Shown: piece by piece, positions 1-64,000 of the stretch
Position numbering within the stretch: the first letter of the stretch is position 1
How the letters are laid out: the number at the start of each line of letters is the position of its first letter
DNA from: a virus
Taxonomy: Duplodnaviria > Heunggongvirae > Uroviricota > Caudoviricetes
Length of the DNA stretch: 64,000 nt
Strand: one strand, 5' to 3'
Virus record (IMG/VR): IMGVR_UViG_3300015177_000008
Location: 47,519-111,518 of that record
The notes under the pieces: generated by a model
What the model saw: the letters and a program-made list of their open reading frames with translations, nothing else
What the model was told of the DNA's origin: nothing
Database searches by the model: none
Translations under genes and position numbers: made by a program

Positions 1-1537
1 CAGGTTTAAACGTCAGTTCAGTTTTGATCTGATCTTTCATTCCCGTGATTGGCTGTCCCTCGGCGTCTCGCAGAGACAGAACCAGCGGCTTTTGCGCACT
101 CCCGTTAGCAAGCATTTGGATACGGCTCTGGCCATCAAGCGTTAACGTAGTACGATCGGCGCTCATACCTGCTCCGGTAATGACCACCGCAGTCTGCACA
201 CGTTTCGAGGCATTGCCTTTGTTATCGTATGCAACCGCAGAGATCGCGTAATAATTGTCTTTGCCTGCACGATAAGCCGGGAGCGTTACTTGCCACTGGT
301 TACCCTGACCGGTAATTTTACCGCCTGCGGCCAGCAAAGACGGTGCTTCCCATTGCACATTTTTCAGGCCGTGAGTTGCTTTGCTGACCACGAGGCCAAG
401 AGACACCGTCTGCCCGCCCTTACCTTCAATACGGTCTGGCAAGGCAATACGGATCACCTCAGCTTTGCGATACTCAAGAACTATATTGTTATTACGTTCA
501 ACCAGATCATATCGGCTGCCTGCCAGTACCCGACGCTCGCGAATGCTGTCTGTATCGAGTTGTTTCTCCAGAGGCTCGCCAATCCGGTAGTTAACTTCCA
601 GGCCAAAGCGAGTGTCATTCTGACCGCTCTTGCCCTGTTTGTGCTCTGCACTCAGTGTCAGAAGAGGCACTGGCGTGTAATTCACTTCAGCGGTAATCGC
701 ATGTGGATCTTTCTGGCGTTTATCTTTACCAAACAGCCCAACTTCATCGCCATAATACTGTTCATACATCAGGCTTGCGCCAAGCTGCGGCCAGGCAGGT
801 AAATAACCCTCAGCACGAATATCCCAGCCATTCGCCGGGCGTTCCTGATAATCCTCAACATCCGGTGATTTTTTCCAGCCAGAAGCCCGGATATAACCAT
901 TGGCGCTCAGCTTAAGATAATCACGCCAGTATTCCGTACCAATACCAATGCGGGTATGACTACGAGATAAATCATGGTCAATAAAGGTATTCACCCCCGC
1001 CATCCAGTCATTACCTGAAAAATGACGCCAGCCAAAACCAATATTTGACTGAGTGCGATCGTCAGTGCGATGTATTGCCCCCTGAGTGAACAGCATATTT
1101 GTCGGCGTGTCATATATCGGATAAAGCATTTCCAGCGAAGAATCCTTCAGCGAGAAATCTTTATCGGCATTCAGTTTGACGCGCGCGGTGCCATATTTCC
1201 CGAGCCACTCCTGGATTTCCTGGGTGGCCTTAGCCGTAGCCATTCCGGTAACAAAGTTGCGAGTCGTATCGCTATCCGGCTGACTGCTTAAAAATTTACC
1301 GGCATTCGCGGCAACCGACGCGATATTTTTTTCTGTATTATTGTCAGTAGCAACCGCAGTATTTTCCGTACTTAGACGTGGCAAAGCCGCATTATGCGCT
1401 TGAGCTGTCATTGACGGTGTAAAAGTGACAGCTAATGGGAAAAGAACCTGAACAGAGATGTTTGCCCATGCCACACATCTAGCCAAGGCGGAATAGCGGA
1501 AACGTTGTTGTTTATAGGTTTTATTTAAACGTAACAT
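1..1537 (-). CDS. Intimin/invasin-family inverse autotransporter, N-terminal part; gene runs off the window start (partial)
   Basis: Minus-strand ORF from ATG at 1537 open to position 1 (not in track because no stop in window). Translation MLRLNKTYKQQRF... contains intimin/invasin beta-barrel-type motifs (YGTARVKLNADKDF, GIGTEYWRDYLKLSANGYIRASGW, GSRYDLVERNNNIVLEYRK). Confidence 0.7.
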   Translation of the reverse strand, partial: MLRLNKTYKQQRFRYSALARCVAWANISVQVLFPLAVTFTPSMTAQAHNAALPRLSTENTAVATDNNTEKNIASVAANAGKFLSSQPDSDTTRNFVTGMATAKATQEIQEWLGKYGTARVKLNADKDFSLKDSSLEMLYPIYDTPTNMLFTQGAIHRTDDRTQSNIGFGWRHFSGNDWMAGVNTFIDHDLSRSHTRIGIGTEYWRDYLKLSANGYIRASGWKKSPDVEDYQERPANGWDIRAEGYLPAWPQLGASLMYEQYYGDEVGLFGKDKRQKDPHAITAEVNYTPVPLLTLSAEHKQGKSGQNDTRFGLEVNYRIGEPLEKQLDTDSIRERRVLAGSRYDLVERNNNIVLEYRKAEVIRIALPDRIEGKGGQTVSLGLVVSKATHGLKNVQWEAPSLLAAGGKITGQGNQWQVTLPAYRAGKDNYYAISAVAYDNKGNASKRVQTAVVITGAGMSADRTTLTLDGQSRIQMLANGSAQKPLVLSLRDAEGQPITGMKDQIKTELTFKP

Positions 1538-2078
1538 TGACATAATTTCTTAATGAACGAGTTAACGAACATTTGCAACTGCGAGTAAAAGCATTTGCTT
1601 CCAGAAATATTTAGATTGGAGTGTCTATGCCCCCAACAGGGCCGCGAATGCTATCACAAACGAAAAAGTGCAACAACACATGAATTAACTGAGATTTAAT
1701 GATTGTTAGGCATCTATAACCAAAATGTTGCAACAACTTAAAATCAATGTTACTTGATAATGTATCCCAAATAACAGGAGGAGCTATTTCAGTACATGAG
1801 AGGATGATTATTCTAACAACATGGGAAGTAAAACATTTTTATTATTACATGATCCATAAATTAGAAATAAATGACCTAAGTCGTGAATAAAGCCTTTTAA
1901 GAAATAAAGTCAGCTCTATATCCAAAAAATAACTTTGAGATAATGAACACTATATCACATACCACATCAATTAATAACAACCTTCTACTTATATAACTTA
2001 GAAGTTGGTAGTTATTTATATAAATGCATTATAGTTTGCAAGTGTTTTTAAATGTTCATTTAACGATACTCATGATTT

Positions 2079-2567
2079 CTAATCAAAATTATTCAGTGCT
2101 TTTTTATTTATCATCTCGAACATTTTTAGTTCATCGTCAGATAATCCCTCCCAAACTTTCTTCATGATTATATTTTGCACACGTATCATTCTTTGTATAA
2201 ATAAAACTCCATCTGATGTTAAACATAAATTTTTACCTCGGCGATCGAGTTCATTATCAACACGTTTGATAAGGTTTTGCTTTTCTAAGATATCTGTAAT
2301 TCGCGTTATATTTGTTTTAGAAACCTGCAACAGGTTACTAATTTCAGATGGGGATAAACAATGACCATCAGTAAAATATAATAATGATAATGCCATAAAC
2401 ATGGTATTGTTTATTTTATGCTTCTCTAGCGCATCTGATATGACGTCCTGCATTTTATTGCTAATCCGGATACATAATTGCATTAGCAAATGCTCCTGAA
2501 CAGGATAATCTGTCTCTTTATTTTTTTGATAATCAAGTATTTTTTCTAGAAAAAGCACGTTTTTCAT
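2079..2567 (-). CDS. MarR-family transcriptional regulator
   Basis: 162 aa ORF with ATG at 2567; winged-helix MarR-like pattern (SPSEISNLLQVSKTNITRITDILEKQNLIKR...DRRGK); AT-rich gene flanked by AT-rich intergenic DNA. Confidence 0.55.
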   Translation of the reverse strand: MKNVLFLEKILDYQKNKETDYPVQEHLLMQLCIRISNKMQDVISDALEKHKINNTMFMALSLLYFTDGHCLSPSEISNLLQVSKTNITRITDILEKQNLIKRVDNELDRRGKNLCLTSDGVLFIQRMIRVQNIIMKKVWEGLSDDELKMFEMINKKALNNFD

Positions 2568-2741
2568 TGTTGTATCCGGTATTGAATAATCATCTCATAA
2601 AAACCATGTAGCCTGTGTGTGATATCTATGTCCCAATGAAACTGGTAAAATAAAGTATAGCAGTTCAAGATTCCTTGCGCCACCTGAATTTTCTACAGAT
2701 AATGCAAAACACATAGCAGTAAAACCTTTCGTTTATAAATT

Positions 2742-3041
2742 TTATTTTTTCCTATAAACATATAGTTCTCCATGCGCTTTCTTTCTGTCTCGGTGTATTC
2801 CCATTTCTTTTTCTATTCGTATCGTAGCTTTACGTAACTCTTTTGATGTGCTAACATCTTTGGCTGCAATGTTTTTTGGCACCGCCTGCTTCATGCAGCG
2901 GCGTATTTGTTCTCTAACATATATTCGTTGGTCTACCTGTCCTTCCTGTCGATAATCCATCAGTACTTCCTGCCAGCGAACAGCAGCCCTGCGCCATAGT
3001 CCTCTTTGCTCAAGATCTTCGGCCTTCTTGTCTCTAACCAT
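2742..3041 (-). CDS. PerC-like small transcriptional activator (putative)
   Basis: ATG at 3041 preceded by GGAGG; 99 aa basic protein with GLWRRAAVRW motif reminiscent of the PerC family. Track ORF 2742..3056 begins at an upstream TTG. Confidence 0.4.
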   Translation of the reverse strand: MVRDKKAEDLEQRGLWRRAAVRWQEVLMDYRQEGQVDQRIYVREQIRRCMKQAVPKNIAAKDVSTSKELRKATIRIEKEMGIHRDRKKAHGELYVYRKK

Positions 3042-3418
3042 TTCCCCTCCAAACAAACGTATGCTACAGATTAACTACCTAAAAATTGAGTTTAACACTA
3101 ACTCATGTAATTAATACTAATGCAAGAAAATATTCACTAATATTTTTATCTTTTAGTTATAAACTAAATTTACATGTGGCTGTTTTGCAAAATGTAGACT
3201 TCCTATATTTTTTATGAAATGATTAGGAAAATAAATTTATTTTATAGCCTTAACACTATGGTCAATACATTTCTTAACACCCAATGCCATCACGAATGAA
3301 CTAAGGAAAAGCGGAATGGCCTTTGACGTTAAAATGCTCTAACTGGAGGTTGTTCATGTGTTTTTCTCTTATCGTTTAGTTACTACATTCTTACACAAAC
3401 CAAGTAAGTGTTTACCTA

Positions 3419-5105
3419 TCATTTAACGCGTTTGAAAACGTATACGCTGACTGTGATCCCTGTGTCTTCAAACTCGTTGGTAAACGACTTCCCTCTGGCA
3501 TAAACGTAATTATCCATCGTCATCCAGTCCAGTATTGGCGCAGTGCCCGGCAATACTGCTACAAGACGCCCGCCGACTTTCAGATGCCCCAGCGCAGCCA
3601 GCGTGTGCTCTCTATGACGACCAAGCGAGTACGGCGGGTTCATAACGATTTTGTCGAACTGATAACCTGCGTTGTCCTCAGACCACTTTATGAAGTCGCA
3701 GCAAATCGTGTTCGTATACCCTTTTCCACGCAGGATATCAGCAAAGAGAGGTGCGATTTCTATGCAGGTAACATCTTCCAGATCGGCGTTAATATAGGCC
3801 AGAAGATCCCCACGTCCGGCTTGAGGCTCCAACAGCTTCTCACCAGGCTTCAATTCAGTGGCTCTTGCAACGTACTCAGCAATCAAGCGTGGGGTAGGGT
3901 AGAACTGGTGTGATTTTGTATCCGGTATTAAACCGGTAGCCACAATCGTATTTAGCGTATGGCCGATGTCATACGGGAACTGCCAGTGCTTTTTCTCCTG
4001 CACGCCGCCAATGAAGCTCAGTGTGCGCTCAAGCTCTTCCACCTGCGACTTCTGGAGAGCTGAATCAGAGAAGTACCATACTCCTTTGTCTTTGCTCAAT
4101 CGCCCGTCACGAAGCGCAGTGCGAACCGGGACGGAGATCGTCTTCTGGATTAGCCCGAACTGCTTTGGTGCCCGTGTTTTTTGGCGCTCTGCGGCATGGC
4201 GCGGGGATTGCTGCAGGCATACTGTAAGCCAGCACCTCATTCAACTTCCAGGCCACGTCAGGATGTATTTCAAAGTGAACGTTGCCGTTCTTGAACATCT
4301 TCACGCGCATCAGATTTCCATCGACGTTCATCCAGTCACCGGTCTGGCAGTCGTTTGCCCGATACGCAGCTGATAGCACCTCAGCAGTGCGGTTGATGGT
4401 AATAAATTCTTTGTGCGCGAAGAAATGAAGCAAAACACGCAGATCGTCGATATAGTCCTCTTTGCGATAGTTCACACTAACGCTGTCCCGCCAGAAATCA
4501 GAAATGCAGTCAGCGATTATCAGACGCTCGCTGAAACCGTTCGTCTTATTTGTCTTGTGCGCAGGACTCAGCGCCTTAAACAAGCCATACACGCGCTCGG
4601 AGAGATATTTGTGCCTGTCATTCAGCAAATTAAGCATCGTTGGTATGACCGTTTCTGCTTTGAACTCCGGTACACCAACGAACTCTTTAACCTTCATCTG
4701 ATAGCCGGTTCTGTCAGTTTTGATGACTTCCTGCTTGCCCTCGATAAATTGCTCACGCCACTCGTCGCGACGGGAAGCTGGCATGATCAGCAAAACGTTA
4801 GTCATATCCGTGACCTTCCTCCAGTACTCGGCCCAAATATTCTGTTTCACCCATTCCAGATCGACTTTATCCAACCAACCTCGATTTAAACGCGAGCGAT
4901 CTTCATCTGGTCGATGGTTTAGTCTCAGCAGGCGATTAATCATGTTGTGGCGTTCGTCGCCATAAACGAAGTCGTGTACCTGATACATGAAGTCGATCTC
5001 TTTCTCGCACTCGGCCACGATTTCGTGGATGACATTCATTTCCTGACGATAGTCGATAGCCGTGTTTGAGCTGGCATCGTCGATGATGGAAAGGGCTGTA
5101 TTCAT
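3419..5105 (-). pseudogene. SAM-dependent methyltransferase-like gene (NPPY motif, DUF4942-like), disrupted by a frameshift
   Basis: Two overlapping minus-strand ORFs in different frames (4107..5105 and 3419..4240). The downstream frame carries EPQAGRGDLL and IVMNPPYS motifs; the tail of the first and head of the second look like out-of-frame sequence. Confidence 0.5.
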
Positions 5106-5209
5106 AATTGCACCATTAAGAAAAGATTTGTTTAATAGTGCAATTATTTCAAAAAATGAAAAGGTACTAAATAGAAATTAACAGGCAATCCTTTAAATAA
5201 AGGTATTTG

Positions 5210-5824
5210 CTAATCATACTTTGAGGTATTTATAACCAGGATTTTGTTTGTATAAATCTTCTTAATATCCCATGTGACGTTACCGGAATACCATTGACCG
5301 TTATATACTTGGTTTCCAGTTGCACCGGTCATAGTTACATAGACAGGTCTGTCGTAATCGGTTCGTCTAAAGTTATAAACCCCAACCATAGCAGGCATTA
5401 CCGCACACGGATACCCCATATCTATTGTAAATTGAGGGTCAGAAATAGTGATAAGTTTCGCATCAAGGGGCATCATCTCACCGTGATACACCATTGCGCC
5501 TGCGCTGTTATACATGGCAATGCCATAGCCAGAATGTGGTAACACCATATCAGAAAAAGCATAAACTGTTATTGTTCCGGGGCTACCATTTACCTGATGC
5601 AATCTGAGAGCATTGTATCCGTTACTATGTTCATGAATAAACATCATGTTCGCCTTATTACTGCTTTTTATGAAGAAAAAGCATGATTTGTTTGATGGGA
5701 TTGATGTTTTAAAAACAGAACCTTTAGATGCAGACATTGTCCCTTTATTAATCAGATTTTGCGGAGTAAATTCAGGACTCATCCACAAACTTCCATCTGA
5801 TTGAGTAATTGACATCCCGAACAT
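5210..5824 (-). CDS. Hypothetical protein, AT-rich, Asn/Tyr/Gly-rich
   Basis: ATG at 5824 lies 2 nt after the stop of the upstream ORF; track ORF 5210..5881 starts at an upstream TTG. No recognisable motif. Confidence 0.4.
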   Translation of the reverse strand: MFGMSITQSDGSLWMSPEFTPQNLINKGTMSASKGSVFKTSIPSNKSCFFFIKSSNKANMMFIHEHSNGYNALRLHQVNGSPGTITVYAFSDMVLPHSGYGIAMYNSAGAMVYHGEMMPLDAKLITISDPQFTIDMGYPCAVMPAMVGVYNFRRTDYDRPVYVTMTGATGNQVYNGQWYSGNVTWDIKKIYTNKILVINTSKYD

Positions 5825-5826
5825 AA

Positions 5827-6108
5827 TTATCCCCAGTATGTGTATATGTAAGAACCAAGCCCCGTATATAAATTTGACCAACTAACCGTATTTCCATTAA
5901 TAGTAACATTTGGAACAGGTAAATTGATGTAGTTGTCGTTGTTAAGAGGCATTAATGACCACACGGCATGTAGTGATTTACCCGGTGGCGGATTAGAGTA
6001 CGTCTTAGAGCCTGATGATGCCGTAAACCGATCAAGAAAAAAAATAGGTGTAAGGAAGCCAGTAACGTTAATTCCTTTATTGTTGTAAATCCCTGTACCG
6101 TATGCCAT
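5827..6108 (-). CDS. Hypothetical protein, AT-rich, Asn/Gly/Thr-rich
   Basis: 93 aa ORF with ATG at 6108; directly followed by the 5210..5824 gene. Confidence 0.4.
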   Translation of the reverse strand: MAYGTGIYNNKGINVTGFLTPIFFLDRFTASSGSKTYSNPPPGKSLHAVWSLMPLNNDNYINLPVPNVTINGNTVSWSNLYTGLGSYIYTYWG

Positions 6109-6162
6109 TTTTCATCCTTGTTTTTATCAACATAATATGGCCGATCATGCGGCCATATCAGA

Positions 6163-6732
6163 TCAATTAGAGCTTTGAAAGGCTTTGTGTGGCTGTGTTG
6201 CGAGGTTATGTCGATGGCTTAACTCACGCATCATGTCTTCAAGGCGACTCTTTGTGTCGTCGAGCTGGTCGGCCATTGCTCCCAAAAGCTGACGAACGGC
6301 CATTGGATCGTCACTGTTTAGTGACGGCATTTTATAACCCGCCTTAGAAGACATCAGATTGAATGCAGACATCAACATTGTTAGAGAAAACTTAAGTCCG
6401 GCAATTTCACGATCTTTGCTGGCAATAATCGTCTCACTTTTGTTACCGTCATGAGTTCCTTGAGTCTCGCTCACCATATCCAAAGTCGCTTGCAACTTAT
6501 CAGCTCTCTCTTTTTCAGCAAGGTAATGAACGCCGAAATGATGTGCTAAAGCTACAACCTGAGTTGGTTCTTCAAAGGTGGAATTAAAATTAAGTACTGT
6601 AAACAGTCTCTCAAATATGGAAACGTCTTCTGTTCCCCGAACAATGCCTAACATTTTGACAAGTTCATTAGCATCCATTTCTTCGAATAGGGCGTTTTGT
6701 TCATCAGCTATTGCTTTGCATTTCTCGCACAT
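6163..6732 (-). CDS. Hypothetical protein (first gene with backbone-type 5' signals)
   Basis: 189 aa ORF; start in the conserved context AAGGAAAACACATG and preceded by a class-1 palindrome. Confidence 0.5.
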   Translation of the reverse strand: MCEKCKAIADEQNALFEEMDANELVKMLGIVRGTEDVSIFERLFTVLNFNSTFEEPTQVVALAHHFGVHYLAEKERADKLQATLDMVSETQGTHDGNKSETIIASKDREIAGLKFSLTMLMSAFNLMSSKAGYKMPSLNSDDPMAVRQLLGAMADQLDDTKSRLEDMMRELSHRHNLATQPHKAFQSSN

Positions 6733-6750
6733 GTGTTTTCCTTAATGCTT

Positions 6751-6764
6751 AAACAAGTTGTTTT
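6751..6764. promoter_or_regulatory. Class-1 palindrome AAACAA-N-TTGTTT (putative operator)
   Basis: aaacaagttgtttt, about 20 nt upstream of the 6163..6732 start on the minus strand. Confidence 0.45.
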
Positions 6765-6871
6765 CTTATGTGCTTTATTGTGATGTGGCATATAAGGGGA
6801 GCAAGCTAAACGTAAAGGTGCAAACTCTCTATTTTGGTCAACGAAACACAAGGGCCATTTGGCCCTTGTCA

Positions 6872-7030
6872 TTAACACGTTGCTTTACGGACTAGCGGAT
6901 AGGCGAAGTAGATCGCCAAACCAATGAGGACGCCATCAGAAATGACAGACATCATCTTTCCCGTGAAATCAACCAACACCGCCATCACCAGAAGAGCAAT
7001 GACGGTCACAAGCCGGAATCTCTCAAGCAT
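6872..7030 (-). CDS. Small membrane protein (52 aa)
   Basis: ATG overlaps the stop of the upstream gene (TAATG); hydrophobic MLERFRLVTVIALLVMAVLV...; below the track size cut-off. Confidence 0.3.
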   Translation of the reverse strand: MLERFRLVTVIALLVMAVLVDFTGKMMSVISDGVLIGLAIYFAYPLVRKATC

Positions 7031-7455
7031 TAGAGATAAGCATCCAGTGACAACTGAAGCGCCTGGGCGATCTTTTTCAGCGCCTGCTCTTCTTGTTCAC
7101 CAATGCCGTCCTGGTCGGCAATATCAAGGCACAGACACAGAACATCGACCGCCTCTGGAGTGCCCGCAATATCAGCCAGCTCACGCATAGCCTGTGCATT
7201 AGCGGAACGAGGGGACGCTTCGTAACGAGCACGGATATTGGCGCTCATTTGGGCAATTTCACCAGCAAACGGAGAAAACGCAGGCAGAGCTGCAATTGTT
7301 TTCTCAAGAATGGCAATTTCTTTTGCGTCACATGTGCCGTCGGCATAGGAGATCATGTACGCGCCCCACACGGTGGCCTCAACCGCATCACGGTTCTCCA
7401 TTTTTTTGACTTCAATAACAGCTTTACGAGTTTTCTTTTTGAAGAAACCTAACAT
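7030..7455 (-). CDS. Hypothetical protein
   Basis: 141 aa ORF; start context GGAAAACACATG; class-1 palindrome upstream. Confidence 0.5.
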   Translation of the reverse strand: MLGFFKKKTRKAVIEVKKMENRDAVEATVWGAYMISYADGTCDAKEIAILEKTIAALPAFSPFAGEIAQMSANIRARYEASPRSANAQAMRELADIAGTPEAVDVLCLCLDIADQDGIGEQEEQALKKIAQALQLSLDAYL

Positions 7456-7478
7456 GTGTTTTCCTTTTATTATTTGTC

Positions 7479-7493
7479 AAAACAAGTTGTTTT
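7479..7493. promoter_or_regulatory. Class-1 palindrome (putative operator)
   Basis: aaaacaagttgtttt upstream of the 7030..7455 start. Confidence 0.45.
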
Positions 7494-7548
7494 CTAGTTT
7501 CATATATTGCTTGCGCAAAGATGGTCAATGCATATGCACTAACAACCG

Positions 7549-7737
7549 TCAGAAATAACCAAGTACCGAACCGACTGGAAAAATAAAAATCCCAACTACA
7601 CGAGCCAAGGTCATGCCAGCCTGAAACTGGAGATCGCCAGAGCAAACAAGTTTTATAATGTTCGATACCCAACCGGCGGCCATGAGGGCCAGAATTGCCA
7701 GCCAAATTTTTCCAAAGTGATTTGAAAACCAGTTCAT
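7549..7737 (-). CDS. Small membrane protein (62 aa)
   Basis: Hydrophobic ORF; start overlaps the stop of 7734..7985 by 4 nt. Confidence 0.4.
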   Translation of the reverse strand: MNWFSNHFGKIWLAILALMAAGWVSNIIKLVCSGDLQFQAGMTLARVVGIFIFPVGSVLGYF

Positions 7738-7985
7738 ACAACCGCCTTAGTCACAGCATGATCCTGAGTAACTGGATGAACTTGAGGTATCGCATCCACC
7801 GCCATCCCATCCAGAGTGACAGGACGCTCCACTGGAGTGGTGGTAATTGTCGTCGACGAAGGTGTGGTGATGGATGAATCCGGCATCAAAAGGCTCTGAC
7901 CGGCTGGAACGGCTACCGTCGCCAGTGAAACTATAATGAGAACGTAGGCCATTGGTTTCAGCCTCTTTCTTTGAAAATTTTCCAT
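7734..7985 (-). CDS. Small secreted/membrane protein with Thr/Pro-rich tail (putative)
   Basis: N-terminal hydrophobic segment MAYVLIIVSLATVAVPAG; 4-nt overlap coupling to the next gene; lies entirely inside 7747..8241 in another frame. Confidence 0.35.
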   Translation of the reverse strand: MENFQRKRLKPMAYVLIIVSLATVAVPAGQSLLMPDSSITTPSSTTITTTPVERPVTLDGMAVDAIPQVHPVTQDHAVTKAVV

Positions 7986-8241
7986 CCGAACGGTCCTTGT
8001 TGTTTTTCTCCTTCACTAAAGGCCGTGCATTTTTCGCTTCACATGAAGAACTGGAGGTTACAATCGCCCCCACGTTCGCAACAACTGACGCTTGCTTATC
8101 TAAACGTGCCTTCAGCACCAGAACGGTAGTTTCCAATTCATCAAGACGTGACAGAAGGCGACCGCTAAATAATTCGGCCAAAATTTGACGTAAAGAACGA
8201 GGGCGTTTAGTTGCAGGAGTTAAAAAAAATTGACGTGCCAT
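7747..8241 (-). CDS. Hypothetical protein (C-terminal half possibly out of frame)
   Basis: N-terminal 85 aa look protein-like (coiled-coil); C-terminal part is low-complexity and overlaps 7734..7985. Confidence 0.35.
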   Translation of the reverse strand: MARQFFLTPATKRPRSLRQILAELFSGRLLSRLDELETTVLVLKARLDKQASVVANVGAIVTSSSSCEAKNARPLVKEKNNKDRSDGKFSKKEAETNGLRSHYSFTGDGSRSSRSEPFDAGFIHHHTFVDDNYHHSSGASCHSGWDGGGCDTSSSSSYSGSCCD

Positions 8242-8370
8242 GTGGACTCCATCCAGTGTCAGAAAGAGTTGCGGCTGGCGATTGCCAGCCGCCTTTCTCG
8301 TTCCATCCTGGAACTGTGTCTTACCGACACATTGTCATCCTGACGCCGATAAGATACATGATTTAACATA

Positions 8371-8390
8371 ATAGGTAAACACTTACTTAC
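8371..8390. promoter_or_regulatory. Class-2 AT-rich palindrome (ATARGTA...TACYTAT family)
   Basis: ataggtaaacacttacttac, overlapping the rnhA stop codon. Confidence 0.3.
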
Positions 8391-8980
8391 TGATTATTGT
8401 AAACAAAACCAATATCTTTCTTGTGAGGCGTATCTGCTGCGGAAAAAGCTGCGATCTTCGCCAGTCGATCACAGATTTCATTTTCACGATGCCCGGCGTG
8501 GCCTTTAACCCACTTCCAGCGAACATTATGTCGACTGGCAGCCTCATCCAGACGCTTCCACAGATCAACATTCTTTACTGGTTTTTTATCAGAAGTCATC
8601 CATCCATTACGTTTCCACCATTTCATCCACTGTGTCATGCCGTTTTTCAGATACTGGCTATCAGAGTGCAAAATAACGTTGCATGGATATTTCAAACGCT
8701 CCAGCCCGATAAGTGCCCCCATCATCTCCATGCGGTTATTGGTGGTGCTATGAAAACCATCTGAGAACTCGCGTTCCTCTCCACGATACTGGAGAACGAT
8801 ACCGTAACCGCCTGGGCCACCCGGATTTTTAAGGCAAGAGCCATCACTGAAGATTTTCACGGTTTTAAGCTGGGGATTGAACTCTACGACAGGCGTTGTG
8901 GGATTGGTGCGGGGAGAATTTTTGTTTTTGGCTTTTTTGCGAGTTTTTTCTTGCGATCGGGCTGGTGTCTTCGTCGTCAT
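8387..8980 (-). CDS. rnhA: Ribonuclease H
   Basis: ATG at 8980 with AGGAG upstream; RNase HI motifs ([32 protein letters not shown]). Track ORF extends upstream to 9034. Confidence 0.8.
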
Positions 8981-9039
8981 ATAAACTCCTGAATCAAGCG
9001 CCGCGCCGATTTTTTTCCTCGCGCGTGCGCACACGCGTG

Positions 9040-9560
9040 CGTGTTAATAATTATTAAAATAAACAAATTACTTCCCAGAACAGGTTTTTATAAACCTGAA
9101 CTGAACGAACGAAGTGAGTGAAGTTCACCTCGAACGAAGTGAGAGGTTGTCTTTTCAGGTAATACTCTCCCAGGGAGGTGAGTATAAAAATCCCTCACCA
9201 ACCTGGTCGTTTCATAACCTGAAAAGTTATGGCCTAAGTCTACTGCCAGCTTAGACTTGGGAAGTTATGGATGACAGCACCCCAGAACCGAGATCTTCCC
9301 ACACTTTATGAAGGGGAGTACTGGATTCAACCTCTCGAAACACCCCAGACTCGACAATCATAAAGTGACCCTTGTCTCCGCTCACTTTGGTTCCCCCTTC
9401 CCCGACACCTAAACGGCACCGGTTCTACGCTGGTAGTGAGCTTTTTTAAACCTGACGCCAGTGACGCTTACCCCCACCCATCAGGTCGAGTCTCCAGTCT
9501 ACGACTGGAAACTATCAGATCTTAGCACTTACAATTCATTTTATGAATAGTTTGTACTTA
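9040..9560. other. About 520-bp non-coding region with dense nested hairpins and short direct repeats (candidate structured RNA or origin-like region)
   Basis: No ORF of 60 aa or more; paired segments cttttcaggt/acctgaaaag, ggtgag/ctcacc, aagtcta/tagactt, ccagtc/gactgg; direct repeats gaacgaagtgag x2 and caccccaga x2; GC near 50 percent. Confidence 0.3.
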
Positions 9561-9564
9561 TCTA

Positions 9565-9795
9565 TCATTTCGATTGATTATTTTCTCGACCATGTAGTTG
9601 AACATTCAAGGCAAACACCTCGTTGATCAACTCACCTAAAAGCTGTTCAACAAGTTCGCGATGCTCCCCAAGATGCAAGCACTTAATTGCCCATTCGTAC
9701 AAGTTGAAAGCCTGCTCGCGGTCTTTCATCATTTCACGAGCCTTAGCCAGAAAATCGCTCTCTACGAGCGCAACAACATTGGTCGGGTATGGCAT
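9565..9795 (-). CDS. Hypothetical protein (76 aa)
   Basis: ORF in minus-strand gene array. Confidence 0.4.
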   Translation of the reverse strand: MPYPTNVVALVESDFLAKAREMMKDREQAFNLYEWAIKCLHLGEHRELVEQLLGELINEVFALNVQLHGRENNQSK

Positions 9796-9903
9796 GTTAG
9801 TTTTCCTTAAAGTGGTTCATAAAATCGATTTTAAAGCGTCTGGGAAGGGGTTCTAGTGGATTCTGTAGTGATGTTCAGGTCTGGAGTCTCTGATACAAAA
9901 CAG

Positions 9904-9958
9904 CCTGTTTCCGTATATTAATAATTAATATGTAGTTATTTATATATACAGAAGCAGG
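9904..9958. repeat. 55-bp element with 16-bp terminal inverted repeats (copy 1 of 2)
   Basis: cctgtttccgtatat ... tatatacagaagcagg around an AT-rich core; second copy at 57862..57916. Confidence 0.5.
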
Positions 9959-10488
9959 CTAATTACAGACGCCAGAACAAACTAAGCAGCCTTCTTTGAT
10001 GGTCTTTTTTTTTCTGACCACATTCGCAGGATCATACCCTCCCAGACTTTTCATGACGTCCAAAGGGATCTTGCTTATAGAGTGCCCAGCGTCCTGACAG
10101 AATCCTCGAAAAACAACGAGCATACTGCCACCGGGGTTGATGTTTACTTCTACCTGACCCAGATTGACGTCAGGCTCGACAAACGCTACGCGGCCACCAG
10201 ACAGAATAATCGTCTCATTCGCACACTCTGTTGCACGCTCATACCACTTTGTATCTAGGGATTGAGGAAGGCAATTGTACCTGGCTGTCCCCATTCAGAT
10301 TTCAAAGCATCACGCTCAACGCCTATGAAATTAGGCAGCTTTGCATTGTCCTTGTTGCAGGCAACGTCAACATCAAATGTCACTCCAAGATAACGTTGAA
10401 TGGCAGAAAACAGCCAGTCAGGTGTTCTCCAGAGGTCACGAAGAGAGTTGTCGCGCTTTCGCTGTTTGATTTTTTCGGCTGCAATCAT
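9959..10488 (-). pseudogene. Phage-type DNA N6-adenine methyltransferase (Dam family), disrupted
   Basis: Two ORFs in different frames: 10255..10488 ends ...GTIAFLNP-stop where NPPY/F is expected; 9959..10294 carries the downstream LPxxLDTKWY block. Apparent internal deletion plus frameshift. Confidence 0.5.
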
Positions 10489-10499
10489 CTTCTCTCTCG

Positions 10500-10519
10500 A
10501 TAGGTAAGTAAATACCTAT
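10500..10519. promoter_or_regulatory. Class-2 AT-rich palindrome
   Basis: ataggtaagtaaatacctat, just upstream of the Dam-like ORF start. Confidence 0.35.
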
Positions 10520-10551
10520 TTTTGCATTTGATTTTATGTCTGGCAATCAAA

Positions 10552-10598
10552 TAAAACGCGCCAGAAATGCAAACGAGAAGCTCTCTGGCGCGTTTTTG
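10552..10598. terminator. Bidirectional rho-independent terminator
   Basis: A-run, cgcgccaga ... tctggcgcg stem, then TTTTT; sits downstream of 10672..11481. Confidence 0.55.
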
Positions 10599-10671
10599 TG
10601 GTGCTGGGTATGTAATTGGCTTACCCAGCACTATAAAGCTCTCTATGGGCTTTATTTTCAGTAGGGGAACG

Positions 10672-11481
10672 TCATCCAATAGTGTACTCCGCGACAAACT
10701 TCTTAACGATCGGTGATTCTTCGTTCAATGTTAGATTTCCACCGTCTCTAACGGCAATTCCTGTCGCTGGAAATACAGCCATCATTTGCCCAGCCTGAGT
10801 TGACGCAGTGTTAAGCGGATACGGTTTTTCTGGATTGCTCATTAAAGCAATCTTAATACTATTACTTGTAGCCTTCTTTTCTGTGAGAAGGTGTCTCATG
10901 GAAATTACCGTGTAAACACTAATATCTGGACCTCCGCTAAACCAATTAAGAAGGTTTAATATCTTATCCTTTGCTTTGACAGGCGCGTTCTCATAAGCAT
11001 CTAAAAAAATATCTTTATCTAAACCCGCTTTATTGAAAAACGCATCATCTTTATCACTTAGAGTAAAACGAGGACCTCTTGCAGTACGCGCTTTTTTATT
11101 TGTGTTGCTATCATTTGACTGTTGAACTTTTAATTCATCATTAATCTCAACACACCCTTCAACCTCGATGATCCCCAACTGTTCTGGTTCGTTTTCGGCA
11201 GCTTCACCACTTTCAGCGTTAATTACGTTTATAGGCTCATGCGCTAACTCCAACTCATTTAAAGCTGAGCTGAAATCACCTGCTTTTTCTTCATTGAACA
11301 GTTCTTCGGCAACATCATCAGAACTCATGGCTACGCCAGCATCGAGGCCTAGAAGCAGATCGTCAATATCATCAGTATTTTCGACCTGTGCAGCTTTTTT
11401 TACCGGTTCATCAAGTGATTGCAACATAGCTGTCAGTTCGTCCAGATCATCATTTGTCATTACATTTTCAACCGAACTCAT
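10672..11481 (-). CDS. Hypothetical acidic protein
   Basis: 269 aa ORF rich in Asp/Glu. Confidence 0.5.
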   Translation of the reverse strand: MSSVENVMTNDDLDELTAMLQSLDEPVKKAAQVENTDDIDDLLLGLDAGVAMSSDDVAEELFNEEKAGDFSSALNELELAHEPINVINAESGEAAENEPEQLGIIEVEGCVEINDELKVQQSNDSNTNKKARTARGPRFTLSDKDDAFFNKAGLDKDIFLDAYENAPVKAKDKILNLLNWFSGGPDISVYTVISMRHLLTEKKATSNSIKIALMSNPEKPYPLNTASTQAGQMMAVFPATGIAVRDGGNLTLNEESPIVKKFVAEYTIG

Positions 11482-11639
11482 GTAAGTCTCCTTCTGTTTG
11501 GTTACATTTGCGTTTCGATGGCTACATTTTGACTAAACCTATCAGGCGGAAAAGTATTAAATACAGGCAGGAAATGATTGAAAGGCGACTGTTCTTTAAA
11601 AGAAAGCCTACTTTAAACTTTTTAAAGTAGGCTTTTGTT

Positions 11640-12188
11640 TTACACAATTTCAGAGGGTAATTTAAAAAATCCGTACTTATTACGTGCCTTAAAGAAGCAT
11701 TGCATCATTAAGTTTGTGTCATATAAGGCACTATGTGCTTTGGCATGATCGTATATAAAGCCAAGAGAGAAGGCCAACTCTTCAAGGCGGGGACGTTTAC
11801 CGTCTTCTGTGGCCCACAGGGAAAATAGAGTGTCAATCAATGGGATGTCTGGAAGCGAAAAACCGTAACTTTTCAGCTCATGCCTAATAAACGGAATATC
11901 GAACGCTTCGCCGTTGTGGGCTATCCAAATATCGGAAGAAGAGAGATACGAAGCGACAGATGAAGCGTGATCGGCTAGTAACGGCTCGGCGGCTAAATCT
12001 TCAAGACTGATGCCGTGTACCGCTTGCGCTTTCGGATCGATACTGCGACGCGGGTTGAACCGCATTACAAAACTATCAACCATTGTCTGTGTCTCAATTT
12101 CGTACTTCACCATTGCGATTTCAATGATTTTATGGCCTGAGAGGAAATCAAGACCTGTTGATTCGATGTCCACCCCTGTAGCAATCAC
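11640..12188 (-). CDS. DnaQ-like 3'-5' exonuclease (DEDDh)
   Basis: Exo motifs VDIESTGL, HNGEAFDIPF, HSALYDTNL. Confidence 0.7.
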   Translation of the reverse strand: MIATGVDIESTGLDFLSGHKIIEIAMVKYEIETQTMVDSFVMRFNPRRSIDPKAQAVHGISLEDLAAEPLLADHASSVASYLSSSDIWIAHNGEAFDIPFIRHELKSYGFSLPDIPLIDTLFSLWATEDGKRPRLEELAFSLGFIYDHAKAHSALYDTNLMMQCFFKARNKYGFFKLPSEIV

Positions 12189-12979
12189 TTTTTATCTCCT
12201 TTTACTGGTCGTTTGGACGGTGTGAAGATGGCAGCTTCAACATCCCACCCCCTCAAAATTCGCTGCGAGATAATGGTCGCAGTCAAGCCAACCTCTCTAG
12301 CCCATTCGGTAATTCGCTGAGTTCTGCCGCGACACTCGATCAGACGCTTACTATCTCGGTTGGCATACGTGTCGACGCTGGCGTTAAGCGCGCGATCTAA
12401 TGGCCACCCTTTCTTGATTCGATAGTGAAGAGTTGATGTCTGAATCCCGGCTCTTTTAGCCCATTGTGAGAGAGTCAGCTTTTCCCCCTTATGCTCCAAA
12501 ATTAAGTTTGAACGCGTGTTATTGGCCTGTTCTTCAAAAGTCGCCCATCTGCAATTTTCAGGTTCGTAGTCACCATTCACATCTTTGCGATCAAGAGACA
12601 TCCCCTCTGGTCGCTCTCCCATGTCAGCATAAAAGTTTTCAAATATTTGCCACCGCTCGCAGACTTTGATACCTCGGCCGCCATACCACTTATAGGCGTG
12701 ATGGGTTGGTTTTTCACATCGTTCCCGCATACCCAGCCATATACGATAAATTGGCGTTTTACTCATACCATGAGGCTTTACGCTACGGCGATGTGCGTTG
12801 TAGACACAGCCACACGATATTGTCGCCCCGTGATTTAGCTTCCCGTAACTAACCAGACAGGTGTTGCCGCAATCGCAGATGCAATCCCAAAGTCGCCCTT
12901 GTTTGTTTGAAATACCGGAATATTTAAGTGCAACCAACTTTCCAAAACGTTTACCTGTTATATCTACCGGTTGTCCCAT
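12185..12979 (-). CDS. HNH homing endonuclease
   Basis: Cys-rich N-terminus, HNH-type motif (VNGDYEPENCRWAT), two C-terminal helix-turn-helix-like repeats (TLSQWAKRAGIQTSTLHYRIKKGW / ITEWAREVGLTATIISQRILRGW). Confidence 0.65.
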   Translation of the reverse strand: MGQPVDITGKRFGKLVALKYSGISNKQGRLWDCICDCGNTCLVSYGKLNHGATISCGCVYNAHRRSVKPHGMSKTPIYRIWLGMRERCEKPTHHAYKWYGGRGIKVCERWQIFENFYADMGERPEGMSLDRKDVNGDYEPENCRWATFEEQANNTRSNLILEHKGEKLTLSQWAKRAGIQTSTLHYRIKKGWPLDRALNASVDTYANRDSKRLIECRGRTQRITEWAREVGLTATIISQRILRGWDVEAAIFTPSKRPVKGDKK

Positions 12980-12988
12980 TACTACTCC

Positions 12989-13408
12989 TTACAACTTCTT
13001 AGCGCCCTTGAGTAGTGCACTACGTACAAATTGAGCCGCTTTTTTCAAAGTTTCTTCACTGGTTTCACAGACAATCGGATCTTTCCACTTACCTGACGCA
13101 GTATTGAGAATATTGATTTGGTTGCTATCCAGACAAACAGAGATATAAAGCACCGTGCCACCAGCCAGCATCAAATGCATAGGAAACAGAGGCTTTTTAC
13201 TGTCTTCACTGAACTGAGACATGGCGATGTTAATGGCTTCACCCACTTGTGTACCAACAAGCCCCTGCGCAGTTTCGAATATGGCACGAATAGCCAGACG
13301 AGCCTCTCGATCGCTCATAAGCGACCGGGAATGTTCGTCCGCTACACGAATCAAAGCCTCTGTTGTTTTCCGATCCAGTTCATCTTCAAGCAACATTTCA
13401 CTAAACAT
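12989..13408 (-). CDS. Hypothetical protein
   Basis: 139 aa ORF. Confidence 0.45.
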   Translation of the reverse strand: MFSEMLLEDELDRKTTEALIRVADEHSRSLMSDREARLAIRAIFETAQGLVGTQVGEAINIAMSQFSEDSKKPLFPMHLMLAGGTVLYISVCLDSNQINILNTASGKWKDPIVCETSEETLKKAAQFVRSALLKGAKKL

Positions 13409-13469
13409 TTTTTATCCTTAACCCATTTTGAGAGTTTTATTGTCGCAATGTCGAAGAGGCGAACAATTT

Positions 13470-14114
13470 CTAATGAACGGTCACTCGGCCACAGAACCGG
13501 TTTTCTATCTTTTCTACAGCGTTATCTAGCATTCTCATCACTGATCTGGCTCTTGCTTCAACCGTGCGATATCGGTTGGAAACGACGAAGGTTTGCAGAT
13601 CCCCCCTTTGCGGATGCAGGTGAATTTTTGTCAGTTCCCCGCACATCAACGCATCAATACGAGCGACATACAGACGGTCTAATGATGCTCGTTGTGATCG
13701 CAAGTAATCTCGCTCTGAGAGAGCGACTCCCGGGCGTAGGCCAGCAATGGCGTTAAAGTTTGAAATAGCAGTTTTGTGGCAAAACTTTTCGATATCGAGG
13801 GCTAACTCAATACATCGATCTTCATTGGTATGGCCGACCAAATCCAACGTGTAGGCCATAACATCAGCAGGTGTGCGATCGATAACAAAGCCTTCAACAC
13901 CACGCGTAAGTAGCTCTATATGCTTTGCTATTTCCATTTGAATCTGAAGCCGCTCATATAGAGACATAGACTCACCTACTCGAACACCGAGTCGGCTCAT
14001 CAAACTTCCGACACCAGCATCCACGTAAGGGATTCCGTAATGTTTGTCGATATATTTTGCCAGGGTTGTTTTCCCACTGCCCTGAGCACCAGTGATCCCA
14101 ATCCGGTAATCCAT
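13470..14114 (-). CDS. P-loop NTPase, possible nucleotide kinase
   Basis: Walker A GITGAQGSGKTT near the N-terminus; position next to folA/thyA fits a nucleotide-metabolism role. Confidence 0.45.
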   Translation of the reverse strand: MDYRIGITGAQGSGKTTLAKYIDKHYGIPYVDAGVGSLMSRLGVRVGESMSLYERLQIQMEIAKHIELLTRGVEGFVIDRTPADVMAYTLDLVGHTNEDRCIELALDIEKFCHKTAISNFNAIAGLRPGVALSERDYLRSQRASLDRLYVARIDALMCGELTKIHLHPQRGDLQTFVVSNRYRTVEARARSVMRMLDNAVEKIENRFCGRVTVH

Positions 14115-14590
14115 TACGACCTTCTGTATACGATCTGCGAAAAGCCAGGCTCTTCCTCGCTGGCTCGTTGGGTATAAGCTGTTTCAACAGGCACAAAGCC
14201 TAAATTACGCATCATGCTTGCCGGGAAGAATGCATCGGCGTTTGGCACATCAACGCCGATGTGGGAGAGCCAAATCTCTTCAACATGCGGCATGAATAGC
14301 GAGTAAATTTGTTCCCCGCCAATCACCCACACAGGCTCTGGTAATCGCAACACATCATCCACACCAGCAGGGTAGAATCCATTTGGTACAAAGCCATGAG
14401 AGCGCGTCAAAACGAGGTTATGACGCTCTGGAAGAGGGCGTTTGAGACTTTCCATCGTTTTACGCCCCATAACGACAGTGGCGTTTTTGGTGAGTCTCTT
14501 AAATAGCTTCAGATCGGTAGAACAACGCCAGGGCAGTTCGTTCGCTATGCCGATCTCATAGTTACGGCCAACAGCAGCTATCATCTTCAT
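14114..14590 (-). CDS. folA: Dihydrofolate reductase
   Basis: DHFR pattern MIAAVGRNYEIG...LPW...VVMGRKT...LPER.N.VLTR; stop/start overlap with neighbours. Confidence 0.85.
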   Translation of the reverse strand: MKMIAAVGRNYEIGIANELPWRCSTDLKLFKRLTKNATVVMGRKTMESLKRPLPERHNLVLTRSHGFVPNGFYPAGVDDVLRLPEPVWVIGGEQIYSLFMPHVEEIWLSHIGVDVPNADAFFPASMMRNLGFVPVETAYTQRASEEEPGFSQIVYRRS

Positions 14591-15000
14591 TTGCTCACCT
14601 CATAGATGACCGGTCTATGATGAGAGTCAGCTAAGGCGGCACGGAGTCGAGGATCGTGCACCAGCGCAGCGATAAGCAGATCGCCTTTATGCTCCGCTAA
14701 TGTGCGCTTAATATGCTTCTCATAACTGGTGCCATTCGGTACGAGATGAAGCCAGTCATAATCAACGCCAAAATCTTTCAGCCATCGTTTAGTTGGCGCT
14801 TCAAGAGTTTCAGAGCGGCTACTGATAAGCACCACTTCAGCCCCTGAGCGAGCAAAACCACGCAACATACGGCTGGTGGGGAAAATGAGTTCATCACCGG
14901 CAATGAGCTGGCCTGCATCCGCGTCAGATACTGATTTACGATGGCTGGCATTTGCCAGCACACCTTCAATTTCGCATAAGACATACATACCTCTTGCCAT
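14587..15000 (-). CDS. Hypothetical protein
   Basis: ATG at 15000, 1 nt after the thyA stop; track ORF extends to 15048. Confidence 0.4.
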   Translation of the reverse strand: MARGMYVLCEIEGVLANASHRKSVSDADAGQLIAGDELIFPTSRMLRGFARSGAEVVLISSRSETLEAPTKRWLKDFGVDYDWLHLVPNGTSYEKHIKRTLAEHKGDLLIAALVHDPRLRAALADSHHRPVIYEVSK

Positions 15001-15001
15001 A

Positions 15002-16132
15002 TCACACCGCCACTGGAACCTTGATCCACGGTAGAGGGTCATAGCCAAGAATTAAAACCTCGTCCCATTTGAAATCATCCAACTCTGACCATTCATGAGG
15101 GAAAATAACGACCGGATCTGAATGCTCTGGAGCCTGTCGTTTCATTAGCTCACACACACCTTCCATGTGGTTGTTGTACAAATGCACGTCAAAGCCAAAA
15201 TGCACAAATGCACCGGCCATGTGACCCGTAATCTTCGCGAGAAAATGAGTGAGAATGCCATAGCCAGCAATATTGAATGGCATACCAACAAAAGTGTCTA
15301 CGCTACGCTGTACGAGGCAGGAGTTGAGGATGCGTTTGGGGATTCCAAGTTCATCCAGTTCAGCTTCAGTAACACTGCCGTCCATCTCCAGATCGTATAG
15401 CATCTTGGTGTAGATAGACTCGTAACCGAGGCGACTGTGTTGAAGACCAATGTCAGTTGCCATCGTTAAACGGGTTTCAAAATCCAGCTCACGACTCCAC
15501 AAAGAGAAGACAAAGTGGCAAGGTGGCAGTTTCATATCCTCAAGCTCGCCTACGTTCCATGCGTTAAGCATGATGCGACGATCGGTAGGGTTCGTGCGCA
15601 GTGTATCGACAATACGCTGTAGCTGATCGATTTCACGGGACAGCACTACGCGATCTTCACTGATACCCAGGTATCCCTCGACTTTGTACCCGCGTTCACG
15701 GAAAGTAGCGATCTTGCTCAGATATTCACTATGGCTCACGATGCGGGTATCTTCCCATCGACGCCACTGCTTACCGGAAACCGGCCCCAAATCGCCATTC
15801 TCATCGGCCCATGCATCCCAAATCTTAACGCCGTTATCCTTGAGAAATTGGATGTTGCCCGTGCCTTTCAGATACCACTCAAGTTCGACAAGCAGTGGCT
15901 TAAGATTTACCGCCTTTCCAGAAATAAGCGGCACAGTCCCACCAGTAAGCATGTAGTAAGAGGGAACGTAGCAGGTGCTTAAAGTACCAGTGCCTGTGCG
16001 ATCATCAGCCTGCACGCCGCTTTTAAGCACCGTCTCAATAACTTTTGCATACGATGCGTTTGTTACCTGACCGTTCGTATGCTCACGATTCAAAAGGAGT
16101 GACACAAAAACCTCACAAAGATAAGTAATCAC
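15002..16132 (-). CDS. thyA: Thymidylate synthase (with two insertions relative to ThyA as I recall it)
   Basis: DRTGTGT, WADENGDLGPV, RRIMLNAWNVGEL, LPPCH, PFNIAGYG motifs; true start uncertain because the annotated ATG lies inside a class-2 palindrome. Confidence 0.85.
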   Translation of the reverse strand: MITYLCEVFVSLLLNREHTNGQVTNASYAKVIETVLKSGVQADDRTGTGTLSTCYVPSYYMLTGGTVPLISGKAVNLKPLLVELEWYLKGTGNIQFLKDNGVKIWDAWADENGDLGPVSGKQWRRWEDTRIVSHSEYLSKIATFRERGYKVEGYLGISEDRVVLSREIDQLQRIVDTLRTNPTDRRIMLNAWNVGELEDMKLPPCHFVFSLWSRELDFETRLTMATDIGLQHSRLGYESIYTKMLYDLEMDGSVTEAELDELGIPKRILNSCLVQRSVDTFVGMPFNIAGYGILTHFLAKITGHMAGAFVHFGFDVHLYNNHMEGVCELMKRQAPEHSDPVVIFPHEWSELDDFKWDEVLILGYDPLPWIKVPVAV

Positions 16133-16138
16133 TTATTC
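16120..16138. promoter_or_regulatory. Class-2 AT-rich palindrome
   Basis: gataagtaatcacttattc, overlapping the thyA 5' end. Confidence 0.35.
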
Positions 16139-16275
16139 ATTAAGTGAGTTTACATTTATTGAGGGAACAAGGCCAGATAGATAAAAAATGGTGGCCTATG
16201 GCCACCAAAAACGAATAGTTGCTTCAGGAATTTAACGCGCCAACACAATATACATAGATAGATAACTACCTACAA

Positions 16276-17145
16276 TTATTTTTTGATCATTCCGTACATT
16301 GCTGAGGCTTTAGCTTGCTCAACAAAGGAGGATAAATCGACATCACTATAGGTTGGAGACTTCAGAATCTTTCCATCGGAAATTCGAAAACCGATCATCT
16401 TATCGGTACCATCAGCATGGCGAAATCCCAGGTCTGAAGAGTCGTATTTGCAGTTGGCCACAGCCTGGCGACGTTCCTCGACATCAGCAGGCCATAATTT
16501 TGTCATGTTAGACCGATGAATTTCGCCAACCAGCTCGACTACATTGATGCCGAGGAAATCAGCCAGTCGATAGGTCATCATGCACGCCACATAGATTTTG
16601 TTCATGACACGGCGCAGTTCCTGAATCAGCTCAGAATCCTTAACAGTCTTGTTCTCAAGTTTATCTGCCAGCTCTTCGAGCATACATGACGCCTCACGAG
16701 CTTCCTGAAATGGCATTGCCATATCATCGAAAACAGTGTTACCGGGCACAAAAATTGTCTGAATAAAGCGATCAATGCTCTGTTCCTGCGTGTAATAGGT
16801 CATGCCGGTAGAAATACCACCTTTGATGGCGACCATCGTACCAACACCAACGTATAAAAAGTCGGCCATTGCATCCAGCAGTTGCTCAATATCCCCATTC
16901 ATTGCGGCTGGAATACCTTCCACTACAGCTTCTTCATGAATCAGGCTTGCACGGAGACGAAGCAGCTCTGGTGTCGGCATAACGCGTCTCGGATGCTGGA
17001 AGAGTTCATGAAACTGATCGACCATCTTGTAAATACTTTCAGTAGCTACACCATGACCTTCATGCAACTCATATGGTTCTGGCTTAAATCCAATGAGTCG
17101 CTCGGTGGCAAGTTTCAGGTGGTCAGTCAGTTTGGTAAAGTTCAT
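16276..17145 (-). CDS. Hypothetical protein, possibly tandem MazG-like nucleotide pyrophosphohydrolase
   Basis: Two helical segments with EE...E...D-type acidic patterns; weak assignment. Confidence 0.3.
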   Translation of the reverse strand: MNFTKLTDHLKLATERLIGFKPEPYELHEGHGVATESIYKMVDQFHELFQHPRRVMPTPELLRLRASLIHEEAVVEGIPAAMNGDIEQLLDAMADFLYVGVGTMVAIKGGISTGMTYYTQEQSIDRFIQTIFVPGNTVFDDMAMPFQEAREASCMLEELADKLENKTVKDSELIQELRRVMNKIYVACMMTYRLADFLGINVVELVGEIHRSNMTKLWPADVEERRQAVANCKYDSSDLGFRHADGTDKMIGFRISDGKILKSPTYSDVDLSSFVEQAKASAMYGMIKK

Positions 17146-17222
17146 GCTAGTTTTGTTCCTTCTTAATTCTTGTGATCCATTGTGGCCCAGCGTTGCCAGG
17201 CCACATAATGCTTTGTATCGGT

Positions 17223-18365
17223 TTACAGGTCTGCAAACTGGCTTAGAGAAGCCTTATCCACGGTAGAATCGATCTGACCTACCAGATATGTGCTTTGCTC
17301 TGCCTCTTGTGGTGCAATTTGCAGTGTGTCGGTTAACAACCACTTGTTCATCCAGACCAGCGGATCTGTGGTAACTTCTGGAAATAAAGCCTTCAGGCCA
17401 AGACGATTCATAGCCAGATTGGTTCGGTATTTTACATAGGTCTTCAGAATATCCGCGTTTAAACCAATCATCGAACCGTCTTTGAAGAGATAGTCTGCCC
17501 AGTTCATTTCTTGTTCGGCGACTGATTTCATGGTGTCGTAAATGACGCTTTCTTCATCAGCAGCAATCTCTTTCCACAATAAACCTTCGCGACCGGTACG
17601 CATGAAGCGGATCATGCGTTCAGTTCCTTCGCAATGCAGAGCTTCATCACGAGCAATAAAGCGCATAATTTTGGTGTTACCCTCAAGCAACTTCCGTTCG
17701 CCAAAGGCAAACGTACATGCAAAACTTACATAGAAACGGATCGCCTCAAGCGCATTAATGGACACCAACGTGCGGAAAAGCTGACGGTGCAAAGGGTATG
17801 GCTCCCAGCCATATTCATTTACGTACAGACGTTCAAACTCTTTCTCACCTAACGACTGGCGCTCGCAGGTCATCCCATAAAGCCTGTCATATTCAGCAGA
17901 GATACTGATCGCTCGGTTGATGATTTCTTCATCCGTAACAATACCGTCAAAAACAATGCTCGGATCGTCCACCATGCCACGAATAATGTGGGTGTAGCTG
18001 CGGCTATGGATAGTCTCAGAGAAAGACCATGTTTCAACCCACGTTTCCAGTTCAGGAATAGAGATAAGCGGCAGCAGCGTTGCATTTGGGCTACGTCCCT
18101 GAACTGAGTCGAGTAACGTTTGATAACGGAGATTGCTCAGAAAAATGTGACGTTCGTGGTCCCGCAGCTTCGTGTTGAAGTCGATACGATCGCTCGAAAT
18201 ATCAACTTCTTCCGGCCGCCAGAAGAAAGACAATTGACGTTCAATCAACTTTTCAAAATCACGGTATTTTTGCTGATCGTAACGTGCCACGTTGACAGAT
18301 TGTCCGAGGAACATAGGCTCTTTGGTTGCATCATTAGCACCCAAACGGAACGTTGAATATGACAT
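17223..18365 (-). CDS. nrdB: Ribonucleotide reductase class Ia beta subunit
   Basis: ATG at 18365 in context GGAAAAACACATG; [34 protein letters not shown]... closely resembles E. coli NrdB as I recall it, including the iron-ligand regions. Confidence 0.9.
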
Positions 18366-18395
18366 GTGTTTTTCCTTTTGCTTTTTGATGTGTTT

Positions 18396-18407
18396 AAACA
18401 AGTTGTT
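18396..18407. promoter_or_regulatory. Class-1 palindrome (putative operator)
   Basis: aaacaagttgtt about 30 nt upstream of the nrdB start, followed by a second short palindrome ttgtttaaacaa. Confidence 0.45.
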
Positions 18408-18469
18408 ATCTTATTTGTTTAAACAAGGCTTACAAATCAAAGAGAAGGTGGGATACACCCCACCATATG

Positions 18470-20785
18470 TCAGATTTTGCAGGCTCCGTCGCACTCATCT
18501 TCTGGCTCGACGGCTACAGCTTGCGTCATTGGATTCTGCGGTTCGTCGTCATCACGCTTTCCTGCCCCATCTCTGGTGTTGTGGTAGTAAAGCGTTTTAA
18601 CTCCCATCTTGTAGGCGAGAAGCAAATCTGACAGTAGCGTCATCATTGGGACTTTATCGCCTTCAAAGCGAGAAGGGTCATAGTTGGTATTGGCTGAAAT
18701 AGCCTGGTCAAAGAACTTCTGGATGATCGCCACCTTTGTCAGATAGCCGCGGTTGTCCGGCATATCCCACAGGTATTCATACTGTTCCTTCAGTTTTTCA
18801 AACTCAGGCACGACCATCTTAACGATGCCGTCCTTAGAAGATTTCACCGACACCGGGCCACGAGGCGGTTCGATGCCGTTGGTGGAATTAGTGATCTGGC
18901 TGGAAGTCTCGCATGGCATTTGTGCCGTCAGTGTGGAGTTGCGAAGACCGTATTTTGCAATACGTTCACGCAGTTCTTCCCACGGCATCTTTAACTCAAA
19001 GTTGGTTTCGCCACTTTCGTCTAATGAAGAACGATAATGGTCGATCGGCAACTGACCAATTGCGTACTTGGTCTGCTCAAACCAGTCACACTCACCTTTT
19101 GCTTCAGCAAGTCGGCAGCTGGCATCAAGAAGGTAATACTGGATAGCTTCGAACGTTTCATGCACCAGTTTATTGCCAGCGGTATCAGAATAACGAACGC
19201 CATTCTTTGCCAGGTAATAAGCAAAGTTGGTTACACCGATTCCCAGGCTACGGCGAGCTTTGGCTGGCACTTCGGCTGCCTCCATCGGATAGTCTTGATA
19301 ATCCAGTAACGAATCCAGTGCAGCAACGGCATAGAACGCCACCTCTTTAAGAGACTCCAGTGAACGGATGGCTCCGAGGTTAAAAGCGGATAAAGTGCAA
19401 AGCGCGATCTCACCGTTCGGGTCGTCGGTAAATGCCAGTGGACGAGTGGGTAGAGTGATCTCCATGCACAGGTTTGACTGGCGAACAGGTGCAAGAGCAG
19501 GAATGAAAGCGCCATGCTCGTTAATATGATCGACGTTCGCAATATAAATTCGGCCCGTGGACGCTCGTTCCTGCATCAGAGATGAGAACAGCTCAATGGC
19601 AGGTACTGACTTCTTGCGAATTGAATCATCGGCTTCGTATTTATGGTACAGCTTTTCAAACAGATCCTGGTCTGTGAAGAAGGCTTCGTACATATCAGGC
19701 ACATCACGCGGGCTGAACAGAGTGATGTTCTCGCTTCTGACGAGTCGACGGTACATTAGACGGTTACTCATGACGCCGTAATCAAGATGGCGAACGCGGT
19801 TTTCATCAATACCACGGTTATTTTTCACCACCAGCAGACTTTCAACTTCAAGATGCCAGATCGGGTAAAACGCTGTTGCTGCGCCACCACGAACACCACC
19901 TTGCGAACAAGATTTAACAGCCGTCTGGAAATGCTTCAGGAATGGAATAACTCCGGTATGGGTGGCTTCACCATTGCGGATCTCGCTGCCCAGCGCACGG
20001 ATACGGCCAAAACCAATACCAATTCCAGCACGACGTGAAACGTAGTCGATAATTGCGGCTGAAGCTGCACTAATCCCTTTCAGACTATCGCCAGACTCAA
20101 TCAGCACACAACTGGAGAACTGACGGGTTGGAGTACGGACGCCGGCCATGATTGGTGTGGGCAGAGACAGTTTGAACGTACTTGTAACGTCATAGAAACC
20201 TTTGACCATCTCCATACGTGTTTTGCCAGCGCAGTCGTCTTCCCAATTCTGGAACAGACACATGCCTACCAGCATATAGATATGTTGCGGCCCCTCATGA
20301 ATCTCACCAGTAACGCGGTTTTGAACGAGGTATTTGCTTTGCAATTGCACCGTAGCTGCATAGCCAAAAAGATCGTCACGTTTAGGCTTAATGTAATTGC
20401 CGAGTTCTTCGATCTCTTCAAATGAATAATGTGTCAGCAAATCCTTGTCATAAACGCCCTTGTTAACGTTCTTGACAATGTGTTGGTAGAAGTTCGGATA
20501 GTCGTAACGACCGAAGGCATCTTTGCGGATTTTAAAAATGTTCAGGCGGGCAGCCACCTGTGAGTAATTTGGTGCTTCTGGTGAGATCAAATCAGCGGCA
20601 GATTTAACCAAAGCCTCATGCAACTGGCTGGTGGTAATCCCATCAAAAATGCTGGCCGCAGCTCCCATTGCTACAGCGGATGCGCTTACGCCACGAATGT
20701 CTTCTACGCCATACATTACGACGCGGTTGTATTTATCTTCGGATAACGGCTCTGTTTGGCCGTTACGTTTTACGATGCTTATCAT
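18470..20785 (-). CDS. nrdA: Ribonucleotide reductase class Ia alpha subunit
   Basis: 771 aa; catalytic-site regions (SNLCMEI, C-terminal YxxxxxY-like tail) typical of NrdA. Confidence 0.9.
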   Translation of the reverse strand: MISIVKRNGQTEPLSEDKYNRVVMYGVEDIRGVSASAVAMGAAASIFDGITTSQLHEALVKSAADLISPEAPNYSQVAARLNIFKIRKDAFGRYDYPNFYQHIVKNVNKGVYDKDLLTHYSFEEIEELGNYIKPKRDDLFGYAATVQLQSKYLVQNRVTGEIHEGPQHIYMLVGMCLFQNWEDDCAGKTRMEMVKGFYDVTSTFKLSLPTPIMAGVRTPTRQFSSCVLIESGDSLKGISAASAAIIDYVSRRAGIGIGFGRIRALGSEIRNGEATHTGVIPFLKHFQTAVKSCSQGGVRGGAATAFYPIWHLEVESLLVVKNNRGIDENRVRHLDYGVMSNRLMYRRLVRSENITLFSPRDVPDMYEAFFTDQDLFEKLYHKYEADDSIRKKSVPAIELFSSLMQERASTGRIYIANVDHINEHGAFIPALAPVRQSNLCMEITLPTRPLAFTDDPNGEIALCTLSAFNLGAIRSLESLKEVAFYAVAALDSLLDYQDYPMEAAEVPAKARRSLGIGVTNFAYYLAKNGVRYSDTAGNKLVHETFEAIQYYLLDASCRLAEAKGECDWFEQTKYAIGQLPIDHYRSSLDESGETNFELKMPWEELRERIAKYGLRNSTLTAQMPCETSSQITNSTNGIEPPRGPVSVKSSKDGIVKMVVPEFEKLKEQYEYLWDMPDNRGYLTKVAIIQKFFDQAISANTNYDPSRFEGDKVPMMTLLSDLLLAYKMGVKTLYYHNTRDGAGKRDDDEPQNPMTQAVAVEPEDECDGACKI

Positions 20786-20833
20786 GTATCACCAAATAAA
20801 GAGGGCCACTATATTTAGTGGCCCATATTAATA

Positions 20834-20851
20834 GATAAGCACTTACCTATC
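20834..20851. promoter_or_regulatory. Class-2 AT-rich palindrome
   Basis: gataagcacttacctatc upstream of nrdA. Confidence 0.35.
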
Positions 20852-20858
20852 AATGAGA

Positions 20859-21428
20859 TCAAATGAGAGACTTGAGAACATCGCGCACCTGGCGAAACTG
20901 ATCTGTTTGCATACCGGTATGGATGGCAGCCACCGCATCAGCCAAATGTTCGTTTTTGTTCACGAGAACATCCTGTCCAGATTGCTTACGACGCAGCCAC
21001 GGTGCTTTAGGGTGTTTTTTCGTAGCCCACTGGATAATCTCTTCTTTCGATGTTGTAAGTTTATTGCCGATAAAATGTTTAATTTCGTTTGGAGTAACCT
21101 GGATCAATGGCTTATCTACGCACGCAAGTACACCGATGCAAATACCGTAAGACGTCTGCGAACGAGAGTTTTGGCTCCCAACCGGTAGCTCACAAAAAAC
21201 CATATTTGCCTTATCAATGATTGGCTTCGCAACACGCCATATTTCACTGGCACGGCGCAGATCGTCACTGTTCACACGAACGGTCTTTTTGTTACTCCCC
21301 GCTTTAGTCTCAACAAGAGTAAGGCCGTGAATCTCAAGTTCGTCCGTTTCAAGGTCTAAAGTGCCCACAGCAAGCCCAAAGTTGCTCATTGAGGGATCAA
21401 CACCAACTACGCTGATTTTTTTACTCAT
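20859..21428 (-). CDS. RuvC-like Holliday junction resolvase (putative)
   Basis: N-terminal VVGVDPSMSNFGLAV and C-terminal EHLADAVAAIHTG resemble RuvC-fold catalytic motifs. Confidence 0.55.
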   Translation of the reverse strand: MSKKISVVGVDPSMSNFGLAVGTLDLETDELEIHGLTLVETKAGSNKKTVRVNSDDLRRASEIWRVAKPIIDKANMVFCELPVGSQNSRSQTSYGICIGVLACVDKPLIQVTPNEIKHFIGNKLTTSKEEIIQWATKKHPKAPWLRRKQSGQDVLVNKNEHLADAVAAIHTGMQTDQFRQVRDVLKSLI

Positions 21429-21437
21429 ATAGTCTCC

Positions 21438-22181
21438 TTACCATGTTCCCCATATAGGGTTTTCCAATAATCTCGCCTCCAACGAATTGGTTACTATTGC
21501 CGTTTGCAACGTTGGTTGGGGATAGTTTGCAAAGTCTGAATACTCATTTTCCTGCGTGACACGTTTATCTACGGCATGTTTAACGCCACTTGCTATGAAA
21601 TGACGCATGATGCCCAACAGCCTCCGACTGTCTGCACTATCGTTTGCTAAAACATGAGGGAGCTGAAGTTCGATTTCCACCATTTCCCCATACTTACCAA
21701 CAAACTGTAGTTTGTCCGCACTGTACTTTTTATCCCTCCTTTGGATAAGGAAACCAGTAAAAGCATCACCTGGCGATGCCAAACTATCCACCCGCTTATT
21801 GGCAAGTCGAATAAGGTTCGTGAAAGCCATACAGTGATGCGCACCCATTCCCCCAAAGAACCCTTCGCTATTAATGTTAAGATCTTCAGTTTCATGGGAT
21901 GCAATAAACCCAGGCCCGACGTTGGGAAGATACCCCCCCTCAACAAAAGGATTAATCAGGATCGGCGCAATACATCCAGGTGGTAGTGATTTCAAACTTT
22001 GCATCAATGGTGTCTCGGATATTAGACCAAGCAACGCGGCGAATTGTACTCCGTCAATATTGTTGCTGCCCCACAGAATACGTGGAGCCGCACCATTGGA
22101 AGTATGCCCATTGATCAGTTTTATCGACTGCATCACTGCAAATACCTGCAAAAACTGCGAGCGGCTTAATTTAAACGACAT
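21438..22181 (-). CDS. Hypothetical protein
   Basis: 247 aa ORF; stop/start overlap with sbcC. Confidence 0.45.
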   Translation of the reverse strand: MSFKLSRSQFLQVFAVMQSIKLINGHTSNGAAPRILWGSNNIDGVQFAALLGLISETPLMQSLKSLPPGCIAPILINPFVEGGYLPNVGPGFIASHETEDLNINSEGFFGGMGAHHCMAFTNLIRLANKRVDSLASPGDAFTGFLIQRRDKKYSADKLQFVGKYGEMVEIELQLPHVLANDSADSRRLLGIMRHFIASGVKHAVDKRVTQENEYSDFANYPQPTLQTAIVTNSLEARLLENPIWGTW

Positions 22182-24087
22182 AGCTGCGCCCCTCTTTAAC
22201 TTCCAGCGTAATAGTTTCCCGGAACCATGACTTCATCTCTTTATGGGAGATAATCAGCACAGTACCTCGCTCGCGAGCTTTGGACTCCAGAATACCCATG
22301 AGGCGTTCAAGACCGGCTGTATCGAGTGCATCGTCAATTTCGTCGCCGATAAACAAATCGATGTTTTTACTCGCCCGGTTACTAACCAGATCCTGCAATG
22401 CCAAAGAACACGCAATGCGAACCTTCCGCTTCTCACCACCAGAGAGGGTTTGGAACGACTTACTTGAACCTTTCTTCTGCACACTAATGTTGAATTTGTC
22501 GCGATACTCACCTTTTTTAGTGACATCCATCGTCGACCACTCAGCAGTAATGTTCCCGTCAGACAACGTATTGAGATATTCGGCTGTGCGTGTATTCAGG
22601 AAAGGCGTAACAGACGTCAAAATATGAGAACGCACCCCGGCAGGAGAGTAGACCTGACGAGCTTTTTCCAATAGCAACGTTTGTTCCTGAATAGCCTTCA
22701 ACTCATCTTTTAAGGACTTGAAGGTAGACTTACTGGATACCAGGTTATCTTCGTGTCTGGCGATAAGAGCAATAAACGGATTAATCTCTTTTGATATACG
22801 ATCGACCTCAGTGCGAGCACGAGTCACAAGAGACTCAATAGCAACAACCTCCTTCTCACGATGACGCAAAGATGAGAGTTGTTTCGTAAGCTCTTCAATC
22901 CGGGCAATGATAGCAGTTACATCAGGTGTCGTTTTAACAAGGGCAGACTCAATGCTTAACGCTTTCTCAAGATTCGTTTTGTGTTTAGCCATTGCCTCTG
23001 CAAGTGTCTTCGCCTGACCAATTTCCTGACGTGCTTGTTCAATGAAATTCTCCTTCACCGTTGATAGATCTTCTTCGCAGTAGGCTTTGCCACAAGTAGG
23101 GCATGGTGATCCCACTTTAGTACCAACCTCTTCTGCTTTGGTCTTAAAATTACGCGCGCGGTTCATTGCATCAGCCTGACTATTTTCTGTAGCTTTGATG
23201 CTTGCCCGAATATCAGTTATCGCACCACGAACTTTGAGCAACTTGGCGTCATGTTCTTCTTTTGAGGCTAACTTTTTGCGCTCCCTTTCGATTGCCTTCT
23301 CGGTATCACGTATCTGTTCGGGAAGAGTGCGGATCTCAAGTTCAACTTCCGTTAACTCAACTTCGGCACTGGCCAGCCCAGCCTGGGCATCGTCATAACG
23401 TTTAGAACGCTCTTGCTCCCATGATTCAGAGGAGGCTTTCGCTGACTCAATTTCTGACTGTGTTGCCTCAATGGTCGAGATTGTCGACTCCAATTTGGTT
23501 TTAACCACATCCATACGTGCGGCAGCTGCATTAGCTCGCTCACGAGCAATAGCGTAGGCGCGTGTCAGTCTGTCAACGCCAGCGGCTTCTTCTACGATGG
23601 TTTTGAGGTTTTTGTCGGACATTCCAGGTAAATCTGGCATAGCTTCTTGGCTCGCATAGATGGAAGCCATGAAAACCTCTTTAGATGCACCGATCAGACG
23701 CTCGACGAACTCCTGCGTCAGCGCATCTTTGCCTTTCGTCATATCGCCATCTTCACCACGAACGATAAGACGATTTTTGAACTCTTTGTGTTTACGGTGA
23801 CGAATGATTGCGTATCTCTTGCCTTCATCCTCGATGGTTACTGCAACACGACAGTTCTTTTCATGGTCGGTAGACAACACATCGTCACCCTTCACACCAT
23901 GAGCTGTTTCGCCATAAAGACACCACATCAGGCTATTCATTAGAGTTGACTTTCCAGAGCCATTACTTGATGCGGAACTATCATCACTATTAACACCCTG
24001 AATGAGCACTAAACCACGCTGATCTAACTCGACCTCCGCGCTGGCGATAGCCATAAAATTCTCAACCTGGAGCTTTAAAAACTTCAT
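22171..24087 (-). CDS. sbcC: SbcC/Rad50-like ATPase
   Basis: Walker A SNGSGKST, long coiled-coil with zinc-hook CPTCG, signature LSGGEKRK and Walker B LFIGDEID; GAGGTG before the ATG. Confidence 0.8.
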   Translation of the reverse strand: MKFLKLQVENFMAIASAEVELDQRGLVLIQGVNSDDSSASSNGSGKSTLMNSLMWCLYGETAHGVKGDDVLSTDHEKNCRVAVTIEDEGKRYAIIRHRKHKEFKNRLIVRGEDGDMTKGKDALTQEFVERLIGASKEVFMASIYASQEAMPDLPGMSDKNLKTIVEEAAGVDRLTRAYAIARERANAAAARMDVVKTKLESTISTIEATQSEIESAKASSESWEQERSKRYDDAQAGLASAEVELTEVELEIRTLPEQIRDTEKAIERERKKLASKEEHDAKLLKVRGAITDIRASIKATENSQADAMNRARNFKTKAEEVGTKVGSPCPTCGKAYCEEDLSTVKENFIEQARQEIGQAKTLAEAMAKHKTNLEKALSIESALVKTTPDVTAIIARIEELTKQLSSLRHREKEVVAIESLVTRARTEVDRISKEINPFIALIARHEDNLVSSKSTFKSLKDELKAIQEQTLLLEKARQVYSPAGVRSHILTSVTPFLNTRTAEYLNTLSDGNITAEWSTMDVTKKGEYRDKFNISVQKKGSSKSFQTLSGGEKRKVRIACSLALQDLVSNRASKNIDLFIGDEIDDALDTAGLERLMGILESKARERGTVLIISHKEMKSWFRETITLEVKEGRSYVV

Positions 24088-24316
24088 ATAACACCTCTGA
24101 TACCGTGTGTTAGCTTTTGGCCTTCTTTCAATCTGAACTCCGTATGCGCCGGGAAGGATCTGCGCCTCAATACGCCTTTTCTTGTTAACCTTCCAAGATA
24201 AAACGCTACGGGATTTCCTTGTGGGGGGTAGGGCTTGTGAAACATCACCGTCTGGCCTCGTTCAAGTCTTTTCATCGTGATGGCAAAGTCTCGAAAGCTC
24301 CCATAACGACTTTGCT

Positions 24317-25402
24317 TCACACAGCCTCCGAACTCTCCGCTTCGGTGAGGATTTCCTGACACAAAATATCCAATTTGCTCAGATCAAATCCGCCGTCAGT
24401 ATCGTGGACAATCTTGCAATAAGCAGATACCGACTCTCCCAGGCTATCGATTTTGCTGGTTTCAGTTGTGCTGGCTGTCCCTTCCATCATTGATGACTTA
24501 CGGATGAAGTTGCACACGACACCTTTTGCACCCATTGTTTTGAGGATGTTCTGGTACTTAATGCCTTCTTCATCGTTCTCAATTACGGCGCGGAAACGCA
24601 CGTAGTTGCCGCGAATTTGGTCATCAGCAACATCATCTTCCAGGTTAATGAATTTAGGCGCACTGGTTTCGTAGTGACTGAAACTGCCGTCCGGGTTTAC
24701 GATCATGTAGCCAGCCAGAGATCCAACATCTCCCCAATTTTGATGAGTCAGTGCACCGACACTGATAACTCCAGGAATGACCTCTTTGTGGTTGTGGTAA
24801 TGCCCACTAAGCACGAGACGAAAGCCGATATCCTTTAACTCCTGCGCATCGATACCGACGTCAGGCATTGTTGGAATGGCTTTGTTAATGGATGTATGGA
24901 TAACAACGTCATGGTTATCACCTTCTACGCTCTTACGTAATGCTTTCAGATCGCTGATAAGCTCCGCATGATTGTTACGCCAGCTAATCAGGTGGACAGT
25001 CACATCACCAATTTTTATTGAGTGTGGGCGCTTGCCACATACGATTACCACGCCGATAGAACTCAGCGATGCTGCTGCGTTGGCGCTATATACTGAATCG
25101 TTGGTTTCAAGATCGTGATTACCGGCCAGCATTACTACTGTCAGATCAAGCTCGTTGATAATCCACTTGTACGTTTCAGTTACGTAATGCAAAACAGAAG
25201 GGGACACAGTTCCTCGGACGTGAAATGTATCACCGGCAACCAACATGTACTTACAACCGGCCTTCTTCATGGCGATGGCTGCTTCTTTCGTTGCTTCCAA
25301 CTGTATTTCAAGTCTGGAGTTAAGCCCCTCAGCGTTCGTCGTGGAGAACGCATCCCATTTGTGGTAGTGGCAGTCAGAAATGACGCCGTATGGCAAAGTC
25401 AT
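24317..25402 (-). CDS. sbcD: SbcD/Mre11-like nuclease
   Basis: Calcineurin-like phosphoesterase motifs DCHYH, AGDTFH, GNHD. Confidence 0.8.
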   Translation of the reverse strand: MTLPYGVISDCHYHKWDAFSTTNAEGLNSRLEIQLEATKEAAIAMKKAGCKYMLVAGDTFHVRGTVSPSVLHYVTETYKWIINELDLTVVMLAGNHDLETNDSVYSANAAASLSSIGVVIVCGKRPHSIKIGDVTVHLISWRNNHAELISDLKALRKSVEGDNHDVVIHTSINKAIPTMPDVGIDAQELKDIGFRLVLSGHYHNHKEVIPGVISVGALTHQNWGDVGSLAGYMIVNPDGSFSHYETSAPKFINLEDDVADDQIRGNYVRFRAVIENDEEGIKYQNILKTMGAKGVVCNFIRKSSMMEGTASTTETSKIDSLGESVSAYCKIVHDTDGGFDLSKLDILCQEILTEAESSEAV

Positions 25403-25514
25403 GTATTTTTCCTTTGTGGTTATTTTGATACAAATTCTAAGAGCAATGAGGAGGTAAACAACTATGCATAACGGTATGTTAGGAATGAAACGAGTGCCTT
25501 AATATACAAAATTT

Positions 25515-25534
25515 ATAAGTAAGTATATACCTAT
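25515..25534. promoter_or_regulatory. Class-2 AT-rich palindrome
   Basis: ataagtaagtatatacctat upstream of sbcD. Confidence 0.35.
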
Positions 25535-25656
25535 TTATTTTGGCGTGAAGTTGCTTGTCTATATGGCTAAAAATAAGACAACGTCACTGTAGAACGAAAT
25601 GAGAGCGATTTTGAGGAGGCGTAGATTCTATCTACGCCAATATGCGATCTGGAGGG

Positions 25657-26301
25657 TTACAGCGCGTCAGTGGTCTTTTTACGCGCTGCGTTTATGCTTA
25701 TGACGCCAGCTTTTGGACGTGGGTCAACAAGGTTAAGTTCTTCTTCACTGTGGTATTCGAGGTCGAACTCACGTTTTACATGTCTGATGTAGATTGCGGT
25801 GAGCAGGCTATCTTTGGTCAGAAAGTGTCCGTAGGATTTGCGGATCACTTCTTCTACCTTCTCGATTTTCTCACCACCCATACAGAGATGATTAAACCGG
25901 CTGTGTTTCCGCAACATTTCGTCTACTGGGCCTGAGTAAACCTTGTCTACTTTCCCAAAACGGATGATTTTTCCTGTGTCTGCGGATACGAGGCAAATCA
26001 GCTTGTCTGGTGATAAACGATCTCGCCACGTCACACCTGAACGGAGTGTGTTGAAGTAGGGGGCATCCAATCCGATGATCGGTTTACGAAATGCGAGTAA
26101 TGGAACGTACCTGATGCAACTGTTTAAATGAAAATTCACACCAGCCTTATCAAGTTTAATTCTGGTTTCGTAGATCGGGCACTTCGCCGCTATACCGCAG
26201 ATGTCACAAAGCAACTTCTGCTTATTCAGGTTGGAATTTGATTCGATAGTGTAGGAGCCGTCTTCAAGACGACGAACCCAGCGCGTGCGTTTTAGATCCA
26301 T
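25657..26301 (-). CDS. Hypothetical protein
   Basis: 214 aa ORF. Confidence 0.45.
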   Translation of the reverse strand: MDLKRTRWVRRLEDGSYTIESNSNLNKQKLLCDICGIAAKCPIYETRIKLDKAGVNFHLNSCIRYVPLLAFRKPIIGLDAPYFNTLRSGVTWRDRLSPDKLICLVSADTGKIIRFGKVDKVYSGPVDEMLRKHSRFNHLCMGGEKIEKVEEVIRKSYGHFLTKDSLLTAIYIRHVKREFDLEYHSEEELNLVDPRPKAGVISINAARKKTTDAL

Positions 26302-26384
26302 ATGTCATTTTTCTGTGATTGTTAGCCGAGGCAACGATAACCCACCAGGTGCGCCGAAGGTAGTAAATGCCTGTTTTAATTATT

Positions 26385-26460
26385 CACATATCCACAGGAT
26401 AGATCCTAATAAAGAGATCCATAGATAGATCCTTGTATAGATCAAATAAGATCCCCGATC
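26385..26460. promoter_or_regulatory. Origin-like segment: DnaA-box-like site plus dense GATC cluster
   Basis: atatccaca (8/9 match to TTATCCACA) followed by six GATC sites within about 60 bp, immediately upstream of the iterons and repA. Confidence 0.45.
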
Positions 26461-26496
26461 GCTGTAAGCCGCGCCACGACTGGTCTGAAGCCATGT

Positions 26497-26605
26497 TCAT
26501 GTATGCTGTCAGCGGTAATTGATAGTCTGTCAGCGGTTCACCGTATGCTGCCAACTGTTTTTGGTATTCTGTCAGCGGCAAATCAAGTATGCTGTCAGCG
26601 GTTGA
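26497..26605. repeat. Iterons, upstream set (about 5 copies of TATGCTGTCAGCGGT and variants)
   Basis: Direct repeats tatgctgtcagcggt, gtctgtcagcggt, tattctgtcagcggc with irregular spacing. Confidence 0.7.
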
Positions 26606-26622
26606 ATGACAAAGGTGTCCAC

Positions 26623-27717
26623 ATGTCCACAAAAAATAAAAAAGGTAAAAATAACAAAGAAGTAGAAGATAATCTCGACAACTTTGAAGAAGGTTCCCTT
26701 GAATTGTACACAGGGGAACTTGTCCCTAATAGCAACAATACAGTCCAACCAATTGCGTTGATGCGGCTGGGATTGTTCGTGCCCACGCTCAAGGGGACAA
26801 AATACAGCAAGCGTAACAAGCCAAATGAGATCGATGCTTCAAAGGAGCTTGTTCAGCTCGAAGTAGCCCGTTCTGAAGGCTATTCCGATATCAAGATAAC
26901 CGGTCCTCGTCTCGACATGGATCATGATTTCAAAACGTGGGTGGGCGTTGTGCGTTCGCTGGCAGAATACGGCGAACCTAACGGTCGTGTCGAGTTAAGC
27001 ATCACGAAATTTGCGAAGTTTTGTGGCTATCCATCGTCACAGATCCGCAAAACACTCCGCGACCGGCTTACAAACAGTCTTTTGAAGATCATGCGTACAA
27101 CTCTGTCTTTCCAGAGAACATATGAAGAAAAGAACGTCGACGGCTCTAACAAGATCTCGCTTCTGATGGTGCACCTCATCAATAGCGTGGACTACAACGA
27201 GCAGAAAGATACGGTGGTGTTCTATGCAGAACCGAAGCTGGCCGAACTATATCGCTTTGACCATAAGGTTCTTTTGCAGTTAAAGGTTATCAATAAGCTA
27301 CCACGCAAAGAAACAGCACAGGCTCTGTACACCTTCATCGAAAGTCTTCCAACCAAGCCTGCGCCGGTGTCGCTTGCTCGATTGCGTGCGCGACTCAATT
27401 TGAGTAGCAGGAATGTCAGCTCGCAGAATCAGACTATACGCAACGGCTTAAAAGCTCTCCAAGATTTGGGCTATCTCGAATACAGCGAGATTAAGCGAGG
27501 GCGGTCGATCTATATCCAGATTCACAGCCGTAATCCAAAACTTAAAGTCGCACCGCCAAAACCTGAAGACATCGAACCCAAAAAAACAGATGAGAAAGCC
27601 GGGGAAATTGATGCTAAACAGAACATTATCAACAAGATAACTGAGCTTTCGCAGAATTTGACGCCTGAAAATATCAAGATGATTGAGATCCTTTCCAATA
27701 GTCTCAAACTGCTTTGA
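26623..27717 (+). CDS. repA: Iteron-type plasmid replication initiator (RepFIB-like)
   Basis: ATG at 26623 after AAGGTG; motifs TVQPIALMRLGLFVPTLK, ITGPRLDMDHDFKTWVG, LYTFIESLP, SLARLRARLNL match RepFIB-type RepA as I recall it; flanked by iterons. Track ORF starts upstream inside the iterons. Confidence 0.8.
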   Translation: MSTKNKKGKNNKEVEDNLDNFEEGSLELYTGELVPNSNNTVQPIALMRLGLFVPTLKGTKYSKRNKPNEIDASKELVQLEVARSEGYSDIKITGPRLDMDHDFKTWVGVVRSLAEYGEPNGRVELSITKFAKFCGYPSSQIRKTLRDRLTNSLLKIMRTTLSFQRTYEEKNVDGSNKISLLMVHLINSVDYNEQKDTVVFYAEPKLAELYRFDHKVLLQLKVINKLPRKETAQALYTFIESLPTKPAPVSLARLRARLNLSSRNVSSQNQTIRNGLKALQDLGYLEYSEIKRGRSIYIQIHSRNPKLKVAPPKPEDIEPKKTDEKAGEIDAKQNIINKITELSQNLTPENIKMIEILSNSLKLL

Positions 27718-27718
27718 T

Positions 27719-28250
27719 ATGCTGTCAGCGGTGAAATGTATGCTATCAGCGGCTATTTTTCTGAAAAGTATGCTGTGAACGGTTAAAGATATGCTACCAG
27801 CGGTATAGTGAGATGAACGTATGCTGTGAGCGGTAAATCATCTATCACCACTCAATGCTCTGTCATACCTCCCCAGTGGTTACTAACCTCGAAGAGTGCA
27901 TTCCATATAGGTTTGCGCTCACTAACATTCTATTGCTATTGCGCTGATTGCTTGTAGTGAAAGGCATTTATTGCCTGCTGCTCCCTGATAGAACGTATGC
28001 TGTCAGCGGTGTTTTATTGAGGAATTTTTGTTTGGATATGCTATCAGCGGTAATTAATGGTATATGTCAGACCTTCGTATGCTGCCAGCGGTAATTTTGT
28101 TCTGGTTATACCCATACCGGTACACATTATTCATGCAATGTCTTAAGTATGCTGTCAGCGGTAAAAAATCGAGTAAAGTATGCTGTGAGCGGTGAGATAG
28201 ACTCTCGATATGCTATCAGCGGTAGTTGATTGTGTATGCTGTCAGCGGTG
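27719..28250. repeat. Iterons, downstream set (at least 11 copies)
   Basis: tatgctgtcagcggt and variants (tatgctatcagcgg, tatgctgtgagcggt, tatgctgccagcggt) spaced about 20-35 bp apart, with a 160-bp gap. Confidence 0.75.
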
Positions 28251-28296
28251 ACGACTATGAAATATGACTGCGGAACGTGCCGCAGTCAGTTTGCAT

Positions 28297-28509
28297 TTAG
28301 TGTATTTTCTTTAACAGACCCCAAAGTGTTCCGGCTTTTGTAGTCAGTTTTCCTGTTTCTGGATCGTACATACGCCATTCACGCCGCTGGTGGACGATAT
28401 ACCCATCTTCACGTTCCAGACGCTCAAGAATGCCAGGTTGCTTGAAACCCTTAGCACGCCAGTAGCCGCTTGTTTTCTCGATTTCCAGACCTGCCAGTGT
28501 TAATGCCAT
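28297..28509 (-). CDS. Hypothetical protein (70 aa)
   Basis: ORF; start overlaps the upstream stop. Confidence 0.4.
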   Translation of the reverse strand: MALTLAGLEIEKTSGYWRAKGFKQPGILERLEREDGYIVHQRREWRMYDPETGKLTTKAGTLWGLLKKIH

Positions 28510-28844
28510 TATTCAACCTCCTTGCAGTCATCGAAAAGGTAGCTTTGCTGAGAAGCGTGAACGCCATAGAAGCCCTTGTATTTGTTGTATACGAAGTGGT
28601 CTTCTCCGACGCCGGTTAATTTGCCATTACGGTTTGTGAGATATGGGGATGACAACACTCGATCGTCACGCACAACATAGAACTGGTCGCCGCTGTCTAC
28701 GACCATCGCTCCATATGGTGCTTTTATGACGTCGGTAAGAGCGCCATTCTTAACGTCGGCTACAGACATTTCACACTGATAAACAGTGGTGTCGGCCACA
28801 ACGATCGAAGAAAGGAACAACAGCGCGAATGGGATGGCCTTCAT
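28509..28844 (-). CDS. Hypothetical secreted protein
   Basis: N-terminal signal-peptide-like MKAIPFALLFLSSIVVA. Confidence 0.45.
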   Translation of the reverse strand: MKAIPFALLFLSSIVVADTTVYQCEMSVADVKNGALTDVIKAPYGAMVVDSGDQFYVVRDDRVLSSPYLTNRNGKLTGVGEDHFVYNKYKGFYGVHASQQSYLFDDCKEVE

Positions 28845-29020
28845 GCTGCCACCTCTTTGATTACATCAAATGCTGAATTAAATACGAGCACGATAGCCAA
28901 AGCGTTTATGACTACGTCGTTCACCGGGGAAAAGACTTTACGAATGACACCGGTGAAAATGCAGTCGATGACAAAAGCTATTGAAACGATGAGTAACAAG
29001 TATTCAATAAAAATCTTCAT
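28841..29020 (-). CDS. Small membrane protein (59 aa)
   Basis: ATGA overlap with the downstream gene; two hydrophobic segments; below track cut-off. Confidence 0.3.
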   Translation of the reverse strand: MKIFIEYLLLIVSIAFVIDCIFTGVIRKVFSPVNDVVINALAIVLVFNSAFDVIKEVAA

Positions 29021-29059
29021 GATAGGTAGATACTAACTTATATAAATTTTACTGTAAAC

Positions 29060-29335
29060 TCACTCAAAAGTGCTGATGCTTAAAATACGCTCAAGATGTG
29101 CGGCATCTTCATCACTGATTTGTTGAGTCTCTTCTACGTACCAACAGTTGCCGTTATGCCAACAAACACCATCATCATCAACCATCACTGAATCAGCGTC
29201 ATGACCTGTATATTCAACGAGAATACGCTGGATCAGCGCGTCAGTTTCTTCGTCGTTAAGGCCATCGGCTTTGACCATAAAAACCGGAAACACGTCATAG
29301 ACAGTGCTGGTAACGATTCGAACTAAAACTCTCAT
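29060..29335 (-). CDS. Hypothetical protein
   Basis: 91 aa; start context GGAAAAACACATG. Confidence 0.4.
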   Translation of the reverse strand: MRVLVRIVTSTVYDVFPVFMVKADGLNDEETDALIQRILVEYTGHDADSVMVDDDGVCWHNGNCWYVEETQQISDEDAAHLERILSISTFE

Positions 29336-29390
29336 GTGTTTTTCCTTTTGTGGTTAGTGTTTACTTATTTTGTTAGTTATGAATAGGCGA

Positions 29391-29816
29391 TCAATCTTCT
29401 TGTTTAGGGAAAAACTGTTCAATAACTCTGTCAACGGCTGTGTCTATATGGAGTAGATGCCACACAACCATATCTTTGCTTCCCATGCCTTGTGTGAATA
29501 TCACGTCATACTTACGCCATGCGCAGTGGAACCAATATGCTGAGTCATCAATTGGTAAATCCTCTCCCGCCTCTTTGAAGTATTTCAGCAGCATTGCCTG
29601 CTCTGCCGTTGGCGTTGGGCCTATTTCCTGAGCGTACATACGGATGAATCGCTGCCAGTCTGTCTCGTCGGGAGTTGGATCTGGTGGATTCATTTCGGCG
29701 ATAGCTTTTCGCAGCTGATGCGCCCAATCAGGTTCAGGAAAGCCTTTTGCTACTTCATCATCAATAACATCCAGAGCCACGTTTGCGGCATCGTAGAGTT
29801 TCTTAATAGCTGTCAT
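29391..29816 (-). CDS. Hypothetical protein
   Basis: 141 aa; class-1 palindrome and a terminator upstream. Confidence 0.45.
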   Translation of the reverse strand: MTAIKKLYDAANVALDVIDDEVAKGFPEPDWAHQLRKAIAEMNPPDPTPDETDWQRFIRMYAQEIGPTPTAEQAMLLKYFKEAGEDLPIDDSAYWFHCAWRKYDVIFTQGMGSKDMVVWHLLHIDTAVDRVIEQFFPKQED

Positions 29817-29832
29817 GTTTTCTTAACCCTTT

Positions 29833-29846
29833 AAACAAGTTGTTTT
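29833..29846. promoter_or_regulatory. Class-1 palindrome (putative operator)
   Basis: aaacaagttgtttt between the terminator and the 29391..29816 start. Confidence 0.45.
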
Positions 29847-29864
29847 CTTAATAGGATAATTGCG

Positions 29865-29890
29865 ATAAAAAAGGCGTCCAACTGGACGCC
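29865..29890 (-). terminator. Rho-independent terminator
   Basis: Minus-strand GGCGTCCAGTTGGACGCC followed by TTTTTTAT, downstream of the SPFH gene. Confidence 0.6.
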
Positions 29891-29907
29891 TGAACTTTTA
29901 AGGGGAG

Positions 29908-30738
29908 TTATTTCACTGTAATGAAAGGAGTGTTAGCCCCTTGAGTCATGTACTGCGGTAACTGGCCATTCCATTTATTGATGGCTTCCAGCTCCATAAC
30001 GTTCGGGTTTTGACGCAGAGCTTCACCGCGCAGACGAATGGCGTCTGCTTCTGCTTGCGCACGAGCACGGATAGCATCAGCTTCACCATTAGCCTGTTCA
30101 CGCAGCATATTCGCCTCAGCTTTACGTTGTTCAACTTCCTGCTGACGTTGCAGAGTACGCTGGTTAGCCGTTACTTTGGCGTTAATAGATTCAATGACGG
30201 TTTTTGGGTAATCAGGCTTTCCAACCCATGACAAGCTCAGTACCTCAATACCAACCGGAGACATCTCTTTCTGAATATCTTTCAGTGCGTTGTCCAGCAA
30301 TTGTGCCTTACCACCGTCGATAAATGAGTCAGTGGTCATACGGCTGGCCAAACGGTTTAGAGAGTCGGCAATTTTCTGACGCAGATCTGATTCGGTGATA
30401 TCGTCTACGCCTTTGCGATAGGTCTGGAACACCGTCGTTACCTTGTCACGATTAACCAGATACGCAACGCCAATTTTGTGACCAATAGCAGTACCGTCAC
30501 TCATCTGGAATGTGAACGGCTCGTCGTAGGTCTTCATTTGTTTGAAGGTCGGGAATACGTAAAGTTCGGTGTTAAGACCTGTCCATTGGCGACCAACGCC
30601 AACCACTTCACCAATCCCTTTGTCTTCACCTAATTTGTTTACTTTGATGCCAACGTATCCAGACTCCACGCGATCGCAGCCAGTAAGACCCATTGTGCAA
30701 ATAGCCGCCAGAGCAACTGCAAGTAAACCTTTCTTCAT
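29908..30738 (-). CDS. SPFH/band-7 (stomatin-prohibitin-like) lipoprotein
   Basis: Lipobox LTGC after a signal peptide; SPFH-like core and Ala/Glu/Arg-rich coiled-coil C-terminus. Confidence 0.6.
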   Translation of the reverse strand: MKKGLLAVALAAICTMGLTGCDRVESGYVGIKVNKLGEDKGIGEVVGVGRQWTGLNTELYVFPTFKQMKTYDEPFTFQMSDGTAIGHKIGVAYLVNRDKVTTVFQTYRKGVDDITESDLRQKIADSLNRLASRMTTDSFIDGGKAQLLDNALKDIQKEMSPVGIEVLSLSWVGKPDYPKTVIESINAKVTANQRTLQRQQEVEQRKAEANMLREQANGEADAIRARAQAEADAIRLRGEALRQNPNVMELEAINKWNGQLPQYMTQGANTPFITVK

Positions 30739-30741
30739 TAC

Positions 30742-30942
30742 TTATTTCCCCTTTGCTTTGATTAATGAGTTGATAAACTTACGACCAGCAATAAGACCGA
30801 TTACAGGAGCACCAAAACCAACGATAACTCCAAACATGACGGCTAAATCACTCTTGGTAGAAATCAGCGACGGAACCAGTAATCCGTAGATGAGAGCCAC
30901 TGAAAGGCCTGTGGCTACTGCCAATAGATAGATTTTGATCAT
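30742..30942 (-). CDS. Small two-TM membrane protein
   Basis: 66 aa hydrophobic ORF immediately upstream of the SPFH gene in the same operon. Confidence 0.4.
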   Translation of the reverse strand: MIKIYLLAVATGLSVALIYGLLVPSLISTKSDLAVMFGVIVGFGAPVIGLIAGRKFINSLIKAKGK

Positions 30943-30973
30943 GTGTTTTCCTATGTGGTTGTTATGTGAAAAT

Positions 30974-30990
30974 GATAAGTAAGTACTTAT
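30974..30990. promoter_or_regulatory. Class-2 AT-rich palindrome
   Basis: gataagtaagtacttat upstream of the 30742..30942 start. Confidence 0.35.
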
Positions 30991-31034
30991 ATATTTTCAA
31001 GAAATAAAAAAGGCGTCCTGTGGACGCCTTGTGT

Positions 31035-33374
31035 TTACTCTTCTACTGACTCGGTGGGATTGTCTTTTGATCTCCGGTCGTCGATTGCCTGTAAAGCCGC
31101 AATGATTTCAGCTAGTGGCTTCTCCCGATACATCTCGACGATCTGTGATTTGGTGTATTTCTTGTCACCAATTTCTACTCGACCGCTGGCGTTCTTTGGC
31201 AGGTATCCTTCTTCCAGCATGTACTCGACGAGCGACTCGATAACGTCGAGGCCACGAGTAGGATCGAAGTAGAATTTCCAGGTGCATTTGCCATACGGTG
31301 GTGCAACTTTGTTTTTGATGCACTCTGCGCCTACGTCCTGACCGATCTTCTCTTTCCCATCCTTCATCACCGATGCACCGAGACGGATGCGCACAGAAGC
31401 GTAAAACTTCGGTGAATCGCCGCCTGGAGACGTAGTAGGGTCGCCAAACATTACACCGATTTTTGTGCGAACCTGATTCAAGAAGATGATGCAGGCGTTG
31501 TATTTGCGTGCCCACAAAGCCAGAGTGGGGAAGTTCGCACTCGTCGCACGAGCCAGCGCCGTATTGTCGTTCATGTTTAGCTGATCTTTGTCTTTGGCAG
31601 TGCCTTCAGCCATCTTTTCGAACTTCTCGGCTTTGGAGTTCGGAACCATAGACGCAAGTGAGTCAGCCACGATACAGATAGGTGCTGATTCAGGAATAAG
31701 CTCTTCATCACGTACCAATTTAAGAATTGTGCCGATCAACTCTACAGAGTCTTCGAAGGTATCAGGCTGCTTGTATACCCACTGACCGTCATCCTCATCT
31801 GCATTCAAACCATTGGCTACAGCCAGGCCAACGTCAAAACTGTTTTCATGATCGAGGAATACCGCCAGACCATCTTGTTTTTGAGCGGAGATCATCGCTG
31901 CTGTTGCAAGGAATGTGTTGTGGCTGATAATCCCGTTAGACCAGAAAGAGTGTGTTTCCGGCATCGCTACGTCGAACGTTGGTGCTTCACCTTCCTCAAT
32001 AGCCACGACTTCGTCGTAGAACAAGTTAGAGCCAATTACCGCTGCCAGTTGTGCAAACAGATGCTCGTTAAAACGATTCTTTCTGCCAATGAAGGAGACA
32101 TAGATTTCTCGCAGTTTGTCTATTCCGACACGATCGCCGCGGCCAATAACGTGGTCTACCAGAGCGTAGTCTTCACGGGTGGTCTTGGTGAGCGACTCGT
32201 AGAGTGATTTCACTAAGCCGCTGATGTGCGGAACATAGCCTGAGTAAGTGCGGTCAAAACCAATGTCCCGTTTGGTTGCCACTGATAAACGTGCCGGAGA
32301 TTCGAAACCAATCGTTGACAGAAAAAGGTCGTAATTAGAGCCACTGAATGACAGCCGGTAATATGTATTTTCATAACCCGCGACGTGTTTTTCAGAGATA
32401 GTTGACGTAATCCCCAGATTCAGGAGCATGAGGCGAATTTGCTGTAGCAGCAGCCCACTCGCGCTCACAACCTCAATGCAGCGACCATCATTGACGTGGC
32501 ATTCCAGCTCAAAGTAGCCGCGAAGGAATGCAATTTGAGCCTCGCTATTGGCGCGACGCACACTCAACGGAACCTGCTTGCCAGCAGCTTTCTCATACTC
32601 CAGACCATATTCTTTAAAAAGCAGCGAACGCACCTCTTTGCTAAACAGCACATGGTCTTCCGAGCCGTTATGTTTTCTCGTAACTGGCATCTTGTCTGAT
32701 ACCAGCGAAATGAGGCGGTAGTACTCATCCTTGATGAAAGGATCTGTGTTAGAAAAATTCACTGAATTTTCAGAGGCCACGTATCCGTCAGCAATTAAAT
32801 AGCCCATCAGTTTTGCGATATTGGCATCCAGGTGCTGATCGCCGAATTGATGTGTGCCAACCATTGAAGGAATCGTGTCGCCTACACTGATTTTTTCAGC
32901 ATGTCGCCAGACGACATTACCTAAGTCGTCAACCACACGGATTGGGTGACGGAACGTAGCCTCGATATAACCGCCTGATGCCAGCTTAATACGCTTGAAT
33001 TTGCGACGGTTGTTCCATGTCAGGTGTGAGGTCTTCTCTATCACGCCATTTTCATTGATGAGTCCAACGTTATGCTCTACATCGCGAGTAGTGCATGTCG
33101 CTTTGTACCCTTCAATCTCAAACAACTCTTTCACTGTTACCATTCCACGCTCCGTCAGCAGCATGGTGTCTGCGGTAACACATTTCCCCGCACTTGGAGG
33201 ACCGAATACTTCGACGATACGACCACATGGGAAGCCGCCATCGTAACGACCAGAAATAGCTTTGTTTAACGGTGGAAAGCCTGTATCAATCCAATGAGTT
33301 ACTTTCTGAATTTCGTCGTTGCTACCGATTTTCTTTTTCAGAGCAAGTGCCAGTGCGGATTTTCCTTTTGCCAT
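31035..33374 (-). CDS. recA: RecA-family recombinase interrupted by an intein
   Basis: Exteins GRIVEVFGPPSAGK...TFLATAAM and FLNQVRTKIGVMFGDPTTSPGGDSPKFYASVRIRLGA resemble RecA; a 422-aa insertion splits the Walker A motif. Confidence 0.8.
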   Translation of the reverse strand: MAKGKSALALALKKKIGSNDEIQKVTHWIDTGFPPLNKAISGRYDGGFPCGRIVEVFGPPSAGKCVTADTMLLTERGMVTVKELFEIEGYKATCTTRDVEHNVGLINENGVIEKTSHLTWNNRRKFKRIKLASGGYIEATFRHPIRVVDDLGNVVWRHAEKISVGDTIPSMVGTHQFGDQHLDANIAKLMGYLIADGYVASENSVNFSNTDPFIKDEYYRLISLVSDKMPVTRKHNGSEDHVLFSKEVRSLLFKEYGLEYEKAAGKQVPLSVRRANSEAQIAFLRGYFELECHVNDGRCIEVVSASGLLLQQIRLMLLNLGITSTISEKHVAGYENTYYRLSFSGSNYDLFLSTIGFESPARLSVATKRDIGFDRTYSGYVPHISGLVKSLYESLTKTTREDYALVDHVIGRGDRVGIDKLREIYVSFIGRKNRFNEHLFAQLAAVIGSNLFYDEVVAIEEGEAPTFDVAMPETHSFWSNGIISHNTFLATAAMISAQKQDGLAVFLDHENSFDVGLAVANGLNADEDDGQWVYKQPDTFEDSVELIGTILKLVRDEELIPESAPICIVADSLASMVPNSKAEKFEKMAEGTAKDKDQLNMNDNTALARATSANFPTLALWARKYNACIIFLNQVRTKIGVMFGDPTTSPGGDSPKFYASVRIRLGASVMKDGKEKIGQDVGAECIKNKVAPPYGKCTWKFYFDPTRGLDVIESLVEYMLEEGYLPKNASGRVEIGDKKYTKSQIVEMYREKPLAEIIAALQAIDDRRSKDNPTESVEE
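31917..33182 (-). mobile_element. Intein with LAGLIDADG homing-endonuclease domain inside recA
   Basis: Starts with Cys directly after GPPSAGK, ends ...SHN followed by Thr; LAGLIDADG-type blocks LMGYLIADGYV and LRGYFELECHV. Confidence 0.7.
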
Positions 33375-33376
33375 GA

Positions 33377-33649
33377 TCAGGCTCCTTTTGTTTCGTTGAT
33401 TCGTTTTAAAGCGGCGGATTCATCGAATACAATCGCATCGTGGTTAAGGAGTCTGGATACACGAGCGAGGATTTTTACGACTTGCTCGCTGACTAATCCA
33501 AACTCGCGATCTGTCGCTTTCATTCCGACAGCGCCCAGAATTGACGGCAGTGCGATGACAGCGTACTCACCGTGATAAAAGACAATCTCTTTTGCCAGTT
33601 GGGCAGGGGTGGTTGTAGCGCCATTGATAATCGATTTAAGCATTAGCAA
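33377..33649 (-). CDS. Hypothetical protein
   Basis: 90 aa ORF; overlaps neighbours by a few nt. Confidence 0.4.
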   Translation of the reverse strand: MLMLKSIINGATTTPAQLAKEIVFYHGEYAVIALPSILGAVGMKATDREFGLVSEQVVKILARVSRLLNHDAIVFDESAALKRINETKGA

Positions 33650-34638
33650 TACCTTTCGAATGGAAGAACAAACACTTCAAGGTCTTCAAGGAACGAACGG
33701 AAATTCAGCTCGTAGCACAGTTGCTCGAATGCTTTCACGTCACGATTGCCTTTGATTGTTTCGATTTCGGTAGGCGGAAACTTCGTCTCAATCAGGTTCA
33801 TTAGCGTGATGTTTCTCTTGAACGCTTCGAGCATTCGACAGCCTGTTTTCTCGTTGAAGGCATTCTTCGCTAGTTTGTTGAAGGCGGTCTTATGACGCCC
33901 TTTATTAACCACGATTGAGCCGTCGTTGATGCCGCGTACCATCGTTGCGACACTTCCCCATTCATGCAGCAGCTCTTTCGCACCGCCAGCACCAATGCCA
34001 CCAACACCGCTAATGTTGTCCGAGTTATCGCCTTGTAATGCTTTTGCTTCCAAAAATGCGCGAGGCGTGGCGAATCCTGTCAGCTCCGCAAATTGCTCAA
34101 AATTAACCTGCTTGTTTTTGGCGTCTTCACGCAGGCTTACCCAGCTTACGTTTTCACGAACTAACTGAAGCCAGTCGCTATCGCCTGTTAACAGATAGAT
34201 GTGTTCAACGGTTGGCTGCGGTGCCATGCGGGATACCAGCAGCCCGGCCAGATCATCCGCTTCTGCATCTTTTGCAATGAGTTGGGTAACTCCAAGCGCG
34301 GTCATCATTTTGAGGATGTATGGCTTCTGGATAGCAAAGCCTTCCTTCATCTTTTTCATATCAGGATCGCCGTCGCGATTTGCTTTGTAGTCCGGGTAAA
34401 AGTCGCGACGCTTGTCACTAAATCCATCCCAAAGAATCATAGGTCGGGCATGGAGGATGGAGGCATAACGACGGACGTTCTTAACAAAGCCGAAAGCAGC
34501 CTGTACTTCCATTTCGCCGTTGTGCAATTTGTCAGATTGTTGATGGTAATAACCCAGGCTATTGCCATCTACGAAGAGATAATTCACCGGTACATTCCTT
34601 CCAAAAAGTAAGGCGTCCGTAGACGCCTTACTGGTCAC
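33643..34638 (-). CDS. 5'-3' exonuclease / flap endonuclease
   Basis: FEN-type motifs VDGNSL, EADDLAG, GDSDWLQL and a helix-hairpin-helix-like GVGGIGAGGA. Confidence 0.8.
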   Translation of the reverse strand: MTSKASTDALLFGRNVPVNYLFVDGNSLGYYHQQSDKLHNGEMEVQAAFGFVKNVRRYASILHARPMILWDGFSDKRRDFYPDYKANRDGDPDMKKMKEGFAIQKPYILKMMTALGVTQLIAKDAEADDLAGLLVSRMAPQPTVEHIYLLTGDSDWLQLVRENVSWVSLREDAKNKQVNFEQFAELTGFATPRAFLEAKALQGDNSDNISGVGGIGAGGAKELLHEWGSVATMVRGINDGSIVVNKGRHKTAFNKLAKNAFNEKTGCRMLEAFKRNITLMNLIETKFPPTEIETIKGNRDVKAFEQLCYELNFRSFLEDLEVFVLPFERYC

Positions 34639-34647
34639 GTAATGGGA

Positions 34648-35676
34648 TTACAGAGAGTCCAGCTCTCTCAGTAGGTCATCCAGACCTTCATCTTCCGTCG
34701 CAGATGCGGTTGCTACAGATGTCGCTGCGACTGCTTCAGACTCTTTGACTGATACGGCAACGGCAGCGGAACTTGCCTCTGGTTTAAATTCAGTTTCAAC
34801 GGCACGGAGGATTTCTTCATCAACCAGACTGGTTGGTTCAGAAGCCGGTGTGTGCGCGGTTGCTACAGCCGTCGCTCCTTCTGTATGACCAGTGACAGAG
34901 CCAAATCCAGGTAGTGCCGCAGCCGATGTTTTCGCGGTTGAGGAAATTGCTGGTGCAGATGCTGCGGCAGTTGGTGCAGCGATGCCAATCAGACGACCCA
35001 TAGTGCGAACTGTCGACAGAAGACGAGTTTCATCAGCCTGATTTGCGTATGCGATCAGATCATGCTGGGTGTTCCAGAATTTATCTTCGATATCGCCTTT
35101 GTAGACTTTACGCTTAGGCGAGACGTCATATTTGGTATCGCGACCAGAGCCAGTACGTTTAATCAGGAATGCGTAGCCTTCCTCTTTGCTCAGTGGATTG
35201 CCGATATCATCAGCGATGTCTTCGGTGATTGCTTTGCAGATATCATCGAATACAGTAGACGGCAGCTCGATTAACTGGCATTTCTCAGCATCTGCGAAAT
35301 CCTCACGAGCAGAAAGAATGCCGTTGACCAGGTAGCGAGGAGTGGCACGCATTTGACCGATGCGTTCTTCCATTGCTTTGTTACCCTTGTGACGAGCGCG
35401 ACCTTCCATAACCATTTCGCATAGCTGACAAGCGCGACCGTGAGTATGTTGCTCACAAATATAAGCGTTGGTTGCTTCTTTACCTTCCTCGTTCTGATAC
35501 TTAACGTAGTGCATACCGAAAGTCTGGAAGAACTTACCGTTTGGGTCGTCTTTATTCGGGAAGATGCGGATATAGTTGACGCCGTCTTTTAAGCGAGTCA
35601 GATCAACGTTGTTGCCACGTTTGGCGGCAATGTCTTCACGAGTTTTGTTAAGCAAATCAAGTAATGTCTTAGACAT
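34648..35676 (-). CDS. Single-stranded DNA-binding protein-like (putative)
   Basis: Cys/His cluster (CEQHTHGRACQLCE), Ala/Ser/Thr-rich linker and acidic C-terminal tail DEGLDDLLRELDSL. Confidence 0.4.
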   Translation of the reverse strand: MSKTLLDLLNKTREDIAAKRGNNVDLTRLKDGVNYIRIFPNKDDPNGKFFQTFGMHYVKYQNEEGKEATNAYICEQHTHGRACQLCEMVMEGRARHKGNKAMEERIGQMRATPRYLVNGILSAREDFADAEKCQLIELPSTVFDDICKAITEDIADDIGNPLSKEEGYAFLIKRTGSGRDTKYDVSPKRKVYKGDIEDKFWNTQHDLIAYANQADETRLLSTVRTMGRLIGIAAPTAAASAPAISSTAKTSAAALPGFGSVTGHTEGATAVATAHTPASEPTSLVDEEILRAVETEFKPEASSAAVAVSVKESEAVAATSVATASATEDEGLDDLLRELDSL

Positions 35677-35759
35677 GTGTTTCTCCTTGTTGTGATTTGG
35701 CCGATGGCGCTATGCGCGTTGGGCTTTCGTTCATTCGTGGCTCTTTCGAGCTGTTAAAT

Positions 35760-35788
35760 GATAGATCAGTACTTACTTATTATCTATC
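35760..35788. promoter_or_regulatory. Class-2 AT-rich palindrome
   Basis: gatagatcagtacttacttattatctatc upstream of the SSB-like gene. Confidence 0.35.
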
Positions 35789-35793
35789 AAAAA

Positions 35794-36225
35794 TCAACGG
35801 GGAGTAATAAAGCGTTCAGAGCCTAATCGCTCTAATTCAACGATGGCCATCTTTGACGCCTGAACGATCATGTCTCGGCGATGCGAAAAGGCGGCGACAG
35901 CATGTTTGTATATGTCTGCGATGTGCCGTGCTTCATCCAACTTCTGCCGTTTAGACAGATACTGTGGGTTTGTTTTAACCTTAGCGTCCAGTACAGACTC
36001 GTTGAACTTAATGCCGTTCATACTCAAGTTCTTACGCTCTGTGTCGTATAGCTTTGCTTCAACAGCTTCAAGGTTAAGTTTTGCCTCTGCGACATCTCGA
36101 TCTGCCTGCGCTAGTTTTGACCCATACTCCATTAAAAGCCGTGGCTGTTTACGCCATACTTCCTCAAGGTTGTCGCGGTCGAACTCCAGATCGGCCATGA
36201 TTTTAGAAAAAATATCAGTGTTCAC
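35794..36225 (-). CDS. Hypothetical protein
   Basis: 143 aa ORF. Confidence 0.4.
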   Translation of the reverse strand: MNTDIFSKIMADLEFDRDNLEEVWRKQPRLLMEYGSKLAQADRDVAEAKLNLEAVEAKLYDTERKNLSMNGIKFNESVLDAKVKTNPQYLSKRQKLDEARHIADIYKHAVAAFSHRRDMIVQASKMAIVELERLGSERFITPR

Positions 36226-36433
36226 TCTAATAGGTTCCTACTTATAAAATCTGTATCAATTATATCAAACAGAGAACGGGTTTATGGCGTCATGTCAACT
36301 TTGTTCAGGGGAAAATATTGAGATCACCGAAGATAATTAGTTGTCTTATTTTGGTAAGCTGTGCTGACCATCTTTAGGTCACATACATGAGATGGATGGG
36401 GGTGTGGCATGAACGGATGAAATTCAGTCGCCG

Positions 36434-36462
36434 TTGACAGATGTCAACACTGTGAATAGAAT
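36434..36462 (+). promoter_or_regulatory. Sigma70-like promoter with palindrome over the -35
   Basis: TTGACA - 17 nt - TAGAAT; the -35 sits inside the palindrome ttgacagatgtcaa; GGAGG and ATG follow at 36480. Confidence 0.5.
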
Positions 36463-36479
36463 ACTATTATCGGAGGCGA

Positions 36480-36704
36480 ATGAAGCAACATCCGAATAAG
36501 CATATTCAAGCAGCCATTGACTATGCATTAAGTAAAGGCTGGATCTGGGTAGCAGCTGGTGGTGCTGCACATTGTTTTTGCAGACTGCGATGCGGTAATC
36601 CAGAAGGTGAACACAAAACTCACCAAATGAGCGTATGGTCGACTCCGGGTAATCCCGAAAACCATGCCAAACAGATCAAACGAATGGTTGATCGTTGTAA
36701 ATGA
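36480..36704 (+). CDS. Small basic protein, possible HicA-like toxin
   Basis: 74 aa; KGW...AH...HKTH pattern loosely like HicA; first gene of a two-gene plus-strand insert. Confidence 0.3.
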   Translation: MKQHPNKHIQAAIDYALSKGWIWVAAGGAAHCFCRLRCGNPEGEHKTHQMSVWSTPGNPENHAKQIKRMVDRCK

Positions 36705-36764
36705 TTTCAAGGCGGCATTAGCCGCCTTTTGCAGAAACTGTCCAACTATCTTCAAAGGAAAACT

Positions 36765-37328
36765 ATGGCGCTTTATAACTTCACTCTGACGCTCTCAGGC
36801 GTATCGTATGAGACGGAAGGACTGGAAGACGCGCTGTACCAAAACGGCTGTGACGATGCGCTAATTTGCGCATATGGAAACTCCGTCTATGTAGAATTTG
36901 ACCGCGAAGCACAATCACTTGATGCAGCTATCGCATCTGCGGTCGACAATATTGAATCAGCCGGTATCGGTGCAATTGTTGAATCCGTCGACTCGGCTCT
37001 TGTGGGCTTAAGCGATATCGCGGAACTGACAGACCTGTCTCGCCAGGCAGTGGCGTTGCTCAAAGACGGTAAGCGCGGAAGCGGCGACTTCCCTTGCCCT
37101 GTACAACGCATAAAAGGCCAGTCTCCTCTCTGGGATTGGGCTGATGTGGCTGAATGGCTCATGAATAACGGACGACTTAAAGAGGGCGATCAAATTGTCC
37201 AAAATGCCCGAACTTTGAGTAAATGGAATCTGGCGCTTCGAAACAGCGTCTCGAAAGATTTCAACGAAATAGAGCAAATTGCGGAGAAACTGATTAAACG
37301 CCGCAAAGATATTGCGAAATGCGCATAA
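36765..37328 (+). CDS. HTH-containing protein, possible HicB-like antitoxin
   Basis: ATG at 36765 after AAGGAAAA; helix-turn-helix LSDIAELTDLSRQAVALLKDGKRG; terminator-like hairpin atgcccgccaattggcgggcat follows. Confidence 0.35.
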   Translation: MALYNFTLTLSGVSYETEGLEDALYQNGCDDALICAYGNSVYVEFDREAQSLDAAIASAVDNIESAGIGAIVESVDSALVGLSDIAELTDLSRQAVALLKDGKRGSGDFPCPVQRIKGQSPLWDWADVAEWLMNNGRLKEGDQIVQNARTLSKWNLALRNSVSKDFNEIEQIAEKLIKRRKDIAKCA

Positions 37329-37657
37329 TGATGCCCGCCAATTGGCGGGCATCTGTTCTCTGTAAAGGTGTCTGGCATCGTCTGGTTCGTTAACGTTTAC
37401 TAAACCAATGGTGACAAAAATTAGTTATCTTTGAAAAATAAAGGTTGCATGAAAAGAAGGGGTATGCGTTAATAGCATCGTTGGTTTGCAAGACAGACCT
37501 TATGTAAGCAGTTTTAGTAAAGCAGTCTCAGTTCAGTGTTATCTTCTGATTTCCCTTCTTCGTGAGTCTCCTCCTTAAGTGCCTAAGTAAGTCCCAATCT
37601 ATACAGATCAAATTCTCGCCGCACTATGTGGCTCACAAAATTAAGAAGGTAATATCT

Positions 37658-37873
37658 ATGTCTAATAAAATGACTGGTTTAGTAAAATGGTTTAACTCTG
37701 ATAAAGGCTTTGGCTTTATTTCTCCTGCTGATGGCAGTAAAGATGTTTTTGTACATTTTTCGGCAATTCAGAGTAATAATTTCCGCACTTTGGAAGAAGG
37801 CCAGCAGGTCGAATTCTCTATCGAGAATGGGGCTAAAGGCCCAGCAGCAGCAAATGTCGTTGCTCTAAGCTGA
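37658..37873 (+). CDS. Cold-shock protein, CspA family
   Basis: [38 protein letters not shown]... (RNP1/RNP2 motifs); long 5' leader of about 160 nt; track ORF starts upstream. Confidence 0.85.
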
Positions 37874-38151
37874 TTCAACGCTGATGATCCTCATTTCTAC
37901 AATAACGAAGACGGTGTAAGCCTGAGTGGATAGATTTGTAGGATTGTACAAGTTGAATAAATTAGCATGGTAAGGCCATGCTAATTAAATCGACACAACG
38001 GCCAGTTTATTCCATAAAAGTGAATTGCCCATTGTGGCGAAATGCGGGGTTGCCGCATGAATAGTCAAAGGCAGAAGCTAACTGCCGGCATGGCAAAACA
38101 AAGTGCGTAAGAGGAGTGACTTCCTCAACAAGCGCCATAATTCTTTATAAA

Positions 38152-38178
38152 CCCGCCAACAGGCGGGTTTTCTTTATT
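38152..38178 (+). terminator. Rho-independent terminator
   Basis: cccgcc aaca ggcggg followed by ttttctttatt; abuts the dnaE stop on the other strand. Confidence 0.5.
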
Positions 38179-41100
38179 ACTTATTTATTGTCTCCGCGAT
38201 ATCAGCCAGAATGGCCTCCAGTCGCTCTCCTTCTTCCGGTCGGAAGTACAGGATATTCGGGTTAAATCCGTAGAAGACGGTTGCATCAAGCTCTGGGAAG
38301 TACTCCTTACGACCAATCAGATCTGATGGTTTACTCTTATTGTTAAATAGTGCGGTTGAACGACTACCACACGTCAAAATGTAGGTTGGTCGTACAAGAT
38401 TAATTTCTTCCCGCATAAAGTCTGTGAACTGGCCTATCTCGTCTTTGGTATAGTCTTTCTCTTTGTCCTTAACCTTCTTACAAACACCCGTGACATAAAG
38501 ATCGCCCATGCGCAGATCTCCAACTGTCAGTAGTTTTGCCTTAAAGTCGTCGTATCCGTTCTCCATGAAGTAGCCGGTACGAGCGTCATTGCCGTTCGCA
38601 TTGTCCAGAATGATCATGATTTTGGGTTTAATACCAATAGTCGGGCGTATCAACTCCTCACCCAAGCCCATTTCAGCCGCCATACGTGTCATGAGTACGT
38701 TGATTTCGGCAGAACGCTTAGGATTCATTTCGAACGGACGTGATGCTTTAACAGCGTCAATGATGAGATTGCCCATCAGCTCAGCCTGGTCGCGCAGTCG
38801 TTCAGGATCAGTTGCTGGCAGACTGCCTGGCTCAATTGACGCAAAAGCCCCTACTTTATGAAGCGACTCGCGTACACGACTGTTACATGCACGCTTCTCG
38901 ACCGCTTCATCGAATTGTGCCACTGACTCGAATTTGCCACCAACTTTCTCACGCGCACGCATAATTGCCTGACAACCATTTTCAGAACAGCCTTTCACAG
39001 CAGAGAATGGCGCATACAGTGCCTGACTGCCGTCTTCGAGTGTGCGGATCTCAATTCGGTTAGATGACACATTAACGTCTGGTGGCAATACGCGAATGCC
39101 ATAGGTCAGCGCATCCTTCACCAGCCCCTGATGCTTATCCTCGCCCAGAATGGTGAGCGCAGCTGCGAAGAACTCAGCAGGGTAGTGCGTCTTTAGCCAC
39201 ATAGACTGATAACTGATTAAAGAATAAGCAACGGAGTGTGATTTATTGAACTGATAGGCTCCGTTTTTCTCAAATGCGGTCCAGATCTCCTTCGCTTTCA
39301 TCTCTGATAGCCCTGGATGTGACGCTGTAACGCGTACTGCGTTTATAGGTAGTTTTGCGCCGTGCTCAAGTGCCTCTTCGACAGTTTTCAGAGTTCCGTC
39401 TTCGCATTTAAAATGTTCCGCACGGTGAATGCGCTGTGTAGTGCCATCTTCCAGCTCAACGTCTATCCAGCCAGCTTGAGCCTGAACGATGAACTTCTCG
39501 CCCATGCTCTTCATTTTTTCCATGTTCTTCTTACCGATTGCGGAACGCACAGCGTCAGCTTCAGCCATTGTGAAGCCGGCAAGCAATCGAGTCGCGTTCA
39601 TCGTCTGTTCCTGATAGAGAATCACGCCATTTGTTTCCGCGGTAAGTTTATCAAGAACGGGGTGTAATGATTCCGGCGTCATAAAGCCTTTGGCGACAGA
39701 AACATAGTCATCCAACATGCCTGATTGAATTGGCCCCGGCCGGAAGAGCGCAGTTGTAGCGACGACCGTTTTAAAGCTCATTGGCTCAATTCCACCACCT
39801 AAATCTTTAAGCAGCTTGCGCATTGGGCCTGATTCAAGCTGGAAAACACCTTGAGTGTACCCAGCAGCAAAACCATCCAGCACCTTGCGATCTTCAAGAG
39901 AAATGGCATCAAGATTGATATCTTCACCTGTGTTCTCTTTTATGTAGCGTTTTGCACTATCGAGCAAATCGAGAGTTGCCAGGCCAAGCACGTCCAGCTT
40001 AATTAGGCCCATAGCCTCGCAGTAACGCTTGTCAAATGCGATACAACGCGCGTCACCACGGCGCTCAACCGGTGTACGTTCTGTCAGAGGAACACCTGCT
40101 ACGATCATCCCTGCCGCATGTCTACCAAAGCCACGCATAAGGCTTTGTAACTTGCAGGCTGCATTGAATGCATCAGGATATTTTGTTGCGTATTTGTCGA
40201 GACTTGCCAGTTGTTCGCGCAGTTCTTCCAATGGAAGGCTATCATCCTCAGCGTTCTTCAGTTCTTTTGATACCGCCATATCTGCGGACTCCACACCATA
40301 AATACGAGCGGTGTCACGTAGTGCAGAGGCTGCGCCCAGGTAGGTGAAGTTCGGAATGCCTGCAACGTAATCTTCGCCGTAGCGTTCATTCAGATACTCG
40401 ATCACCTCATGGCGACGTGCCTGGCTGAAGTCCAAATCCGCATCTGGCAAGTCGAGACGCTCAGGGTTGATGAAACGCTCAAACAGAAGACCGTGACGGA
40501 TTGGGTCGACGTTGGTTATGCCTATGCACCACGCCACCAGAGAACCGGCAGAGGAACCACGACCAGGCCCAACGGGAATGCCAGTTTCACGACTATGATT
40601 CATCAGATCGCGCACCATCAGGAAGTAACCACAGAATCCCAGGCGAGTCAGCGTGTCCATTTCGTACTTTAGCCGCTCAACATAAACCCTGTTCTCAGAA
40701 GCAGGTGGTGTGTATCCAAACTCTTTTGTGGTAAGACGTTTACGCAGCCCTGCAACAGCCAGTTTCATAAGCGTTGCAGGCTCGTCGTCTGCCATCTTTG
40801 GCAGTGCTGGCGGCAATTCATGCCAGCGCCATGTGCAGGCATCGATAATGGTATCCTGCGTTGTTGAGGCCATTGCAGCTGTTACCGGCACATCCATGCG
40901 AACGGAGAAGGCTTTAAGCGCCTCAAGGAGATGGCGGCGACCATTGACGGCGTTATCTCGCTGGTGGGGGATACGCAGACGATGCGGCTGGTCGATTTTG
41001 ATGTTGTTCGTAACCATGTGCGCAATGTCTTTAATGTCTGCATCGTCGATCGATTCGTAATAAGCGGGATAGAACGCCACTGGCTCTATTTTCAATGCGC

Positions 41101-41695
41101 TGGCGACTTTCATCGCCCGGACGTTAATCTGGTCGTAGAATGGGGTAGGGTGCGGATAAACCACACTATAGAAGTTGTCTTTTCCACCCGCTGTAATCAG
41201 TGTGCTTATGATTTTTGCAAAATCGTTGCGTTGGAACACGCTACCGATGTCGGAAGTAAGCAGGATGATGTTGCCTTTGGCATATGTAGAAACCAACTGT
41301 TCGAGCGAGAGACGCGGTACAAAGTAGAACTGTTCTCGTGTGTTGGCCGCCGTCATTAGTTCGCAGATGTCGCGATATCCTTGCTCATTTTTAATTAGAG
41401 CGGTAAACGAGTAGTTACGTCCCCGCTCTAATGATTCCATACATCTCATAGATTCTTTAGCAAGTTTAGCCCGGTGCTCGTATGTGGGATCATCAACAAT
41501 GTTTAGTTTCACACCACAAATAACCGCCATGTCGTCACCAGCGGCACGTTGTAGTGGAATAACGCTCGCAATATTCATGCTATCTGCTGAAATTACAGCG
41601 GTGTAGCCAGCTTCTCTGGCAATCTTCACCGCGTTTTCTGCTTTTAGAGCCGACTCCCCAAGTGAGAAGTCAGTTCGAACCATCAGTGCCTTCAT
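38177..41695 (-). CDS. dnaE: DNA polymerase III alpha subunit (DnaE family)
   Basis: 1172 aa; N-terminal PHP-like region and polymerase-core motif GRGSSAGSLVAWCIGIT; start context GGTAAAAACACATG. Confidence 0.85.
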   Translation of the reverse strand: MKALMVRTDFSLGESALKAENAVKIAREAGYTAVISADSMNIASVIPLQRAAGDDMAVICGVKLNIVDDPTYEHRAKLAKESMRCMESLERGRNYSFTALIKNEQGYRDICELMTAANTREQFYFVPRLSLEQLVSTYAKGNIILLTSDIGSVFQRNDFAKIISTLITAGGKDNFYSVVYPHPTPFYDQINVRAMKVASALKIEPVAFYPAYYESIDDADIKDIAHMVTNNIKIDQPHRLRIPHQRDNAVNGRRHLLEALKAFSVRMDVPVTAAMASTTQDTIIDACTWRWHELPPALPKMADDEPATLMKLAVAGLRKRLTTKEFGYTPPASENRVYVERLKYEMDTLTRLGFCGYFLMVRDLMNHSRETGIPVGPGRGSSAGSLVAWCIGITNVDPIRHGLLFERFINPERLDLPDADLDFSQARRHEVIEYLNERYGEDYVAGIPNFTYLGAASALRDTARIYGVESADMAVSKELKNAEDDSLPLEELREQLASLDKYATKYPDAFNAACKLQSLMRGFGRHAAGMIVAGVPLTERTPVERRGDARCIAFDKRYCEAMGLIKLDVLGLATLDLLDSAKRYIKENTGEDINLDAISLEDRKVLDGFAAGYTQGVFQLESGPMRKLLKDLGGGIEPMSFKTVVATTALFRPGPIQSGMLDDYVSVAKGFMTPESLHPVLDKLTAETNGVILYQEQTMNATRLLAGFTMAEADAVRSAIGKKNMEKMKSMGEKFIVQAQAGWIDVELEDGTTQRIHRAEHFKCEDGTLKTVEEALEHGAKLPINAVRVTASHPGLSEMKAKEIWTAFEKNGAYQFNKSHSVAYSLISYQSMWLKTHYPAEFFAAALTILGEDKHQGLVKDALTYGIRVLPPDVNVSSNRIEIRTLEDGSQALYAPFSAVKGCSENGCQAIMRAREKVGGKFESVAQFDEAVEKRACNSRVRESLHKVGAFASIEPGSLPATDPERLRDQAELMGNLIIDAVKASRPFEMNPKRSAEINVLMTRMAAEMGLGEELIRPTIGIKPKIMIILDNANGNDARTGYFMENGYDDFKAKLLTVGDLRMGDLYVTGVCKKVKDKEKDYTKDEIGQFTDFMREEINLVRPTYILTCGSRSTALFNNKSKPSDLIGRKEYFPELDATVFYGFNPNILYFRPEEGERLEAILADIAETINK

Positions 41696-41873
41696 GTGTT
41701 TTTACCTTTCTGGTTTTTTTGATTTTGTCATTGGGGAAGCCTACGAACTTCCCATGCATCGAAATCGCAACTTCTTTTGCTGATTGGTGACAATCGGGCT
41801 TGTCTGGACACACCAGACAAGCCTTACCAGTTTCAGAAGCAGCGATAAGAGAGCCGAAACATCCTTTACGCAC
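41670..41873 (-). CDS. Small Cys-rich protein (possible zinc ribbon)
   Basis: 67 aa with C-x-x-CPDKPDC; overlaps the dnaE start by 26 nt. Confidence 0.3.
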   Translation of the reverse strand: MRKGCFGSLIAASETGKACLVCPDKPDCHQSAKEVAISMHGKFVGFPNDKIKKTRKVKTHEGTDGSN

Positions 41874-41875
41874 GA

Positions 41876-43111
41876 TTAACCAAATATTTTTTGAACAACT
41901 TCACGAGCCGCTTGTGCAGAAGCTGAAGGGAGTTTGTTAATGAAAGAACGCTCAATACCTGTCACAAAGTCGCCTCGCATCATTCCAATCTTGGCCGACA
42001 ACAAAAGTTCACGAGGGCCAATTGGCTGACTAATAAGGTGTTCTTCGTATCCATCGCGAACGATACCGGCAAACTTAACCATCTTTTCAGCGTATTCATC
42101 CACGATGCCTGCATTTATCAACATGTTGATCTCTGCGTCTTTGCTCATGTATTTCACATTCGAAACGATGCCAAAACGCGAAAAGTTCGCGGCGTTCTGG
42201 ATGTTTGTACCCTGGTACAAGCCGGTTTCATCACCAGATCCGTTCGTGTTGCCAGTGCCAATGAAAGCAAACCGTTCATGCGGAGTAATGCGACGCCATT
42301 CTGGAGTCGCCTCTTTGATGACCAACGCCTCACCTTCCAGCACTGGCTGATACACGCCAAGAATTTGTGGAAACGCAAAGTCGTATTCATCCGCGAGGTA
42401 AACCCAGCCATGCTTCATTGCGAGCGCAAGCAAGCCAGGCTCGAAATACGTAGAGCCATCACGCGCCAGAATTTGCCCCGTAACATGTGCCTCTTCCATT
42501 GATGCTGTATGTTGGGCACGGATCAACGGACGATTGAGCAAAGCACATAGCTGTGTAGGCAATGACGATTTGCCTGTTCCTGCATGACCCCACAAATAGC
42601 CAGGTATGCCAAGTTCAAGCATCATGAAAATATCTTTGATCAGTTCGAAGTCGCCATATACGTAGCCCTTCTTCACTTCTGGAACGAACTCTGGATACGG
42701 CGTATTGACGTTGACGCTAACCATGAGCGGCGTCCCACGTTTTGTTCCGAGTTCTTCCACCGTTACGTTTAGCAGTTCGTGAGCTGCGACCAGATCTGTC
42801 TTGTACTCAACTGTGCCTGTGTAACCAGGGCTACTGGTCAAGCCAGAAGATTTGGCCATTTCGCTTTTTTGCTCGGCACGTTTAGCTTGAATTGCATCAA
42901 GTGCCTTTTTCGATAGCGTTGGCTCATCTGGAAACTGCGTTGTGTACATTTTCAGTACGGTGTCAGGATCGGCATCTTTTACTGACTCAGGAATGCCCTC
43001 GCAATTACCATTGGCTACATGGGACTTAAAATAGTGAAATGATTTGCCGCACCACTTGCAAACAAGGTAATCAGAATGATTTTTTTCATTTTGCAGTGCA
43101 GTAGTCGTCAT
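41876..43111 (-). CDS. CobS-like AAA+ ATPase (MoxR family)
   Basis: Walker A GHAGTGKSS and Walker B LADEYDFA; paired with a VWA-domain protein. Confidence 0.65.
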   Translation of the reverse strand: MTTTALQNEKNHSDYLVCKWCGKSFHYFKSHVANGNCEGIPESVKDADPDTVLKMYTTQFPDEPTLSKKALDAIQAKRAEQKSEMAKSSGLTSSPGYTGTVEYKTDLVAAHELLNVTVEELGTKRGTPLMVSVNVNTPYPEFVPEVKKGYVYGDFELIKDIFMMLELGIPGYLWGHAGTGKSSLPTQLCALLNRPLIRAQHTASMEEAHVTGQILARDGSTYFEPGLLALAMKHGWVYLADEYDFAFPQILGVYQPVLEGEALVIKEATPEWRRITPHERFAFIGTGNTNGSGDETGLYQGTNIQNAANFSRFGIVSNVKYMSKDAEINMLINAGIVDEYAEKMVKFAGIVRDGYEEHLISQPIGPRELLLSAKIGMMRGDFVTGIERSFINKLPSASAQAAREVVQKIFG

Positions 43112-43172
43112 GCGTTTTTCCTTTGTTCTCTAATGAGCGTTCAACTTCTTATATAAATATACCATTAACTAT

Positions 43173-43190
43173 CGTAAGTGCTTACTTATC
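43173..43190. promoter_or_regulatory. Class-2 AT-rich palindrome
   Basis: cgtaagtgcttacttatc upstream of the CobS-like gene. Confidence 0.35.
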
Positions 43191-43206
43191 ATTAAGGCTG
43201 TTTTAT

Positions 43207-45315
43207 TCACTTCAAAATGATACGAGATAGTTCAGTAACTACAGATGAACCAAGACTATCAACGCTCGTTACCAGGGCATGATTTGAGTAAAATCTCTCC
43301 GGTGCGTCAGTCATGATGCCAATTGCCATCAAATCAATGTCAGTCTGCGTTTCAATTTGCTTCGCAACCGAACGCAAATGAGCGTCAAAACCTCTCCCAA
43401 CAGCCCACGGCGCGCCATCGCTCAGAACAAGCATGATCTTCCTGTCCTCCAAGCGACCGGAAAATAACGATGCAAGGCTGGCTATGCTTTCACCATCCAC
43501 GTTATTAAGAAGTGGGAATGTGTAGCCTACGCACCCCATACGTGAGCGAACTTCGCGAGAATTTGCTTTTTCATTCCAATTTTTGATGATAGGTAGCATT
43601 AAAGATTCAAAGCGAGAGAACTCATATTTGATAGCCTTAAGTTCTCCTGCTGCCATATGACTGCCAAATGTAGTGAAGCCGGTGATAATGTTGGGAACAT
43701 TTATTCGATCAAGTGCATCGGCGATGGTATATGCACTTGCAAGAGCTAGTTTTATCGTTTCGCCACTCATTGAACCCGATAAATCAATCACTTGTTGAAC
43801 ACAGGCGTTAACGGCTTTAGATTCTTCTTTTTTACGAAACACGCGATCATCATTCATTGTTAATCTGTAGATACTTGAACCATGAATGCGCCCCCGACGC
43901 TGGCCAGGTATAAACTGAACTCTGTTTCTGCTTGCTATTGCACGTTCCAGGTCTTTTGCCAGCGTCGACGAAACACCTGACGAAAGGTGCTTTTCAATAT
44001 ATTTGTCGAAGAGTTGGTTGCCTTCAGGAACGATGCGATAACGGCTGATTGGATATCCACCTAAATCAATATCGGAGAATGTTTTAATAAGCCGTTTGAT
44101 ATGGGCTTCTGCCTGATCAATCGAGCCGATGAAGTCGTATGAGCGATTGTATGGCCTGTATTCGCTTTTCGAGCTTTCTGTTAACTCGCTTTTAATCGTT
44201 TCGGATAGCGCATCTTCTGTCATGCCTCCGACTTCATCTTCCATGCTATCCAACTCCTCTAAAGCCTCTTCCAGACTCATTTTTGACGGAGTTGGAATGT
44301 CTGAAGAGCCGTCTTCTGTCGATTTTCTTTTTTCGTGGTCAGTGGTAAATGATTCTGACGCCGCGTTATCAGAAGCACCAGAATCTGATACCTCTTTATC
44401 ATTTTCTGTATCATCGAATATTGTTTCTGATGATTCAGAATTATCTGAATCATCACTGTCGTTATTATCATGTTTGTGCTTACTGTGTGATTCTGATTTG
44501 ATAGATTTGTGATTATCTAACGCTGGGGGTGTCTCATGATCTTCGTTGTCTTCATTGTTTTCTCCAGAGGCATCCGTCTGGTCAGCGTCTGAAGGATCGG
44601 AAGTTTTTCCCGGAGCTGACTCCTTACCTTTGCTTTCACTTTCAGTGTCTTTGAGGATCTTAGCTATGGTCGCAGCCACCTTTACACAATCCTCGGTGCA
44701 AGACATGTTACGCACGGCCACATCGATACCATGTTCTTTTAATAATGAAATTGGTTTCTCAATGACAGGCCAATATTCATCCATGAAATCTACGAACGGT
44801 GCTTGGCCATCCCAGGCTCTTACAACCGGACAGAGAAAGAAGTTTAGAAAAAGCGCGCGCTGATCTTTACCACAATAAGCAATAGCCTCTGAAGCCTTTG
44901 GTTTAAAGACTTTTTCGATTATAAGGCGCTGAGTTGCCATCAGATTACGTCTTGTTCCGTTAAAGACCTGACCCATTTTTCGCTCGATGAACACGTCTTC
45001 TAAGGCATTCCATAGCGACCAGGAAGGAACGCGTCCTTTTTCTCTCATTTTGTTGGACACACGAATATCGGTAAACAAAATGTGAGCAACCTCATGATCG
45101 AGAAATCCGCGCACAGCATTCATCAATGCCGGTGTTGCGTTATCCGGGATTGATGGGATGTTTACGAGAATTGGCTCTCCATCATCGTTATAGCGTACAT
45201 AAGCGTCGTCCCCTCGTTCTGCAACAGGGATGTTTTTACCTGAAAGGAGAGCGACTACTCGTTTTACACTGTCACGGAAGTCCTGAACCTCTTTGATGGA
45301 ATGTTTTTTAGACAT
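43207..45315 (-). CDS. CobT-like protein with von Willebrand A domain
   Basis: MIDAS-type DLSGSM; long acidic Ser/Asp/Glu-rich low-complexity insert; degenerate class-1-like site upstream. Confidence 0.6.
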   Translation of the reverse strand: MSKKHSIKEVQDFRDSVKRVVALLSGKNIPVAERGDDAYVRYNDDGEPILVNIPSIPDNATPALMNAVRGFLDHEVAHILFTDIRVSNKMREKGRVPSWSLWNALEDVFIERKMGQVFNGTRRNLMATQRLIIEKVFKPKASEAIAYCGKDQRALFLNFFLCPVVRAWDGQAPFVDFMDEYWPVIEKPISLLKEHGIDVAVRNMSCTEDCVKVAATIAKILKDTESESKGKESAPGKTSDPSDADQTDASGENNEDNEDHETPPALDNHKSIKSESHSKHKHDNNDSDDSDNSESSETIFDDTENDKEVSDSGASDNAASESFTTDHEKRKSTEDGSSDIPTPSKMSLEEALEELDSMEDEVGGMTEDALSETIKSELTESSKSEYRPYNRSYDFIGSIDQAEAHIKRLIKTFSDIDLGGYPISRYRIVPEGNQLFDKYIEKHLSSGVSSTLAKDLERAIASRNRVQFIPGQRRGRIHGSSIYRLTMNDDRVFRKKEESKAVNACVQQVIDLSGSMSGETIKLALASAYTIADALDRINVPNIITGFTTFGSHMAAGELKAIKYEFSRFESLMLPIIKNWNEKANSREVRSRMGCVGYTFPLLNNVDGESIASLASLFSGRLEDRKIMLVLSDGAPWAVGRGFDAHLRSVAKQIETQTDIDLMAIGIMTDAPERFYSNHALVTSVDSLGSSVVTELSRIILK

Positions 45316-45413
45316 GGCTAATCCTTTGTTATGAAAACAAATTATTTACTAGTGTGTTTAATGTAGCACTGCGCGAACAGGGAACTAAGCCATTCGCGCA
45401 GGGAGAAGAGGGG

Positions 45414-45626
45414 TTAACAGATTCTGACGGCTAAAGACCCGGAGCCGGTATTGAGAAGCGTGAAGCGTTTGTTGTTAAGTTCGAATATAAAGCCAGTTGT
45501 GTCATTCACACCAACCTGAATCTGCTCATTCGGTAGATCGGTGAGGATGTCAGCCACATACTCATCAGCTAATTTCTGTACGTGTCCGATCTCAAGAGCG
45601 ATTAGACTGGAAATAGTGGTTTTCAT
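45414..45626 (-). CDS. Hypothetical protein (70 aa)
   Basis: ORF. Confidence 0.35.
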   Translation of the reverse strand: MKTTISSLIALEIGHVQKLADEYVADILTDLPNEQIQVGVNDTTGFIFELNNKRFTLLNTGSGSLAVRIC

Positions 45627-45804
45627 TCAATCAATCCATTCTAACTTATACTATGGTAAGGAATACTACTAAAATTTGTATCAATACTGAATACATCTAT
45701 ATCAGATGCAAGTTAATTTTCTTACCTATTTTGGGCTGGTTTTTCTCCATGCATGGACCTTTGCTCGGTCTTACAAGTGCCTGCCGAAAAAAAATGATAA
45801 TAGC

Positions 45805-45832
45805 TTTACAACCCTAACCTTTGATGTAATAT
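45805..45832 (+). promoter_or_regulatory. Sigma70-like promoter of the HTH regulator gene
   Basis: TTTACA - 16 nt - TAATAT, immediately followed by the class-2-type palindrome ggtaagcacttacc. Confidence 0.45.
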
Positions 45833-45833
45833 C

Positions 45834-45847
45834 GGTAAGCACTTACC
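45834..45847. promoter_or_regulatory. Class-2-type palindrome at the regulator's transcription start region
   Basis: ggtaagcacttacc directly downstream of the -10 (autoregulatory position). Confidence 0.4.
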
Positions 45848-45878
45848 AGAGAGAATTAAACGCGCAAAGGTTGTAACA

Positions 45879-46265
45879 ATGTCTGACAACAAGATTGAAT
45901 TTATAGAAAGTCGCTATGCTGCTTTTATCGCAGGGCTGATTGAATCCTCACCTATGAGTCAGGCCCAAATAGCCAGACTTATTGGTTATAAAAATGCCAA
46001 CAACCTTTCTTTAATTAAAAGTGGCAAAATTCCTTTGCCTATCGATAAGGTTCGTCCGCTGGCGCTGGCACTGGGTATTGAGCCAAGTCGTCTTATGATG
46101 ATGGTGCTGGAAGAACGCCAACCCGAACTTGCAGCATTTTTATACAAAGAAGGCACTGCTCCTCTTAACGAGGACGAAAAACAGGTTCTTGCTGCATATA
46201 ACGAGCGATTCGGTAAAGAGAAAGGCGCATCACAAAAGGTTGTTGAGGCCATAAAGTCTCTATGA
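45879..46265 (+). CDS. XRE-family helix-turn-helix transcriptional regulator (candidate repressor)
   Basis: HTH MSQAQIARLIGYKNANNLSLIKSG; plus-strand gene convergent with the recombinase. Confidence 0.65.
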   Translation: MSDNKIEFIESRYAAFIAGLIESSPMSQAQIARLIGYKNANNLSLIKSGKIPLPIDKVRPLALALGIEPSRLMMMVLEERQPELAAFLYKEGTAPLNEDEKQVLAAYNERFGKEKGASQKVVEAIKSL

Positions 46266-47363
46266 AAAATTTACACGAATAAGCTCTGTTGATAGACGAT
46301 CTCCCTTAAATTTGTGGTCAATTTCGTCTAAATCCGGTTGCTCTACGATTGATGCGATGTACGTCGAGAAACTTTCTAAGGCGTCTCGCATCTCGTCCAT
46401 ATAATCGTGCCGGTCGTAGACCCGATCTATCCCCTCAAGACTGTGGTTCATGATTTTGCGTGATACCTCCTGGCTTATGCCTAATGCTGGGAAGTAACTA
46501 CGCGCAGTACGGCGCAAATCTCGGGGTGTAAATGGCTCAAGCTCCATCAGTTCTGGTCGTTCCAGAATACGACGTAATGCCTGGGCTATTGCCACTTTAG
46601 ACATAGGAAGGTCTTTCCCGATTTTTTTATTCGAAGGCACGAGCCACTGGCTGTCTTTACCGTATTCGAACAACTCTTCAATGCATGTGCGCATTAATGT
46701 GCTTAAAGGCAGAGAATGCTCACGGGCAGATTTGTTCCTCTTGCCTTGATTCCAAACCCCACGCTTAAGATTGAACTCACTTTTTTTAGCCCGCAGTACT
46801 TCGTCAGGTCGTCTTGCGGATACAAGACATAGCCTGGCCGCCCATTTTGTACCAGCGCACACATTGAAGTAGTCCCATATATTCCAGAACACCCATACCT
46901 CTGCGTCAGTCAGCTTCCGCTCGCGGGGCGTGGGCTTTGCGCCACCGGCAACTTTGTTAAGTGACATATCGTTTAACGGTGACACGTCTATCATCCCCTG
47001 GAAGGCGCACCAGCTAAGGAACTGCTTCATTAGAGAGAAAACGCGGCGGCCCATAACAATTTTGCCATCCAGTATTAGTGGGTTGACCAGTTGGTTCACC
47101 ATGAACCTATTAATGTCACTTACTTTTACATCGGCAATGTGCGGCAAAACATGTATCAAAATACAATGAACAGCGATCTCTGGCCGACGTCTGGTTATCA
47201 GCAGAGATAAGCGAGTGAATAACATGAATGCGTCCGAGAATCTCAAGTCATTGCTGACCTGGGAGATCATAACGGCCTGCATTTGAGATGCTCTTTCGAG
47301 ATACTCTATCGCCTCTTTTGAGGTGTTCTCCGCAGCGCGTGCTCTGTCAAAGCTATTTTTCAT
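46260..47363 (-). CDS. Tyrosine recombinase/integrase
   Basis: C-terminal catalytic region PFTPRDLRRTARSYF...NHSLEGIDRVYDRHDY (R, H-x-x-R and Y signature). Confidence 0.7.
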   Translation of the reverse strand: MKNSFDRARAAENTSKEAIEYLERASQMQAVMISQVSNDLRFSDAFMLFTRLSLLITRRRPEIAVHCILIHVLPHIADVKVSDINRFMVNQLVNPLILDGKIVMGRRVFSLMKQFLSWCAFQGMIDVSPLNDMSLNKVAGGAKPTPRERKLTDAEVWVFWNIWDYFNVCAGTKWAARLCLVSARRPDEVLRAKKSEFNLKRGVWNQGKRNKSAREHSLPLSTLMRTCIEELFEYGKDSQWLVPSNKKIGKDLPMSKVAIAQALRRILERPELMELEPFTPRDLRRTARSYFPALGISQEVSRKIMNHSLEGIDRVYDRHDYMDEMRDALESFSTYIASIVEQPDLDEIDHKFKGDRLSTELIRVNFS

Positions 47364-47573
47364 ATGACAATCACCGAGTTACGCCGATGCACTGTATAAG
47401 TAAACAGTATATTAGGCATAGATTCTTATAGGATCAAGAGTAAAAGTAACTCATTTTCAGCAATGATTCCATACATAGTAGGTATGGAATCATTTTGACG
47501 TTGTTTTTTGAATTTTAAGGGAAATGGGAGTGAGTTTGGTGGGAATAAAAACGGCTCCTGTGAGCCGTTAAAA

Positions 47574-47819
47574 TCAGAGGGTGCTGACGTATGCAGCCAG
47601 TTCTGTGTATCCGCCAATCGGCTGGCCTTCGATCAGCACCTGGGGGATAGTCTCTACCGGTTTACCAACAATTTCACTTAGTTTTTCCTTGTCGATACCG
47701 GCAGTGGTGATGTCGATGTACTCATAATCACCGTAGCCATGTCCCTTTAGTTGCTTCGCTAGCTCGACCGCACGTTTGCAGTATGAGCAGTTATCTCGTC
47801 CGTAGATAGTGATCGTCAT
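47574..47819 (-). CDS. Glutaredoxin (NrdC/NrdH-like)
   Basis: ATG at 47819 after GAGGT; active site CSYC in MTITIYGRDNCSYCKRA. Track ORF extends upstream. Confidence 0.75.
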   Translation of the reverse strand: MTITIYGRDNCSYCKRAVELAKQLKGHGYGDYEYIDITTAGIDKEKLSEIVGKPVETIPQVLIEGQPIGGYTELAAYVSTL

Positions 47820-47861
47820 TGTTACCTCATAGAATTGATATGCAACTTTACTCACAAAGAA

Positions 47862-47883
47862 GATAGGTATGTGCATACTTATC
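47862..47883. promoter_or_regulatory. Class-2 AT-rich palindrome
   Basis: gataggtatgtgcatacttatc between the glutaredoxin gene and the plus-strand membrane protein gene. Confidence 0.35.
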
Positions 47884-47993
47884 TTTGCAGTCTGCATTAT
47901 AAAGCTATTAAAGCCTCGATCAATCTATTAATTAAGGCATTGTTTGGTTAACATTACCCTAATATTTTATAGTTAGTAGAGTGAAATACATAC

Positions 47994-49256
47994 ATGCCTT
48001 TTTTAATTTTCATTATTATACTACTGCTCACCGTGATTTTTTGGGATTGGGTTGTTTTAAATGGTCAAATTGTTGGAACATTGGCTACAGCATTTGCTTT
48101 TATAGCAACAGCATGGAATGCCTACGAAGCGAGAAAAAGTGCAAAAGCAGCTTTTTCAGCCCTTCAATTAACAACAGAATCATTGTTCGAAATGCGAAAG
48201 AGTGCATTTAAACAATGGTTTGATTCCTTATTAAATCAACATGATGAGCTATGTCTTCTTGCAAAACAAATTATCGATAAACGCAAAATTAATTTAAACA
48301 GCGATGAGTTACATAGACTATATTACCCATTGGTAAAACAGCATGAGGTAATACAGTATGTGAAGCATATTATTAATATTTTTGAGTATGTGGATAGTTC
48401 ATTTTATATTGATGGGGAATGTCTAAAGGAAAAAAGAGCGTATGTGTCACAATTAATTTTCAAAATCCCACCTCAGATGAAGTTGATTATTGCTATCTTT
48501 GGATTAAAGATCGATTATTGTGAACATATTAATTCGGGAAAACTGTGTTGTTTATTAAATAAATATGATTTTTTCAATGATGAAATATTTTTTGATGATG
48601 CTTATTCAGATATGCCTTATCTGGATGCATTCATAAACCTTAGATTCAACAAAATATTCAAATCTCGAATGATAAATTATTTTGATAATATCATTAAAAG
48701 TTATTATGTTCCATCGGACGTTAAAAGGGACTGGATGTTTCGAGACCCAAAGCTCGTACCGTCGGTTCTTATGAATTATAAAACTCCTTGTTCTCCTATA
48801 ATTAATGATTACTTTGAGAAGTTGCCTTTACATGTAAGAGACTACTTTGAGAAAGTACTTAAAACTGCGCATGATAGAGTTACTAATTTTGATGCTTACA
48901 TCCCACGCCTTATTGGTTGTTCAATCGTACAACGTTACGAAGATGTACCTTCCGAAAAAAACAGGTTAAATGACAGGAACGATGTAATAGCTATGGCTGA
49001 AGATTACATCGAGAAAAGGAGATCTAATCAACTAGATTACAGACTTGAAAATATATACTTTAAGAGTGACAAAGATATAATCCCAGGCCACAATTTGATT
49101 GTGGCATTTGATGACTATGAATATAAATTAGCACTAATTAAGATAAATGAAAATAAAGATAACGGCAGTCTTTTACATCGAATTTACATTGAATCTTGTG
49201 ACATGGTTAAAGAATATAAGCGCGAAATATTAAAACTGGGCGACTATGTAAAGTAA
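47994..49256 (+). CDS. AT-rich membrane-anchored protein of unknown function
   Basis: 420 aa; two N-terminal TM helices then an Ile/Lys/Asn/Tyr/Phe/Asp-rich domain; GC clearly lower than the backbone; followed by a strong terminator. Confidence 0.5.
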   Translation: MPFLIFIIILLLTVIFWDWVVLNGQIVGTLATAFAFIATAWNAYEARKSAKAAFSALQLTTESLFEMRKSAFKQWFDSLLNQHDELCLLAKQIIDKRKINLNSDELHRLYYPLVKQHEVIQYVKHIINIFEYVDSSFYIDGECLKEKRAYVSQLIFKIPPQMKLIIAIFGLKIDYCEHINSGKLCCLLNKYDFFNDEIFFDDAYSDMPYLDAFINLRFNKIFKSRMINYFDNIIKSYYVPSDVKRDWMFRDPKLVPSVLMNYKTPCSPIINDYFEKLPLHVRDYFEKVLKTAHDRVTNFDAYIPRLIGCSIVQRYEDVPSEKNRLNDRNDVIAMAEDYIEKRRSNQLDYRLENIYFKSDKDIIPGHNLIVAFDDYEYKLALIKINENKDNGSLLHRIYIESCDMVKEYKREILKLGDYVK

Positions 49257-49271
49257 ATTGCACTGTTCAAC

Positions 49272-49302
49272 AAAAAAGGGGCCGAAGCCCCTTTGAATTT
49301 TG
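49272..49302. terminator. Bidirectional rho-independent terminator
   Basis: AAAAAA ggggc cgaa gcccc TTTGAATTTT. Confidence 0.7.
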
Positions 49303-49368
49303 CGCTGAAAAAAGTGTTGCTAGGATGTTAGCAAGCTATGGTTAAGAACGTCTGCCGTAATTGTCTAT

Positions 49369-49446
49369 CACAGCGTTGAGCGGTCTGGTTTATGTTAGCG
49401 GAGTCTTAATCGAGTTGATTAAAAGGCCAAACCGCTCAACGCTGTG
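49369..49446. repeat. Long hairpin A (16-bp perfect stem, 46-nt loop), 2 nt after tRNA-Ser
   Basis: cacagcgttgagcggt ... accgctcaacgctgtg. Confidence 0.55.
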
Positions 49447-49448
49447 TC

Positions 49449-49535
49449 TGGCGGAGAGTAATGGAATCGAACCATCATCGCTTGCGCAATGGGACGGTTT
49501 TCAAGACCGCTTGAGCACCATGCTCCCTACTCTCC
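49449..49535 (-). tRNA. tRNA-Ser (anticodon UGA), type II
   Basis: Manual fold: acceptor GGAGAGT/ACTCTCC, anticodon loop CTTGAAA, long variable arm, T-loop TTCGATT, discriminator G, encoded CCA. Confidence 0.7.
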
Positions 49536-49679
49536 GGCCGTTGTGGTGGCCGGTACTGAATCTCCGGCATACGGTGCAGCCAATTAGGACTACGGACGAT
49601 CACCGCTCGCGAAAGGGAAGATTTGCGGCCGCATTTCCCTAACATCCAAGAAAGCTATCGCATCAGTCTGCGAATCCAC

Positions 49680-49759
49680 CACAACGGTAAGATCACTACC
49701 TTTCGACCAGTCATTGTGCACATGAACGACGATTAACCGTAATGATCTTATCGTTGTGT
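49680..49759. repeat. Long hairpin B (16-bp stem, 1 mismatch)
   Basis: cacaacggtaagatca ... tgatcttatcgttgtg. Confidence 0.5.
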
Positions 49760-49809
49760 TGTGAAGCCAGATGCTTATCTTCTGGTTGCTTCAAAGAGCT
49801 GCACTTCCT

Positions 49810-49897
49810 CACAACGGTAAGAGCACTGGTCTGACTCTATCGATTTACGGGCTTGTGGGTCAGTATCGCCGATTCGCCCAATGCTCTTACCTGTTGT
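49810..49897. repeat. Long hairpin C (16-bp stem, 1-nt bulge), 2 nt after tRNA-Thr
   Basis: cacaacggtaagagca ... tgctcttacctgttgtg. Confidence 0.5.
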
Positions 49898-49899
49898 GT

Positions 49900-49975
49900 T
49901 GGTGCCGGTTAACGGGATCGAACCGCTGACATCCTGCTTACAAGGCAGGCGCTCTACCAACTGAGCTAAACCGGC
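49900..49975 (-). tRNA. tRNA-Thr (anticodon UGU)
   Basis: Manual fold: acceptor GCCGGTT/AACCGGC, D-arm GCTC..GAGC, anticodon stem CCTGC/GCAGG with loop CTTGTAA, T-loop TTCGATC, encoded CCA. Confidence 0.8.
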
Positions 49976-49977
49976 AT

Positions 49978-50052
49978 TGGCGATGGTGGGTGGATTCGAA
50001 CCACCGACCAGTTGGTTAACAGCCAACTGCTCTACCGCTGAGCTACACCATC
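49978..50052 (-). tRNA. tRNA-Asn (anticodon GUU)
   Basis: Manual fold: acceptor GATGGTG/CACCATC, anticodon stem GTTGG/CCAAC with loop CTGTTAA, T-arm GGTGG TTCGAAT CCACC, encoded CCA. Confidence 0.8.
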
Positions 50053-50319
50053 AATTCAGCACTGACAGTATTTATTACTCAACAGTGCCAATCGCGGCGG
50101 TGTTAGTTTCTGCCAGGAAACGCACCGCTACTTGCACTTTTCGTTAGTGCCAGACGCTTTCGACTTCGCTCAATAGTAGAAGGCAAAATCTTTAAGTAGA
50201 TGATGTTTCTGAGGACAGCACCTACTTTGTAATTTATACAATGTGATGTATGGAATCATTTGTTGTGAAAACAGGCACCAATGGCAACAGTGGTTAAACC
50301 TACACAACAATCCTGTCTT

Positions 50320-50441
50320 CACAACGTTGAGGCCACTACTCCGATTGAATGTTTGCCCAACATGTTACATATCAACGCTCGCCGGTATCTCTGTGAATAG
50401 AACCTTAGAATTGATAAAAATGTAATGGCCTCAACGTTGTG
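50320..50441. repeat. Long hairpin D (15-bp perfect stem, 92-nt loop)
   Basis: cacaacgttgaggcc ... ggcctcaacgttgtg. Confidence 0.5.
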
Positions 50442-50800
50442 TGCTGGCTAACCATACCAGCCGGGCTACGTCGCCGCTTTTTAACCCAGTATAAACGACA
50501 TAATTGAACAAAATGACGTAACAGGATGGGCGGTCAGTGGCTAAGAATCCGGGAGTCATATGGAGTTGAAAATATACCAACCGCCCATTCTGTTACTTCA
50601 TCGGAGGGAACATTCATGTTCCCTCCTGCGTTCTGCAATCACACTCGCTCAGTGTGTCCCATTTCGGTAACGAGGCTGGAAACTGACCTCGCTGGTGTTT
50701 GGCTTATTAGGCTACTGCCAGATAGACTTCTTCGTTTGCACTTGTATTTAAGTTCAAACAGTCGCGTCTCAACGAAAACAAAGTCATCTTATACACAAAA

Positions 50801-50822
50801 GATAAGTAAGTAAATACTTATC
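50801..50822. promoter_or_regulatory. Class-2 AT-rich palindrome (perfect 8-bp arms)
   Basis: gataagtaagtaaatacttatc. Confidence 0.4.
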
Positions 50823-50831
50823 AATATGTTT

Positions 50832-51122
50832 TTATTCGGTTGTGACTTTTTTGATCAAGGCCACGCTGCGACTAGGTGTTCTTGTAATGGTGGCAGTGAA
50901 TCGTTTCGCTTGGATAGTAATGGTTTCGTTCTCCTTAAGTTGCCCGTAGCGAGTTTCCACCAGGGTGCCAAGACGCCACAGACCATCATCGATACGTTTA
51001 TGACTAGCAAATTTAATCAGCAACAGTTTTACGACTAACTGACCTACGTAAAAGGCGAATGCGACTCCGGCCGCTAAGAAATAGGTGGCCAACCACCATT
51101 CCCAAGAAGTTAAATTGCTCAT
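50832..51122 (-). CDS. Hypothetical membrane protein
   Basis: 96 aa with N-terminal hydrophobic segment. Confidence 0.4.
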   Translation of the reverse strand: MSNLTSWEWWLATYFLAAGVAFAFYVGQLVVKLLLIKFASHKRIDDGLWRLGTLVETRYGQLKENETITIQAKRFTATITRTPSRSVALIKKVTTE

Positions 51123-51271
51123 TTTTTCACCTTTGTTTCATGAACTACCCGATACACACGCTTTCCGATGCACAGTGTTTTGGTTTTAAGTTCCTGCTTA
51201 ATTAAATCACGACAGATGCCGAAGCCGATAAGGAAGCCACCCATAAAAGCTAATGAGATGTATGGAATCAT
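51119..51271 (-). CDS. Small membrane protein (50 aa)
   Basis: MIPYISLAFMGGFLIGFGIC...; ATGA overlaps at both ends; GGAG before the ATG. Confidence 0.3.
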   Translation of the reverse strand: MIPYISLAFMGGFLIGFGICRDLIKQELKTKTLCIGKRVYRVVHETKVKK

Positions 51272-51483
51272 TTTAACGCTCCTGATTCTACTAATTGCTG
51301 TAGCAATACTTTCCCTTTATCAGTTAACTGGTAGTTGGCCGAACACCACGTTTCAGAAACGTTTGCAACCAACCCTAAACGCTCTAACTTAGCTCGCGTT
51401 TTAGGCTTCCAGTACTCAGGGAACTCCGGCCACTTACTGATTTCATGAAGCGTTTCCTTCTCCCGTTTACTTAATACGATCAT
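51268..51483 (-). CDS. Hypothetical protein (71 aa)
   Basis: ORF in overlap-coupled chain. Confidence 0.4.
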   Translation of the reverse strand: MIVLSKREKETLHEISKWPEFPEYWKPKTRAKLERLGLVANVSETWCSANYQLTDKGKVLLQQLVESGALK

Positions 51484-51646
51484 CCTTAATCTCCTTCAGG
51501 GTGTTGGTTATTTCTACAATGCGATAAATACGACCGCGTCTTTCTATAACACCGCTTTTAATGTAGTCATTGATGCAACTGGACATCACCACAATACCTA
51601 TGAAAAAACCAACTGCTAAAAATGCAATCATCCAGCCGAGCATCAT
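51467..51646 (-). CDS. Small membrane protein (59 aa)
   Basis: MMLGWMIAFLAVGFFIGIVVM...; overlaps both neighbours. Confidence 0.3.
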   Translation of the reverse strand: MMLGWMIAFLAVGFFIGIVVMSSCINDYIKSGVIERRGRIYRIVEITNTLKEIKDDRIK

Positions 51647-52965
51647 TCTTTATCTCCGATTCGATCTTCTGTATCGCGTAAGCAACGCGGCCATTTCAGT
51701 CGTGGGTGGCGTAAGCTGCCGTCCGGTGTTTTCTCGTGACAATGAACCTCGACAATACGACCACGGTACTTCTCTTTGTTGTTCCAGATCTCATCCAGAT
51801 ATTTATGCTTAATGCCGCTCGCACGAACGATGACGCCGTTTTCAAGACGAATAACAATTTTTCCAAGTGTGTTGGCAAAACCAGAGTCCGGGTCGCCCGG
51901 CTCAAAGTCGATAATTTCACCATCTTCGGAATCTTCGTCTTTTAACTTCCACCAGCTGCGGGTACGTTTAAACTCGTAAACAGAGTTCGGATCTTTGCCC
52001 ATCTCCCCTTCTTCGTTATCGTCCAGGCGTTTCATGAAGCGTTCGATGAAGTCTTCGTGGCTATGGATGATATAGAACGGATGCAGGTGAATGTCTTGTG
52101 TGTAGCCTTCACTGCGATCGTTTTTGAACAACGCCACCAGCATAGCCAGGCGCTCTTTCAGCTTCATACCTGTCTTTGCATACTCTTTGGATTTAGCCTG
52201 TGCTCGCCATTCCGGTAGGAAGAAGTCGAAAACATGATAAATAGCGCCAATTGCCTGCACGTTCTTTTTGCGCAATGCAGATACGGACTGGTTAAATGAA
52301 CCGGCAGTTCCTTCACCATCGAAGAAGATGTGTTTGTGGCCTGAAAGTTTGCCTAATTCGAGCATTGCTGGCTTTAGGTGATCGAGAGACGTGATTGGAT
52401 TACCAGTACGAGAAAGGAAGTTAACCTCTTCCTCGTCAACAATAACCTCGCAAATTACTCGCAAACCATCGAGCTTAAGACTGCCAATCATCGGCCATTT
52501 TGCTTTAGGATTTGGCTTGAAGGGGTATTTGTCGCCTTTTTCTTTATACGGTGACGCCAGCTGCACCTCGAATTTCGGAATGGGATTTTCAAAAACCTTG
52601 TTGCATAGGCTAATCCCAACACCTGCTTTCGGGTCTTTTAAGAGGAAACGACGGAACACGTCCTGCCCATCGGCGCACATTGACGCCACGATAGACTCAA
52701 CAGCTGCTATTGCTGCGTTCCCCGTTAGCTCGCGAGAGGCCAGCTTATTCAGTACATCAATGGCTTTTTCGTCACTTGGGATGGACTCACTAAGCGGCTC
52801 TGCCACTTTGTATTTCTTTACCCCAAAACGGATGAAAGGGTTGAGCATCAATGAAACCATGCTTTGCTCGAAGTCATCCATGTTGGCCAATGCCTCTTTT
52901 TTTGCATTGGTTCCCATAGCTTTCATTTCGTCCAGCTTATGCTTAAGTGCGATCAACTTTTTCAT
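51643..52965 (-). CDS. ATP-dependent DNA ligase
   Basis: Adenylation motif I KLDGLR and downstream nucleotidyltransferase motifs. Confidence 0.8.
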   Translation of the reverse strand: MKKLIALKHKLDEMKAMGTNAKKEALANMDDFEQSMVSLMLNPFIRFGVKKYKVAEPLSESIPSDEKAIDVLNKLASRELTGNAAIAAVESIVASMCADGQDVFRRFLLKDPKAGVGISLCNKVFENPIPKFEVQLASPYKEKGDKYPFKPNPKAKWPMIGSLKLDGLRVICEVIVDEEEVNFLSRTGNPITSLDHLKPAMLELGKLSGHKHIFFDGEGTAGSFNQSVSALRKKNVQAIGAIYHVFDFFLPEWRAQAKSKEYAKTGMKLKERLAMLVALFKNDRSEGYTQDIHLHPFYIIHSHEDFIERFMKRLDDNEEGEMGKDPNSVYEFKRTRSWWKLKDEDSEDGEIIDFEPGDPDSGFANTLGKIVIRLENGVIVRASGIKHKYLDEIWNNKEKYRGRIVEVHCHEKTPDGSLRHPRLKWPRCLRDTEDRIGDKE

Positions 52966-53444
52966 TGTTGTTTTACCTCCATATGTTGATCGATTTGCTC
53001 ATGTGTTTCTTTTGTTGTTTCTTCAAGCAACGCCGCATACACGTCAGTGATCGCTGTTTGTGATGTGGTGCTCTTCTTAACCATGCTATTAATCGTTACA
53101 CTGTCACGTTTTCGTTTTAAAGTTCTGGCTTGTTTATTCCGTTCTTCAACCTCCTTAATGAGCGCGGTCATATCTTCGAAATACAGAGATTCTCCTTTAC
53201 GAATCTCTTCAACCATCATTTTTAACGCCTTGCATTTGCCTGCTTTGATAGCGGTTGCGCACGACTGGAATGAAGTTCGAGGAAGACGGTTTTCTTTGAA
53301 GGCAAGAATGGTGTGCTGGCAAACGGAGTAGCTGCAATATGCCGACTCACCGTTTATCTTTACTTCCTCACAACGAAGTGAATAACCATTATTTCCTGAA
53401 ATAGAGGGGATTTTTGACAAATCAGCTTTCACAACTACCGCCAT
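52962..53444 (-). CDS. Hypothetical protein (Cys-rich N-terminal region)
   Basis: 160 aa ORF. Confidence 0.4.
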   Translation of the reverse strand: MAVVVKADLSKIPSISGNNGYSLRCEEVKINGESAYCSYSVCQHTILAFKENRLPRTSFQSCATAIKAGKCKALKMMVEEIRKGESLYFEDMTALIKEVEERNKQARTLKRKRDSVTINSMVKKSTTSQTAITDVYAALLEETTKETHEQIDQHMEVKQQ

Positions 53445-53454
53445 AAATAATCTT

Positions 53455-53467
53455 GTACTTACCTATC
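53455..53467. promoter_or_regulatory. Class-2 AT-rich palindrome (partial)
   Basis: gtacttacctatc. Confidence 0.25.
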
Positions 53468-53499
53468 GTTATTTGCGTAAAAAACGACGCGCGGAGAGA

Positions 53500-54282
53500 T
53501 TACCAACTTCCCCAGCTAATCATCTTGCGCTGATTGCTTTCTAAGCGATAGGGGACAAGAAGCTCTGTGACATGATTGATGGCGTATGATTTAGCCTCTT
53601 GCTCTATCATCGGTAATTCGTTAGCAATCCTGACCATCTTCCCAGCAAATTCCGCCATTACGCCATCACATGCCTTCCCAGCATCAATAACGATATGCAC
53701 CAGATCCAACTGGCTTTTGCACATGTCGCAAAGAGACGCATACTCACTCTCTCTGATTACATTTACGGCATCATTAGCCCCTTTATTAAGCAAGACTTCC
53801 AACAGGTTTGTCGGGGTAACGAAATCGGCTTTAAGTGACAATGTTCTCTCACCTTTTATCGACCGTAAGTACTCTTCGTAGTTTTGCTTGTCTTCCAGCA
53901 AAACTAAGCTATGCATAGTTAGAAGTGATTCTTGAATAGCCTCTTCAATAATACTGTCATTTGACGCACAAAAAACGGTATTTGTGTAGATCACTTTGCC
54001 ATCCATCCATGCCCCAACCTGCACTTTAAGACTGATCGGGTTTTCTTTGCTAATAAAAACAACTAATGCAGAACGCCGTGCACAAGAAGGTTCACCCCAT
54101 ACGTGTAACTCAACTTTCAGATAAGGTAGCCCTGGTAGCGGGATCTCAACCAAACGAGTGGCGATATGATCCATTGCTGTTTTTACGGCTTTTTCAATGA
54201 TGTCTAGCCGATTGCTCTCGCTGATTTCTAAACCAGTTTTATCAATGATGTCGCAGGCTAATTTCTGAATTTCGTCTTTCAT
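53500..54282 (-). CDS. Hypothetical protein
   Basis: 260 aa ORF. Confidence 0.45.
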   Translation of the reverse strand: MKDEIQKLACDIIDKTGLEISESNRLDIIEKAVKTAMDHIATRLVEIPLPGLPYLKVELHVWGEPSCARRSALVVFISKENPISLKVQVGAWMDGKVIYTNTVFCASNDSIIEEAIQESLLTMHSLVLLEDKQNYEEYLRSIKGERTLSLKADFVTPTNLLEVLLNKGANDAVNVIRESEYASLCDMCKSQLDLVHIVIDAGKACDGVMAEFAGKMVRIANELPMIEQEAKSYAINHVTELLVPYRLESNQRKMISWGSW

Positions 54283-54323
54283 ACCAACTCCTAGCTAACA
54301 GATGAAAGTATTCTTACAGAAAG

Positions 54324-54343
54324 ATAAGTAGTCATCTACTTAT
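54324..54343. promoter_or_regulatory. Class-2 AT-rich palindrome
   Basis: ataagtagtcatctacttat (8-bp arms). Confidence 0.35.
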
Positions 54344-54357
54344 TTTATCGGCGTTTG

Positions 54358-55539
54358 TTACGATAGAGCCTTAATGCCTAAAACCTTGCTTTGCAACTCC
54401 AACTGTTTGGTATACGGTTTTGCCCGATAATAGGCTTTGATAATTTGTTCTGGCGTTGCATCGCCGGGGTCGAGTCCTTCCTCGCCCAAACACGCTACTT
54501 TGACATTAAGACCAATACTGGTCAGTCGCCTGGCTGCGGCCATAGTGTTTCGTATAGCTTGCTTTTCACTATCCCACATCATGATCACATTACGTAATCC
54601 ACGCGCCTTGAGCGTCAGGAACGCGCCTAACTGATCTTCTGCATCCTGAGTGGTGTTACCAGATAGATGCATCCCGAACGTTCCTATCGGCTCCACGTAA
54701 TGACGTAATGTTTCTTCATCAAAAATAGCTCGTTTAACCCCCATAACATCGAACGCCCCCTCACAGACAACTACAGTCTGTTTGCCGACCGCATTATGGC
54801 CGTTGTAGAGAAATTTACCTGAAGCTGGAAGCTGCATAGGAAAGAGGTAGCGGCGTTCTGCTGTACCGGTAATGTCTCGTCCCTGAAATGTCTTCATTAC
54901 CCCATCCAGATCGTAAACCGGTATCAGTATTCGCATATCGAATATCTGCCCTTTGACCTGGTCTGTGTACGGATCGACGTATGCGTGCTTGCCTTCGACG
55001 CAGTAACGCAGATCAAAGTATTTGGCCAGATCCGGGGAGATATGGCGCTCCACCAGATAATCAGGAAGACGACCGTCAATGGGGAGTTCGTAATGTCGAG
55101 GGAGAGCTACTGGCCCTTCGAGTTCAACCTTGCTGGCCAGCACGACCTCTTCCTTCTTCGGCGCCCATCCTTGTGAGATCAGCGCGTTCTGCACATATTC
55201 CTCGAACTGTCGTCGTGATTTACCGCTGTAGTGCTTGAGGAAGACCAGCTTATTGAACTGAATCTCTTCGGGATGATCACCAGCAAAGCATTTGCCGACG
55301 CCACTGGTCAGATTGAAATATACCTTCCAGTTGGAGCTGCCACATACCGGACACTCCTTGATATTCACTTCACGACCGCGAGCACTCACGCCTCCACGTC
55401 GATAAACGATACCTTCAGTGTCCAACCATTGTTCAAAATCTAATTCGGTAATTAGCTCTTTCAGCTCGCTCACGATAATTCCACTTTTAATAGGCAATAT
55501 TGTGACCAACCTAAATGTTGATATAATATAAAGGTTCAT
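54358..55539 (-). CDS. DnaG-like DNA primase
   Basis: ATG at 55539 in context GAAAAACACATG; zinc-binding CPVCGSS...C..GDH and TOPRIM VVVCEGAFDVMG. Track ORF extends upstream into a hairpin. Confidence 0.75.
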   Translation of the reverse strand: MNLYIISTFRLVTILPIKSGIIVSELKELITELDFEQWLDTEGIVYRRGGVSARGREVNIKECPVCGSSNWKVYFNLTSGVGKCFAGDHPEEIQFNKLVFLKHYSGKSRRQFEEYVQNALISQGWAPKKEEVVLASKVELEGPVALPRHYELPIDGRLPDYLVERHISPDLAKYFDLRYCVEGKHAYVDPYTDQVKGQIFDMRILIPVYDLDGVMKTFQGRDITGTAERRYLFPMQLPASGKFLYNGHNAVGKQTVVVCEGAFDVMGVKRAIFDEETLRHYVEPIGTFGMHLSGNTTQDAEDQLGAFLTLKARGLRNVIMMWDSEKQAIRNTMAAARRLTSIGLNVKVACLGEEGLDPGDATPEQIIKAYYRAKPYTKQLELQSKVLGIKALS

Positions 55540-55591
55540 GTGTTTTTCTTTTGTGGTTTGGCAAAAGAAAAGTTGTTTCACCAATGAATCA

Positions 55592-55622
55592 AGCGTGGAG
55601 GTGTTCTCCACGCTTATTTTTT
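55592..55622 (+). terminator. Terminator-like hairpin oriented for the plus strand
   Basis: agcgtggag gtgtt ctccacgct then TATTTTTT; lies between the helicase stop and the primase start. Confidence 0.35.
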
Positions 55623-56961
55623 AGGTAACGTCTAAGATTCGCTCAATGAAGCGCATTTGTTCGAGGTTTTGTTTAACGCGAATGCTGATCCCTCCCTGCT
55701 GGTTACGAGAACCAGCAAAGTAGAGACGAGCCTCTCCTTTCGCTTCTTCTTCTTCGGTTTTGTTGATCGTTATTACCAGGTCAGCAATACGTACTTTTTC
55801 GATGTTGTCGGCGGCGTGCATCATTGTGGCAACTTCTGACGCGCCACCTTCACGGTTTGTCTGCGATGCCGTGATCCCAGCAACGTTATGCTTGTCATAA
55901 AGAGCACGTAAATCGGTGTAGATACTACGAATGTTAGCGCGATCATCACGAAGGTCATAACTGGCACGCATCAAATCTGCGTAGTCGACAACAACCATAT
56001 CAGGCACCATGCCATTGGCTTTCATGCTGTTAAGCATACGGTCCAGATCTGCCGGTGACATACTTCCTGACGGACGCTCAACCACCCACAAACTACCAAT
56101 CCCCTTCGTGGCTCCCAACTCTGCCAACTTACGATGAACCTCATCGCGCCGTTCCACCAGCTTGGACATTTCCGTCTCCGACAATCTTGCATCAAAACGG
56201 TCGGATAAAATGGTGGTGTGAACCTCCAGCGAGAGATACAGAACATTGTAGCCAGCAAGCGTAGCGTTTATGGAAAACTCACCCATTGCGGTCGATTTAC
56301 CGGATTTAGCGAACCCCATGAAGAGCACCATTTCACGCTTCGCCCAGCCTTTTTGGTACAGCAACCTATCGAGCAGAGGGAGTCCAGTTGTAATGCTGTT
56401 TGGCACATACTCCTCTGAAGCCTCATATTCACGCGCTTTCAATCGCTCACTTGCGGAGGTGTAGTAGTCATAGATTCCGGTCGCTTCGTTCGATCCAATC
56501 TGCTGAACCTTGGCCATTATTGACATCGCCCCCTGAAAGTCGCCTTTCTCTTTCAGTTCAGCAGCCTTAATCAGAGCATCATCAAACGCTACGCTTTTTG
56601 CGAAGGTTGATACCTGGTCAATCATGTACGAGGTATCGGACAATTTTTCTGCAAGGATGCGCTTAAACGCAGCAACAACATCGGCGAATAGTTCCTCACG
56701 GATAGTCTTATCGCGTTTCGCACGCTTAAGCATATCCAGAATCGCAGATGAAGAGGGCGCGCTCTTGTACATACGGTAATAGCCCGAAACCATATTAACC
56801 AATATGGCATTGGCCGCATTGGCAAATTGACTAGGCACAACAAGATCTCCCGCACGAGTAAGAAACTCGTGATCACGACAAAAATAGGCCGTCAATCTGT
56901 TCTGAAAATCTTCATCAAACTCTTCGGACAGCCCGCGTCCTGTATGGCAAAGTTCGGTCAT
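55621..56961 (-). CDS. DnaB-family replicative helicase
   Basis: Walker A GFAKSGKST and RecA-like C-terminal domain; start context GGAAAGCACATG; class-1 palindrome upstream. Confidence 0.85.
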   Translation of the reverse strand: MTELCHTGRGLSEEFDEDFQNRLTAYFCRDHEFLTRAGDLVVPSQFANAANAILVNMVSGYYRMYKSAPSSSAILDMLKRAKRDKTIREELFADVVAAFKRILAEKLSDTSYMIDQVSTFAKSVAFDDALIKAAELKEKGDFQGAMSIMAKVQQIGSNEATGIYDYYTSASERLKAREYEASEEYVPNSITTGLPLLDRLLYQKGWAKREMVLFMGFAKSGKSTAMGEFSINATLAGYNVLYLSLEVHTTILSDRFDARLSETEMSKLVERRDEVHRKLAELGATKGIGSLWVVERPSGSMSPADLDRMLNSMKANGMVPDMVVVDYADLMRASYDLRDDRANIRSIYTDLRALYDKHNVAGITASQTNREGGASEVATMMHAADNIEKVRIADLVITINKTEEEEAKGEARLYFAGSRNQQGGISIRVKQNLEQMRFIERILDVT

Positions 56962-56980
56962 GTGCTTTCCTTTATTTTTT

Positions 56981-56994
56981 AAACAAATTGTTTT
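56981..56994. promoter_or_regulatory. Class-1 palindrome (putative operator)
   Basis: aaacaaattgtttt about 20 nt upstream of the helicase start. Confidence 0.45.
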
Positions 56995-57004
56995 CTAGTG
57001 TTAG

Positions 57005-57745
57005 TTAATTAGATAGGGAATCAATAAACCGCCGTGCTTCTTCCAGTTCTTCTGGAAAGTGGGCGGAAATAAGGCGCTCTGGAACGATTTCCATTAGCCA
57101 GGTAGCGGAGAAAATTGCGCGTATGCGCTTGCTGCGGGGGATGGCGCGTAAACGCTCCAGAATCCACTCAAAATAGCTTTCCTGAATCGGGTTGAACTGC
57201 ATGTCTCCCATATGCTTAAAGCTAACCAGAGAGTCATCCAGACGGGTTGTTGCGCGTCTGGCTAATTTCTCTTCAAATATCTCAATCAGTTCTGGCTGCC
57301 ACAAATGCTGTGGGCGAGGCAGCTTGTCCCACAAACGTCGTGCAGCTGCGGAAAGCACGGTGGAGATAAAGTAGTCGTATGAGCAGCAATAGCGATCCGC
57401 AAACTGGCGTGCTTTCCATAGCGACGTTTTATTGGCAGTCGACAACTCCTGATAAGGCAGGCGTTTTAACCCGGTGGTGAACGGAGCTGTTTCAAAGTGT
57501 TCGCGACCGTGCGTCAGCATGATATTTGAGTACTGACGTTTGTATGCCTCCGTAAAAAGGCAGGTGGCCATGAGAGGATGCATGTCGCGGTAATCAAACC
57601 ACTTCGTCTCGAAGAGTTCAGCCTCGTCTTTACAGCGCGACAAACCAATGTTTTCAGCGACCCACTTGTCCATAACAGCGGTATTCCACTCTGTCATGAA
57701 GTCGTACTGGTCGTTGTCGATGGTATCGAAAAAGATTTGGCTCAT
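57005..57745 (-). CDS. Hypothetical protein
   Basis: ATG at 57745; track ORF starts at an upstream GTG. Confidence 0.45.
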   Translation of the reverse strand: MSQIFFDTIDNDQYDFMTEWNTAVMDKWVAENIGLSRCKDEAELFETKWFDYRDMHPLMATCLFTEAYKRQYSNIMLTHGREHFETAPFTTGLKRLPYQELSTANKTSLWKARQFADRYCCSYDYFISTVLSAAARRLWDKLPRPQHLWQPELIEIFEEKLARRATTRLDDSLVSFKHMGDMQFNPIQESYFEWILERLRAIPRSKRIRAIFSATWLMEIVPERLISAHFPEELEEARRFIDSLSN

Positions 57746-57756
57746 GTGGCTCACCT

Positions 57757-57778
57757 GGTAGGTAGTTACTTACTTATC
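57757..57778. promoter_or_regulatory. Class-2 AT-rich palindrome
   Basis: ggtaggtagttacttacttatc. Confidence 0.3.
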
Positions 57779-57861
57779 ACAATGAGCGGATGATAGCGAC
57801 TGGTGGCAGTTTTTGGAAGTGGAAACGGAAGGGAGTTGTTCTGGTGGTGTCTTTTAAAAGA

Positions 57862-57916
57862 CCTGCTTCCGTATATATTTAATAAGTTACTTATTATTTA
57901 TATATACAGAAGCAGG
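57862..57916. repeat. 55-bp element with 16-bp terminal inverted repeats (copy 2 of 2)
   Basis: cctgcttccgtatata ... tatatacagaagcagg; core contains ataagttacttat. Confidence 0.5.
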
Positions 57917-58027
57917 CATAACTTGTCGTCTTAGACGCCCAGAAGCTCTACACTTTGAGCCTGTTAAATTGATTAAAAACTTATGTGTAAAATAGAACGC
58001 ATTAGTCAGTAGCTAAGAGATGCAATA

Positions 58028-58795
58028 ATGGACGATTTATCGGTATACGCGAGATCATTGGATAAGGCTAAATACTATGTTTATTGTCTCTATGATACAG
58101 AAGACAAGATGAAAAGACCGTTTTACATAGGAAAAGGCAAATCGACTCGTTGTCTCGATCACATCAAGTATCCCGATGACTCTCCCAAATCCATGCGGAT
58201 CAAAGAACTTTTGGCTAATAAAAAATTAGGCATAGATATTCTTCGTCATGGTATGGATGAAACCACAGCCAAACTTGTTGAGGCGACATGCATCGACCTT
58301 ATGGGGGTCGGAGAGCTTACGAATAAGGTACGAGGAAGTGGTTCCATGATGGGCAGAATATCACTGGACGCCTACCATCACTTAGTGCTGCAAGAGGAAA
58401 CTGAAATTGCTCCTGAGCACGCCGGTCTTGCCTTCCTGCTAAACAGCACCTACAAGTCAGGAATGTCCGCTCTGGCATTATATGAAGCTACGCGTGGCGT
58501 ATGGGCAAAGGTTCCAAGAGACGAGAATCTCAAATATGCCTACGCTACATATGGTGGGCTGATAATGGAAGTTTATCAGATTGAATGCTGGGTCAAAGCC
58601 GGTTCTCAGCAGTACTTTACAAGGGATATAGCTCTTGGCCCCGACACAAAACGTTATGAATTTGTTGGCAGAATAGCCGATGAGCATATTAGAAAACTGT
58701 ATGTAGGCAAATTAATCAAGAAGCCACCAAGCTACGGTAGCCCTTTTGTGAAGGTTGGGGTGGTTAGGACTGAACATAGTGTTAGTGCGGCATAA
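58028..58795 (+). CDS. GIY-YIG endonuclease (free-standing, homing-endonuclease-like)
   Basis: GIY-YIG-like N-terminus YYVYCLYD...PFYIGKGKSTRCLDH; isolated plus-strand gene with its own terminator. Confidence 0.55.
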   Translation: MDDLSVYARSLDKAKYYVYCLYDTEDKMKRPFYIGKGKSTRCLDHIKYPDDSPKSMRIKELLANKKLGIDILRHGMDETTAKLVEATCIDLMGVGELTNKVRGSGSMMGRISLDAYHHLVLQEETEIAPEHAGLAFLLNSTYKSGMSALALYEATRGVWAKVPRDENLKYAYATYGGLIMEVYQIECWVKAGSQQYFTRDIALGPDTKRYEFVGRIADEHIRKLYVGKLIKKPPSYGSPFVKVGVVRTEHSVSAA

Positions 58796-58811
58796 AGCTG
58801 ACACTGTAGTT

Positions 58812-58849
58812 ATGCATTGGCGCAATATACGCGCCAATGCATGATTTTT
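58812..58849. terminator. Bidirectional rho-independent terminator
   Basis: atgcattggcgc aatata gcgccaatgcat then gaTTTTTaa, between convergent genes. Confidence 0.6.
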
Positions 58850-59207
58850 AACCTTTCTTCATCAACTCTCGTTTGATTTCATCGGTACGCATCGTGACAT
58901 CGGCAGCGGTGATCGCCTCATTCAATTTCACGATGTCCTCGATTTCCTGCGGTGACTTCTCTGCCAGATGGAAAATGGCTGCTCGAATCACGTCAGAACG
59001 AGTGAACTTCTCGAAGCGAGGGATGAACTTCATCATCTCCAGCAGTTCGAAGTATTCGTCCTCCAGTGACATTGTGCGGCTTTTAATTTTCTCTTTGCCA
59101 CGAGTCGGGCGTCCCTGTGGTCTGACTGGTTGGCGCAAAGGAGTTGTGTTCTTAGCCGGTGCATCAGGCTCTTTGCGCTTTGCTAGGTCACCCATTTTCA
59201 TGGACAT
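58848..59207 (-). CDS. Small partition protein, ParG-like (putative)
   Basis: 119 aa basic protein immediately downstream of parA; RHH assignment not checked against sequence. Confidence 0.45.
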   Translation of the reverse strand: MSMKMGDLAKRKEPDAPAKNTTPLRQPVRPQGRPTRGKEKIKSRTMSLEDEYFELLEMMKFIPRFEKFTRSDVIRAAIFHLAEKSPQEIEDIVKLNEAITAADVTMRTDEIKRELMKKG

Positions 59208-59875
59208 TATTCTTCTTCCTCCAGACTCAACAGATAATCTACAAATTCTTCAAACTCGGCTTCCGCCTTTTTGTCGCGCTCGCTACCGGTCATTTCAAAG
59301 ATAGAACGACCAGACTCTTCCGCATCATCATAGACGTTGCGGTTATATAGATTGACTGGCGCAGACTCGATTCCAAACGTCTCAACAATCTCTTTAGCCG
59401 CCAGAATGCGAGACACTTGTGATGGCAAAGCCGGGCACTGGTTCATGACCGCGCGGACCTTCACTTTATCGTTTACATTGCGAACATTGTCGATAATAGG
59501 ATCGATGTCACGTAAAGATTTCAAATCACGACGCTTAGGACGCAGCGGGATAATGATAACGTCAGCCATCAGCATCGCTTGTCGCTGAATTTCGGAGTCG
59601 AAGCCACCAGCATCTACCACTACAAACTCAGCTCTACCCTGAAGCGATTTTAGGTGCTTAATGATGTCATCCTGAACGTATGCAAAAGGAATCAGCTCAA
59701 GGTCTTCGTTCTGTCGACGGTCTTCACACCAGCTCGTTGTCGTGCGCTGAATATCTATATCGGTAATATAAACCTTCTTCTTCTTATTGACTTTCAGGCA
59801 AACGGCAATTTGCTGGGCAACGGTGGATTTGCCAGGCCCGCCCTTTGTGCCGCCAACCACAAAGATCTTGGTCAT
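59207..59875 (-). CDS. parA: ParA-family partition ATPase (small, type Ib-like)
   Basis: Deviant Walker A GGTKGGPGKST; class-1 palindrome in its upstream region. Confidence 0.8.
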   Translation of the reverse strand: MTKIFVVGGTKGGPGKSTVAQQIAVCLKVNKKKKVYITDIDIQRTTTSWCEDRRQNEDLELIPFAYVQDDIIKHLKSLQGRAEFVVVDAGGFDSEIQRQAMLMADVIIIPLRPKRRDLKSLRDIDPIIDNVRNVNDKVKVRAVMNQCPALPSQVSRILAAKEIVETFGIESAPVNLYNRNVYDDAEESGRSIFEMTGSERDKKAEAEFEEFVDYLLSLEEEE

Positions 59876-59910
59876 TGGAGAGTTCCCTTTGCGTATATAA
59901 TTATCGTCTG

Positions 59911-59924
59911 AAACAACTTGTTTT
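59911..59924. promoter_or_regulatory. Class-1 palindrome (putative operator) upstream of parA
   Basis: aaacaacttgtttt preceded by TATAAG. Confidence 0.45.
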
Positions 59925-60021
59925 CTTATATGTGATATAGCCTAAATGCCTACGGCTACGGTGTAAAGGTTAAATGGTAGGTTGTGGTTAACAATTGGCA
60001 ATCATTGCTTGTATTTGCCTG

Positions 60022-60073
60022 TTGAAAAAAGTAACAATGACCTCTATATTACAAGTACGGTGATATGCCGTAC
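60022..60073 (+). promoter_or_regulatory. Sigma70-like promoter plus palindromic operator of the toxin-antitoxin operon
   Basis: TTGAAA - 17 nt - TATATT followed by palindrome gtacgg tgatat gccgtac. Confidence 0.5.
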
Positions 60074-60193
60074 ACAATTTGATAATGCACACGTAATGGG
60101 CTATAGCCTTTTAAAGTAATTTTTGAGTCGAAAACTCAGTTTGAACAGAGGAGATTGATGGCCTTCCTACATCACGGCCATCAGGAGGAATAC

Positions 60194-60463
60194 ATGTCAG
60201 CACTAAAAAAGCAGCGCATCGATTTGAGATTAACCGATGACGATAAAAGCATCATCGAGGAAGCTGCCGCAATGTCTAACCAGAGCATTACTCAGTTTAT
60301 GGTTAGCAGTGCATCTGAACGTGCCGTGAAAGTTATAGAGCAACACCGTAGACTAGTTCTGAATGAAGAATCCTGGAATCTGGTTATGGACGCTATAAGC
60401 AATCCTCCGGCACCGAACGATAAGCTGAAACGAGCTGCTAATCGTCTGAAAAGCATGGAGTAG
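60194..60463 (+). CDS. DUF1778-type antitoxin (TacA-like)
   Basis: ATG at 60194 after AGGAGG; 89 aa MSALKKQRIDLRLTDDDKSIIEEAA...; directly upstream of a GNAT gene. Track ORF starts upstream. Confidence 0.65.
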   Translation: MSALKKQRIDLRLTDDDKSIIEEAAAMSNQSITQFMVSSASERAVKVIEQHRRLVLNEESWNLVMDAISNPPAPNDKLKRAANRLKSME

Positions 60464-60470
60464 TTTACTC

Positions 60471-60992
60471 GTGAGCAATACGACGATAGAGATTTTCTCT
60501 GGAGAGAAAGATTATGATCTAAACGGTTTTGATTGCGGCGAAGAGTCACTAAACGCCTTTTTAGCCAACCACTTAAAAAGGCAGCATGAGGGAAAAATTC
60601 TTCGTGCTTATGTGCTTTGCACTCAAGAAGAAAGGCCAAAAGTGTTAGGGTATTACACTTTGTCAGGTAGTTGTTTTGAAAAGGAGTCCTTACCTTCACG
60701 AAGCAAACAAAAGAAGGTTCCTTATCGGAATGTTCCAAGTGTTACTTTGGGTAGGCTGGCTTTGGACAAGTCCCTTCAAGGTCAAGGATTTGGCTCAATG
60801 CTTGTAACACATGCAATGCGCGTTGTGTACAATGCATCTCTTGCTGTAGGCATTCATGGACTTTTCGTTGAGGCGTTAAATGACAAAGCCAAGGCGTTTT
60901 ATAAAAGTTTAGGCTTTATCCAGCTGGTTGGTAACAACGAGCGTTCTTTGTTCTATCCTACAAAATCTATCGAAAAATTGTTCGAAGAATAA
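60471..60992 (+). CDS. GNAT-family acetyltransferase toxin (TacT-like)
   Basis: 173 aa with GNAT core (QGQGFGSMLVTHAM...); GTG start 8 nt after the antitoxin stop; hairpin gttcccctca tt tgaggggaac follows. Confidence 0.7.
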   Translation: MSNTTIEIFSGEKDYDLNGFDCGEESLNAFLANHLKRQHEGKILRAYVLCTQEERPKVLGYYTLSGSCFEKESLPSRSKQKKVPYRNVPSVTLGRLALDKSLQGQGFGSMLVTHAMRVVYNASLAVGIHGLFVEALNDKAKAFYKSLGFIQLVGNNERSLFYPTKSIEKLFEE

Positions 60993-61160
60993 TGTGTTCC
61001 CCTCATTTGAGGGGAACTTCGACATCACCAACCACAAACCCTCTCTCCCATCGTATTGTGAAAAAGGATTTGGCGTTCGGTTTCTTCAGTCATTACATCA
61101 TTATTGCTGATATAGATAGGCTCAGCTCCATCGCAGAACAATACGCTGGCGGTTTGTGGT

Positions 61161-61412
61161 TTAATGACGCACCCACTTATCATACAACTCACGATGAACG
61201 GCAGAAGCATCTTTCTGACGTATTTTATTGCTCGTCTCATTCACCACTTCCACTGTGCTTTGAAGTCGTTTTCTGTCTTCCTGTTTTGCCTTCTCTTCCA
61301 TTGCTCGTCGCGCCGCATTTCCGCCCATCGTGTAAGCGCCGACCAGAACGAAAAGAACGGCAGCCAGCGTAATCAAAGCAACTTTTAGCTTTGTCATCAG
61401 GCTGCCTAGCAT
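61161..61412 (-). CDS. Membrane protein with N-terminal TM helix and charged coiled region
   Basis: 83 aa; architecture like an i-spanin or Rz-type protein but short. Confidence 0.35.
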   Translation of the reverse strand: MLGSLMTKLKVALITLAAVLFVLVGAYTMGGNAARRAMEEKAKQEDRKRLQSTVEVVNETSNKIRQKDASAVHRELYDKWVRH

Positions 61413-61413
61413 A

Positions 61414-62106
61414 TTAGACCATCCCTTTCTGGTGTTTTCTTACCTGCGACCAGGCAATGAATCCTGCCACAACAATAGTGGCAATACCGAAGATGATGCG
61501 TACTGTATCCCCGCTAGAGATATGACCTTGTGCCTTATCCATAGCAGCGGAAACCTGCGGCATAACATCGGCAAGCTGCGCCAGACCAATACCTGCTGTA
61601 ACAGTTGCGCCAGCGGTTTCTTTAGTTACAGGAACAGCCTTCACGGTTTTCACCGGCTTAACGACGCCAGCTCGACGCAGACCTTCCTCAATAACTTCTG
61701 CCGTATACCAGGTGTTCAGCGTTTTTAGCGGGCCTCGGCCATTCTCGTGGCGAATGATTGCCTCAACCAAAGGTCGAAGGATGTCGTAATCATGCAGATC
61801 GATGATCATGTCTGCGGTTACACCAACGGCTTTAGACACCTCATTAATGTAGGCGTCAGTATTGTTTTCATTCGGCGGTGCCCAGCGTTCAATAACTTCA
61901 CGAATGGTATCGATACTTGAGCCGTCTTTTGCGCGACGTTTATCGTGGTAGGTAATTAGAGTCACCGCCAGCGCACGAATCCCCCAAACAGGGTCTTTAA
62001 ACGTGCAAAAGCGCGGTTCGTCTGGATTCGCAACCAGACCTTGCCACGGTGATCCTTTATCCAGATTACCGGGGTTATTATTACGAATGCCTCTCGGAGT
62101 CTTCAT
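61414..62106 (-). CDS. Hypothetical protein with C-terminal TM helix
   Basis: ATG at 62106 after AGGAGAT; N-terminal motif GIRNNNPGNL; C-terminal hydrophobic anchor. Confidence 0.4.
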   Translation of the reverse strand: MKTPRGIRNNNPGNLDKGSPWQGLVANPDEPRFCTFKDPVWGIRALAVTLITYHDKRRAKDGSSIDTIREVIERWAPPNENNTDAYINEVSKAVGVTADMIIDLHDYDILRPLVEAIIRHENGRGPLKTLNTWYTAEVIEEGLRRAGVVKPVKTVKAVPVTKETAGATVTAGIGLAQLADVMPQVSAAMDKAQGHISSGDTVRIIFGIATIVVAGFIAWSQVRKHQKGMV

Positions 62107-62119
62107 CCTTGATCTCCTG

Positions 62120-62455
62120 TTATTGCAGTCCACTTTTTACGCCATACGCGGCTAACCCCAAAAGCAGTGCGGTAATAATGAACGACGTTATTTTAGAAAC
62201 AATGCCGCCAAAGAACCCACTTGAGATGGAGTCCAACCGGTTAAGGAGTTTGTCCAGATTGGAGTGTTGAATACTATGTTGCGCCGGGGTCATATCACCA
62301 AAGTAGGTTTTCAGCTGATCGTTGACCTCCTGGCCAATTTCTTCACGTAGCTCTTTACCTAATTTGCCGACAACCTCCCGAGCAACGATCGCGGCAATGC
62401 GCTCAACTTGCTCTGTTGTTACGCCCGCCATCTCGTTCGACATATTTTCCTCCAT
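62120..62455 (-). CDS. Hypothetical protein with C-terminal TM helix
   Basis: 111 aa ORF. Confidence 0.35.
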   Translation of the reverse strand: MEENMSNEMAGVTTEQVERIAAIVAREVVGKLGKELREEIGQEVNDQLKTYFGDMTPAQHSIQHSNLDKLLNRLDSISSGFFGGIVSKITSFIITALLLGLAAYGVKSGLQ

Positions 62456-62505
62456 GAAAAGTCAAATCGGGATGGCGGATTTATATCACATTTTATCTTT
62501 TTTGT

Positions 62506-62526
62506 ATAGGTATGCACTTACCTATC
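62506..62526. promoter_or_regulatory. Class-2 AT-rich palindrome
   Basis: ataggtatgcacttacctatc. Confidence 0.35.
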
Positions 62527-62624
62527 TGTAAATAAACTTAAACACCAACAATAAATTACCTCAGAACATCTCTCTTTATATTTATTGCCTTCTTTGCGTA
62601 AGCTATATCTCAGTTAATCTTATA

Positions 62625-62909
62625 TTAAATAAAAATATATAATAATGTGCACGCTAAAAGTGGAATCGCAAAATCCATCAGGCTTGCCACATCCCAAGCG
62701 CGCGGATCAAAACCGCCCCACCACGGCATATTCATTCGCTTGCCATGCCCAAACATTTCAATCCAGCGATATTCTGCCTGGGTGTGTTCACGCGCAATGA
62801 AGAACGTACAACCAGCTATCGCCCCGTAAGCCCAGTTTCCGGTAAAAAGACCAACCAGTACCTGCGCAGCCACAGCACAAAGTGCATGAAGGAAAGGTGT
62901 TATATCCAT
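62625..62909 (-). CDS. Hypothetical membrane protein
   Basis: 94 aa with two hydrophobic segments. Confidence 0.35.
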   Translation of the reverse strand: MDITPFLHALCAVAAQVLVGLFTGNWAYGAIAGCTFFIAREHTQAEYRWIEMFGHGKRMNMPWWGGFDPRAWDVASLMDFAIPLLACTLLYIFI

Positions 62910-62919
62910 TACGCCTCCT

Positions 62920-63624
62920 TTATCCGATATCGCTTCGGGAAACGGATAACAACTTTAATTCTGACTCAAGTTCATCAACTCTTTCAGTCAGCTTCTGGAT
63001 ATGGTGAATCAGTGGAACAACCAGACGTTCGTACATTACACCTTCGGCAACAAGGCCATTGCTGGAAATGGTTTCCGGTGCATCATCTTCGTTGGCTGGT
63101 CGCCAGTGAACAAACTGAGGGGCAATTTCTCCAACTTCCTCGGCAATCAATCCATAGAATCCCCAGTCACGCCTGTCATTTTCGCATTGCGACCTGTACC
63201 ACACAGGGCGCATCCTGAAAATGAGATCGGCGTGCTCTGAATCTATCGTCTCTACTGAATGTTTATAGCGGATAGACGATGTTGACCGCAGCACAGACGA
63301 AATTGCAGGGTCAGGATTAAGATAAAGATTTGCCGCCGCTGTAGTTGTGCCCAATCCCCATAAATAAAACGCTTCACGACCTGTCAGTGGATAAAAATCT
63401 CCGCCATAACGACCGCTTTCCAGATCGTTCACTTCCACTTTGTTTTTCAGCTTATTATCCACTTCTGTTTTTGTGTATCTGGTACTGATATCCTGCTTTG
63501 CACTGTCCATATCAGTCTGAAGCGTTGATACTTTTCCGCTAATTGATGAAATATCTTCCTTAGCTTTACTGACATCCCCCTTTAGCTTGGTGATATCTCC
63601 TGGAATTACTGTCGATGTAGCCAT
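62920..63624 (-). CDS. Tail-fibre-like protein with C-terminal intramolecular-chaperone (peptidase S74-like) domain
   Basis: N-terminal coiled-coil repeats (DISSISGKVSTLQTDMDSAKQDIS) and C-terminal WGFYGLIAEEVGEIAPQFV block; short for a complete fibre. Confidence 0.45.
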   Translation of the reverse strand: MATSTVIPGDITKLKGDVSKAKEDISSISGKVSTLQTDMDSAKQDISTRYTKTEVDNKLKNKVEVNDLESGRYGGDFYPLTGREAFYLWGLGTTTAAANLYLNPDPAISSVLRSTSSIRYKHSVETIDSEHADLIFRMRPVWYRSQCENDRRDWGFYGLIAEEVGEIAPQFVHWRPANEDDAPETISSNGLVAEGVMYERLVVPLIHHIQKLTERVDELESELKLLSVSRSDIG

Positions 63625-63633
63625 TTCTCTACC

Positions 63634-63915
63634 TCACATCCAGCCACGAAGTTGATGCTCAACAACAACCGCGTATTTATCGAATATTGACGATTTTTTT
63701 GCATCATTAATGATGCGCACGTTTACAAAATATCCGTCTTCCTTAACACATACCGGCTCGCCATCTTCAGTAAGTTCTCCGGTTTCTTTGTACACGTTAC
63801 CTATCACATCAATGAGAACATTGTTCTGCATCGACTCGTCATCATAATAGCTAATACTCTCCATAAAGGCCGAAAAGTCGGCCCTGTCGGCAAATTTGAG
63901 TGTTAAATCTTTCAT
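63634..63915 (-). CDS. Hypothetical protein
   Basis: 93 aa ORF. Confidence 0.4.
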   Translation of the reverse strand: MKDLTLKFADRADFSAFMESISYYDDESMQNNVLIDVIGNVYKETGELTEDGEPVCVKEDGYFVNVRIINDAKKSSIFDKYAVVVEHQLRGWM

Positions 63916-64000
63916 TAGATTGACTCCCCCACCTGAGCATCAGTCAATGCCTTGTGCCATATTCTGAAATTCCTGACATGACCAAATAAATGACGTAACC

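What the first reader, a model, noticed from the sequence alone, without database searches (positions are those of the whole stretch)
1..3056. Virulence-island-like cargo: intimin/invasin-family gene with adjacent MarR-type and PerC-like regulators
An inverse-autotransporter adhesin gene sits next to two small regulators of families known to control invasin (RovA-type MarR) and intimin/LEE (PerC) expression. The genes are separated by long AT-rich regions typical of H-NS-silenced loci, and the block lies immediately next to the phage-type backbone.
Basis: partly seen in the sequence, partly recalled or inferred. Interest (0 to 1): 0.55.

Follow-up and report, generated by a model that had tools for sequence, protein, structure and literature searches.

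The report
Phage-plasmid adhesin module with two regulators
An E. coli plasmid that is also a phage (SSU5 type) carries, in a variable slot, a diverged copy of the FdeC surface adhesin preceded by two small regulator genes; the parts are all known kinds, but this combination and location have not been described.

Summary
On the minus strand, window 1-1537 is the first 512 codons of an inverse-autotransporter adhesin gene, 2079-2567 a MarR-family gene and 2742-3041 a PerC-family gene. They are separated by spacers of 27-34% G+C, and homology to SSU5-type phages starts at 3303.

Two complete plasmids match at 99.9%. They show an intact 1414-aa adhesin on the same roughly 108-114 kb replicon, so neither refutation condition is met.

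The interpretation needs correcting:
- The adhesin is an FdeC xenologue (80% identical and gapless over full length), not intimin or invasin.
- The MarR protein is not RovA/SlyA-type. It belongs to the PapX/SfaX/FocX/VatX "X" group (53% identity to SfaX), whose members sit beside adhesin or toxin genes.
- PerC/Pch proteins are known H-NS anti-silencers.

The 6.2-kb cargo replaces the ead/ea22 block of related phages. The three-gene order recurs in diverged alleles, but parts are lost in different lineages: perC is a pseudogene in two, marR is frameshifted in one, and the adhesin is replaced by an IS1 remnant in three.

My best reading is a self-regulated, H-NS-silenced adhesion module that may also act on host genes. 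The regulation is inferred, not shown. Interest is modest.

The parts
1..1537 (-). The 5' 512 codons of an FdeC-type inverse-autotransporter adhesin gene: signal peptide, beta-barrel and first Ig-like domains. The gene continues about 2.7 kb beyond the left edge of the window.
   Evidence: The reading frame is open from the ATG at 1537 to position 2. The full 1414-aa homologue in L001 (9293-13537) matches IAT_beta at E 3.6e-109 plus Invasin_D3/Big_1 repeats. It is 80% identical and gapless to chromosomal FdeC of E. coli 042, and residues 595-1008 match PDB 4e9l at E 3.8e-198.
1538..2078 (-). AT-rich 541-bp region upstream of the adhesin gene (30.5% G+C). The proximal ~190 nt are conserved among mobile alleles. 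A weak candidate promoter, TTGTTG-N17-(TGa)TAGCAT, lies at 1676-1648.
   Evidence: Composition is. In the alignment of five mobile alleles, the proximal 190 nt are 78-91% identical in the four diverged alleles (98% in the near-identical L029), against 58-74% (98% in L029) for the distal part. Homology to the chromosomal fdeC locus is confined to roughly the last 35-60 nt before the ATG. The promoter is read from the sequence only; the consensus scan did not call it.
2079..2567 (-). MarR-family winged-helix regulator of the PapX/SfaX/FocX/VatX 'X' group, 162 aa.
   Evidence: Pfam MarR E 5e-11. It is 53% identical to SfaX/PapX over residues 7-162 and 50% identical to two further X-type proteins. 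The putative recognition-helix motif N-x-T-x-ITD-x-LEK (TNITRITD in six of the seven sequences) and the DRR wing motif are invariant or nearly so in alignment A1. dN/dS is 0.10-0.29.
2568..2741 (-). perC-marR spacer (33.9% G+C) with a conserved extended -10 element, TGCTATACT, at 2662-2654, about 87 nt upstream of the marR ATG.
   Evidence: The element is identical in five alleles and differs at one base (TGCTACACT) in L011, while the surrounding sequence diverges. Coordinates were checked. PapX, FocX and SfaX are reported to have their own proximal promoters (PMC6246914).
2742..3041 (-). PerC/Pch-family small regulator gene, 99 aa. The mechanical ORF from an upstream TTG reaches 3056.
   Evidence: Pfam PF06069 scores 53.9 bits against a cut-off of 22.6. 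GGAGGGG lies 3 nt before the ATG at 3041. The nearest relatives outside the module are 52% identical PerC genes on IncHI1B and IncK2/Z plasmids and on P1-like phage phi456. dN/dS against L016 is 0.45, based on few sites.
3042..3302 (-). AT-rich (27.2% G+C) region upstream of perC, forming the right end of the 6.2-kb cargo.
   Evidence: Homology to phage Cyrano resumes at L001 15303, which is window 3303.
3303..3357 (-). Start of the backbone: a remnant (18 codons, ATG at 3357, ending at a TAG at 3303-3301) of the Ead/Ea22-like gene in which the cargo junction lies.
   Evidence: Phage matches begin at 3303 and fall under the 'Ead-Ea22 protein' gene of Cyrano. Longer remnants of the same gene survive in L002 (66 aa) and L010 (118 aa).

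Best explanation
This is a three-gene accessory adhesion module, in the order perC-like, papX/sfaX-like marR, fdeC-like adhesin, all read in one direction. It sits in a variable slot of an SSU5-type E. coli phage-plasmid.

The adhesin is an FdeC-type inverse autotransporter. An N-terminal beta-barrel in the outer membrane exports a rod of Ig-like domains that mediates attachment.

I infer the following regulation. The AT-rich DNA around the two regulator genes and upstream of the adhesin is silenced by H-NS. The PerC/Pch-type protein, which in EHEC displaces H-NS at LEE1, and/or the X-type MarR protein, which in the case of VatX raises expression of its neighbouring autotransporter gene, relieve that silencing. 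The X-type MarR may additionally repress the host's flhDC, as PapX and FocX do, so that adhesion and motility are expressed reciprocally.

Shown here: gene identities, module boundaries, location on the phage-plasmid, conservation of the gene order, and purifying selection on marR.

Inferred: H-NS silencing, the targets of both regulators, and adhesin function.
For: -
- Location: the cargo is L001 9095-15302, equal to window -2905 to 3302. It replaces the 4.7-kb ead/ea22/eaa block of phage Cyrano, and its left end cuts a HumD-like gene.
- Same replicon: the block lies on the complete circular plasmid NZ_CP117002.1 and on the linear, unlocalized plasmid record NZ_JBTZOT010000003.1, both 99.9% identical.
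- The order perC-marR-adhesin recurs in diverged alleles. It is intact in the IMG/VR contig L029, which has a 1211-aa adhesin. perC remnants are present in L002 and L010.
- marR is under purifying selection (dN/dS 0.10-0.29). Its own conserved extended -10 element is present in five of six alleles, with a one-base variant in the sixth.
- The regulators and spacers are 27-34% G+C.
- Homology with the chromosomal fdeC locus ends about 35-60 nt upstream of the ATG. This adhesin therefore has a different upstream region that travels with it.
- Literature: PapX and FocX repress flhD (PMC6246914). VatX raises Vat about 3-fold and may compete with H-NS (PMC6956023). Pch is an H-NS anti-silencer (PMC4764244). 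Chromosomal fdeC is regulated by H-NS and temperature (Easton 2014, cited in PMC6714894).
Against: - No expression or binding data exist for this module.
- The adhesin has persisted with perC dead. L002 and L010 share stop codons at the same W and Q codons, and perC is absent from L011. PerC is therefore not essential to keep the adhesin.
- perC and marR stay intact in L016-L018, where the adhesin has been replaced by a decayed IS1. The regulators may have targets elsewhere.
- VatX, at 44% identity to PapX, did not affect motility (PMC6246914). At 53% identity, repression of flhDC cannot be assumed.
- PapX K54 aligns with N in this protein, with a K one position later. This is my reading, and the importance of that residue is recalled from memory rather than checked.
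- The consensus promoter scan found fewer sites than in shuffled sequence.
Confidence: 0.55

Rival explanations
1. The two regulators work mainly in trans on host genes, and the adhesin is only a neighbour. Candidate targets are flhDC and other X genes for the MarR protein, and LEE1/ler or other H-NS-silenced islands for PerC. On this view the phage-plasmid reprogrammes host lifestyle through the regulators.
For: - perC and marR remain intact (91% and 97.5% identical) in three SSU5-type plasmids in which the adhesin was removed next to an IS1 remnant.
- A second X-type MarR plus PerC pair sits beside unrelated surface-modification genes, with Pfam families Polysacc_deac_1, glycosyltransferase, DUF535 and PagP.
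- PapX, FocX, Pch and PerC all have documented trans targets (PMC6246914, PMC4764244, PMC5293775, PMC7369912).
Against: - In two lineages perC, and in one also marR, decayed while the adhesin stayed intact.
- Whether the host strains carry LEE could not be checked.
- perC dN/dS is 0.45, so constraint is weak.
- The L016-type arrangement could simply be a recent IS1 deletion that has not yet been purged.
Confidence: 0.25
2. The module is hitch-hiking DNA in decay. It was picked up once by illegitimate recombination into a dispensable phage region and is being lost piecemeal, with no selected role for the phage-plasmid or the host.
For: - It is rare. The regulator pair is found at above 99% identity in 2 of 5426 complete E. 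coli genomes, and only 2 SSU5-type records among 72,556 plasmids carry the adhesin.
- Each of the three genes is inactivated or deleted in some lineage.
- Neighbouring backbone genes are also damaged: the DUF4942 methylase gene is frameshifted and the HumD-like gene truncated.
- The right junction differs between lineages.
Against: - The 4.2-kb adhesin frame stays open in alleles that differ by 16-28% in protein sequence.
- marR dN/dS is 0.10-0.29.
- All three genes are intact in at least two sublineages with different passenger lengths, isolated from human stool in Mali and human blood in Thailand, plus an IMG/VR contig.
Confidence: 0.15
3. One reading: a RovA/SlyA-type MarR and PerC control an intimin/invasin-type adhesin, as in Yersinia (RovA-inv) and EPEC (PerC-LEE).
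For: - The broad logic is shared: a MarR-family or PerC-family protein counteracting H-NS at an adhesin gene (PMC4764244; SlyA is mentioned in PMC6246914).
- All three belong to the named superfamilies.
Against: - The SlyA model scores 32.6 bits against a cut-off of 120. The closest relatives are PapX/SfaX, not RovA/SlyA.
- The adhesin fails the intimin and Inv models and is an FdeC homologue.
- There is no LEE, tir or ler in the block.
Confidence: 0.05

Closest known systems
FdeC (EaeH), the chromosomal inverse-autotransporter adhesin of E. coli
   Same: Same length class (1414 vs 1417 aa). It is 80% identical with no gaps over 1412 residues, and has the same beta-barrel plus Ig-like repeat architecture. 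Residues 595-1008 match the solved structure 4e9l at E 3.8e-198.
   Different: It lies on a phage-plasmid, not at the chromosomal fdeC locus. At about 80% nucleotide identity it is far beyond usual allelic variation. The upstream region is unrelated beyond roughly 35-60 nt. It has two dedicated regulator genes, which the chromosomal locus in strain 042 lacks. PGAP does not name it FdeC.
PapX / FocX / SfaX / VatX 'X' regulators (MarR-like proteins encoded at adhesin or autotransporter-toxin loci of extraintestinal E. coli)
   Same: 53% identity to SfaX/PapX over nearly the full length. The putative recognition-helix motif (TNITRITD-x-LEK in six of seven aligned sequences) and the DRR wing motif are conserved. 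It is encoded next to an adhesin gene and has its own conserved promoter-like element, as reported for papX, focX and sfaX (PMC6246914, PMC6956023).
   Different: It lies upstream of the adhesin rather than at the 3' end of an operon. Its partner is an inverse autotransporter rather than chaperone-usher fimbriae or a SPATE. It is paired with a PerC gene and is plasmid/phage-borne. Its function is untested.
PerC (EPEC EAF plasmid) and Pch (EHEC prophages)
   Same: Pfam PerC membership. It is a small protein encoded on a mobile element and embedded in AT-rich DNA. The family acts by relieving H-NS silencing (PMC4764244).
   Different: The closest relatives found are only 52% identical; EPEC PerC and EHEC Pch were not compared directly. 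The adjacent DNA-binding partner is a MarR protein, not the AraC-type PerA-like protein seen beside the 52%-identical relatives. No LEE is in the block, and the target is unknown.
SSU5 / pHCM2-type phage-plasmids (Escherichia phages Cyrano and CMS-2020a, Salmonella phage SSU5)
   Same: From 3303 onward the window is 97-98% identical to Cyrano and CMS-2020a and 78% to SSU5. PLSDB types the near-identical plasmid as rep_cluster_488, non-mobilizable, about 108 kb.
   Different: The slot between the DUF4942 methylase gene and the HumD-like gene holds the adhesin module instead of the ead/ea22/eaa-type genes.

Membership tests
Inverse autotransporters (type Ve secretion; intimin/invasin superfamily) | N-terminal IAT beta-barrel domain followed by a C-terminal passenger of Ig-like (Big_1/Invasin_D3) repeats | tested here: met
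   PF11924 E 3.6e-109 at residues 76-350. There are 8 Invasin_D3 and 4 Big_1 stretches. The barrels of invasin and intimin (4e1t, 4e1s) match at E 1.5e-83 and 1.6e-72.
FdeC/EaeH | Full-length colinearity and high identity with characterised FdeC | tested here: met
   80% identity over 1412 of 1414 residues with no gaps to FdeC of strain 042. Residues 595-1008 match 4e9l at E 3.8e-198. Caveat: PGAP names it only 'inverse autotransporter beta domain-containing protein'.
FdeC/EaeH | Conserved chromosomal locus of fdeC | tested here: not met
   It is located on a phage-plasmid. Homology to the chromosomal locus ends about 35 nt upstream of the ATG and at the stop codon.
FdeC/EaeH | Surface display and adhesion (collagen or epithelial cells) | not testable with these tools
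   This needs expression and binding assays.
Intimin | Match to the intimin equivalog model (Tir-binding C-terminal lectin-like domain, LEE context) | tested here: not met
   NF033627 scores 392 bits against a cut-off of 1400, and only residues 47-479 align. No LEE genes are nearby.
Invasin (Yersinia Inv type) | Match to the Inv equivalog model | tested here: not met
   NF040980 scores 308.6 bits against a cut-off of 710.
MarR family | Winged helix-turn-helix MarR domain | tested here: met
   PF01047 scores 42.7 bits (cut-off 24.6) and PF12802 scores 38.1 bits (cut-off 27).
SlyA/RovA subgroup of MarR | Match to the SlyA equivalog model, with SlyA/RovA as closest relatives | tested here: not met
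   NF002926 scores 32.6 bits against a cut-off of 120. Every homologue that carries a specific name is called SfaX or PapX.
PapX/SfaX/FocX/VatX 'X' regulators | Closest sequence relatives are X proteins, with conserved putative recognition helix and wing | tested here: met
   53% identity and 177 bits to SfaX/PapX. VatX is accepted in the group at 44% (PMC6246914). The N-x-T-x-ITD-x-LEK and DRR motifs are invariant in A1.
PapX/SfaX/FocX/VatX 'X' regulators | Encoded within or beside an adhesin or autotransporter locus | tested here: met
   It is adjacent to the FdeC-like gene in six independent loci. However, it lies upstream rather than 3'-terminal as in pap and sfa.
PapX/SfaX/FocX/VatX 'X' regulators | Represses flhDC and motility, or activates the neighbouring gene | not testable with these tools
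   This needs motility assays, EMSA or reporter assays.
PerC/Pch family | Match to Pfam PF06069 above the gathering score | tested here: met
   53.9 bits against 22.6, covering profile positions 1-81 of 90.
PerC/Pch family | Activates LEE1/ler by relieving H-NS silencing | not testable with these tools
   No LEE is present in the window, and the host chromosome was not examined.
SSU5-type phage-plasmids | Backbone synteny and identity with SSU5-like phages, on a plasmid replicon of about 100-110 kb | tested here: met
   97-98% identity over 90% of window 3300-28000 to CMS-2020a and Cyrano, and 78% to SSU5. The near-identical plasmid is a circular 108,353-bp record typed rep_cluster_488.

The most novel reading that the evidence does not exclude
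The X-type MarR gene and the PerC-type gene form a portable two-protein anti-silencing cassette. A site-specific winged-helix protein would be paired with a small H-NS-displacing protein, analogous to the AraC-type PerA with PerC.

Such a cassette would move between mobile elements and be coupled to different surface-structure cargo. Here the cargo is an FdeC-type adhesin. Elsewhere it is a deacetylase / glycosyltransferase / DUF535 / PagP cluster resembling shf-capU-virK (my reading of the Pfam families). It would also act on host flhDC or LEE, letting a phage-plasmid switch its host between motile and adherent states.

Evidence not excluding this reading:
- The pair recurs in two unrelated contexts.
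- It stays intact after loss of the adhesin.
- PerC relatives sit next to a DNA-binding regulator gene in every context examined.
Probability: 0.15. Interest if true: 0.6.

Novelty: new variant of a known kind. Interest (0 to 1): 0.35.

Why it matters
Phage-plasmids are mostly discussed as carriers of resistance genes. This one shows that an SSU5-type element, and separately a P1-type element in E. albertii, can carry a large adhesin, here with its own regulatory genes.

If the regulators work as their relatives do, acquiring the element could add an adhesin and also alter host motility or H-NS-silenced virulence genes. That would be lysogenic conversion by a plasmid-like prophage.

It also extends the PapX-type regulators from fimbrial and SPATE loci to an inverse autotransporter. 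The natural series of variants, in which each of the three genes is lost in turn, is useful for dissecting who regulates what. None of this overturns current understanding, and the module is rare.

Tried and rejected
- Source of the module. Two scans of GTDB species-representative genomes, one with the MarR protein and one with alignment A1, found no relative. No donor species could be named.
- PerC homologues. The word-indexed protein search returned only three near-identical proteins. tblastn on plasmids and phages was more useful.
- Second MarR+PerC locus. L020 has no match in PLSDB, so its replicon type and host remain unknown.
- Non-coding RNAs. Rfam found nothing in 1-6000 at E <= 0.1.
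- Promoters and terminators. The consensus scan was uninformative in this AT-rich DNA, with 3 sites against 9.6 expected. The promoter candidates I give come from cross-allele conservation only.
- Repeats. Repeat searches gave only short, imperfect palindromes, including an imperfect palindrome at 1966-2019. I do not claim an operator.
- PapX binding site. The paper defining it (PMC3247938) is not held, so I did not search for that site.
- Literature. No paper held both 'SSU5' and 'FdeC', or both 'phage-plasmid' and 'inverse autotransporter'.
- Rejected ideas. (1) That metG and apbC left of the adhesin are chromosomal cargo: they are backbone genes, also present in phage Cyrano. (2) That PerC belongs to the phage backbone: related phages lack it at this place.
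- Not attempted: structure prediction, which would add little to these sequence matches, and checking whether the host strains carry LEE, because the tools cannot filter by assembly.


Full report
**What is in the sequence**

Window 1-3302 carries three genes, all on the minus strand and read right to left.

- A PerC-family gene lies at 2742-3041 (99 aa). Its ATG at 3041 follows GGAGGGG.
- A MarR-family gene lies at 2079-2567 (162 aa).
- An open frame starts at the ATG at 1537 and runs for 512 codons off the left edge of the window.

Pfam confirms each family: PerC at 53.9 bits (cut-off 22.6), MarR at E 5e-11, and IAT_beta at E 3.6e-109 with eight Invasin_D3/Big_1 stretches for the full-length homologue.

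The spacers are 541, 174 and 261 bp long, with 30.5%, 33.9% and 27.2% G+C. marR itself is 30.7%. The adhesin part is 49.4% and the backbone 45.9%.

**Which replicon, and is the adhesin intact?**

The first 3400 bases match two public E. coli plasmids at 99.9%, with 2-3 differences.
- NZ_CP117002.1 is circular, 108,353 bp, from human stool in Mali.
- NZ_JBTZOT010000003.1 is 113,678 bp, from human blood in Bangkok.

In both, the adhesin gene is an intact 4245-bp ORF (1414 aa). PGAP annotates the trio as 'inverse autotransporter beta domain-containing protein | MarR family transcriptional regulator | PerC family transcriptional regulator'.

From 3303 onward the window is 97-98% identical to Escherichia phages CMS-2020a and Cyrano, and 78% identical to Salmonella phage SSU5. 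The replicon is therefore an SSU5-type phage-plasmid.

**Boundaries of the cargo**

I aligned the near-identical plasmid (L001; window position N equals L001 position N+12000) with phage Cyrano.
- Backbone homology stops at L001 9094 and resumes at 15303, which is window 3303.
- The cargo is therefore 6208 bp and holds only the three genes and their flanks.
- It replaces a 4.7-kb block of ead/ea22/eaa/eae-like genes in Cyrano.
- The right junction lies inside an Ead/Ea22-like gene, of which 18 codons remain (3357-3301).
- The left junction lies outside the window and truncates a HumD-like gene.
- metG and an apbC-like gene further left are backbone genes, not cargo, because Cyrano has them too.

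**The adhesin**

The full protein is 80% identical to chromosomal FdeC of E. coli 042, with no gap over 1412 residues. Residues 595-1008 match the solved structure 4e9l at E 3.8e-198. It fails the NCBIfam intimin, Inv and SinH models by wide margins. It is an FdeC xenologue, not an intimin or invasin.

Nucleotide homology to the chromosomal locus covers the coding region and only about 35-60 nt upstream. The mobile gene therefore has its own upstream region.

FdeC-like genes on plasmids are rare. There are 37 records in PLSDB, and several of those are mislabelled chromosomes or F' plasmids.
- Two are SSU5-type plasmids.
- One is a P1-like IncY plasmid of E. albertii, with a 1210-aa adhesin.
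- About 22 are IncFII plasmids of E. fergusonii and Salmonella, with a 1001-aa version next to the aerobactin genes.

**The MarR protein**

The best NCBIfam model is MprA (113 bits, below its cut-off of 157). SlyA scores only 32.6 bits against 120.

Every specifically named homologue in the large protein collection is SfaX or PapX. BLASTP gives 53% identity to SfaX/PapX over residues 7-162. The contexts of those relatives are the 3' ends of pap and sfa fimbrial operons.

The putative recognition-helix motif (TNITRITD-x-LEK in six of seven aligned sequences) and the DRR wing motif are conserved across the alignment.

This places the protein in the 'X' group.
- PapX and FocX repress flhD and motility (PMC6246914).
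- VatX, 44% identical to PapX, does not affect motility. It raises expression of the adjacent vat autotransporter gene about 3-fold, possibly by competing with H-NS (PMC6246914, PMC6956023).

The broader idea of a MarR protein beside an adhesin gene has a closer and better precedent in the X group.

**The PerC protein**

It is a clear Pfam member. Its nearest relatives outside this module are only 52% identical. They are PerC genes on IncHI1B and IncK2/Z plasmids and on P1-like phage phi456, each next to a divergent AraC-type gene and IS elements.

[quoted passage not shown] PchE also affects flagella and adhesins (PMC7369912).

**Is the trio a real unit?**

The same order recurs in diverged alleles.
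- L029 (IMG/VR contig, 108.6 kb): all three genes intact, with a 1211-aa adhesin.
- L002 (CP056250.1): the adhesin is 98.9% identical, but the regulator region is only 74.5% identical. marR is frameshifted and perC has four in-frame stops.
- L010 (E. coli B354, SSU5-type): marR is intact at 74% identity, perC has three stops, and the adhesin is present.
- L011 (a different plasmid type): IS remnant, marR, a 1414-aa adhesin, then a group II intron reverse transcriptase. There is no perC.
- L016-L018 (SSU5-type): perC (91%) and marR (97.5%) are intact, but the adhesin is replaced by a decayed IS1 copy beginning 22 bp after the marR stop.

L002 and L010 share stops at the same W and Q codons of perC, so that inactivation is old.

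dN/dS is 0.10-0.29 for marR and 0.45 for perC. The perC figure rests on about 15 substitutions.

The three-gene arrangement is therefore ancestral, and the marR-adhesin pair is its most persistent part. Neither regulator is strictly tied to the adhesin.

The contrast between a near-identical adhesin and diverged regulators in L002 also shows recombination within the module, with a breakpoint roughly 190 nt upstream of the adhesin ATG.

**Regulatory DNA**

An extended -10 element, TGCTATACT (2662-2654), lies about 87 nt upstream of the marR ATG. It is identical in five of the six alleles and differs at one base in the sixth, while the surrounding sequence diverges. This matches the report that papX, focX and sfaX have their own proximal promoters (PMC6246914).

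Upstream of the adhesin, the proximal 190 nt are 78-91% identical in the four diverged mobile alleles, against 58-74% for the distal part (the near-identical L029 is about 98% in both). This stretch contains a weak candidate promoter, TTGTTG-N17-(TGa)TAGCAT, at 1676-1648.

These are readings of the sequence, not mapped promoters. The consensus scan was uninformative. No Rfam family matches.

**How it most likely works**

Shown: an FdeC-type adhesin gene with its own upstream region and two co-oriented regulator genes, inserted as one block in a dispensable region of a phage-plasmid.

Inferred from the families:
1. The 27-34% G+C DNA is bound by H-NS. Chromosomal fdeC is known to be controlled by H-NS and temperature (Easton 2014, cited in PMC6714894).
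2. PerC and/or the X-type MarR protein relieve that silencing.
3. The MarR protein may also repress flhDC, so that adhesion and motility alternate.

I put about 0.55 on this package.

**A second context for the regulator pair**

A 50%-identical X-type MarR gene followed by a PerC gene sits beside genes with Pfam families Polysacc_deac_1, glycosyltransferase, DUF535 and PagP, in several draft assemblies. The gene set resembles shf-capU-virK, though that name is my reading of the families. It has no match in PLSDB.

PerC relatives also sit next to AraC-type regulator genes elsewhere. Together this hints that PerC proteins habitually travel with a site-specific DNA-binding partner. This is the most novel reading the data allow, but it rests on two contexts only.

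**Novelty and verdict**

All three genes are already annotated by family in RefSeq. Each belongs to a known kind, and adhesin loci with X-type regulators and PerC genes on mobile elements are both established.

What is new is the combination: an FdeC-type inverse autotransporter with an upstream X-type MarR gene and a PerC gene, sitting in an SSU5-type phage-plasmid. I found no paper linking these terms.

The module is rare. It occurs in 2 of 5426 complete E. coli genomes.

I rate it a new variant of a known kind, of modest interest (0.35). It is useful mainly as a natural test system for X-type and PerC-type regulators, and as an example of adhesin carriage by phage-plasmids.

Noticed in passing
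window 3419-5105 (minus strand), indel near 4182: The DUF4942/N6-methyltransferase gene of the backbone is split into two overlapping ORFs (3419-4240 and 4107-5105). The cause is one extra A in an A-run, compared with the intact 561-aa gene in L029, L002 and phage Cyrano. RefSeq marks it 'frameshifted' in NZ_JBTZOT010000003.1; PLSDB lists no gene there in NZ_CP117002.1. This could be a real inactivation or a shared homopolymer error.
   Followed up: yes
L001 8804-9115 / L027 4804-5094 (left of the window): The left cargo junction truncates a HumD-like (UmuD-type) gene. metG (methionyl-tRNA synthetase) and an apbC/Mrp-like ATPase gene next to it belong to the SSU5-type backbone, since they are also present in phage Cyrano. 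A full-length aminoacyl-tRNA synthetase on a phage-plasmid is notable in itself.
   Followed up: partly
L020-L024 (draft assemblies GCA_0097938xx-0097952xx and one ENA metagenome contig): A second X-type MarR (50% identical) plus PerC pair lies beside deacetylase, glycosyltransferase, DUF535 and PagP genes, downstream of wzi/wza. The order is reversed, with MarR before PerC. It has no match in PLSDB.
   Followed up: partly
L005, L006, L007 (IncHI1B and IncK2/Z plasmids, P1-like phage phi456): The 52%-identical PerC relatives are each paired with a divergently transcribed AraC-family gene (244 aa) and flanked by IS elements. The layout is reminiscent of perA-perC.
   Followed up: partly
L025 (E. 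albertii p2RM9976, IncY, P1-like) and L026 (E. fergusonii IncFII plasmids): Other mobile FdeC-like adhesins exist. A 1210-aa version sits on a P1-type phage-plasmid with the same upstream ~465 bp but no marR. A 1001-aa version sits next to the aerobactin (iuc) genes on conjugative plasmids of E. fergusonii and Salmonella.
   Followed up: partly
window 37480-37898 (+): Full-length match to the Rfam cspA thermoregulator (185.7 bits against a gathering score of 78). This implies a cold-shock-protein gene with its regulatory 5' UTR on the phage-plasmid.
   Followed up: no
window 49449-50052 (minus strand): Three tRNA genes are clustered on the backbone: Ser(tga), Thr(tgt) and Asn(gtt).
   Followed up: no
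window 26497-26602: A 42-nt tandem repeat of 2.5 copies at 70% match. It looks iteron-like and may be a replication or partition site.
   Followed up: no
L002 12758-13019 and L010 7571-7816: The perC pseudogenes in two diverged lineages share stop codons at the same W and Q codons. perC was therefore inactivated in their common ancestor, while marR and the adhesin were kept.
   Followed up: yes

What the first reader, a model, noticed from the sequence alone, without database searches (positions are those of the whole stretch)
5210..6108. Two adjacent AT-rich genes encoding Asn/Tyr/Gly/Thr-rich proteins of unknown function at the cargo-backbone junction
Composition and amino-acid bias differ from both the island-like genes and the backbone; the stop of the first is 2 nt from the ATG of the second. 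No motif I recognise.
Basis: seen in the sequence. Interest (0 to 1): 0.4.

Follow-up and report, generated by a model that had tools for sequence, protein, structure and literature searches.

The report
Displaced two-gene phage receptor-binding module
The two odd-looking genes are real and belong to a known, little-studied family of small phage proteins thought to sit on the tail tip and bind the bacterial receptor, but here they lie about 45 kb from the tail genes of an E. coli phage-plasmid.

Summary
On the minus strand there are two ORFs of 93 aa (6108-5830) and 204 aa (5824-5213), 2 nt apart. They are AT-rich and rich in N/Y/G/T. The window is an SSU5-like E. coli phage-plasmid.

Both genes are under strong purifying selection (dN/dS about 0.07-0.10). 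They were adjacent in all 80 related loci that carry a full-length ORF2. They match PHROG 557 and PHROG 425.

In relatives the pair lies directly after the central tail-fibre (gpJ-like) gene, often with a Cor-like exclusion lipoprotein. These relatives include:
- Nonagvirus JenP1/JenP2;
- T1-like phages that use BtuB or FhuA;
- SSU5 itself;
- Stx phages, where the phi24B homologue gp54 is found in virions.

Here the pair is a roughly 1-kb cassette inserted between two backbone genes, with no Cor partner. It is the only such pair in this plasmid type.

Most likely it is the tail-tip receptor-binding module, acting in trans on the J protein. This is inferred, not shown. A programmed frameshift and a membrane-protein role are both rejected.

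It is a new member of a known kind, of moderate interest.

The parts
5827..6108 (-). ORF1: a 93-aa small beta-sandwich protein (PHROG 557), the proposed tail-proximal subunit of the module. Coding 6108-5830, stop 5829-5827.
   Evidence: ORF; phrog_557, E 6e-29; homologues, C-terminus conserved to the last residue; AF2 pLDDT 82.5, all-beta; dN/dS 0.076; aligns to residues 1-85 of ~315-aa single-chain relatives, hhalign 95%.
5210..5824 (-). ORF2: a 204-aa two-domain all-beta protein (PHROG 425), the proposed receptor-contacting subunit. Coding 5824-5213, stop 5212-5210.
5237..5389 (-). Codons 146-196 of ORF2: the segment replaced between clades, a candidate receptor-specificity region.
   Evidence: This segment is 9-13% identical to BtuB-type proteins, while the rest of the protein is 36-62% identical. 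Two BtuB-type proteins from different phage genera are 69% identical here. It is 58% identical to phi24B gp54 and 80% to JenP2.
5822..5835 (-). Coupling junction TGG GGA TAA TT ATG. A GGGGA Shine-Dalgarno-like run (5834-5830) lies inside the last two codons of ORF1, 5 nt before the ATG of ORF2.
   Evidence: sequence; of 21 distinct junctions, the 15 printed before the script stopped all end in TGGGG[AG] (TGGAGG in L028) followed by a stop and a gap of 2 or 5 nt.
6106..6119 (-). Ribosome-binding site of ORF1: AAGGA (6119-6115), a 6-nt spacer, then ATG (6108-6106).
   Evidence: Read from the sequence.
6135..6158 (.). Perfect 9-bp inverted repeat with a 6-nt loop (ATATGGCCG atcatg CGGCCATAT), between the stop of the upstream 189-aa gene and ORF1. 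It lies inside the inserted segment and replaces the GGGGGC-TTTC-GCCCCC hairpin of the empty site. Its role is unknown (terminator or regulatory).
   Evidence: sequence; comparison with the empty site. One search did not call it a canonical terminator and found only a weak promoter-like match overlapping it.
5165..6183 (.). Approximate extent of the ~1.0-kb two-gene cassette, relative to the empty site of E. albertii plasmid pEA11_2.
   Evidence: homology to the empty site stops near 5164 and resumes near 6184; only the coding part (5210-6114) is similar to JenP1/JenP2/BRET, at 76% nt identity.

Best explanation
The two genes encode a two-subunit tail-tip receptor-binding module of the SSU5-like phage-plasmid.

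Proposed mechanism:
- They are translated as a coupled pair, with the Shine-Dalgarno sequence of ORF2 lying inside the end of ORF1.
- Together they are the split equivalent of the single-chain receptor-binding proteins of about 310-320 aa found in small siphoviruses.
- ORF1 corresponds to the N-terminal, tail-proximal part. ORF2 corresponds to the two distal domains, and its residues ~146-196 probably carry receptor specificity.
- The proteins are made in the cytoplasm during lytic growth.
- They dock non-covalently on the conserved C-terminal domain of the trimeric central tail fibre (J-like protein), whose gene lies about 45 kb away.
- They then bind an outer-membrane protein of E. coli as the terminal receptor.

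Shown here: the genes are real and under selection; the family assignment; the synteny in relatives; the collinearity with single-chain forms; the cassette insertion; the absence of another such pair in this plasmid type.

Inferred: virion association, docking on J, receptor binding and the identity of the receptor.
For: 1. Family. PHROG 557 and 425 match strongly. The pair is adjacent in all 80 loci with a full ORF2. dN/dS is 0.07-0.10.

2. Position in relatives. The pair lies immediately after the gpJ-like gene in Nonagvirus JenP2 and in Warwickvirus tiwna, where a lipoprotein accompanies it. The same holds for a lambdoid prophage with a Cor-like lipoprotein, for SSU5 genes 023/024 followed by Cor, and for Stx phages Min27 and phi24B after the needle gene.

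3. Link to receptors. Maffei 2021 matched alleles of this locus to terminal receptors 'without exception'. FritzSarasin (Bas04) and KarlJaspers (Bas06) both use BtuB and carry the tiwna-type pair. Profiles of ORF1 and ORF2 also detect the pairs of the FhuA phages Bas05 and Bas07.

4. Virion evidence in a 62%-identical homologue. phi24B gp54 is present in the virion proteome, and there is extra density at the needle tip (identity). AF2-Multimer docking on the spike tip was reported by Matusiak 2025.

5. Collinearity. ORF1 aligns to residues 1-85 and ORF2 to residues 100-307 of ~315-aa proteins (hhalign 95% and 99.3%). One of these proteins sits right after a J C-terminus and next to a lipoprotein and a lateral fibre.

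7. The J protein of this plasmid type ends in the same kind of C-terminal domain (...VYDDNNVLRVRIGQL) as the J proteins that are followed by such pairs. No other PHROG 557/425-like gene exists in the window or in the rest of the near-identical plasmid.

8. The Cyrano homologues CYRAN_88/89 are near background in the lysogen transcriptome and were not scored as morons.
Against: - The pair is not next to the tail genes here, and no Cor-like lipoprotein accompanies it.
- Some E. coli phage-plasmids carry both this pair and an SSU5_023/024-type pair at the tail locus. So this pair is not always the only candidate RBP.
- The J C-terminus is 87% identical to that of SSU5, whose own pair is only about 27-30% identical to this one. 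J and the pair therefore do not co-vary tightly.
- Foldseek against the PDB did not recover the Oekolampad RBP. Sequence profiles do not link ORF2 to DUF6453 (Pfam 15.1 bits against a cutoff of 25; hhalign 6%).
- The ORF1 model has no significant structural neighbour.
- No two-gene RBP of this family has yet been shown biochemically to bind a receptor. phi24B gp55, the ORF1 homologue, was not detected in virions.
Confidence: 0.6

Rival explanations
1. The proteins are tail-tip structural or assembly factors (adaptor or chaperone for the central fibre) that do not themselves determine the receptor.
For: [quoted passage not shown] The ORF1 fold is a generic beta sandwich. The N-terminal two thirds of ORF2 is conserved across receptor classes.
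Against: Alleles of this locus track receptor specificity. ORF2 carries a clade-replaced segment that is conserved among phages using the same receptor. The single-chain counterpart at the same locus binds LptDE directly.
Confidence: 0.15
2. The cassette encodes a functional RBP, but for this element it is spare cargo. It would be a horizontally acquired alternative specificity module that this phage's J protein does not need or use.
For: It is a discrete ~1-kb insertion absent from some relatives. It occurs in about 120 plasmids, fewer than either flank (172 and 390). Some plasmids carry two pairs. Its closest relatives are in virulent Nonagvirus phages.
Against: Purifying selection acts within the phage-plasmid lineage itself (window against PhiR41_1, dN/dS 0.08-0.10). 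The plasmid type of this window has no other candidate RBP, and its J protein lacks an added receptor domain.
Confidence: 0.12
3. They are lysogenic-conversion (moron) proteins located in or at the outer membrane, as the database names 'outer membrane protein' and 'membrane associated protein' suggest.
For: PHROG and RefSeq product names. The location is near AT-rich virulence-type cargo.
Against: There is no signal peptide, lipobox or hydrophobic span; the maximum Kyte-Doolittle 19-residue mean is about 1.0. Matusiak 2025 computed low predicted membrane affinity for homologues. In Cyrano the genes are not expressed above local background in the lysogen. The ORF2 homologue (phi24B gp54) is found in virions.
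Confidence: 0.04
4. The two ORFs are one gene joined by a programmed -1 ribosomal frameshift. ORF2 is in the -1 frame of ORF1, its frame is open 19 codons upstream of its ATG, and a heptamer A_AAT_TTA lies in the overlap.
For: The frame relation and the heptamer at -50 are real in this lineage. Single-chain homologues exist.
Against: The heptamer is absent from JenP, Stx and other clades. The C-terminus of ORF1 (…GLGSYIYTYWG) is conserved in its own frame to the stop codon, whereas the overlapping frame is not. A conserved Shine-Dalgarno sequence and ATG follow the stop.
Confidence: 0.02

Closest known systems
phi24B (Traversvirus tv24B) vb_24B_41/42, called gp55/gp54 in bioRxiv 10.64898/2026.04.10.717836, and their equivalents in 933W/Min27-type Stx phages
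   Same: Same two-gene family: ORF2 is 62% identical and ORF1 about 65%. Order and coupling are the same, and ORF2 is about 204 aa. gp54 was detected in virions, and the pair has been proposed as the BamA-binding tip of the needle.
   Different: In Stx phages the pair follows the needle gene directly and precedes lom. The virion is a podovirus. Here the pair is about 45 kb from the J gene of a siphovirus-type phage-plasmid.
BtuB- and FhuA-type 'bona fide RBP loci' of T1-like phages (FritzSarasin Bas04, KarlJaspers Bas06, PeterMerian Bas05, JakobBernoulli Bas07; Maffei 2021)
   Same: Homologous pair of a small (~90-103 aa) and a medium (~197-223 aa) protein. The J protein has the same kind of C-terminal domain.
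   Different: ORF2 is 40% identical or less, and its residues 146-196 are essentially unrelated (9-13%). Those loci include a cognate exclusion lipoprotein and adjoin gpJ.
Rtp44 / RBP of Oekolampad (Pfam DUF6453), the LptDE-binding RBP (PDB 9rpt, PMC12685063)
   Different: It is a single polypeptide. Sequence membership fails and Foldseek does not support the match. There is no evidence that the receptor here is LptD.
SSU5_023 / SSU5_024 / Cor of Salmonella phage SSU5
   Same: The phage-plasmid backbone is the same, and the pair is homologous (profile E 5e-11 and 1e-21).
   Different: The SSU5 pair lies at the tail locus, upstream of the holin and together with Cor. It is only about 27-30% identical. 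Some E. coli plasmids carry both types.
T5 pb5 with Llp
   Same: A functional analogue: a separate RBP attached non-covalently to the tip of the central fibre, encoded beside a superinfection-exclusion lipoprotein (as described).
   Different: No sequence or fold relation was found here. pb5 is one large protein.

Membership tests
PHROG 557 + PHROG 425 pair (small and medium proteins of the RBP locus downstream of gpJ) | Sequence match of the two proteins to the two family profiles | tested here: met
   phrog_557 E 6.1e-29 over residues 1-93; phrog_425 E 3.5e-72 over residues 1-204.
PHROG 557 + PHROG 425 pair (small and medium proteins of the RBP locus downstream of gpJ) | Small gene directly upstream of the medium gene, on the same strand and closely coupled | tested here: met
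   All 80 fetched loci with a full ORF2 have ORF1 immediately upstream. In the 15 junction types printed, the gap is 2 or 5 nt.
PHROG 557 + PHROG 425 pair (small and medium proteins of the RBP locus downstream of gpJ) | Location immediately downstream of the central tail-fibre (gpJ-like) gene | tested here: not met
   In the near-identical plasmid NZ_CP117002 the J gene is at 39.7-43.9 kb and the pair at 86.9-87.8 kb. The feature is met in JenP2, tiwna, L079, SSU5, Min27 and phi24B.
PHROG 557 + PHROG 425 pair (small and medium proteins of the RBP locus downstream of gpJ) | Cognate superinfection-exclusion lipoprotein (Cor/Llp-like) next to the pair. This is frequent but not universal. | tested here: not met
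   No Cor or tiwna-gp41 homologue was found in the window or in the rest of the plasmid. It is also absent from JenP2.
PHROG 557 + PHROG 425 pair (small and medium proteins of the RBP locus downstream of gpJ) | Presence in the virion and binding to a terminal receptor | not testable with these tools
   Only indirect evidence exists: phi24B gp54 in the virion proteome and the allele-receptor match of Maffei 2021.
Pfam DUF6453 (Rtp44 / Oekolampad RBP, LptD-binding) | Score above the Pfam gathering threshold | tested here: not met
   ORF2 scores 15.1 bits against a cutoff of 25, and ORF1 has no hit. The Oekolampad RBP scores 405 bits. hhalign against a 7-sequence DUF6453 alignment gives probability 6%.
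Pfam DUF6453 (Rtp44 / Oekolampad RBP, LptD-binding) | Shared fold with the solved structure 9rpt chain C | tested here: inconclusive
Outer-membrane or membrane-associated proteins (the names given in databases) | Signal peptide, lipobox, transmembrane span or beta-barrel | tested here: not met
   The N-termini MAYGTGIYNNKG and MFGMSITQSDGS have no signal-like region. The maximum 19-residue hydropathy is 0.94 and 1.10. The models are soluble beta sandwiches.
Programmed -1 frameshift gene pairs | A slippery heptamer conserved in the overlap, and coding constraint on the shifted frame | tested here: not met
   A_AAT_TTA occurs only in the phage-plasmid lineages. The ORF1 frame is conserved up to its stop codon.
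Lambda gpJ C-terminal receptor-binding (Ig-like) domain, proposed for the small protein by Matusiak 2025 | Significant structural similarity of ORF1 to the gpJ C-terminal domain | tested here: inconclusive

The most novel reading that the evidence does not exclude
The pair is a self-contained, mobile 'receptor-specificity cassette'. It can be dropped anywhere in a phage genome because its products dock in trans on a J/needle C-terminal domain shared by siphoviruses, Stx podoviruses and phage-plasmids. Phage-plasmids that carry two such pairs would then make virions with two alternative terminal receptors. This clade (JenP, Stx phages, E. coli SSU5-like elements) may target BamA rather than BtuB or FhuA.
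Probability: 0.25. Interest if true: 0.6.

Novelty: new member of a known kind. Interest (0 to 1): 0.35.

Why it matters
SSU5-like phage-plasmids are common in E. coli and carry virulence and resistance cargo, yet it is not known how they recognise their hosts. Assigning this pair to the tail-tip receptor-binding family gives a concrete gene target for predicting or changing their host range.

The assignment also ties these elements to the unresolved question of which protein of Stx phages binds BamA, because the homologues are 62% identical.

The displaced position shows that such modules need not sit in the tail operon. Annotation pipelines and host-range predictors that look only beside gpJ would therefore miss them. 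The database names 'outer membrane protein' and 'membrane associated protein' are probably wrong.

Tried and rejected
1. Programmed -1 frameshift joining the two ORFs. The frame relation and a heptamer exist here, but they are not conserved, and ORF1 is constrained to its own stop codon.

2. Membership of DUF6453. It fails by Pfam, by hmmsearch and by hhalign.

4. The three modules (ORF1, ORF2 N-terminal half, ORF2 C-terminal half) as internal repeats. Only a short N-terminal motif recurs, and hhalign probabilities are 0.2-7%.

5. A sequence search of solved structures with the ORF2 profile. Nothing found, even at E <= 10.

6. NCBIfam and PADLOC. No hits for either protein.

7. The idea that this pair and the SSU5-type tail-locus pair exclude each other. 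Refuted by plasmids that carry both.

8. Promoter and terminator scan. Nothing convincing around the pair.

9. Receptor of JenP1/JenP2. Not stated in any text I could read.

Full report
**What is there**

The finding lies on the minus strand. ORF1 runs from ATG 6108 to 5830, with stop TAA at 5829-5827 (93 aa). ORF2 starts 2 nt later at ATG 5824 and ends at 5213, with its stop at 5212-5210 (204 aa). ORF1 has a good ribosome-binding site (AAGGA, then 6 nt, then ATG). The last two codons of ORF1 (TGG GGA) form a GGGGA run 5 nt before the ATG of ORF2.

GC is 38.8% against 45.3% for the window. N, Y, G, T and S are enriched and E is almost absent.

**The element**

The region is 95-99.9% identical to about 120 non-mobilizable E. 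coli and Shigella plasmids of 100-120 kb. It is also close to phages Cyrano, CMS-2020a and PhiR41_1. These are SSU5-like phage-plasmids. The window also holds SSU5-type holin and endolysin genes.

**The genes are real**

- Against PhiR41_1, a second phage-plasmid lineage, dN/dS is 0.076 for ORF1 and 0.100 for ORF2.
- Full-length homologues reach down to about 40-50% identity. A profile search of 1.8 billion representatives found 114 relatives.
- In all 80 fetched loci that carry a full ORF2, ORF1 lies immediately upstream.
- In the 15 junction types printed (of 21 distinct), ORF1 ends in TGGGG[AG] (TGGAGG in one) plus a stop, and the gap is 2 or 5 nt.

**Not a frameshift gene**

ORF2 is in the -1 frame of ORF1, and a heptamer A_AAT_TTA lies in the overlap. 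That heptamer exists only in the phage-plasmid lineages. The C-terminus of ORF1 (GLGSYIYT[YF]W[GR]) is conserved in its own frame up to the stop codon. The arrangement is ordinary translational coupling.

**What family it is**

ORF1 matches PHROG 557, named 'outer membrane protein' (E 6e-29). ORF2 matches PHROG 425, named 'membrane associated protein' (E 3.5e-72). Neither protein has a signal peptide, a lipobox or a hydrophobic span. Both AF2 models are soluble all-beta proteins:
- ORF2: pLDDT 83.8, two domains with a weak linker at residues 93-98.
- ORF1: pLDDT 82.5.

The database names are therefore not supported.

**Where the family lives**

In relatives the pair sits directly after the gene for the central tail fibre.

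| Phage or locus | Arrangement |
|---|---|
| Nonagvirus JenP2 | Opposite strand, converging on J |
| Warwickvirus tiwna | Lipoprotein, small gene, medium gene, converging on J |
| Lambdoid prophage L079 | Same as tiwna |
| SSU5 | 023, 024, then Cor, then holin |
| Stx phages Min27 and phi24B | Needle gene, small, medium, then lom |

[quoted passage not shown] 2021. They matched its alleles to terminal receptors 'without exception' and proposed dedicated RBPs attached non-covalently to the J-like protein.

I checked this on their phages:
- FritzSarasin (Bas04) and KarlJaspers (Bas06) both use BtuB and carry the tiwna-type triad.
- The FhuA phages Bas05 and Bas07 carry a small-plus-medium pair that the ORF1 and ORF2 profiles still detect (E 9e-8 and 3e-3 for the small proteins, 2.5e-11 and 1.6e-12 for the medium ones).
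- The YncD allele (Bas10) and the LptD allele (Oekolampad) are not detected by sequence.

**Literature on close homologues**

Matusiak et al. 2025 modelled the same two proteins of phi24B, a Dhillonvirus and a Littlefixvirus. They found low predicted membrane affinity and, with AF2-Multimer, docking of the 'hand-like' medium protein on the tip of the spike trimer.

A 2026 preprint on phi24B found gp54 (204 aa) in the virion proteome and extra density at the needle tip. It proposed gp54, with or without gp55, as the BamA-binding protein. gp55 itself was not detected.

Window ORF2 is 62% identical to that protein.

**Split against fused**

About ten relatives of 309-325 aa align collinearly with the pair. 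ORF1 aligns to residues 1-85 (hhalign 95%, E 4e-8) and ORF2 to residues 100-307 (99.3%, E 6e-21). One of them, P0080, starts at the stop codon of a J-like gene. It is followed by a small lipoprotein, a lateral fibre and a Caudo_TAP chaperone. The pair is thus the two-chain form of a one-chain protein encoded at the same locus.

**Relation to the only solved RBP of this locus**

ORF2 itself is not a DUF6453 member:
- Pfam gives 15.1 bits against a cutoff of 25.
- hhalign against a DUF6453 alignment gives 6%.
- Foldseek finds nothing.

I treat the resemblance as positional and probably structural. It is not membership.

**The locus in this element**

The left neighbour is a DUF4942-methyltransferase gene and the right neighbours run from a 189-aa gene to RNase H. 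Both flanks occur in more plasmids than the pair does: 390 and 172 records at >=80% coverage, against 119.

E. albertii plasmid pEA11_2 has the two flanks abutting, with a 140-nt spacer. Alignment places the insertion at about 5165-6183. Only the coding part resembles JenP1/JenP2/BRET, at 76% nt identity.

So the pair is a roughly 1-kb cassette inside the backbone, one gene away from the AT-rich cargo.

In the near-identical plasmid NZ_CP117002:
- The J gene lies about 45 kb away.
- The tail locus holds lateral-fibre genes but no PHROG 557/425 pair and no Cor.
- J ends in the same kind of C-terminal domain (…VYDDNNVLRVRIGQL) as the J or needle proteins of JenP2, tiwna, SSU5 and Min27.

Phages with DUF6453-type RBPs have a different J ending (…GGRVxxGxW/F).

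**Complications**

Some E. coli phage-plasmids (pHH107-1, CP056788) carry this pair and also an SSU5_023/024-type pair at the tail locus. The J C-terminus here is 87% identical to that of SSU5, although the two pairs are only about 27-30% identical.

**Specificity region**

Across clades, residues 146-196 of ORF2 are replaced while the rest of the protein is kept.

| Comparison | Identity in 146-196 | Identity elsewhere |
|---|---|---|
| Window vs BtuB-type proteins | 9-13% | 36-62% (up to 75% in the 8-residue C-terminal segment) |
| Two BtuB-type proteins from different genera | 69% | 59-68% |
| Window vs phi24B gp54 | 58% | 58-87% |
| Window vs JenP2 | 80% | 71-100% |

This points to that segment as the determinant of specificity. 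It also suggests that this clade does not use BtuB.

**Expression**

In the LF82 lysogen, the Cyrano homologues CYRAN_88/89 are near the local background in LB and were not among the 13 morons scored. This fits a lytic-cycle gene but is weak evidence.

**Verdict**

The pair is a member of the known, poorly characterised two-protein family of tail-tip RBP loci. Most likely (about 0.6) it serves as the receptor-binding tip of this phage-plasmid's central fibre, acting in trans.

What is unusual is its position outside the tail module, the lack of an exclusion lipoprotein, and the coexistence of two such modules in some relatives.

Noticed in passing
window 3419-5105 (- strand); indel at about 4172-4177: The DUF4942-methyltransferase gene is a single 561-aa ORF (1686 nt) in Cyrano, PhiR41_1 and pEA11_2. 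In the window it has one extra T in a T-run, which splits it into overlapping ORFs of 332 aa and 273 aa. This could be a pseudogene, a homopolymer sequencing error or a phase-variable site. The 100%-identical plasmid has no annotated gene here.
   Followed up: partly
window 5105-5146: An inverted repeat (ATAATTGCACCATTAA…TTAATAGTGCAATTAT) lies just upstream of the DUF4942 gene start. The empty-site plasmid keeps it with changes on both arms (ATAATTACACCATTAA…TTATTGGTGTAATTAT). It may be an operator or an RNA hairpin.
   Followed up: no
L094 (NZ_CP116406.1, pHH107-1) 6205-7067; also CP056788.1: Some E. coli SSU5-like phage-plasmids carry two RBP-type pairs. One is an SSU5_023/024-like pair at the tail locus upstream of the holin. 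The other is the pair of this finding, at the DUF4942 locus. This raises the possibility of two alternative receptor specificities.
   Followed up: partly
L083 (SSU5) 7001-7609; L097 (phi24B) 13827-14105: Two start codons of homologues look mis-annotated. SSU5_024 probably starts 14 codons earlier (MYGSKIVRSDGKVWMSP…), right after the stop of 023. phi24B vb_24B_41 ('gp55, 75 aa') extends to 92 aa from a TTG start and then aligns with ORF1 from residue 1.
   Followed up: partly
ORF1 residues 3-21; ORF2 residues 2-21 and 99-120; Oekolampad RBP residues 2-25 and 212-235: A motif [FY]G-x-x-[IL]-x-x-x-x-G-x-x-[VW]…P recurs at the start of each of the three modules and also in DUF6453 proteins. Profile comparisons do not support a full domain duplication (hhalign 0.2-7%).
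   Followed up: partly
C-termini of J-like proteins in L002, L079, L082, L083, L084, L086, L089-L091: The last ~15 residues of the central fibre fall into subtypes that go with the type of RBP encoded next to it. The ending …[DN]G.LRV.[IV]G.. goes with two-gene pairs, and …GGR[VI].[VL]G.[WF] goes with DUF6453 single-chain RBPs. This would fit a docking interface.
   Followed up: partly
window 1-3400: This is a very AT-rich stretch (26-33% GC at 1600-3400). By comparison with NZ_CP117002 it carries MarR-family and PerC-family regulator genes and the 5' part of a 4.2-kb inverse-autotransporter (intimin/invasin-like) gene. It is virulence-type cargo on a phage-plasmid.
   Followed up: no
window 60471-60992 and upstream: A GNAT-family acetyltransferase toxin gene with a DUF1778 antitoxin gene (KacT/KacA-like) sits next to the lysis cassette. 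In Cyrano the KacT-type toxin and its antitoxin are among the lysogeny-expressed morons.
   Followed up: no

What the first reader, a model, noticed from the sequence alone, without database searches (positions are those of the whole stretch)
6163..61020. Phage-plasmid-like mosaic: T4/T5-type replication and nucleotide-metabolism backbone carrying a plasmid replicon, partition and addiction modules
One element combines a long minus-strand array of phage-type genes (nrdAB, thyA, folA, RNase H, SbcCD, RecA, FEN, DnaE, CobS/CobT-like, ligase, primase, DnaB helicase, three tRNAs, homing endonucleases) with an iteron-flanked RepA, a ParA operon, a DUF1778/GNAT toxin-antitoxin pair and a tyrosine recombinase. 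That is the signature of an extrachromosomal prophage (phage-plasmid). From memory the gene content resembles the SSU5/pHCM2-type group, but I could not verify this.
Basis: partly seen in the sequence, partly recalled or inferred. Interest (0 to 1): 0.7.

Follow-up and report, generated by a model that had tools for sequence, protein, structure and literature searches.

The report
SSU5-type phage-plasmid of E. coli

Summary
The whole 64-kb window, not only 6163-61020, is collinear at 99.7-99.97% with the circular 108-kb E. coli plasmid p108_MLI108-3. About 150 other complete E. coli and Shigella plasmids match it at 95-99%. It is 97.7% identical to Escherichia phage Cyrano (pLF82), a phage-plasmid shown by experiment, and gene for gene syntenic with Salmonella phage SSU5 and with pHCM2 (about 78% nt). 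The RepFIB-type RepA is flanked by 5 + 12 iterons. ParA, TacA/TacT and a tyrosine recombinase are present, and the lysis and tail-fibre genes begin at the window's right end.

Four corrections apply. The label 'T4/T5-type' fits only the accessory genes, because the replicase is a bacterial-type DnaE with DnaB and a Toprim primase. The GIY-YIG ORF is a PD-T4-3 defence gene, not a homing endonuclease. RepA most likely starts at 26623. The stated coordinates are an arbitrary subrange.

The class is already known and interest is low. Side observations that I could not find described:
- a replicon cassette swap with precise borders
- a LexA-like box in front of int, which converges on the putative repressor gene
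- three families of dispersed conserved DNA motifs
- lambda-late-leader-type hairpin modules in the tRNA array

The parts
1..1537 (-). 5' part of an inverse-autotransporter (intimin/FdeC-like) adhesin gene. It is cargo and is cut by the window start.
   Evidence: Pfam IAT_beta, E 6.6e-110. The gene is annotated in NZ_CP117002. Only two plasmids in PLSDB carry window 1-3302.
2079..3056 (-). Cargo regulators: a MarR-family gene (2079-2567) and a PerC-family gene (2742-3056).
   Evidence: Pfam MarR, E 5e-11, and PerC, E 2e-14. Neither has an SSU5 homologue.
3419..5105 (-). DUF4942/N6-methyltransferase gene split into two ORFs (3419-4240 and 4107-5105). It is probably a frameshifted pseudogene, and it marks the start of the backbone shared with SSU5.
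   Evidence: Pfam. The gene is intact at 561 aa in NZ_CP126951 and in SSU5_095. The alignment shows 2 gaps.
6163..9034 (-). Small backbone genes, including TerB (7030-7455) and RNase H (8387-9034).
   Evidence: Pfam TerB and RNase_H. tblastn hits to SSU5.
9959..10294 (-). Truncated Dam methyltransferase remnant.
   Evidence: The Pfam Dam match covers only profile positions 94-162 of 169. NZ_CP126951 has an intact 197-aa gene. The two aligned pieces imply that about 77 bp is missing from the window.
11640..12188 (-). DnaQ-like 3'-5' exonuclease.
   Evidence: Pfam RNase_T, E 1e-22.
12185..12979 (-). Free-standing HNH homing endonuclease, an insertion relative to SSU5.
   Evidence: PHROG HNH endonuclease families, E 2e-79. 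No SSU5 hit, and the flanking genes are adjacent in SSU5.
13470..21428 (-). Nucleotide-metabolism array: P-loop kinase-like gene, DHFR, PNK-phosphatase-like gene, ThyA, MazG-like gene, NrdB, NrdA, and a 189-aa gene annotated RuvC in Cyrano.
   Evidence: Pfam. Cyrano annotation. 80-90% aa identity to SSU5.
22171..25402 (-). SbcC-like (22171-24087) and SbcD-like (24317-25402) nuclease genes.
   Evidence: Pfam AAA_23/SMC_N/SbcC_Walker_B and Metallophos.
26380..26489 (+). Origin flank with a DnaA-box-like ATATCCACA and a GATC-rich stretch. This flank is conserved in Cyrano even though the replicon itself differs.
   Evidence: Read directly from the sequence. The homology border with Cyrano lies at 26489/26490.
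26490..28279 (+). Replicon cassette: 5 iterons (26502-26602), repA (26623-27717, RepFIB/Rep_3 type) and 12 iterons (27718-28249).
   Evidence: In Cyrano the whole cassette is replaced by another RepA (52% aa identity) with different iterons.
29908..30738 (-). SPFH/stomatin-like membrane protein.
   Evidence: Pfam Band_7, E 9e-30. 94% aa identity to SSU5_062.
31035..33374 (-). RecA-like recombinase interrupted in its P-loop (GPPSAGK|C...SHN|T) by a 422-aa LAGLIDADG intein (nt 31917-33182).
   Evidence: Pfam RecA, LAGLIDADG_3 and Intein_splicing. Translation and borders. The SSU5 and pHCM2 RecA proteins (358 aa) lack the intein.
33643..36225 (-). FEN/5'-3' exonuclease, T4 gp32-type SSB, and a 143-aa protein annotated UvsY in Cyrano.
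   Evidence: Pfam 5_3_exonuc_N and gp32, E 2e-67. Cyrano annotation.
36729..37328 (+). 199-aa protein annotated as a regulator or antitoxin: PHROG 'excisionase and transcriptional regulator', HicB in Cyrano.
   Evidence: phrog_2620, E 3e-105. Cyrano annotation.
37480..37898 (+). cspA-type thermoregulator leader and a cold-shock protein gene. This is an accessory feature absent from SSU5.
   Evidence: Rfam RF01766, 185.7 bits. cspG annotation. No SSU5 hit.
38177..45315 (-). DnaE (Pol III alpha), AAA_5 ATPase (CobS-like) and CobT/VWA protein.
   Evidence: Pfam. 93%, 81% and 60% aa identity to SSU5.
45879..46265 (+). 128-aa putative repressor. Its 3' end overlaps the 3' end of int, so the two genes converge.
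   Evidence: phrog_8 transcriptional regulator, E 7e-12. Annotated 'putative repressor', and expressed in the lysogen, in Cyrano.
46260..47363 (-). Tyrosine recombinase (integrase family).
   Evidence: Pfam Phage_integrase, E 5e-10, and phrog_1, E 3e-46. 99% aa identity to Cyrano Int. Absent from SSU5 and present in pHCM2.
47391..47408 (.). LexA-box-like ACTGT-N8-ACAGT next to a putative int promoter (TTGATC-N18-TAATAT on the minus strand).
   Evidence: It is the only such site in the window, against 0.04 expected. It is conserved upstream of int in Cyrano and pHCM2.
47462..47494 (.). Perfect 13-7-13 palindrome AATGATTCCATAC-ATAGTAG-GTATGGAATCATT between int and grx.
   Evidence: The arms are identical in pHCM2 but the spacer differs.
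47574..49256 (.). Glutaredoxin gene (47574-47897, -) and a 420-aa ORF of unknown function (47994-49256, +) in a variable slot.
   Evidence: Pfam Glutaredoxin. phrog_18168, function unknown. Cyrano carries other genes in this slot.
49449..50052 (-). tRNA array Asn-Thr-[364-nt structured spacer 49536-49899]-Ser, ended by a terminator at 49275-49294.
   Evidence: ARAGORN, Rfam, fold and terminator scan.
51643..57754 (-). Replication array: a 249-aa gene, DnaB-like helicase, Toprim primase, two genes of unknown function, and ATP-dependent ligase.
   Evidence: Pfam. 86-93% aa identity to SSU5.
57862..57916 (.). 55-bp AT-rich nested palindrome at the head of the replication array.
   Evidence: A second copy lies upstream of the terS-like gene in p108. 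Three copies occur in SSU5.
58028..58795 (+). PD-T4-3-type GIY-YIG anti-phage defence gene (accessory).
   Evidence: PADLOC PD-T4-3, E 1.3e-23. Pfam LEM-3_GIY-YIG. Absent from SSU5.
58848..59875 (-). Partition operon: ParA (59207-59875, 222 aa) and a 119-aa partner (58848-59207), a possible ribbon-helix-helix centromere-binding protein.
   Evidence: Pfam and NCBIfam ParA. 91% and 93% aa identity to SSU5. The partner matches no family, and its AF2 model has pLDDT 67.
60155..60992 (+). TacA (DUF1778) antitoxin and TacT-type GNAT toxin.
   Evidence: Pfam TacA1, E 9e-26, and GNAT families. Annotated KacT in Cyrano and expressed in the lysogen.
61161..62455 (-). Lysis cassette: holin (62120-62455), endolysin (61414-62133) and spanins (about 61161-61412).
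   Evidence: 94% aa identity to SSU5_026 and SSU5_027. Cyrano annotation.
62920..63915 (-). Tail-fibre-related genes, the start of the virion module.
   Evidence: RefSeq 'tail fiber domain-containing protein'. Pfam Peptidase_S74.

Best explanation
The window is 64 kb of a circular phage-plasmid of about 108 kb. It belongs to the SSU5 supergroup (SSU5_pHCM2-like, the E. coli/Shigella lineage that includes pLF82/Cyrano).

In the lysogen the element is kept as a low-copy plasmid by four modules:
- a RepFIB-type (Rep_3) initiator that binds 15-bp iterons on both sides of its gene. The layout resembles the P1 and F replicons, with iterons at the origin next to a DnaA box and a GATC-rich stretch, and a second iteron array downstream for copy control.
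- a ParA ATPase with a small partner protein for partition.
- a TacA/TacT toxin-antitoxin pair for post-segregational killing.
- probably the tyrosine recombinase, acting on a lox-like 13-7-13 site to resolve multimers.

After induction the element should replicate with its own DnaE/DnaB/primase/ligase set. T4-like recombination and nucleotide-supply genes would support this (gp32, UvsY-like, RecA, FEN, RNase H, SbcCD, NrdAB, ThyA, DHFR). The DNA is then packaged into a siphovirus whose genes lie mostly beyond the window.

Shown here: the gene content, the iterons, the synteny, and near-identity to circular plasmids and to a phage-plasmid verified by experiment. Inferred: the role of each module, the multimer-resolution role of the recombinase, and SOS control through a LexA-like box in front of int.
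For: - Collinear at 99.97% and 99.67% with circular plasmid NZ_CP117002.1, across its origin.
- About 150 complete plasmids cover at least 80% of window 6000-30000 at 95-99%. 121 plasmids do so for 30001-55000. 119 E. coli genomes do so for 40000-64000.
- Phage records: Cyrano at 97.7% over 88-91% of the query; SSU5 at 77-80% over 57-68%.
- The remainder of the closest plasmid encodes terminase, portal, capsid, tape measure and tail proteins.
- Domain confirmation of all replication, maintenance and lysis genes.
- Iteron statistics.
- RepA and its iterons change together as one cassette between the window and Cyrano.
- RepA is of RepFIB type: 120 plasmids at 99% or more, and thousands of IncFIB plasmids at 47-50%.
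- Literature: Cyrano has 5.5 copies per cell, makes virions and is induced by ciprofloxacin (PMC9928086). The SSU5 supergroup is defined in PMC7969092. Four of five SSU5-like phage-plasmids tested were induced by mitomycin C (PMC9600943).
Against: - The window holds only the lysis genes and one tail-fibre gene. The virion module of this particular replicon was not seen and is inferred from a near-identical plasmid.
- Two methyltransferase genes (Dam, DUF4942) are broken.
- Some SSU5-like elements are not inducible (E. coli 166F4 in PMC9600943; Klebsiella p2 in PMC8969562).
- No centromere repeats were identified for the ParA system.
- The recombinase site and the LexA control are untested.
Confidence: 0.93

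Rival explanations
1. The element is a member of the same family that has decayed into a plain plasmid. It replicates and partitions but no longer yields infectious virions.
For: - The Dam remnant and the split DUF4942 methyltransferase show some gene decay.
- One E. coli SSU5-like phage-plasmid gave no virion DNA after mitomycin C (PMC9600943).
- A Klebsiella SSU5-like plasmid was reported to act as a plasmid rather than as a phage (abstract of PMC8969562).
- The window itself does not show the head and tail genes.
Against: - All replication, recombination and lysis genes in the window are intact long ORFs with full-length domain matches.
- The 99.7-99.97% identical plasmid has a complete set of structural genes.
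- The 97.7% identical Cyrano makes virions.
Confidence: 0.2
2. The contig is a chimeric assembly that joins a plasmid replicon (RepA, ParA, toxin-antitoxin) to an unrelated lytic-phage fragment.
For: GC content dips locally at 2-4 kb and 48-50 kb. The plasmid modules are small islands between phage genes.
Against: The same order is found in about 150 independent complete circular plasmids and in phage records. ParA and its partner are 91-93% identical to those of SSU5 and sit in the same position. The RepA position is conserved in SSU5, Cyrano and NZ_CP126951.
Confidence: 0.01
3. The element is a prophage integrated in the chromosome by its tyrosine recombinase, not an extrachromosomal element.
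For: An integrase gene lies 2 kb from a tRNA cluster. The E. coli genome search gave many partial matches on chromosomes.
Against: - The listed best matches (the top 15 of the 119 near-full-length records) are records of 105-115 kb, which is plasmid size.
- No att-like repeat of a tRNA 3' end flanks the int module.
- The window crosses the origin of a circular plasmid record without a break.
- The literature states that these groups have so far been found only outside the chromosome (PMC9600943).
Confidence: 0.02

Closest known systems
E. coli plasmid p108_MLI108-3 (NZ_CP117002.1) and about 150 related plasmids of 105-115 kb from E. coli and Shigella
   Same: Identical gene order over the whole window at 99.67-99.97% identity. 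This includes the rare adhesin/MarR/PerC cargo, the RepA allele, the RecA intein and both broken methyltransferase genes.
   Different: 124 substitutions or indels in 64 kb. Most of the other related plasmids lack window 1-3302 and differ in the variable slots.
Escherichia phage Cyrano (pLF82, OV696614), a phage-plasmid verified by experiment
   Same: 97.7% nt identity over 88-91% of the query. ParA, its partner, TacAT, Int, the putative repressor and RecA with its intein are 98-100% identical in protein sequence. It has the same three tRNAs, the same 13-mer sites and the same LexA-like box.
   Different: - A different replicon cassette: RepA is 52% identical and the iterons read CTCTCTATAGTGGATA.
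- No 364-nt spacer between tRNA-Thr and tRNA-Ser.
- Different accessory genes around grx (CYRAN_41 and CYRAN_43 in place of the 420-aa ORF).
- A different gene in the PD-T4-3 slot, and no cold-shock gene annotated.

Salmonella phage SSU5 (NC_018843) and Salmonella Typhi plasmid pHCM2 (NC_003385)
   Same: Collinear backbone: window 3.3-62.5 kb corresponds to SSU5 84.0-27.5 kb. 62 of 92 ORFs have homologues, and the replication proteins are 80-94% identical. pHCM2 also has the regulator/int/grx module.
   Different: About 77-80% nt identity only. SSU5 lacks the int/regulator module, tRNA-Thr and tRNA-Ser, TacAT, PD-T4-3, the cold-shock gene, TerB, the HNH gene and the RecA intein. Its RepA is 52% identical.
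Phage-plasmid P1 (an analogy for mechanism, not a relative of the backbone)
   Same: Both are low-copy plasmid prophages. Both have an initiator gene with iterons on both sides and DnaA-box and GATC elements at the origin, a tyrosine recombinase with a 13-bp-arm palindromic site, and an addiction module. They share a tRNA-Asn/tRNA-Thr block, and part of the structured spacer matches P1, P7 and D6 at 94-97% nt. The P1 replicon layout is from established knowledge.
   Different: P1 is a myovirus with an unrelated virion and replication gene set. P1 RepA is not of the Rep_3/RepFIB type seen here, its partition system is type Ia ParA/ParB, and its addiction module is Phd/Doc.

Membership tests
SSU5 supergroup of phage-plasmids (Pfeifer et al. 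2021, PMC7969092) | A gene repertoire related to SSU5, with the conserved phage-type core in the same order | tested here: met
   62 of 92 ORFs have tblastn hits in SSU5, strictly collinear, and core proteins are 80-94% identical. The window aligns with pHCM2 over 25.6 kb at 78% nt in the same order.
SSU5 supergroup of phage-plasmids (Pfeifer et al. 2021, PMC7969092) | Plasmid replication and partition functions on the same replicon as the phage genes | tested here: met
   Rep_3 RepA with iterons, and ParA, lie between phage genes. The same arrangement occurs in about 150 complete plasmids.
SSU5 supergroup of phage-plasmids (Pfeifer et al. 2021, PMC7969092) | Virion, packaging and lysis genes (siphovirus type) | tested here: inconclusive
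   The window holds holin, endolysin, spanins and a tail-fibre gene. Terminase, portal, capsid and tape measure genes were seen only in the 99.7-99.97% identical plasmid, outside the window.
SSU5 supergroup of phage-plasmids (Pfeifer et al. 2021, PMC7969092) | Extrachromosomal circular replicon | tested here: inconclusive
   The window runs across the origin of a circular plasmid record without a break. The source replicon itself is not available.
SSU5 supergroup of phage-plasmids (Pfeifer et al. 2021, PMC7969092) | Produces virions and lysogenises as a plasmid | not testable with these tools
   Shown only for relatives: Cyrano (PMC9928086) and four of five SSU5-like phage-plasmids (PMC9600943).
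Iteron-type theta replicon with a Rep_3 (RepFIB-like) initiator | Initiator protein with a Rep_3 winged-helix domain | tested here: met
   Pfam Rep3_N, 37 bits against a cutoff of 22.4. tblastn hits annotated 'RepFIB replication protein A'.
Iteron-type theta replicon with a Rep_3 (RepFIB-like) initiator | Directly repeated iterons next to the initiator gene, specific to that initiator | tested here: met
   17 iterons flank repA, against 1.5 matches expected in the whole window. Cyrano has a 52%-identical RepA with a different iteron sequence in the same place.
Iteron-type theta replicon with a Rep_3 (RepFIB-like) initiator | DnaA box and an AT-rich or GATC region at the origin | tested here: inconclusive
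   ATATCCACA (8 of 9 positions of the DnaA-box consensus) and several GATC sites lie at 26389-26470, read by eye. No statistics or function test.
Type Ib ParA partition system (small ParA with a small centromere-binding protein) | Walker-type ParA without an N-terminal DNA-binding domain | tested here: met
   The protein is 222 aa. It matches NCBIfam ParA_partition at E 3e-33 (115 bits, below that model's equivalog cutoff) and Pfam AAA_31, CbiA and MipZ.
Type Ib ParA partition system (small ParA with a small centromere-binding protein) | Downstream centromere-binding protein, typically ribbon-helix-helix | tested here: inconclusive
   The 119-aa gene overlaps the parA stop. It has no Pfam, NCBIfam or PDB match. 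The AF2 model has pLDDT 67, with a disordered basic N-terminus followed by helices. Cyrano annotates it as RelE/ParE.
Type Ib ParA partition system (small ParA with a small centromere-binding protein) | Centromere repeats | tested here: not met
   No repeat array was found near the operon. Only one copy of the dispersed 17-bp palindrome lies upstream of parA.
TacA/TacT (DUF1778/GNAT) type II toxin-antitoxin | A DUF1778 antitoxin gene directly followed by a GNAT acetyltransferase toxin gene | tested here: met
   TacA1, E 9e-26. GNAT families, E 5e-8. The two genes are separated by 7 nt.
TacA/TacT (DUF1778/GNAT) type II toxin-antitoxin | Toxicity by acetylation of aminoacyl-tRNA, neutralised by the antitoxin | not testable with these tools
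   Not tested. The pair is expressed in the Cyrano lysogen.
Tyrosine recombinase | Phage_integrase catalytic domain with the R...R...Y residues | tested here: inconclusive
   Pfam Phage_integrase, E 5e-10, and phrog_1, E 3e-46. Motifs ARRPDE, RDLRRT and NH...VYDRHDY are visible in the translation but were not aligned to a reference.
Intein (Hint domain with a LAGLIDADG homing endonuclease) | Cys/Ser at the N-terminus, His-Asn at the C-terminus followed by Cys/Ser/Thr, in a conserved host-protein motif, with intein-free alleles known | tested here: met
   The junctions read GPPSAGK|C...SHN|T in the RecA P-loop. Pfam Intein_splicing and LAGLIDADG_3 match. SSU5 and pHCM2 have intein-free alleles.

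The most novel reading that the evidence does not exclude
SSU5-type phage-plasmids may carry a regulatory layout that, as far as I could find, has not been described. It would tie plasmid maintenance to the lytic programme.

1. A 17-bp palindrome, GAAAACAA(C/G)TTGTTTT, sits at about the transcription start of at least seven operons (parA, dnaB, cobT, nrdB, terB and others, and the terS-like gene outside the window). It could be the operator of one global regulator, in the manner of KorB on plasmid RK2.

2. SOS induction may work through a LexA-like box on the int promoter. Transcription from that promoter runs head-on into the putative repressor gene.

3. The perfectly conserved 13-mer AATGATTCCATAC has four single copies and one 13-7-13 palindrome next to int. 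It could be a second operator set or the recombinase site.
Probability: 0.3. Interest if true: 0.45.

Novelty: already known. Interest (0 to 1): 0.15.

Why it matters
The finding itself adds nothing new. SSU5/pHCM2-type phage-plasmids are a described and surveyed group. [quoted passage not shown] Nearly identical sequences are already in public databases.

The value lies in the correct classification. Such contigs are often filed as 'plasmid' or 'phage' only, and they can move adhesins, regulators, defence genes and resistance genes both by infection and by plasmid inheritance.

The side observations could give testable handles on how these elements choose between plasmid life and lysis, which has not been worked out for this group. 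They are the precise exchange of the replicon cassette, the LexA-like box before int, the dispersed palindromes, and the lambda-type hairpin modules in the tRNA array.

Tried and rejected
- att sites. I looked for direct repeats of a tRNA 3' end flanking the int module, as an integrated island would have. None was found.
- Promoters at the 13-mer sites. A sigma-70 consensus scan of 41-52 kb found no promoter there, and fewer promoter-like sites than in shuffles.
- Extra tRNAs in the 364-nt spacer. ARAGORN with relaxed thresholds gave none that was credible. Rfam at E up to 1 gave only the known tRNAs.
- Rfam on 12 related loci. No family covers the hairpin modules.
- integron attC idea for the hairpins. 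I set it aside because the core boxes do not fit the attC consensus. The variants are G-U type changes that suit RNA pairing, and no integron integrase is linked.
- Literature search for the hairpin sequence. Nothing relevant. The 1988 paper on RNase III sites in the lambda late leader is not in the library, and only its title was seen.
- The 119-aa ParA partner. No Pfam, NCBIfam or PDB sequence match. The single-sequence AF2 model was of low confidence, so I ran no fold search.
- The 128-aa regulator and Int against PDB sequences. No hits.
- Full LexA-box consensus with up to 3 mismatches. No match. Only the core ACTGT-N8-ACAGT is present.
- Centromere repeats around parA. None found.

Full report
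**1. What is there**

The window holds a dense array of genes, mostly on the minus strand. In a greedy non-overlapping ORF set, 67 of 92 ORFs and 47.5 kb against 9.5 kb are on that strand. ARAGORN finds three tRNA genes, Ser(TGA), Thr(TGT) and Asn(GTT), at 49449-50052.

- RNase H, DHFR, thymidylate synthase, NrdB, NrdA, SbcC-like and SbcD-like nucleases, RecA and FEN.
- DnaE, an AAA_5 ATPase, CobT/VWA, a tyrosine recombinase, ATP-dependent ligase, a Toprim primase, DnaB and ParA.
- TacA (DUF1778) with a GNAT toxin, glutaredoxin, a T4 gp32-type SSB and an SPFH protein.
- A DnaQ-like exonuclease, a MazG-like pyrophosphohydrolase, TerB, MarR and PerC.

**2. The plasmid replicon**

RepA carries a Rep3_N domain. 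The 15-mer TATGCTGTCAGCGGT occurs 5 times at 26502-26602, with 21-23 bp spacing, and 12 times at 27718-28249. Together these are 17 of the 20 matches in the window, against 1.5 expected, and no shuffle reached 20.

The ORF start at 26503 lies inside the first iteron. An in-frame ATG at 26623 follows an AAAGGTG ribosome-binding site and gives 364 aa. The closest plasmid record begins at this ATG. The SSU5 and Cyrano RepA proteins are 354 and 351 aa. I therefore take 26623 as the likelier start; this is an inference.

Upstream of the iterons lie a DnaA-box-like ATATCCACA and a GATC-rich stretch. The layout is that of the P1 and F iteron replicons, a comparison that rests on established knowledge.

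RepA is of the RepFIB type. 120 plasmids carry it at 99% identity or more. 332 plasmids, Klebsiella and Cronobacter among those sampled, carry it at 80-90%. Thousands of IncFIB plasmids carry relatives at 47-50%.

**3. Where it comes from**

The whole window aligns with the circular 108,353-bp E. coli plasmid p108_MLI108-3 (NZ_CP117002.1). Positions 1-26622 match at 99.97% and positions 26623-64000 at 99.67%, and the alignment crosses the record's origin.

About 150 complete plasmids from E. coli and Shigella cover at least 80% of 6000-30000 at 95-99%, and nearly all are typed non-mobilizable. 121 plasmids do so for 30001-55000, and 119 complete E. coli genomes do so for 40000-64000.

The rest of the closest plasmid encodes tail proteins, tape measure, major capsid, portal and large terminase.

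Among phage records the best match is Escherichia phage Cyrano, at 97.7% over 88-91% of the query. Salmonella phage SSU5 matches at 77-80% over 57-68%.

A tblastn comparison shows 62 of 92 window ORFs in SSU5 in strictly the same order. Window 3.3-62.5 kb corresponds to SSU5 84.0-27.5 kb, and core replication proteins are 80-94% identical. pHCM2 of Salmonella Typhi aligns over 25.6 kb at 78% with the same order, and it includes the regulator/integrase/glutaredoxin module.

The contig is not chimeric, and there is no sign of a chromosomal location.

**4. How it most likely works**

The literature defines SSU5-type elements as phage-plasmids (PMC7969092). For Cyrano (pLF82), 5.5 copies per cell, spontaneous virion production and 39-fold induction by ciprofloxacin were measured (PMC9928086). 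Four of five SSU5-like phage-plasmids tested were induced by mitomycin C, and one E. coli element was not (PMC9600943).

By inference from the anatomy:
- Plasmid maintenance uses RepA with its iterons, ParA with the 119-aa partner, TacA/TacT as an addiction module, and possibly the tyrosine recombinase for multimer resolution.
- Lytic growth uses the element's own DnaE, DnaB, primase and ligase, with a T4-like set of recombination and nucleotide-supply genes.
- Lysis uses the holin, endolysin and spanins at 61161-62455, which are 94% identical to those of SSU5.

The label 'T4/T5-type' fits the accessory genes: gp32, the genes Cyrano annotates as UvsY and Pnkp, NrdAB, Td, Frd, ligase and the SbcCD genes, which correspond to T4 gp46/47. 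It does not fit the replicase, which is of bacterial type.

**5. What is accessory**

These parts are absent from SSU5:
- window 1-3302, which holds an inverse-autotransporter adhesin (IAT_beta, E 7e-110), MarR and PerC. Only two plasmids in PLSDB carry this segment.
- TerB.
- a free-standing HNH endonuclease at 12185-12979.
- the 422-aa LAGLIDADG intein in the RecA P-loop.
- a cspA-type thermoregulator with its cold-shock gene.
- the block 45414-49976, which holds a small ORF, the putative repressor, int, glutaredoxin, a 420-aa ORF, tRNA-Ser and tRNA-Thr.
- a PD-T4-3-type GIY-YIG defence gene.
- TacAT.

Two methyltransferase genes are damaged. The Dam gene is a remnant, and the DUF4942 gene is split in two.

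**6. The replicon is an exchangeable cassette**

Between the window and Cyrano the flanks are 95-98% identical, and ParA, Int, TacAT and RecA are 99-100% identical in protein sequence. Window 26490-28279 is nevertheless replaced in Cyrano by a 2.1-kb segment. That segment has a RepA only 52% identical and iterons of a different sequence, CTCTCTATAGTGGATA.

The borders fall just outside the first and the last iteron. The DnaA-box and GATC flank is shared. This fits the published rule that plasmid genes vary while phage genes are conserved. It also suggests that the lineage switches incompatibility type.

**7. Regulatory signals noticed**

- LexA-like box. ACTGT-N8-ACAGT at 47391-47408 is the only such site in the window, against 0.04 expected. 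It lies next to a putative int promoter. It is conserved upstream of int in Cyrano and pHCM2. The int gene and the putative repressor gene converge and overlap by 6 nt. SOS-driven int transcription could therefore interfere with repressor expression; this is an inference.

- 13-mer AATGATTCCATAC. It occurs five times as exact copies: inside dnaE, as a perfect 13-7-13 palindrome between int and grx, upstream of tRNA-Asn, and at the start of a 50-aa ORF. All five sites are conserved in Cyrano and in pHCM2. In pHCM2 the palindrome arms are unchanged while the spacer differs. SSU5, which lacks int, keeps the three sites outside the int module. The motif may be an operator or a recombinase site; I could not decide which.

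- 17-bp palindrome GAAAACAA(C/G)TTGTTTT. It lies 15-50 nt upstream of the start codons of seven minus-strand genes, including parA, dnaB, cobT, nrdB and terB. There are 11 strand matches against 1.16 expected. It occupies equivalent positions in SSU5, Cyrano and pHCM2.

- 55-bp AT-rich palindrome. One copy heads the replication array at 57862-57916. A second copy sits upstream of the terS-like gene in the closest plasmid. One of the SSU5 copies straddles the ends of that linear record.

**8. The tRNA array**

The 364 nt between tRNA-Thr and tRNA-Ser are absent from Cyrano and SSU5. They fold well, with z = -3.4, and match no Rfam family.

They consist of two units. Each unit is a hairpin with a stem of about 19 bp, CACAAC-A-GGTAAGAGCATTG...CAGTGCTCTTACCGTTGTG, and a variable interior. 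Each hairpin is followed by a tail that ends in a small hairpin and then (C)ACCA or TTCA.

Pieces of this spacer occur at 94-100% identity in P1, P7 and D6, next to their tRNA-Asn/tRNA-Thr block. Other pieces occur at about 75% in unrelated siphoviruses.

An exact-arm scan found the hairpin in more than 120 viral contigs, with dozens of different interiors. Where a tRNA lies within 500 nt it is always on the same strand, in 16 of 16 cases.

The same hairpin is present in phage lambda at 44791-44853, between Q and S. From my own knowledge of the lambda map, not checked here, this lies just after the late terminator tR'. A 1988 paper reports RNase III processing sites in the lambda late leader. 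I saw only its title, as a reference in PMC7547250, and the coordinates are unverified. The likeliest reading is that these hairpins are RNase III-type processing modules that separate the units of a polycistronic tRNA or late transcript. This is an inference.

**9. Verdict**

The element is an ordinary member of a known and well-surveyed group. Novelty: already known. Interest is low for the finding itself. The side observations are leads, not results.

Noticed in passing
window 49536-49899 (minus strand): A 364-nt structured spacer lies between tRNA-Thr and tRNA-Ser. It consists of two units, each a hairpin with a conserved stem of about 19 bp and a variable interior, followed by a tail that resembles a tRNA 3' end. 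It matches no Rfam family and is unannotated in RefSeq. It is shared with P1, P7 and D6, and the same hairpin occurs in more than 120 viral contigs and in the phage lambda late leader (44791-44853). It is probably an RNase III-type processing module.
   Followed up: partly
window 41430-41442, 47462-47494, 50248-50260, 51260-51272: The exact 13-mer AATGATTCCATAC occurs five times. One occurrence is a perfect 13-7-13 palindrome between int and grx, and one lies inside dnaE. All five sites are conserved in Cyrano and pHCM2, which is about 78% identical overall. SSU5, which lacks int, keeps the three sites outside the int module. The function is unknown; it may be an operator or a recombinase site.
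   Followed up: partly
window 6749-6765, 7478-7494, 18394-18410, 29831-29847, 45331-45347, 56980-56996, 59910-59926: The 17-bp palindrome GAAAACAA(C/G)TTGTTTT lies 15-50 nt upstream of the start codons of seven minus-strand genes, including parA, dnaB, cobT, nrdB and terB. There are 11 strand matches against 1.2 expected. It occupies equivalent positions in SSU5, Cyrano and pHCM2, and also lies upstream of the terS-like gene. It may be the operator of a global regulator.
   Followed up: partly
window 57862-57916; partial copy 9935-9958; p108 61573-61627: A 55-bp AT-rich nested palindrome sits at the head of the replication array, and a second copy sits upstream of the terS-like gene. It is about 92% conserved in SSU5, where one copy straddles the ends of the linear genome record. 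It could be related to cos or pac, or be a promoter or operator.
   Followed up: partly
window 47391-47408 with int 46260-47363 (-) and regulator 45879-46265 (+): The only LexA-box-like site in the window (ACTGT-N8-ACAGT) abuts a putative int promoter. It is conserved in Cyrano and pHCM2. The int gene converges on the putative repressor gene and overlaps it by 6 nt, which suggests SOS-driven transcriptional interference.
   Followed up: partly
window 26490-28279 versus L008 (Cyrano) 35162-37242: The whole replicon (iterons, repA, iterons) is exchanged as one cassette between backbones that are otherwise 95-98% identical. RepA is 52% identical and the iteron sequence differs. The borders fall just outside the outermost iterons.
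   Followed up: yes
window 26503 versus 26623: The 404-aa RepA in RefSeq annotation of a sister plasmid starts inside the first iteron. An in-frame ATG at 26623 with a ribosome-binding site gives 364 aa, which agrees with the SSU5 and Cyrano RepA lengths.
   Followed up: partly
window 31917-33182 within recA 31035-33374 (-): A 422-aa LAGLIDADG intein is inserted in the RecA Walker-A loop (GPPSAGK|C...SHN|T). RefSeq names the whole gene a 'LAGLIDADG family homing endonuclease'. The SSU5 and pHCM2 alleles are intein-free, and some related E. coli plasmids list no LAGLIDADG-named gene under the match.
   Followed up: yes
window 12185-12979 (-): A free-standing HNH endonuclease gene is inserted between the 3'-5' exonuclease gene and its neighbour. 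It is absent at that junction in SSU5.
   Followed up: partly
window 58028-58795 (+): The GIY-YIG-like ORF that looks like a homing endonuclease matches the anti-phage defence protein PD-T4-3 (E 1.3e-23). It sits in a variable slot next to the partition operon.
   Followed up: partly
window 9959-10294 and 3419-5105 (-): Both DNA methyltransferase genes of the backbone are damaged. Dam is truncated, and the DUF4942/N6-methyltransferase gene is split by a frameshift. Both are intact in a sister plasmid (NZ_CP126951) and in SSU5.
   Followed up: partly
window 1-3302; p108 record 75207-83269: The rare cargo consists of an inverse-autotransporter (FdeC/intimin-like) adhesin, a MarR-family regulator and a PerC-family regulator. 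In the closest plasmid it lies next to copies of the housekeeping-type genes metG and apbC. Only two plasmids in PLSDB carry this segment.
   Followed up: partly
window 37480-37898 (+): A cspA-type RNA thermoregulator and a cold-shock protein gene sit on the strand opposite to the replication genes. They have no SSU5 homologue.
   Followed up: no
window 47512-49271 versus Cyrano L008 14448-15941: The accessory genes around glutaredoxin differ between near-identical elements. The window has a 420-aa ORF of unknown function. Cyrano has CYRAN_41 and the very highly expressed CYRAN_43. One border of the variable segment lies 18 bp from the 13-7-13 palindrome.
   Followed up: partly
SSU5 (L005-L007) versus window 45414-49976: Phage SSU5 lacks the block that holds the putative repressor and int, whereas pHCM2 and the E. 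coli elements have it. This may bear on whether SSU5 itself can lysogenise.
   Followed up: no
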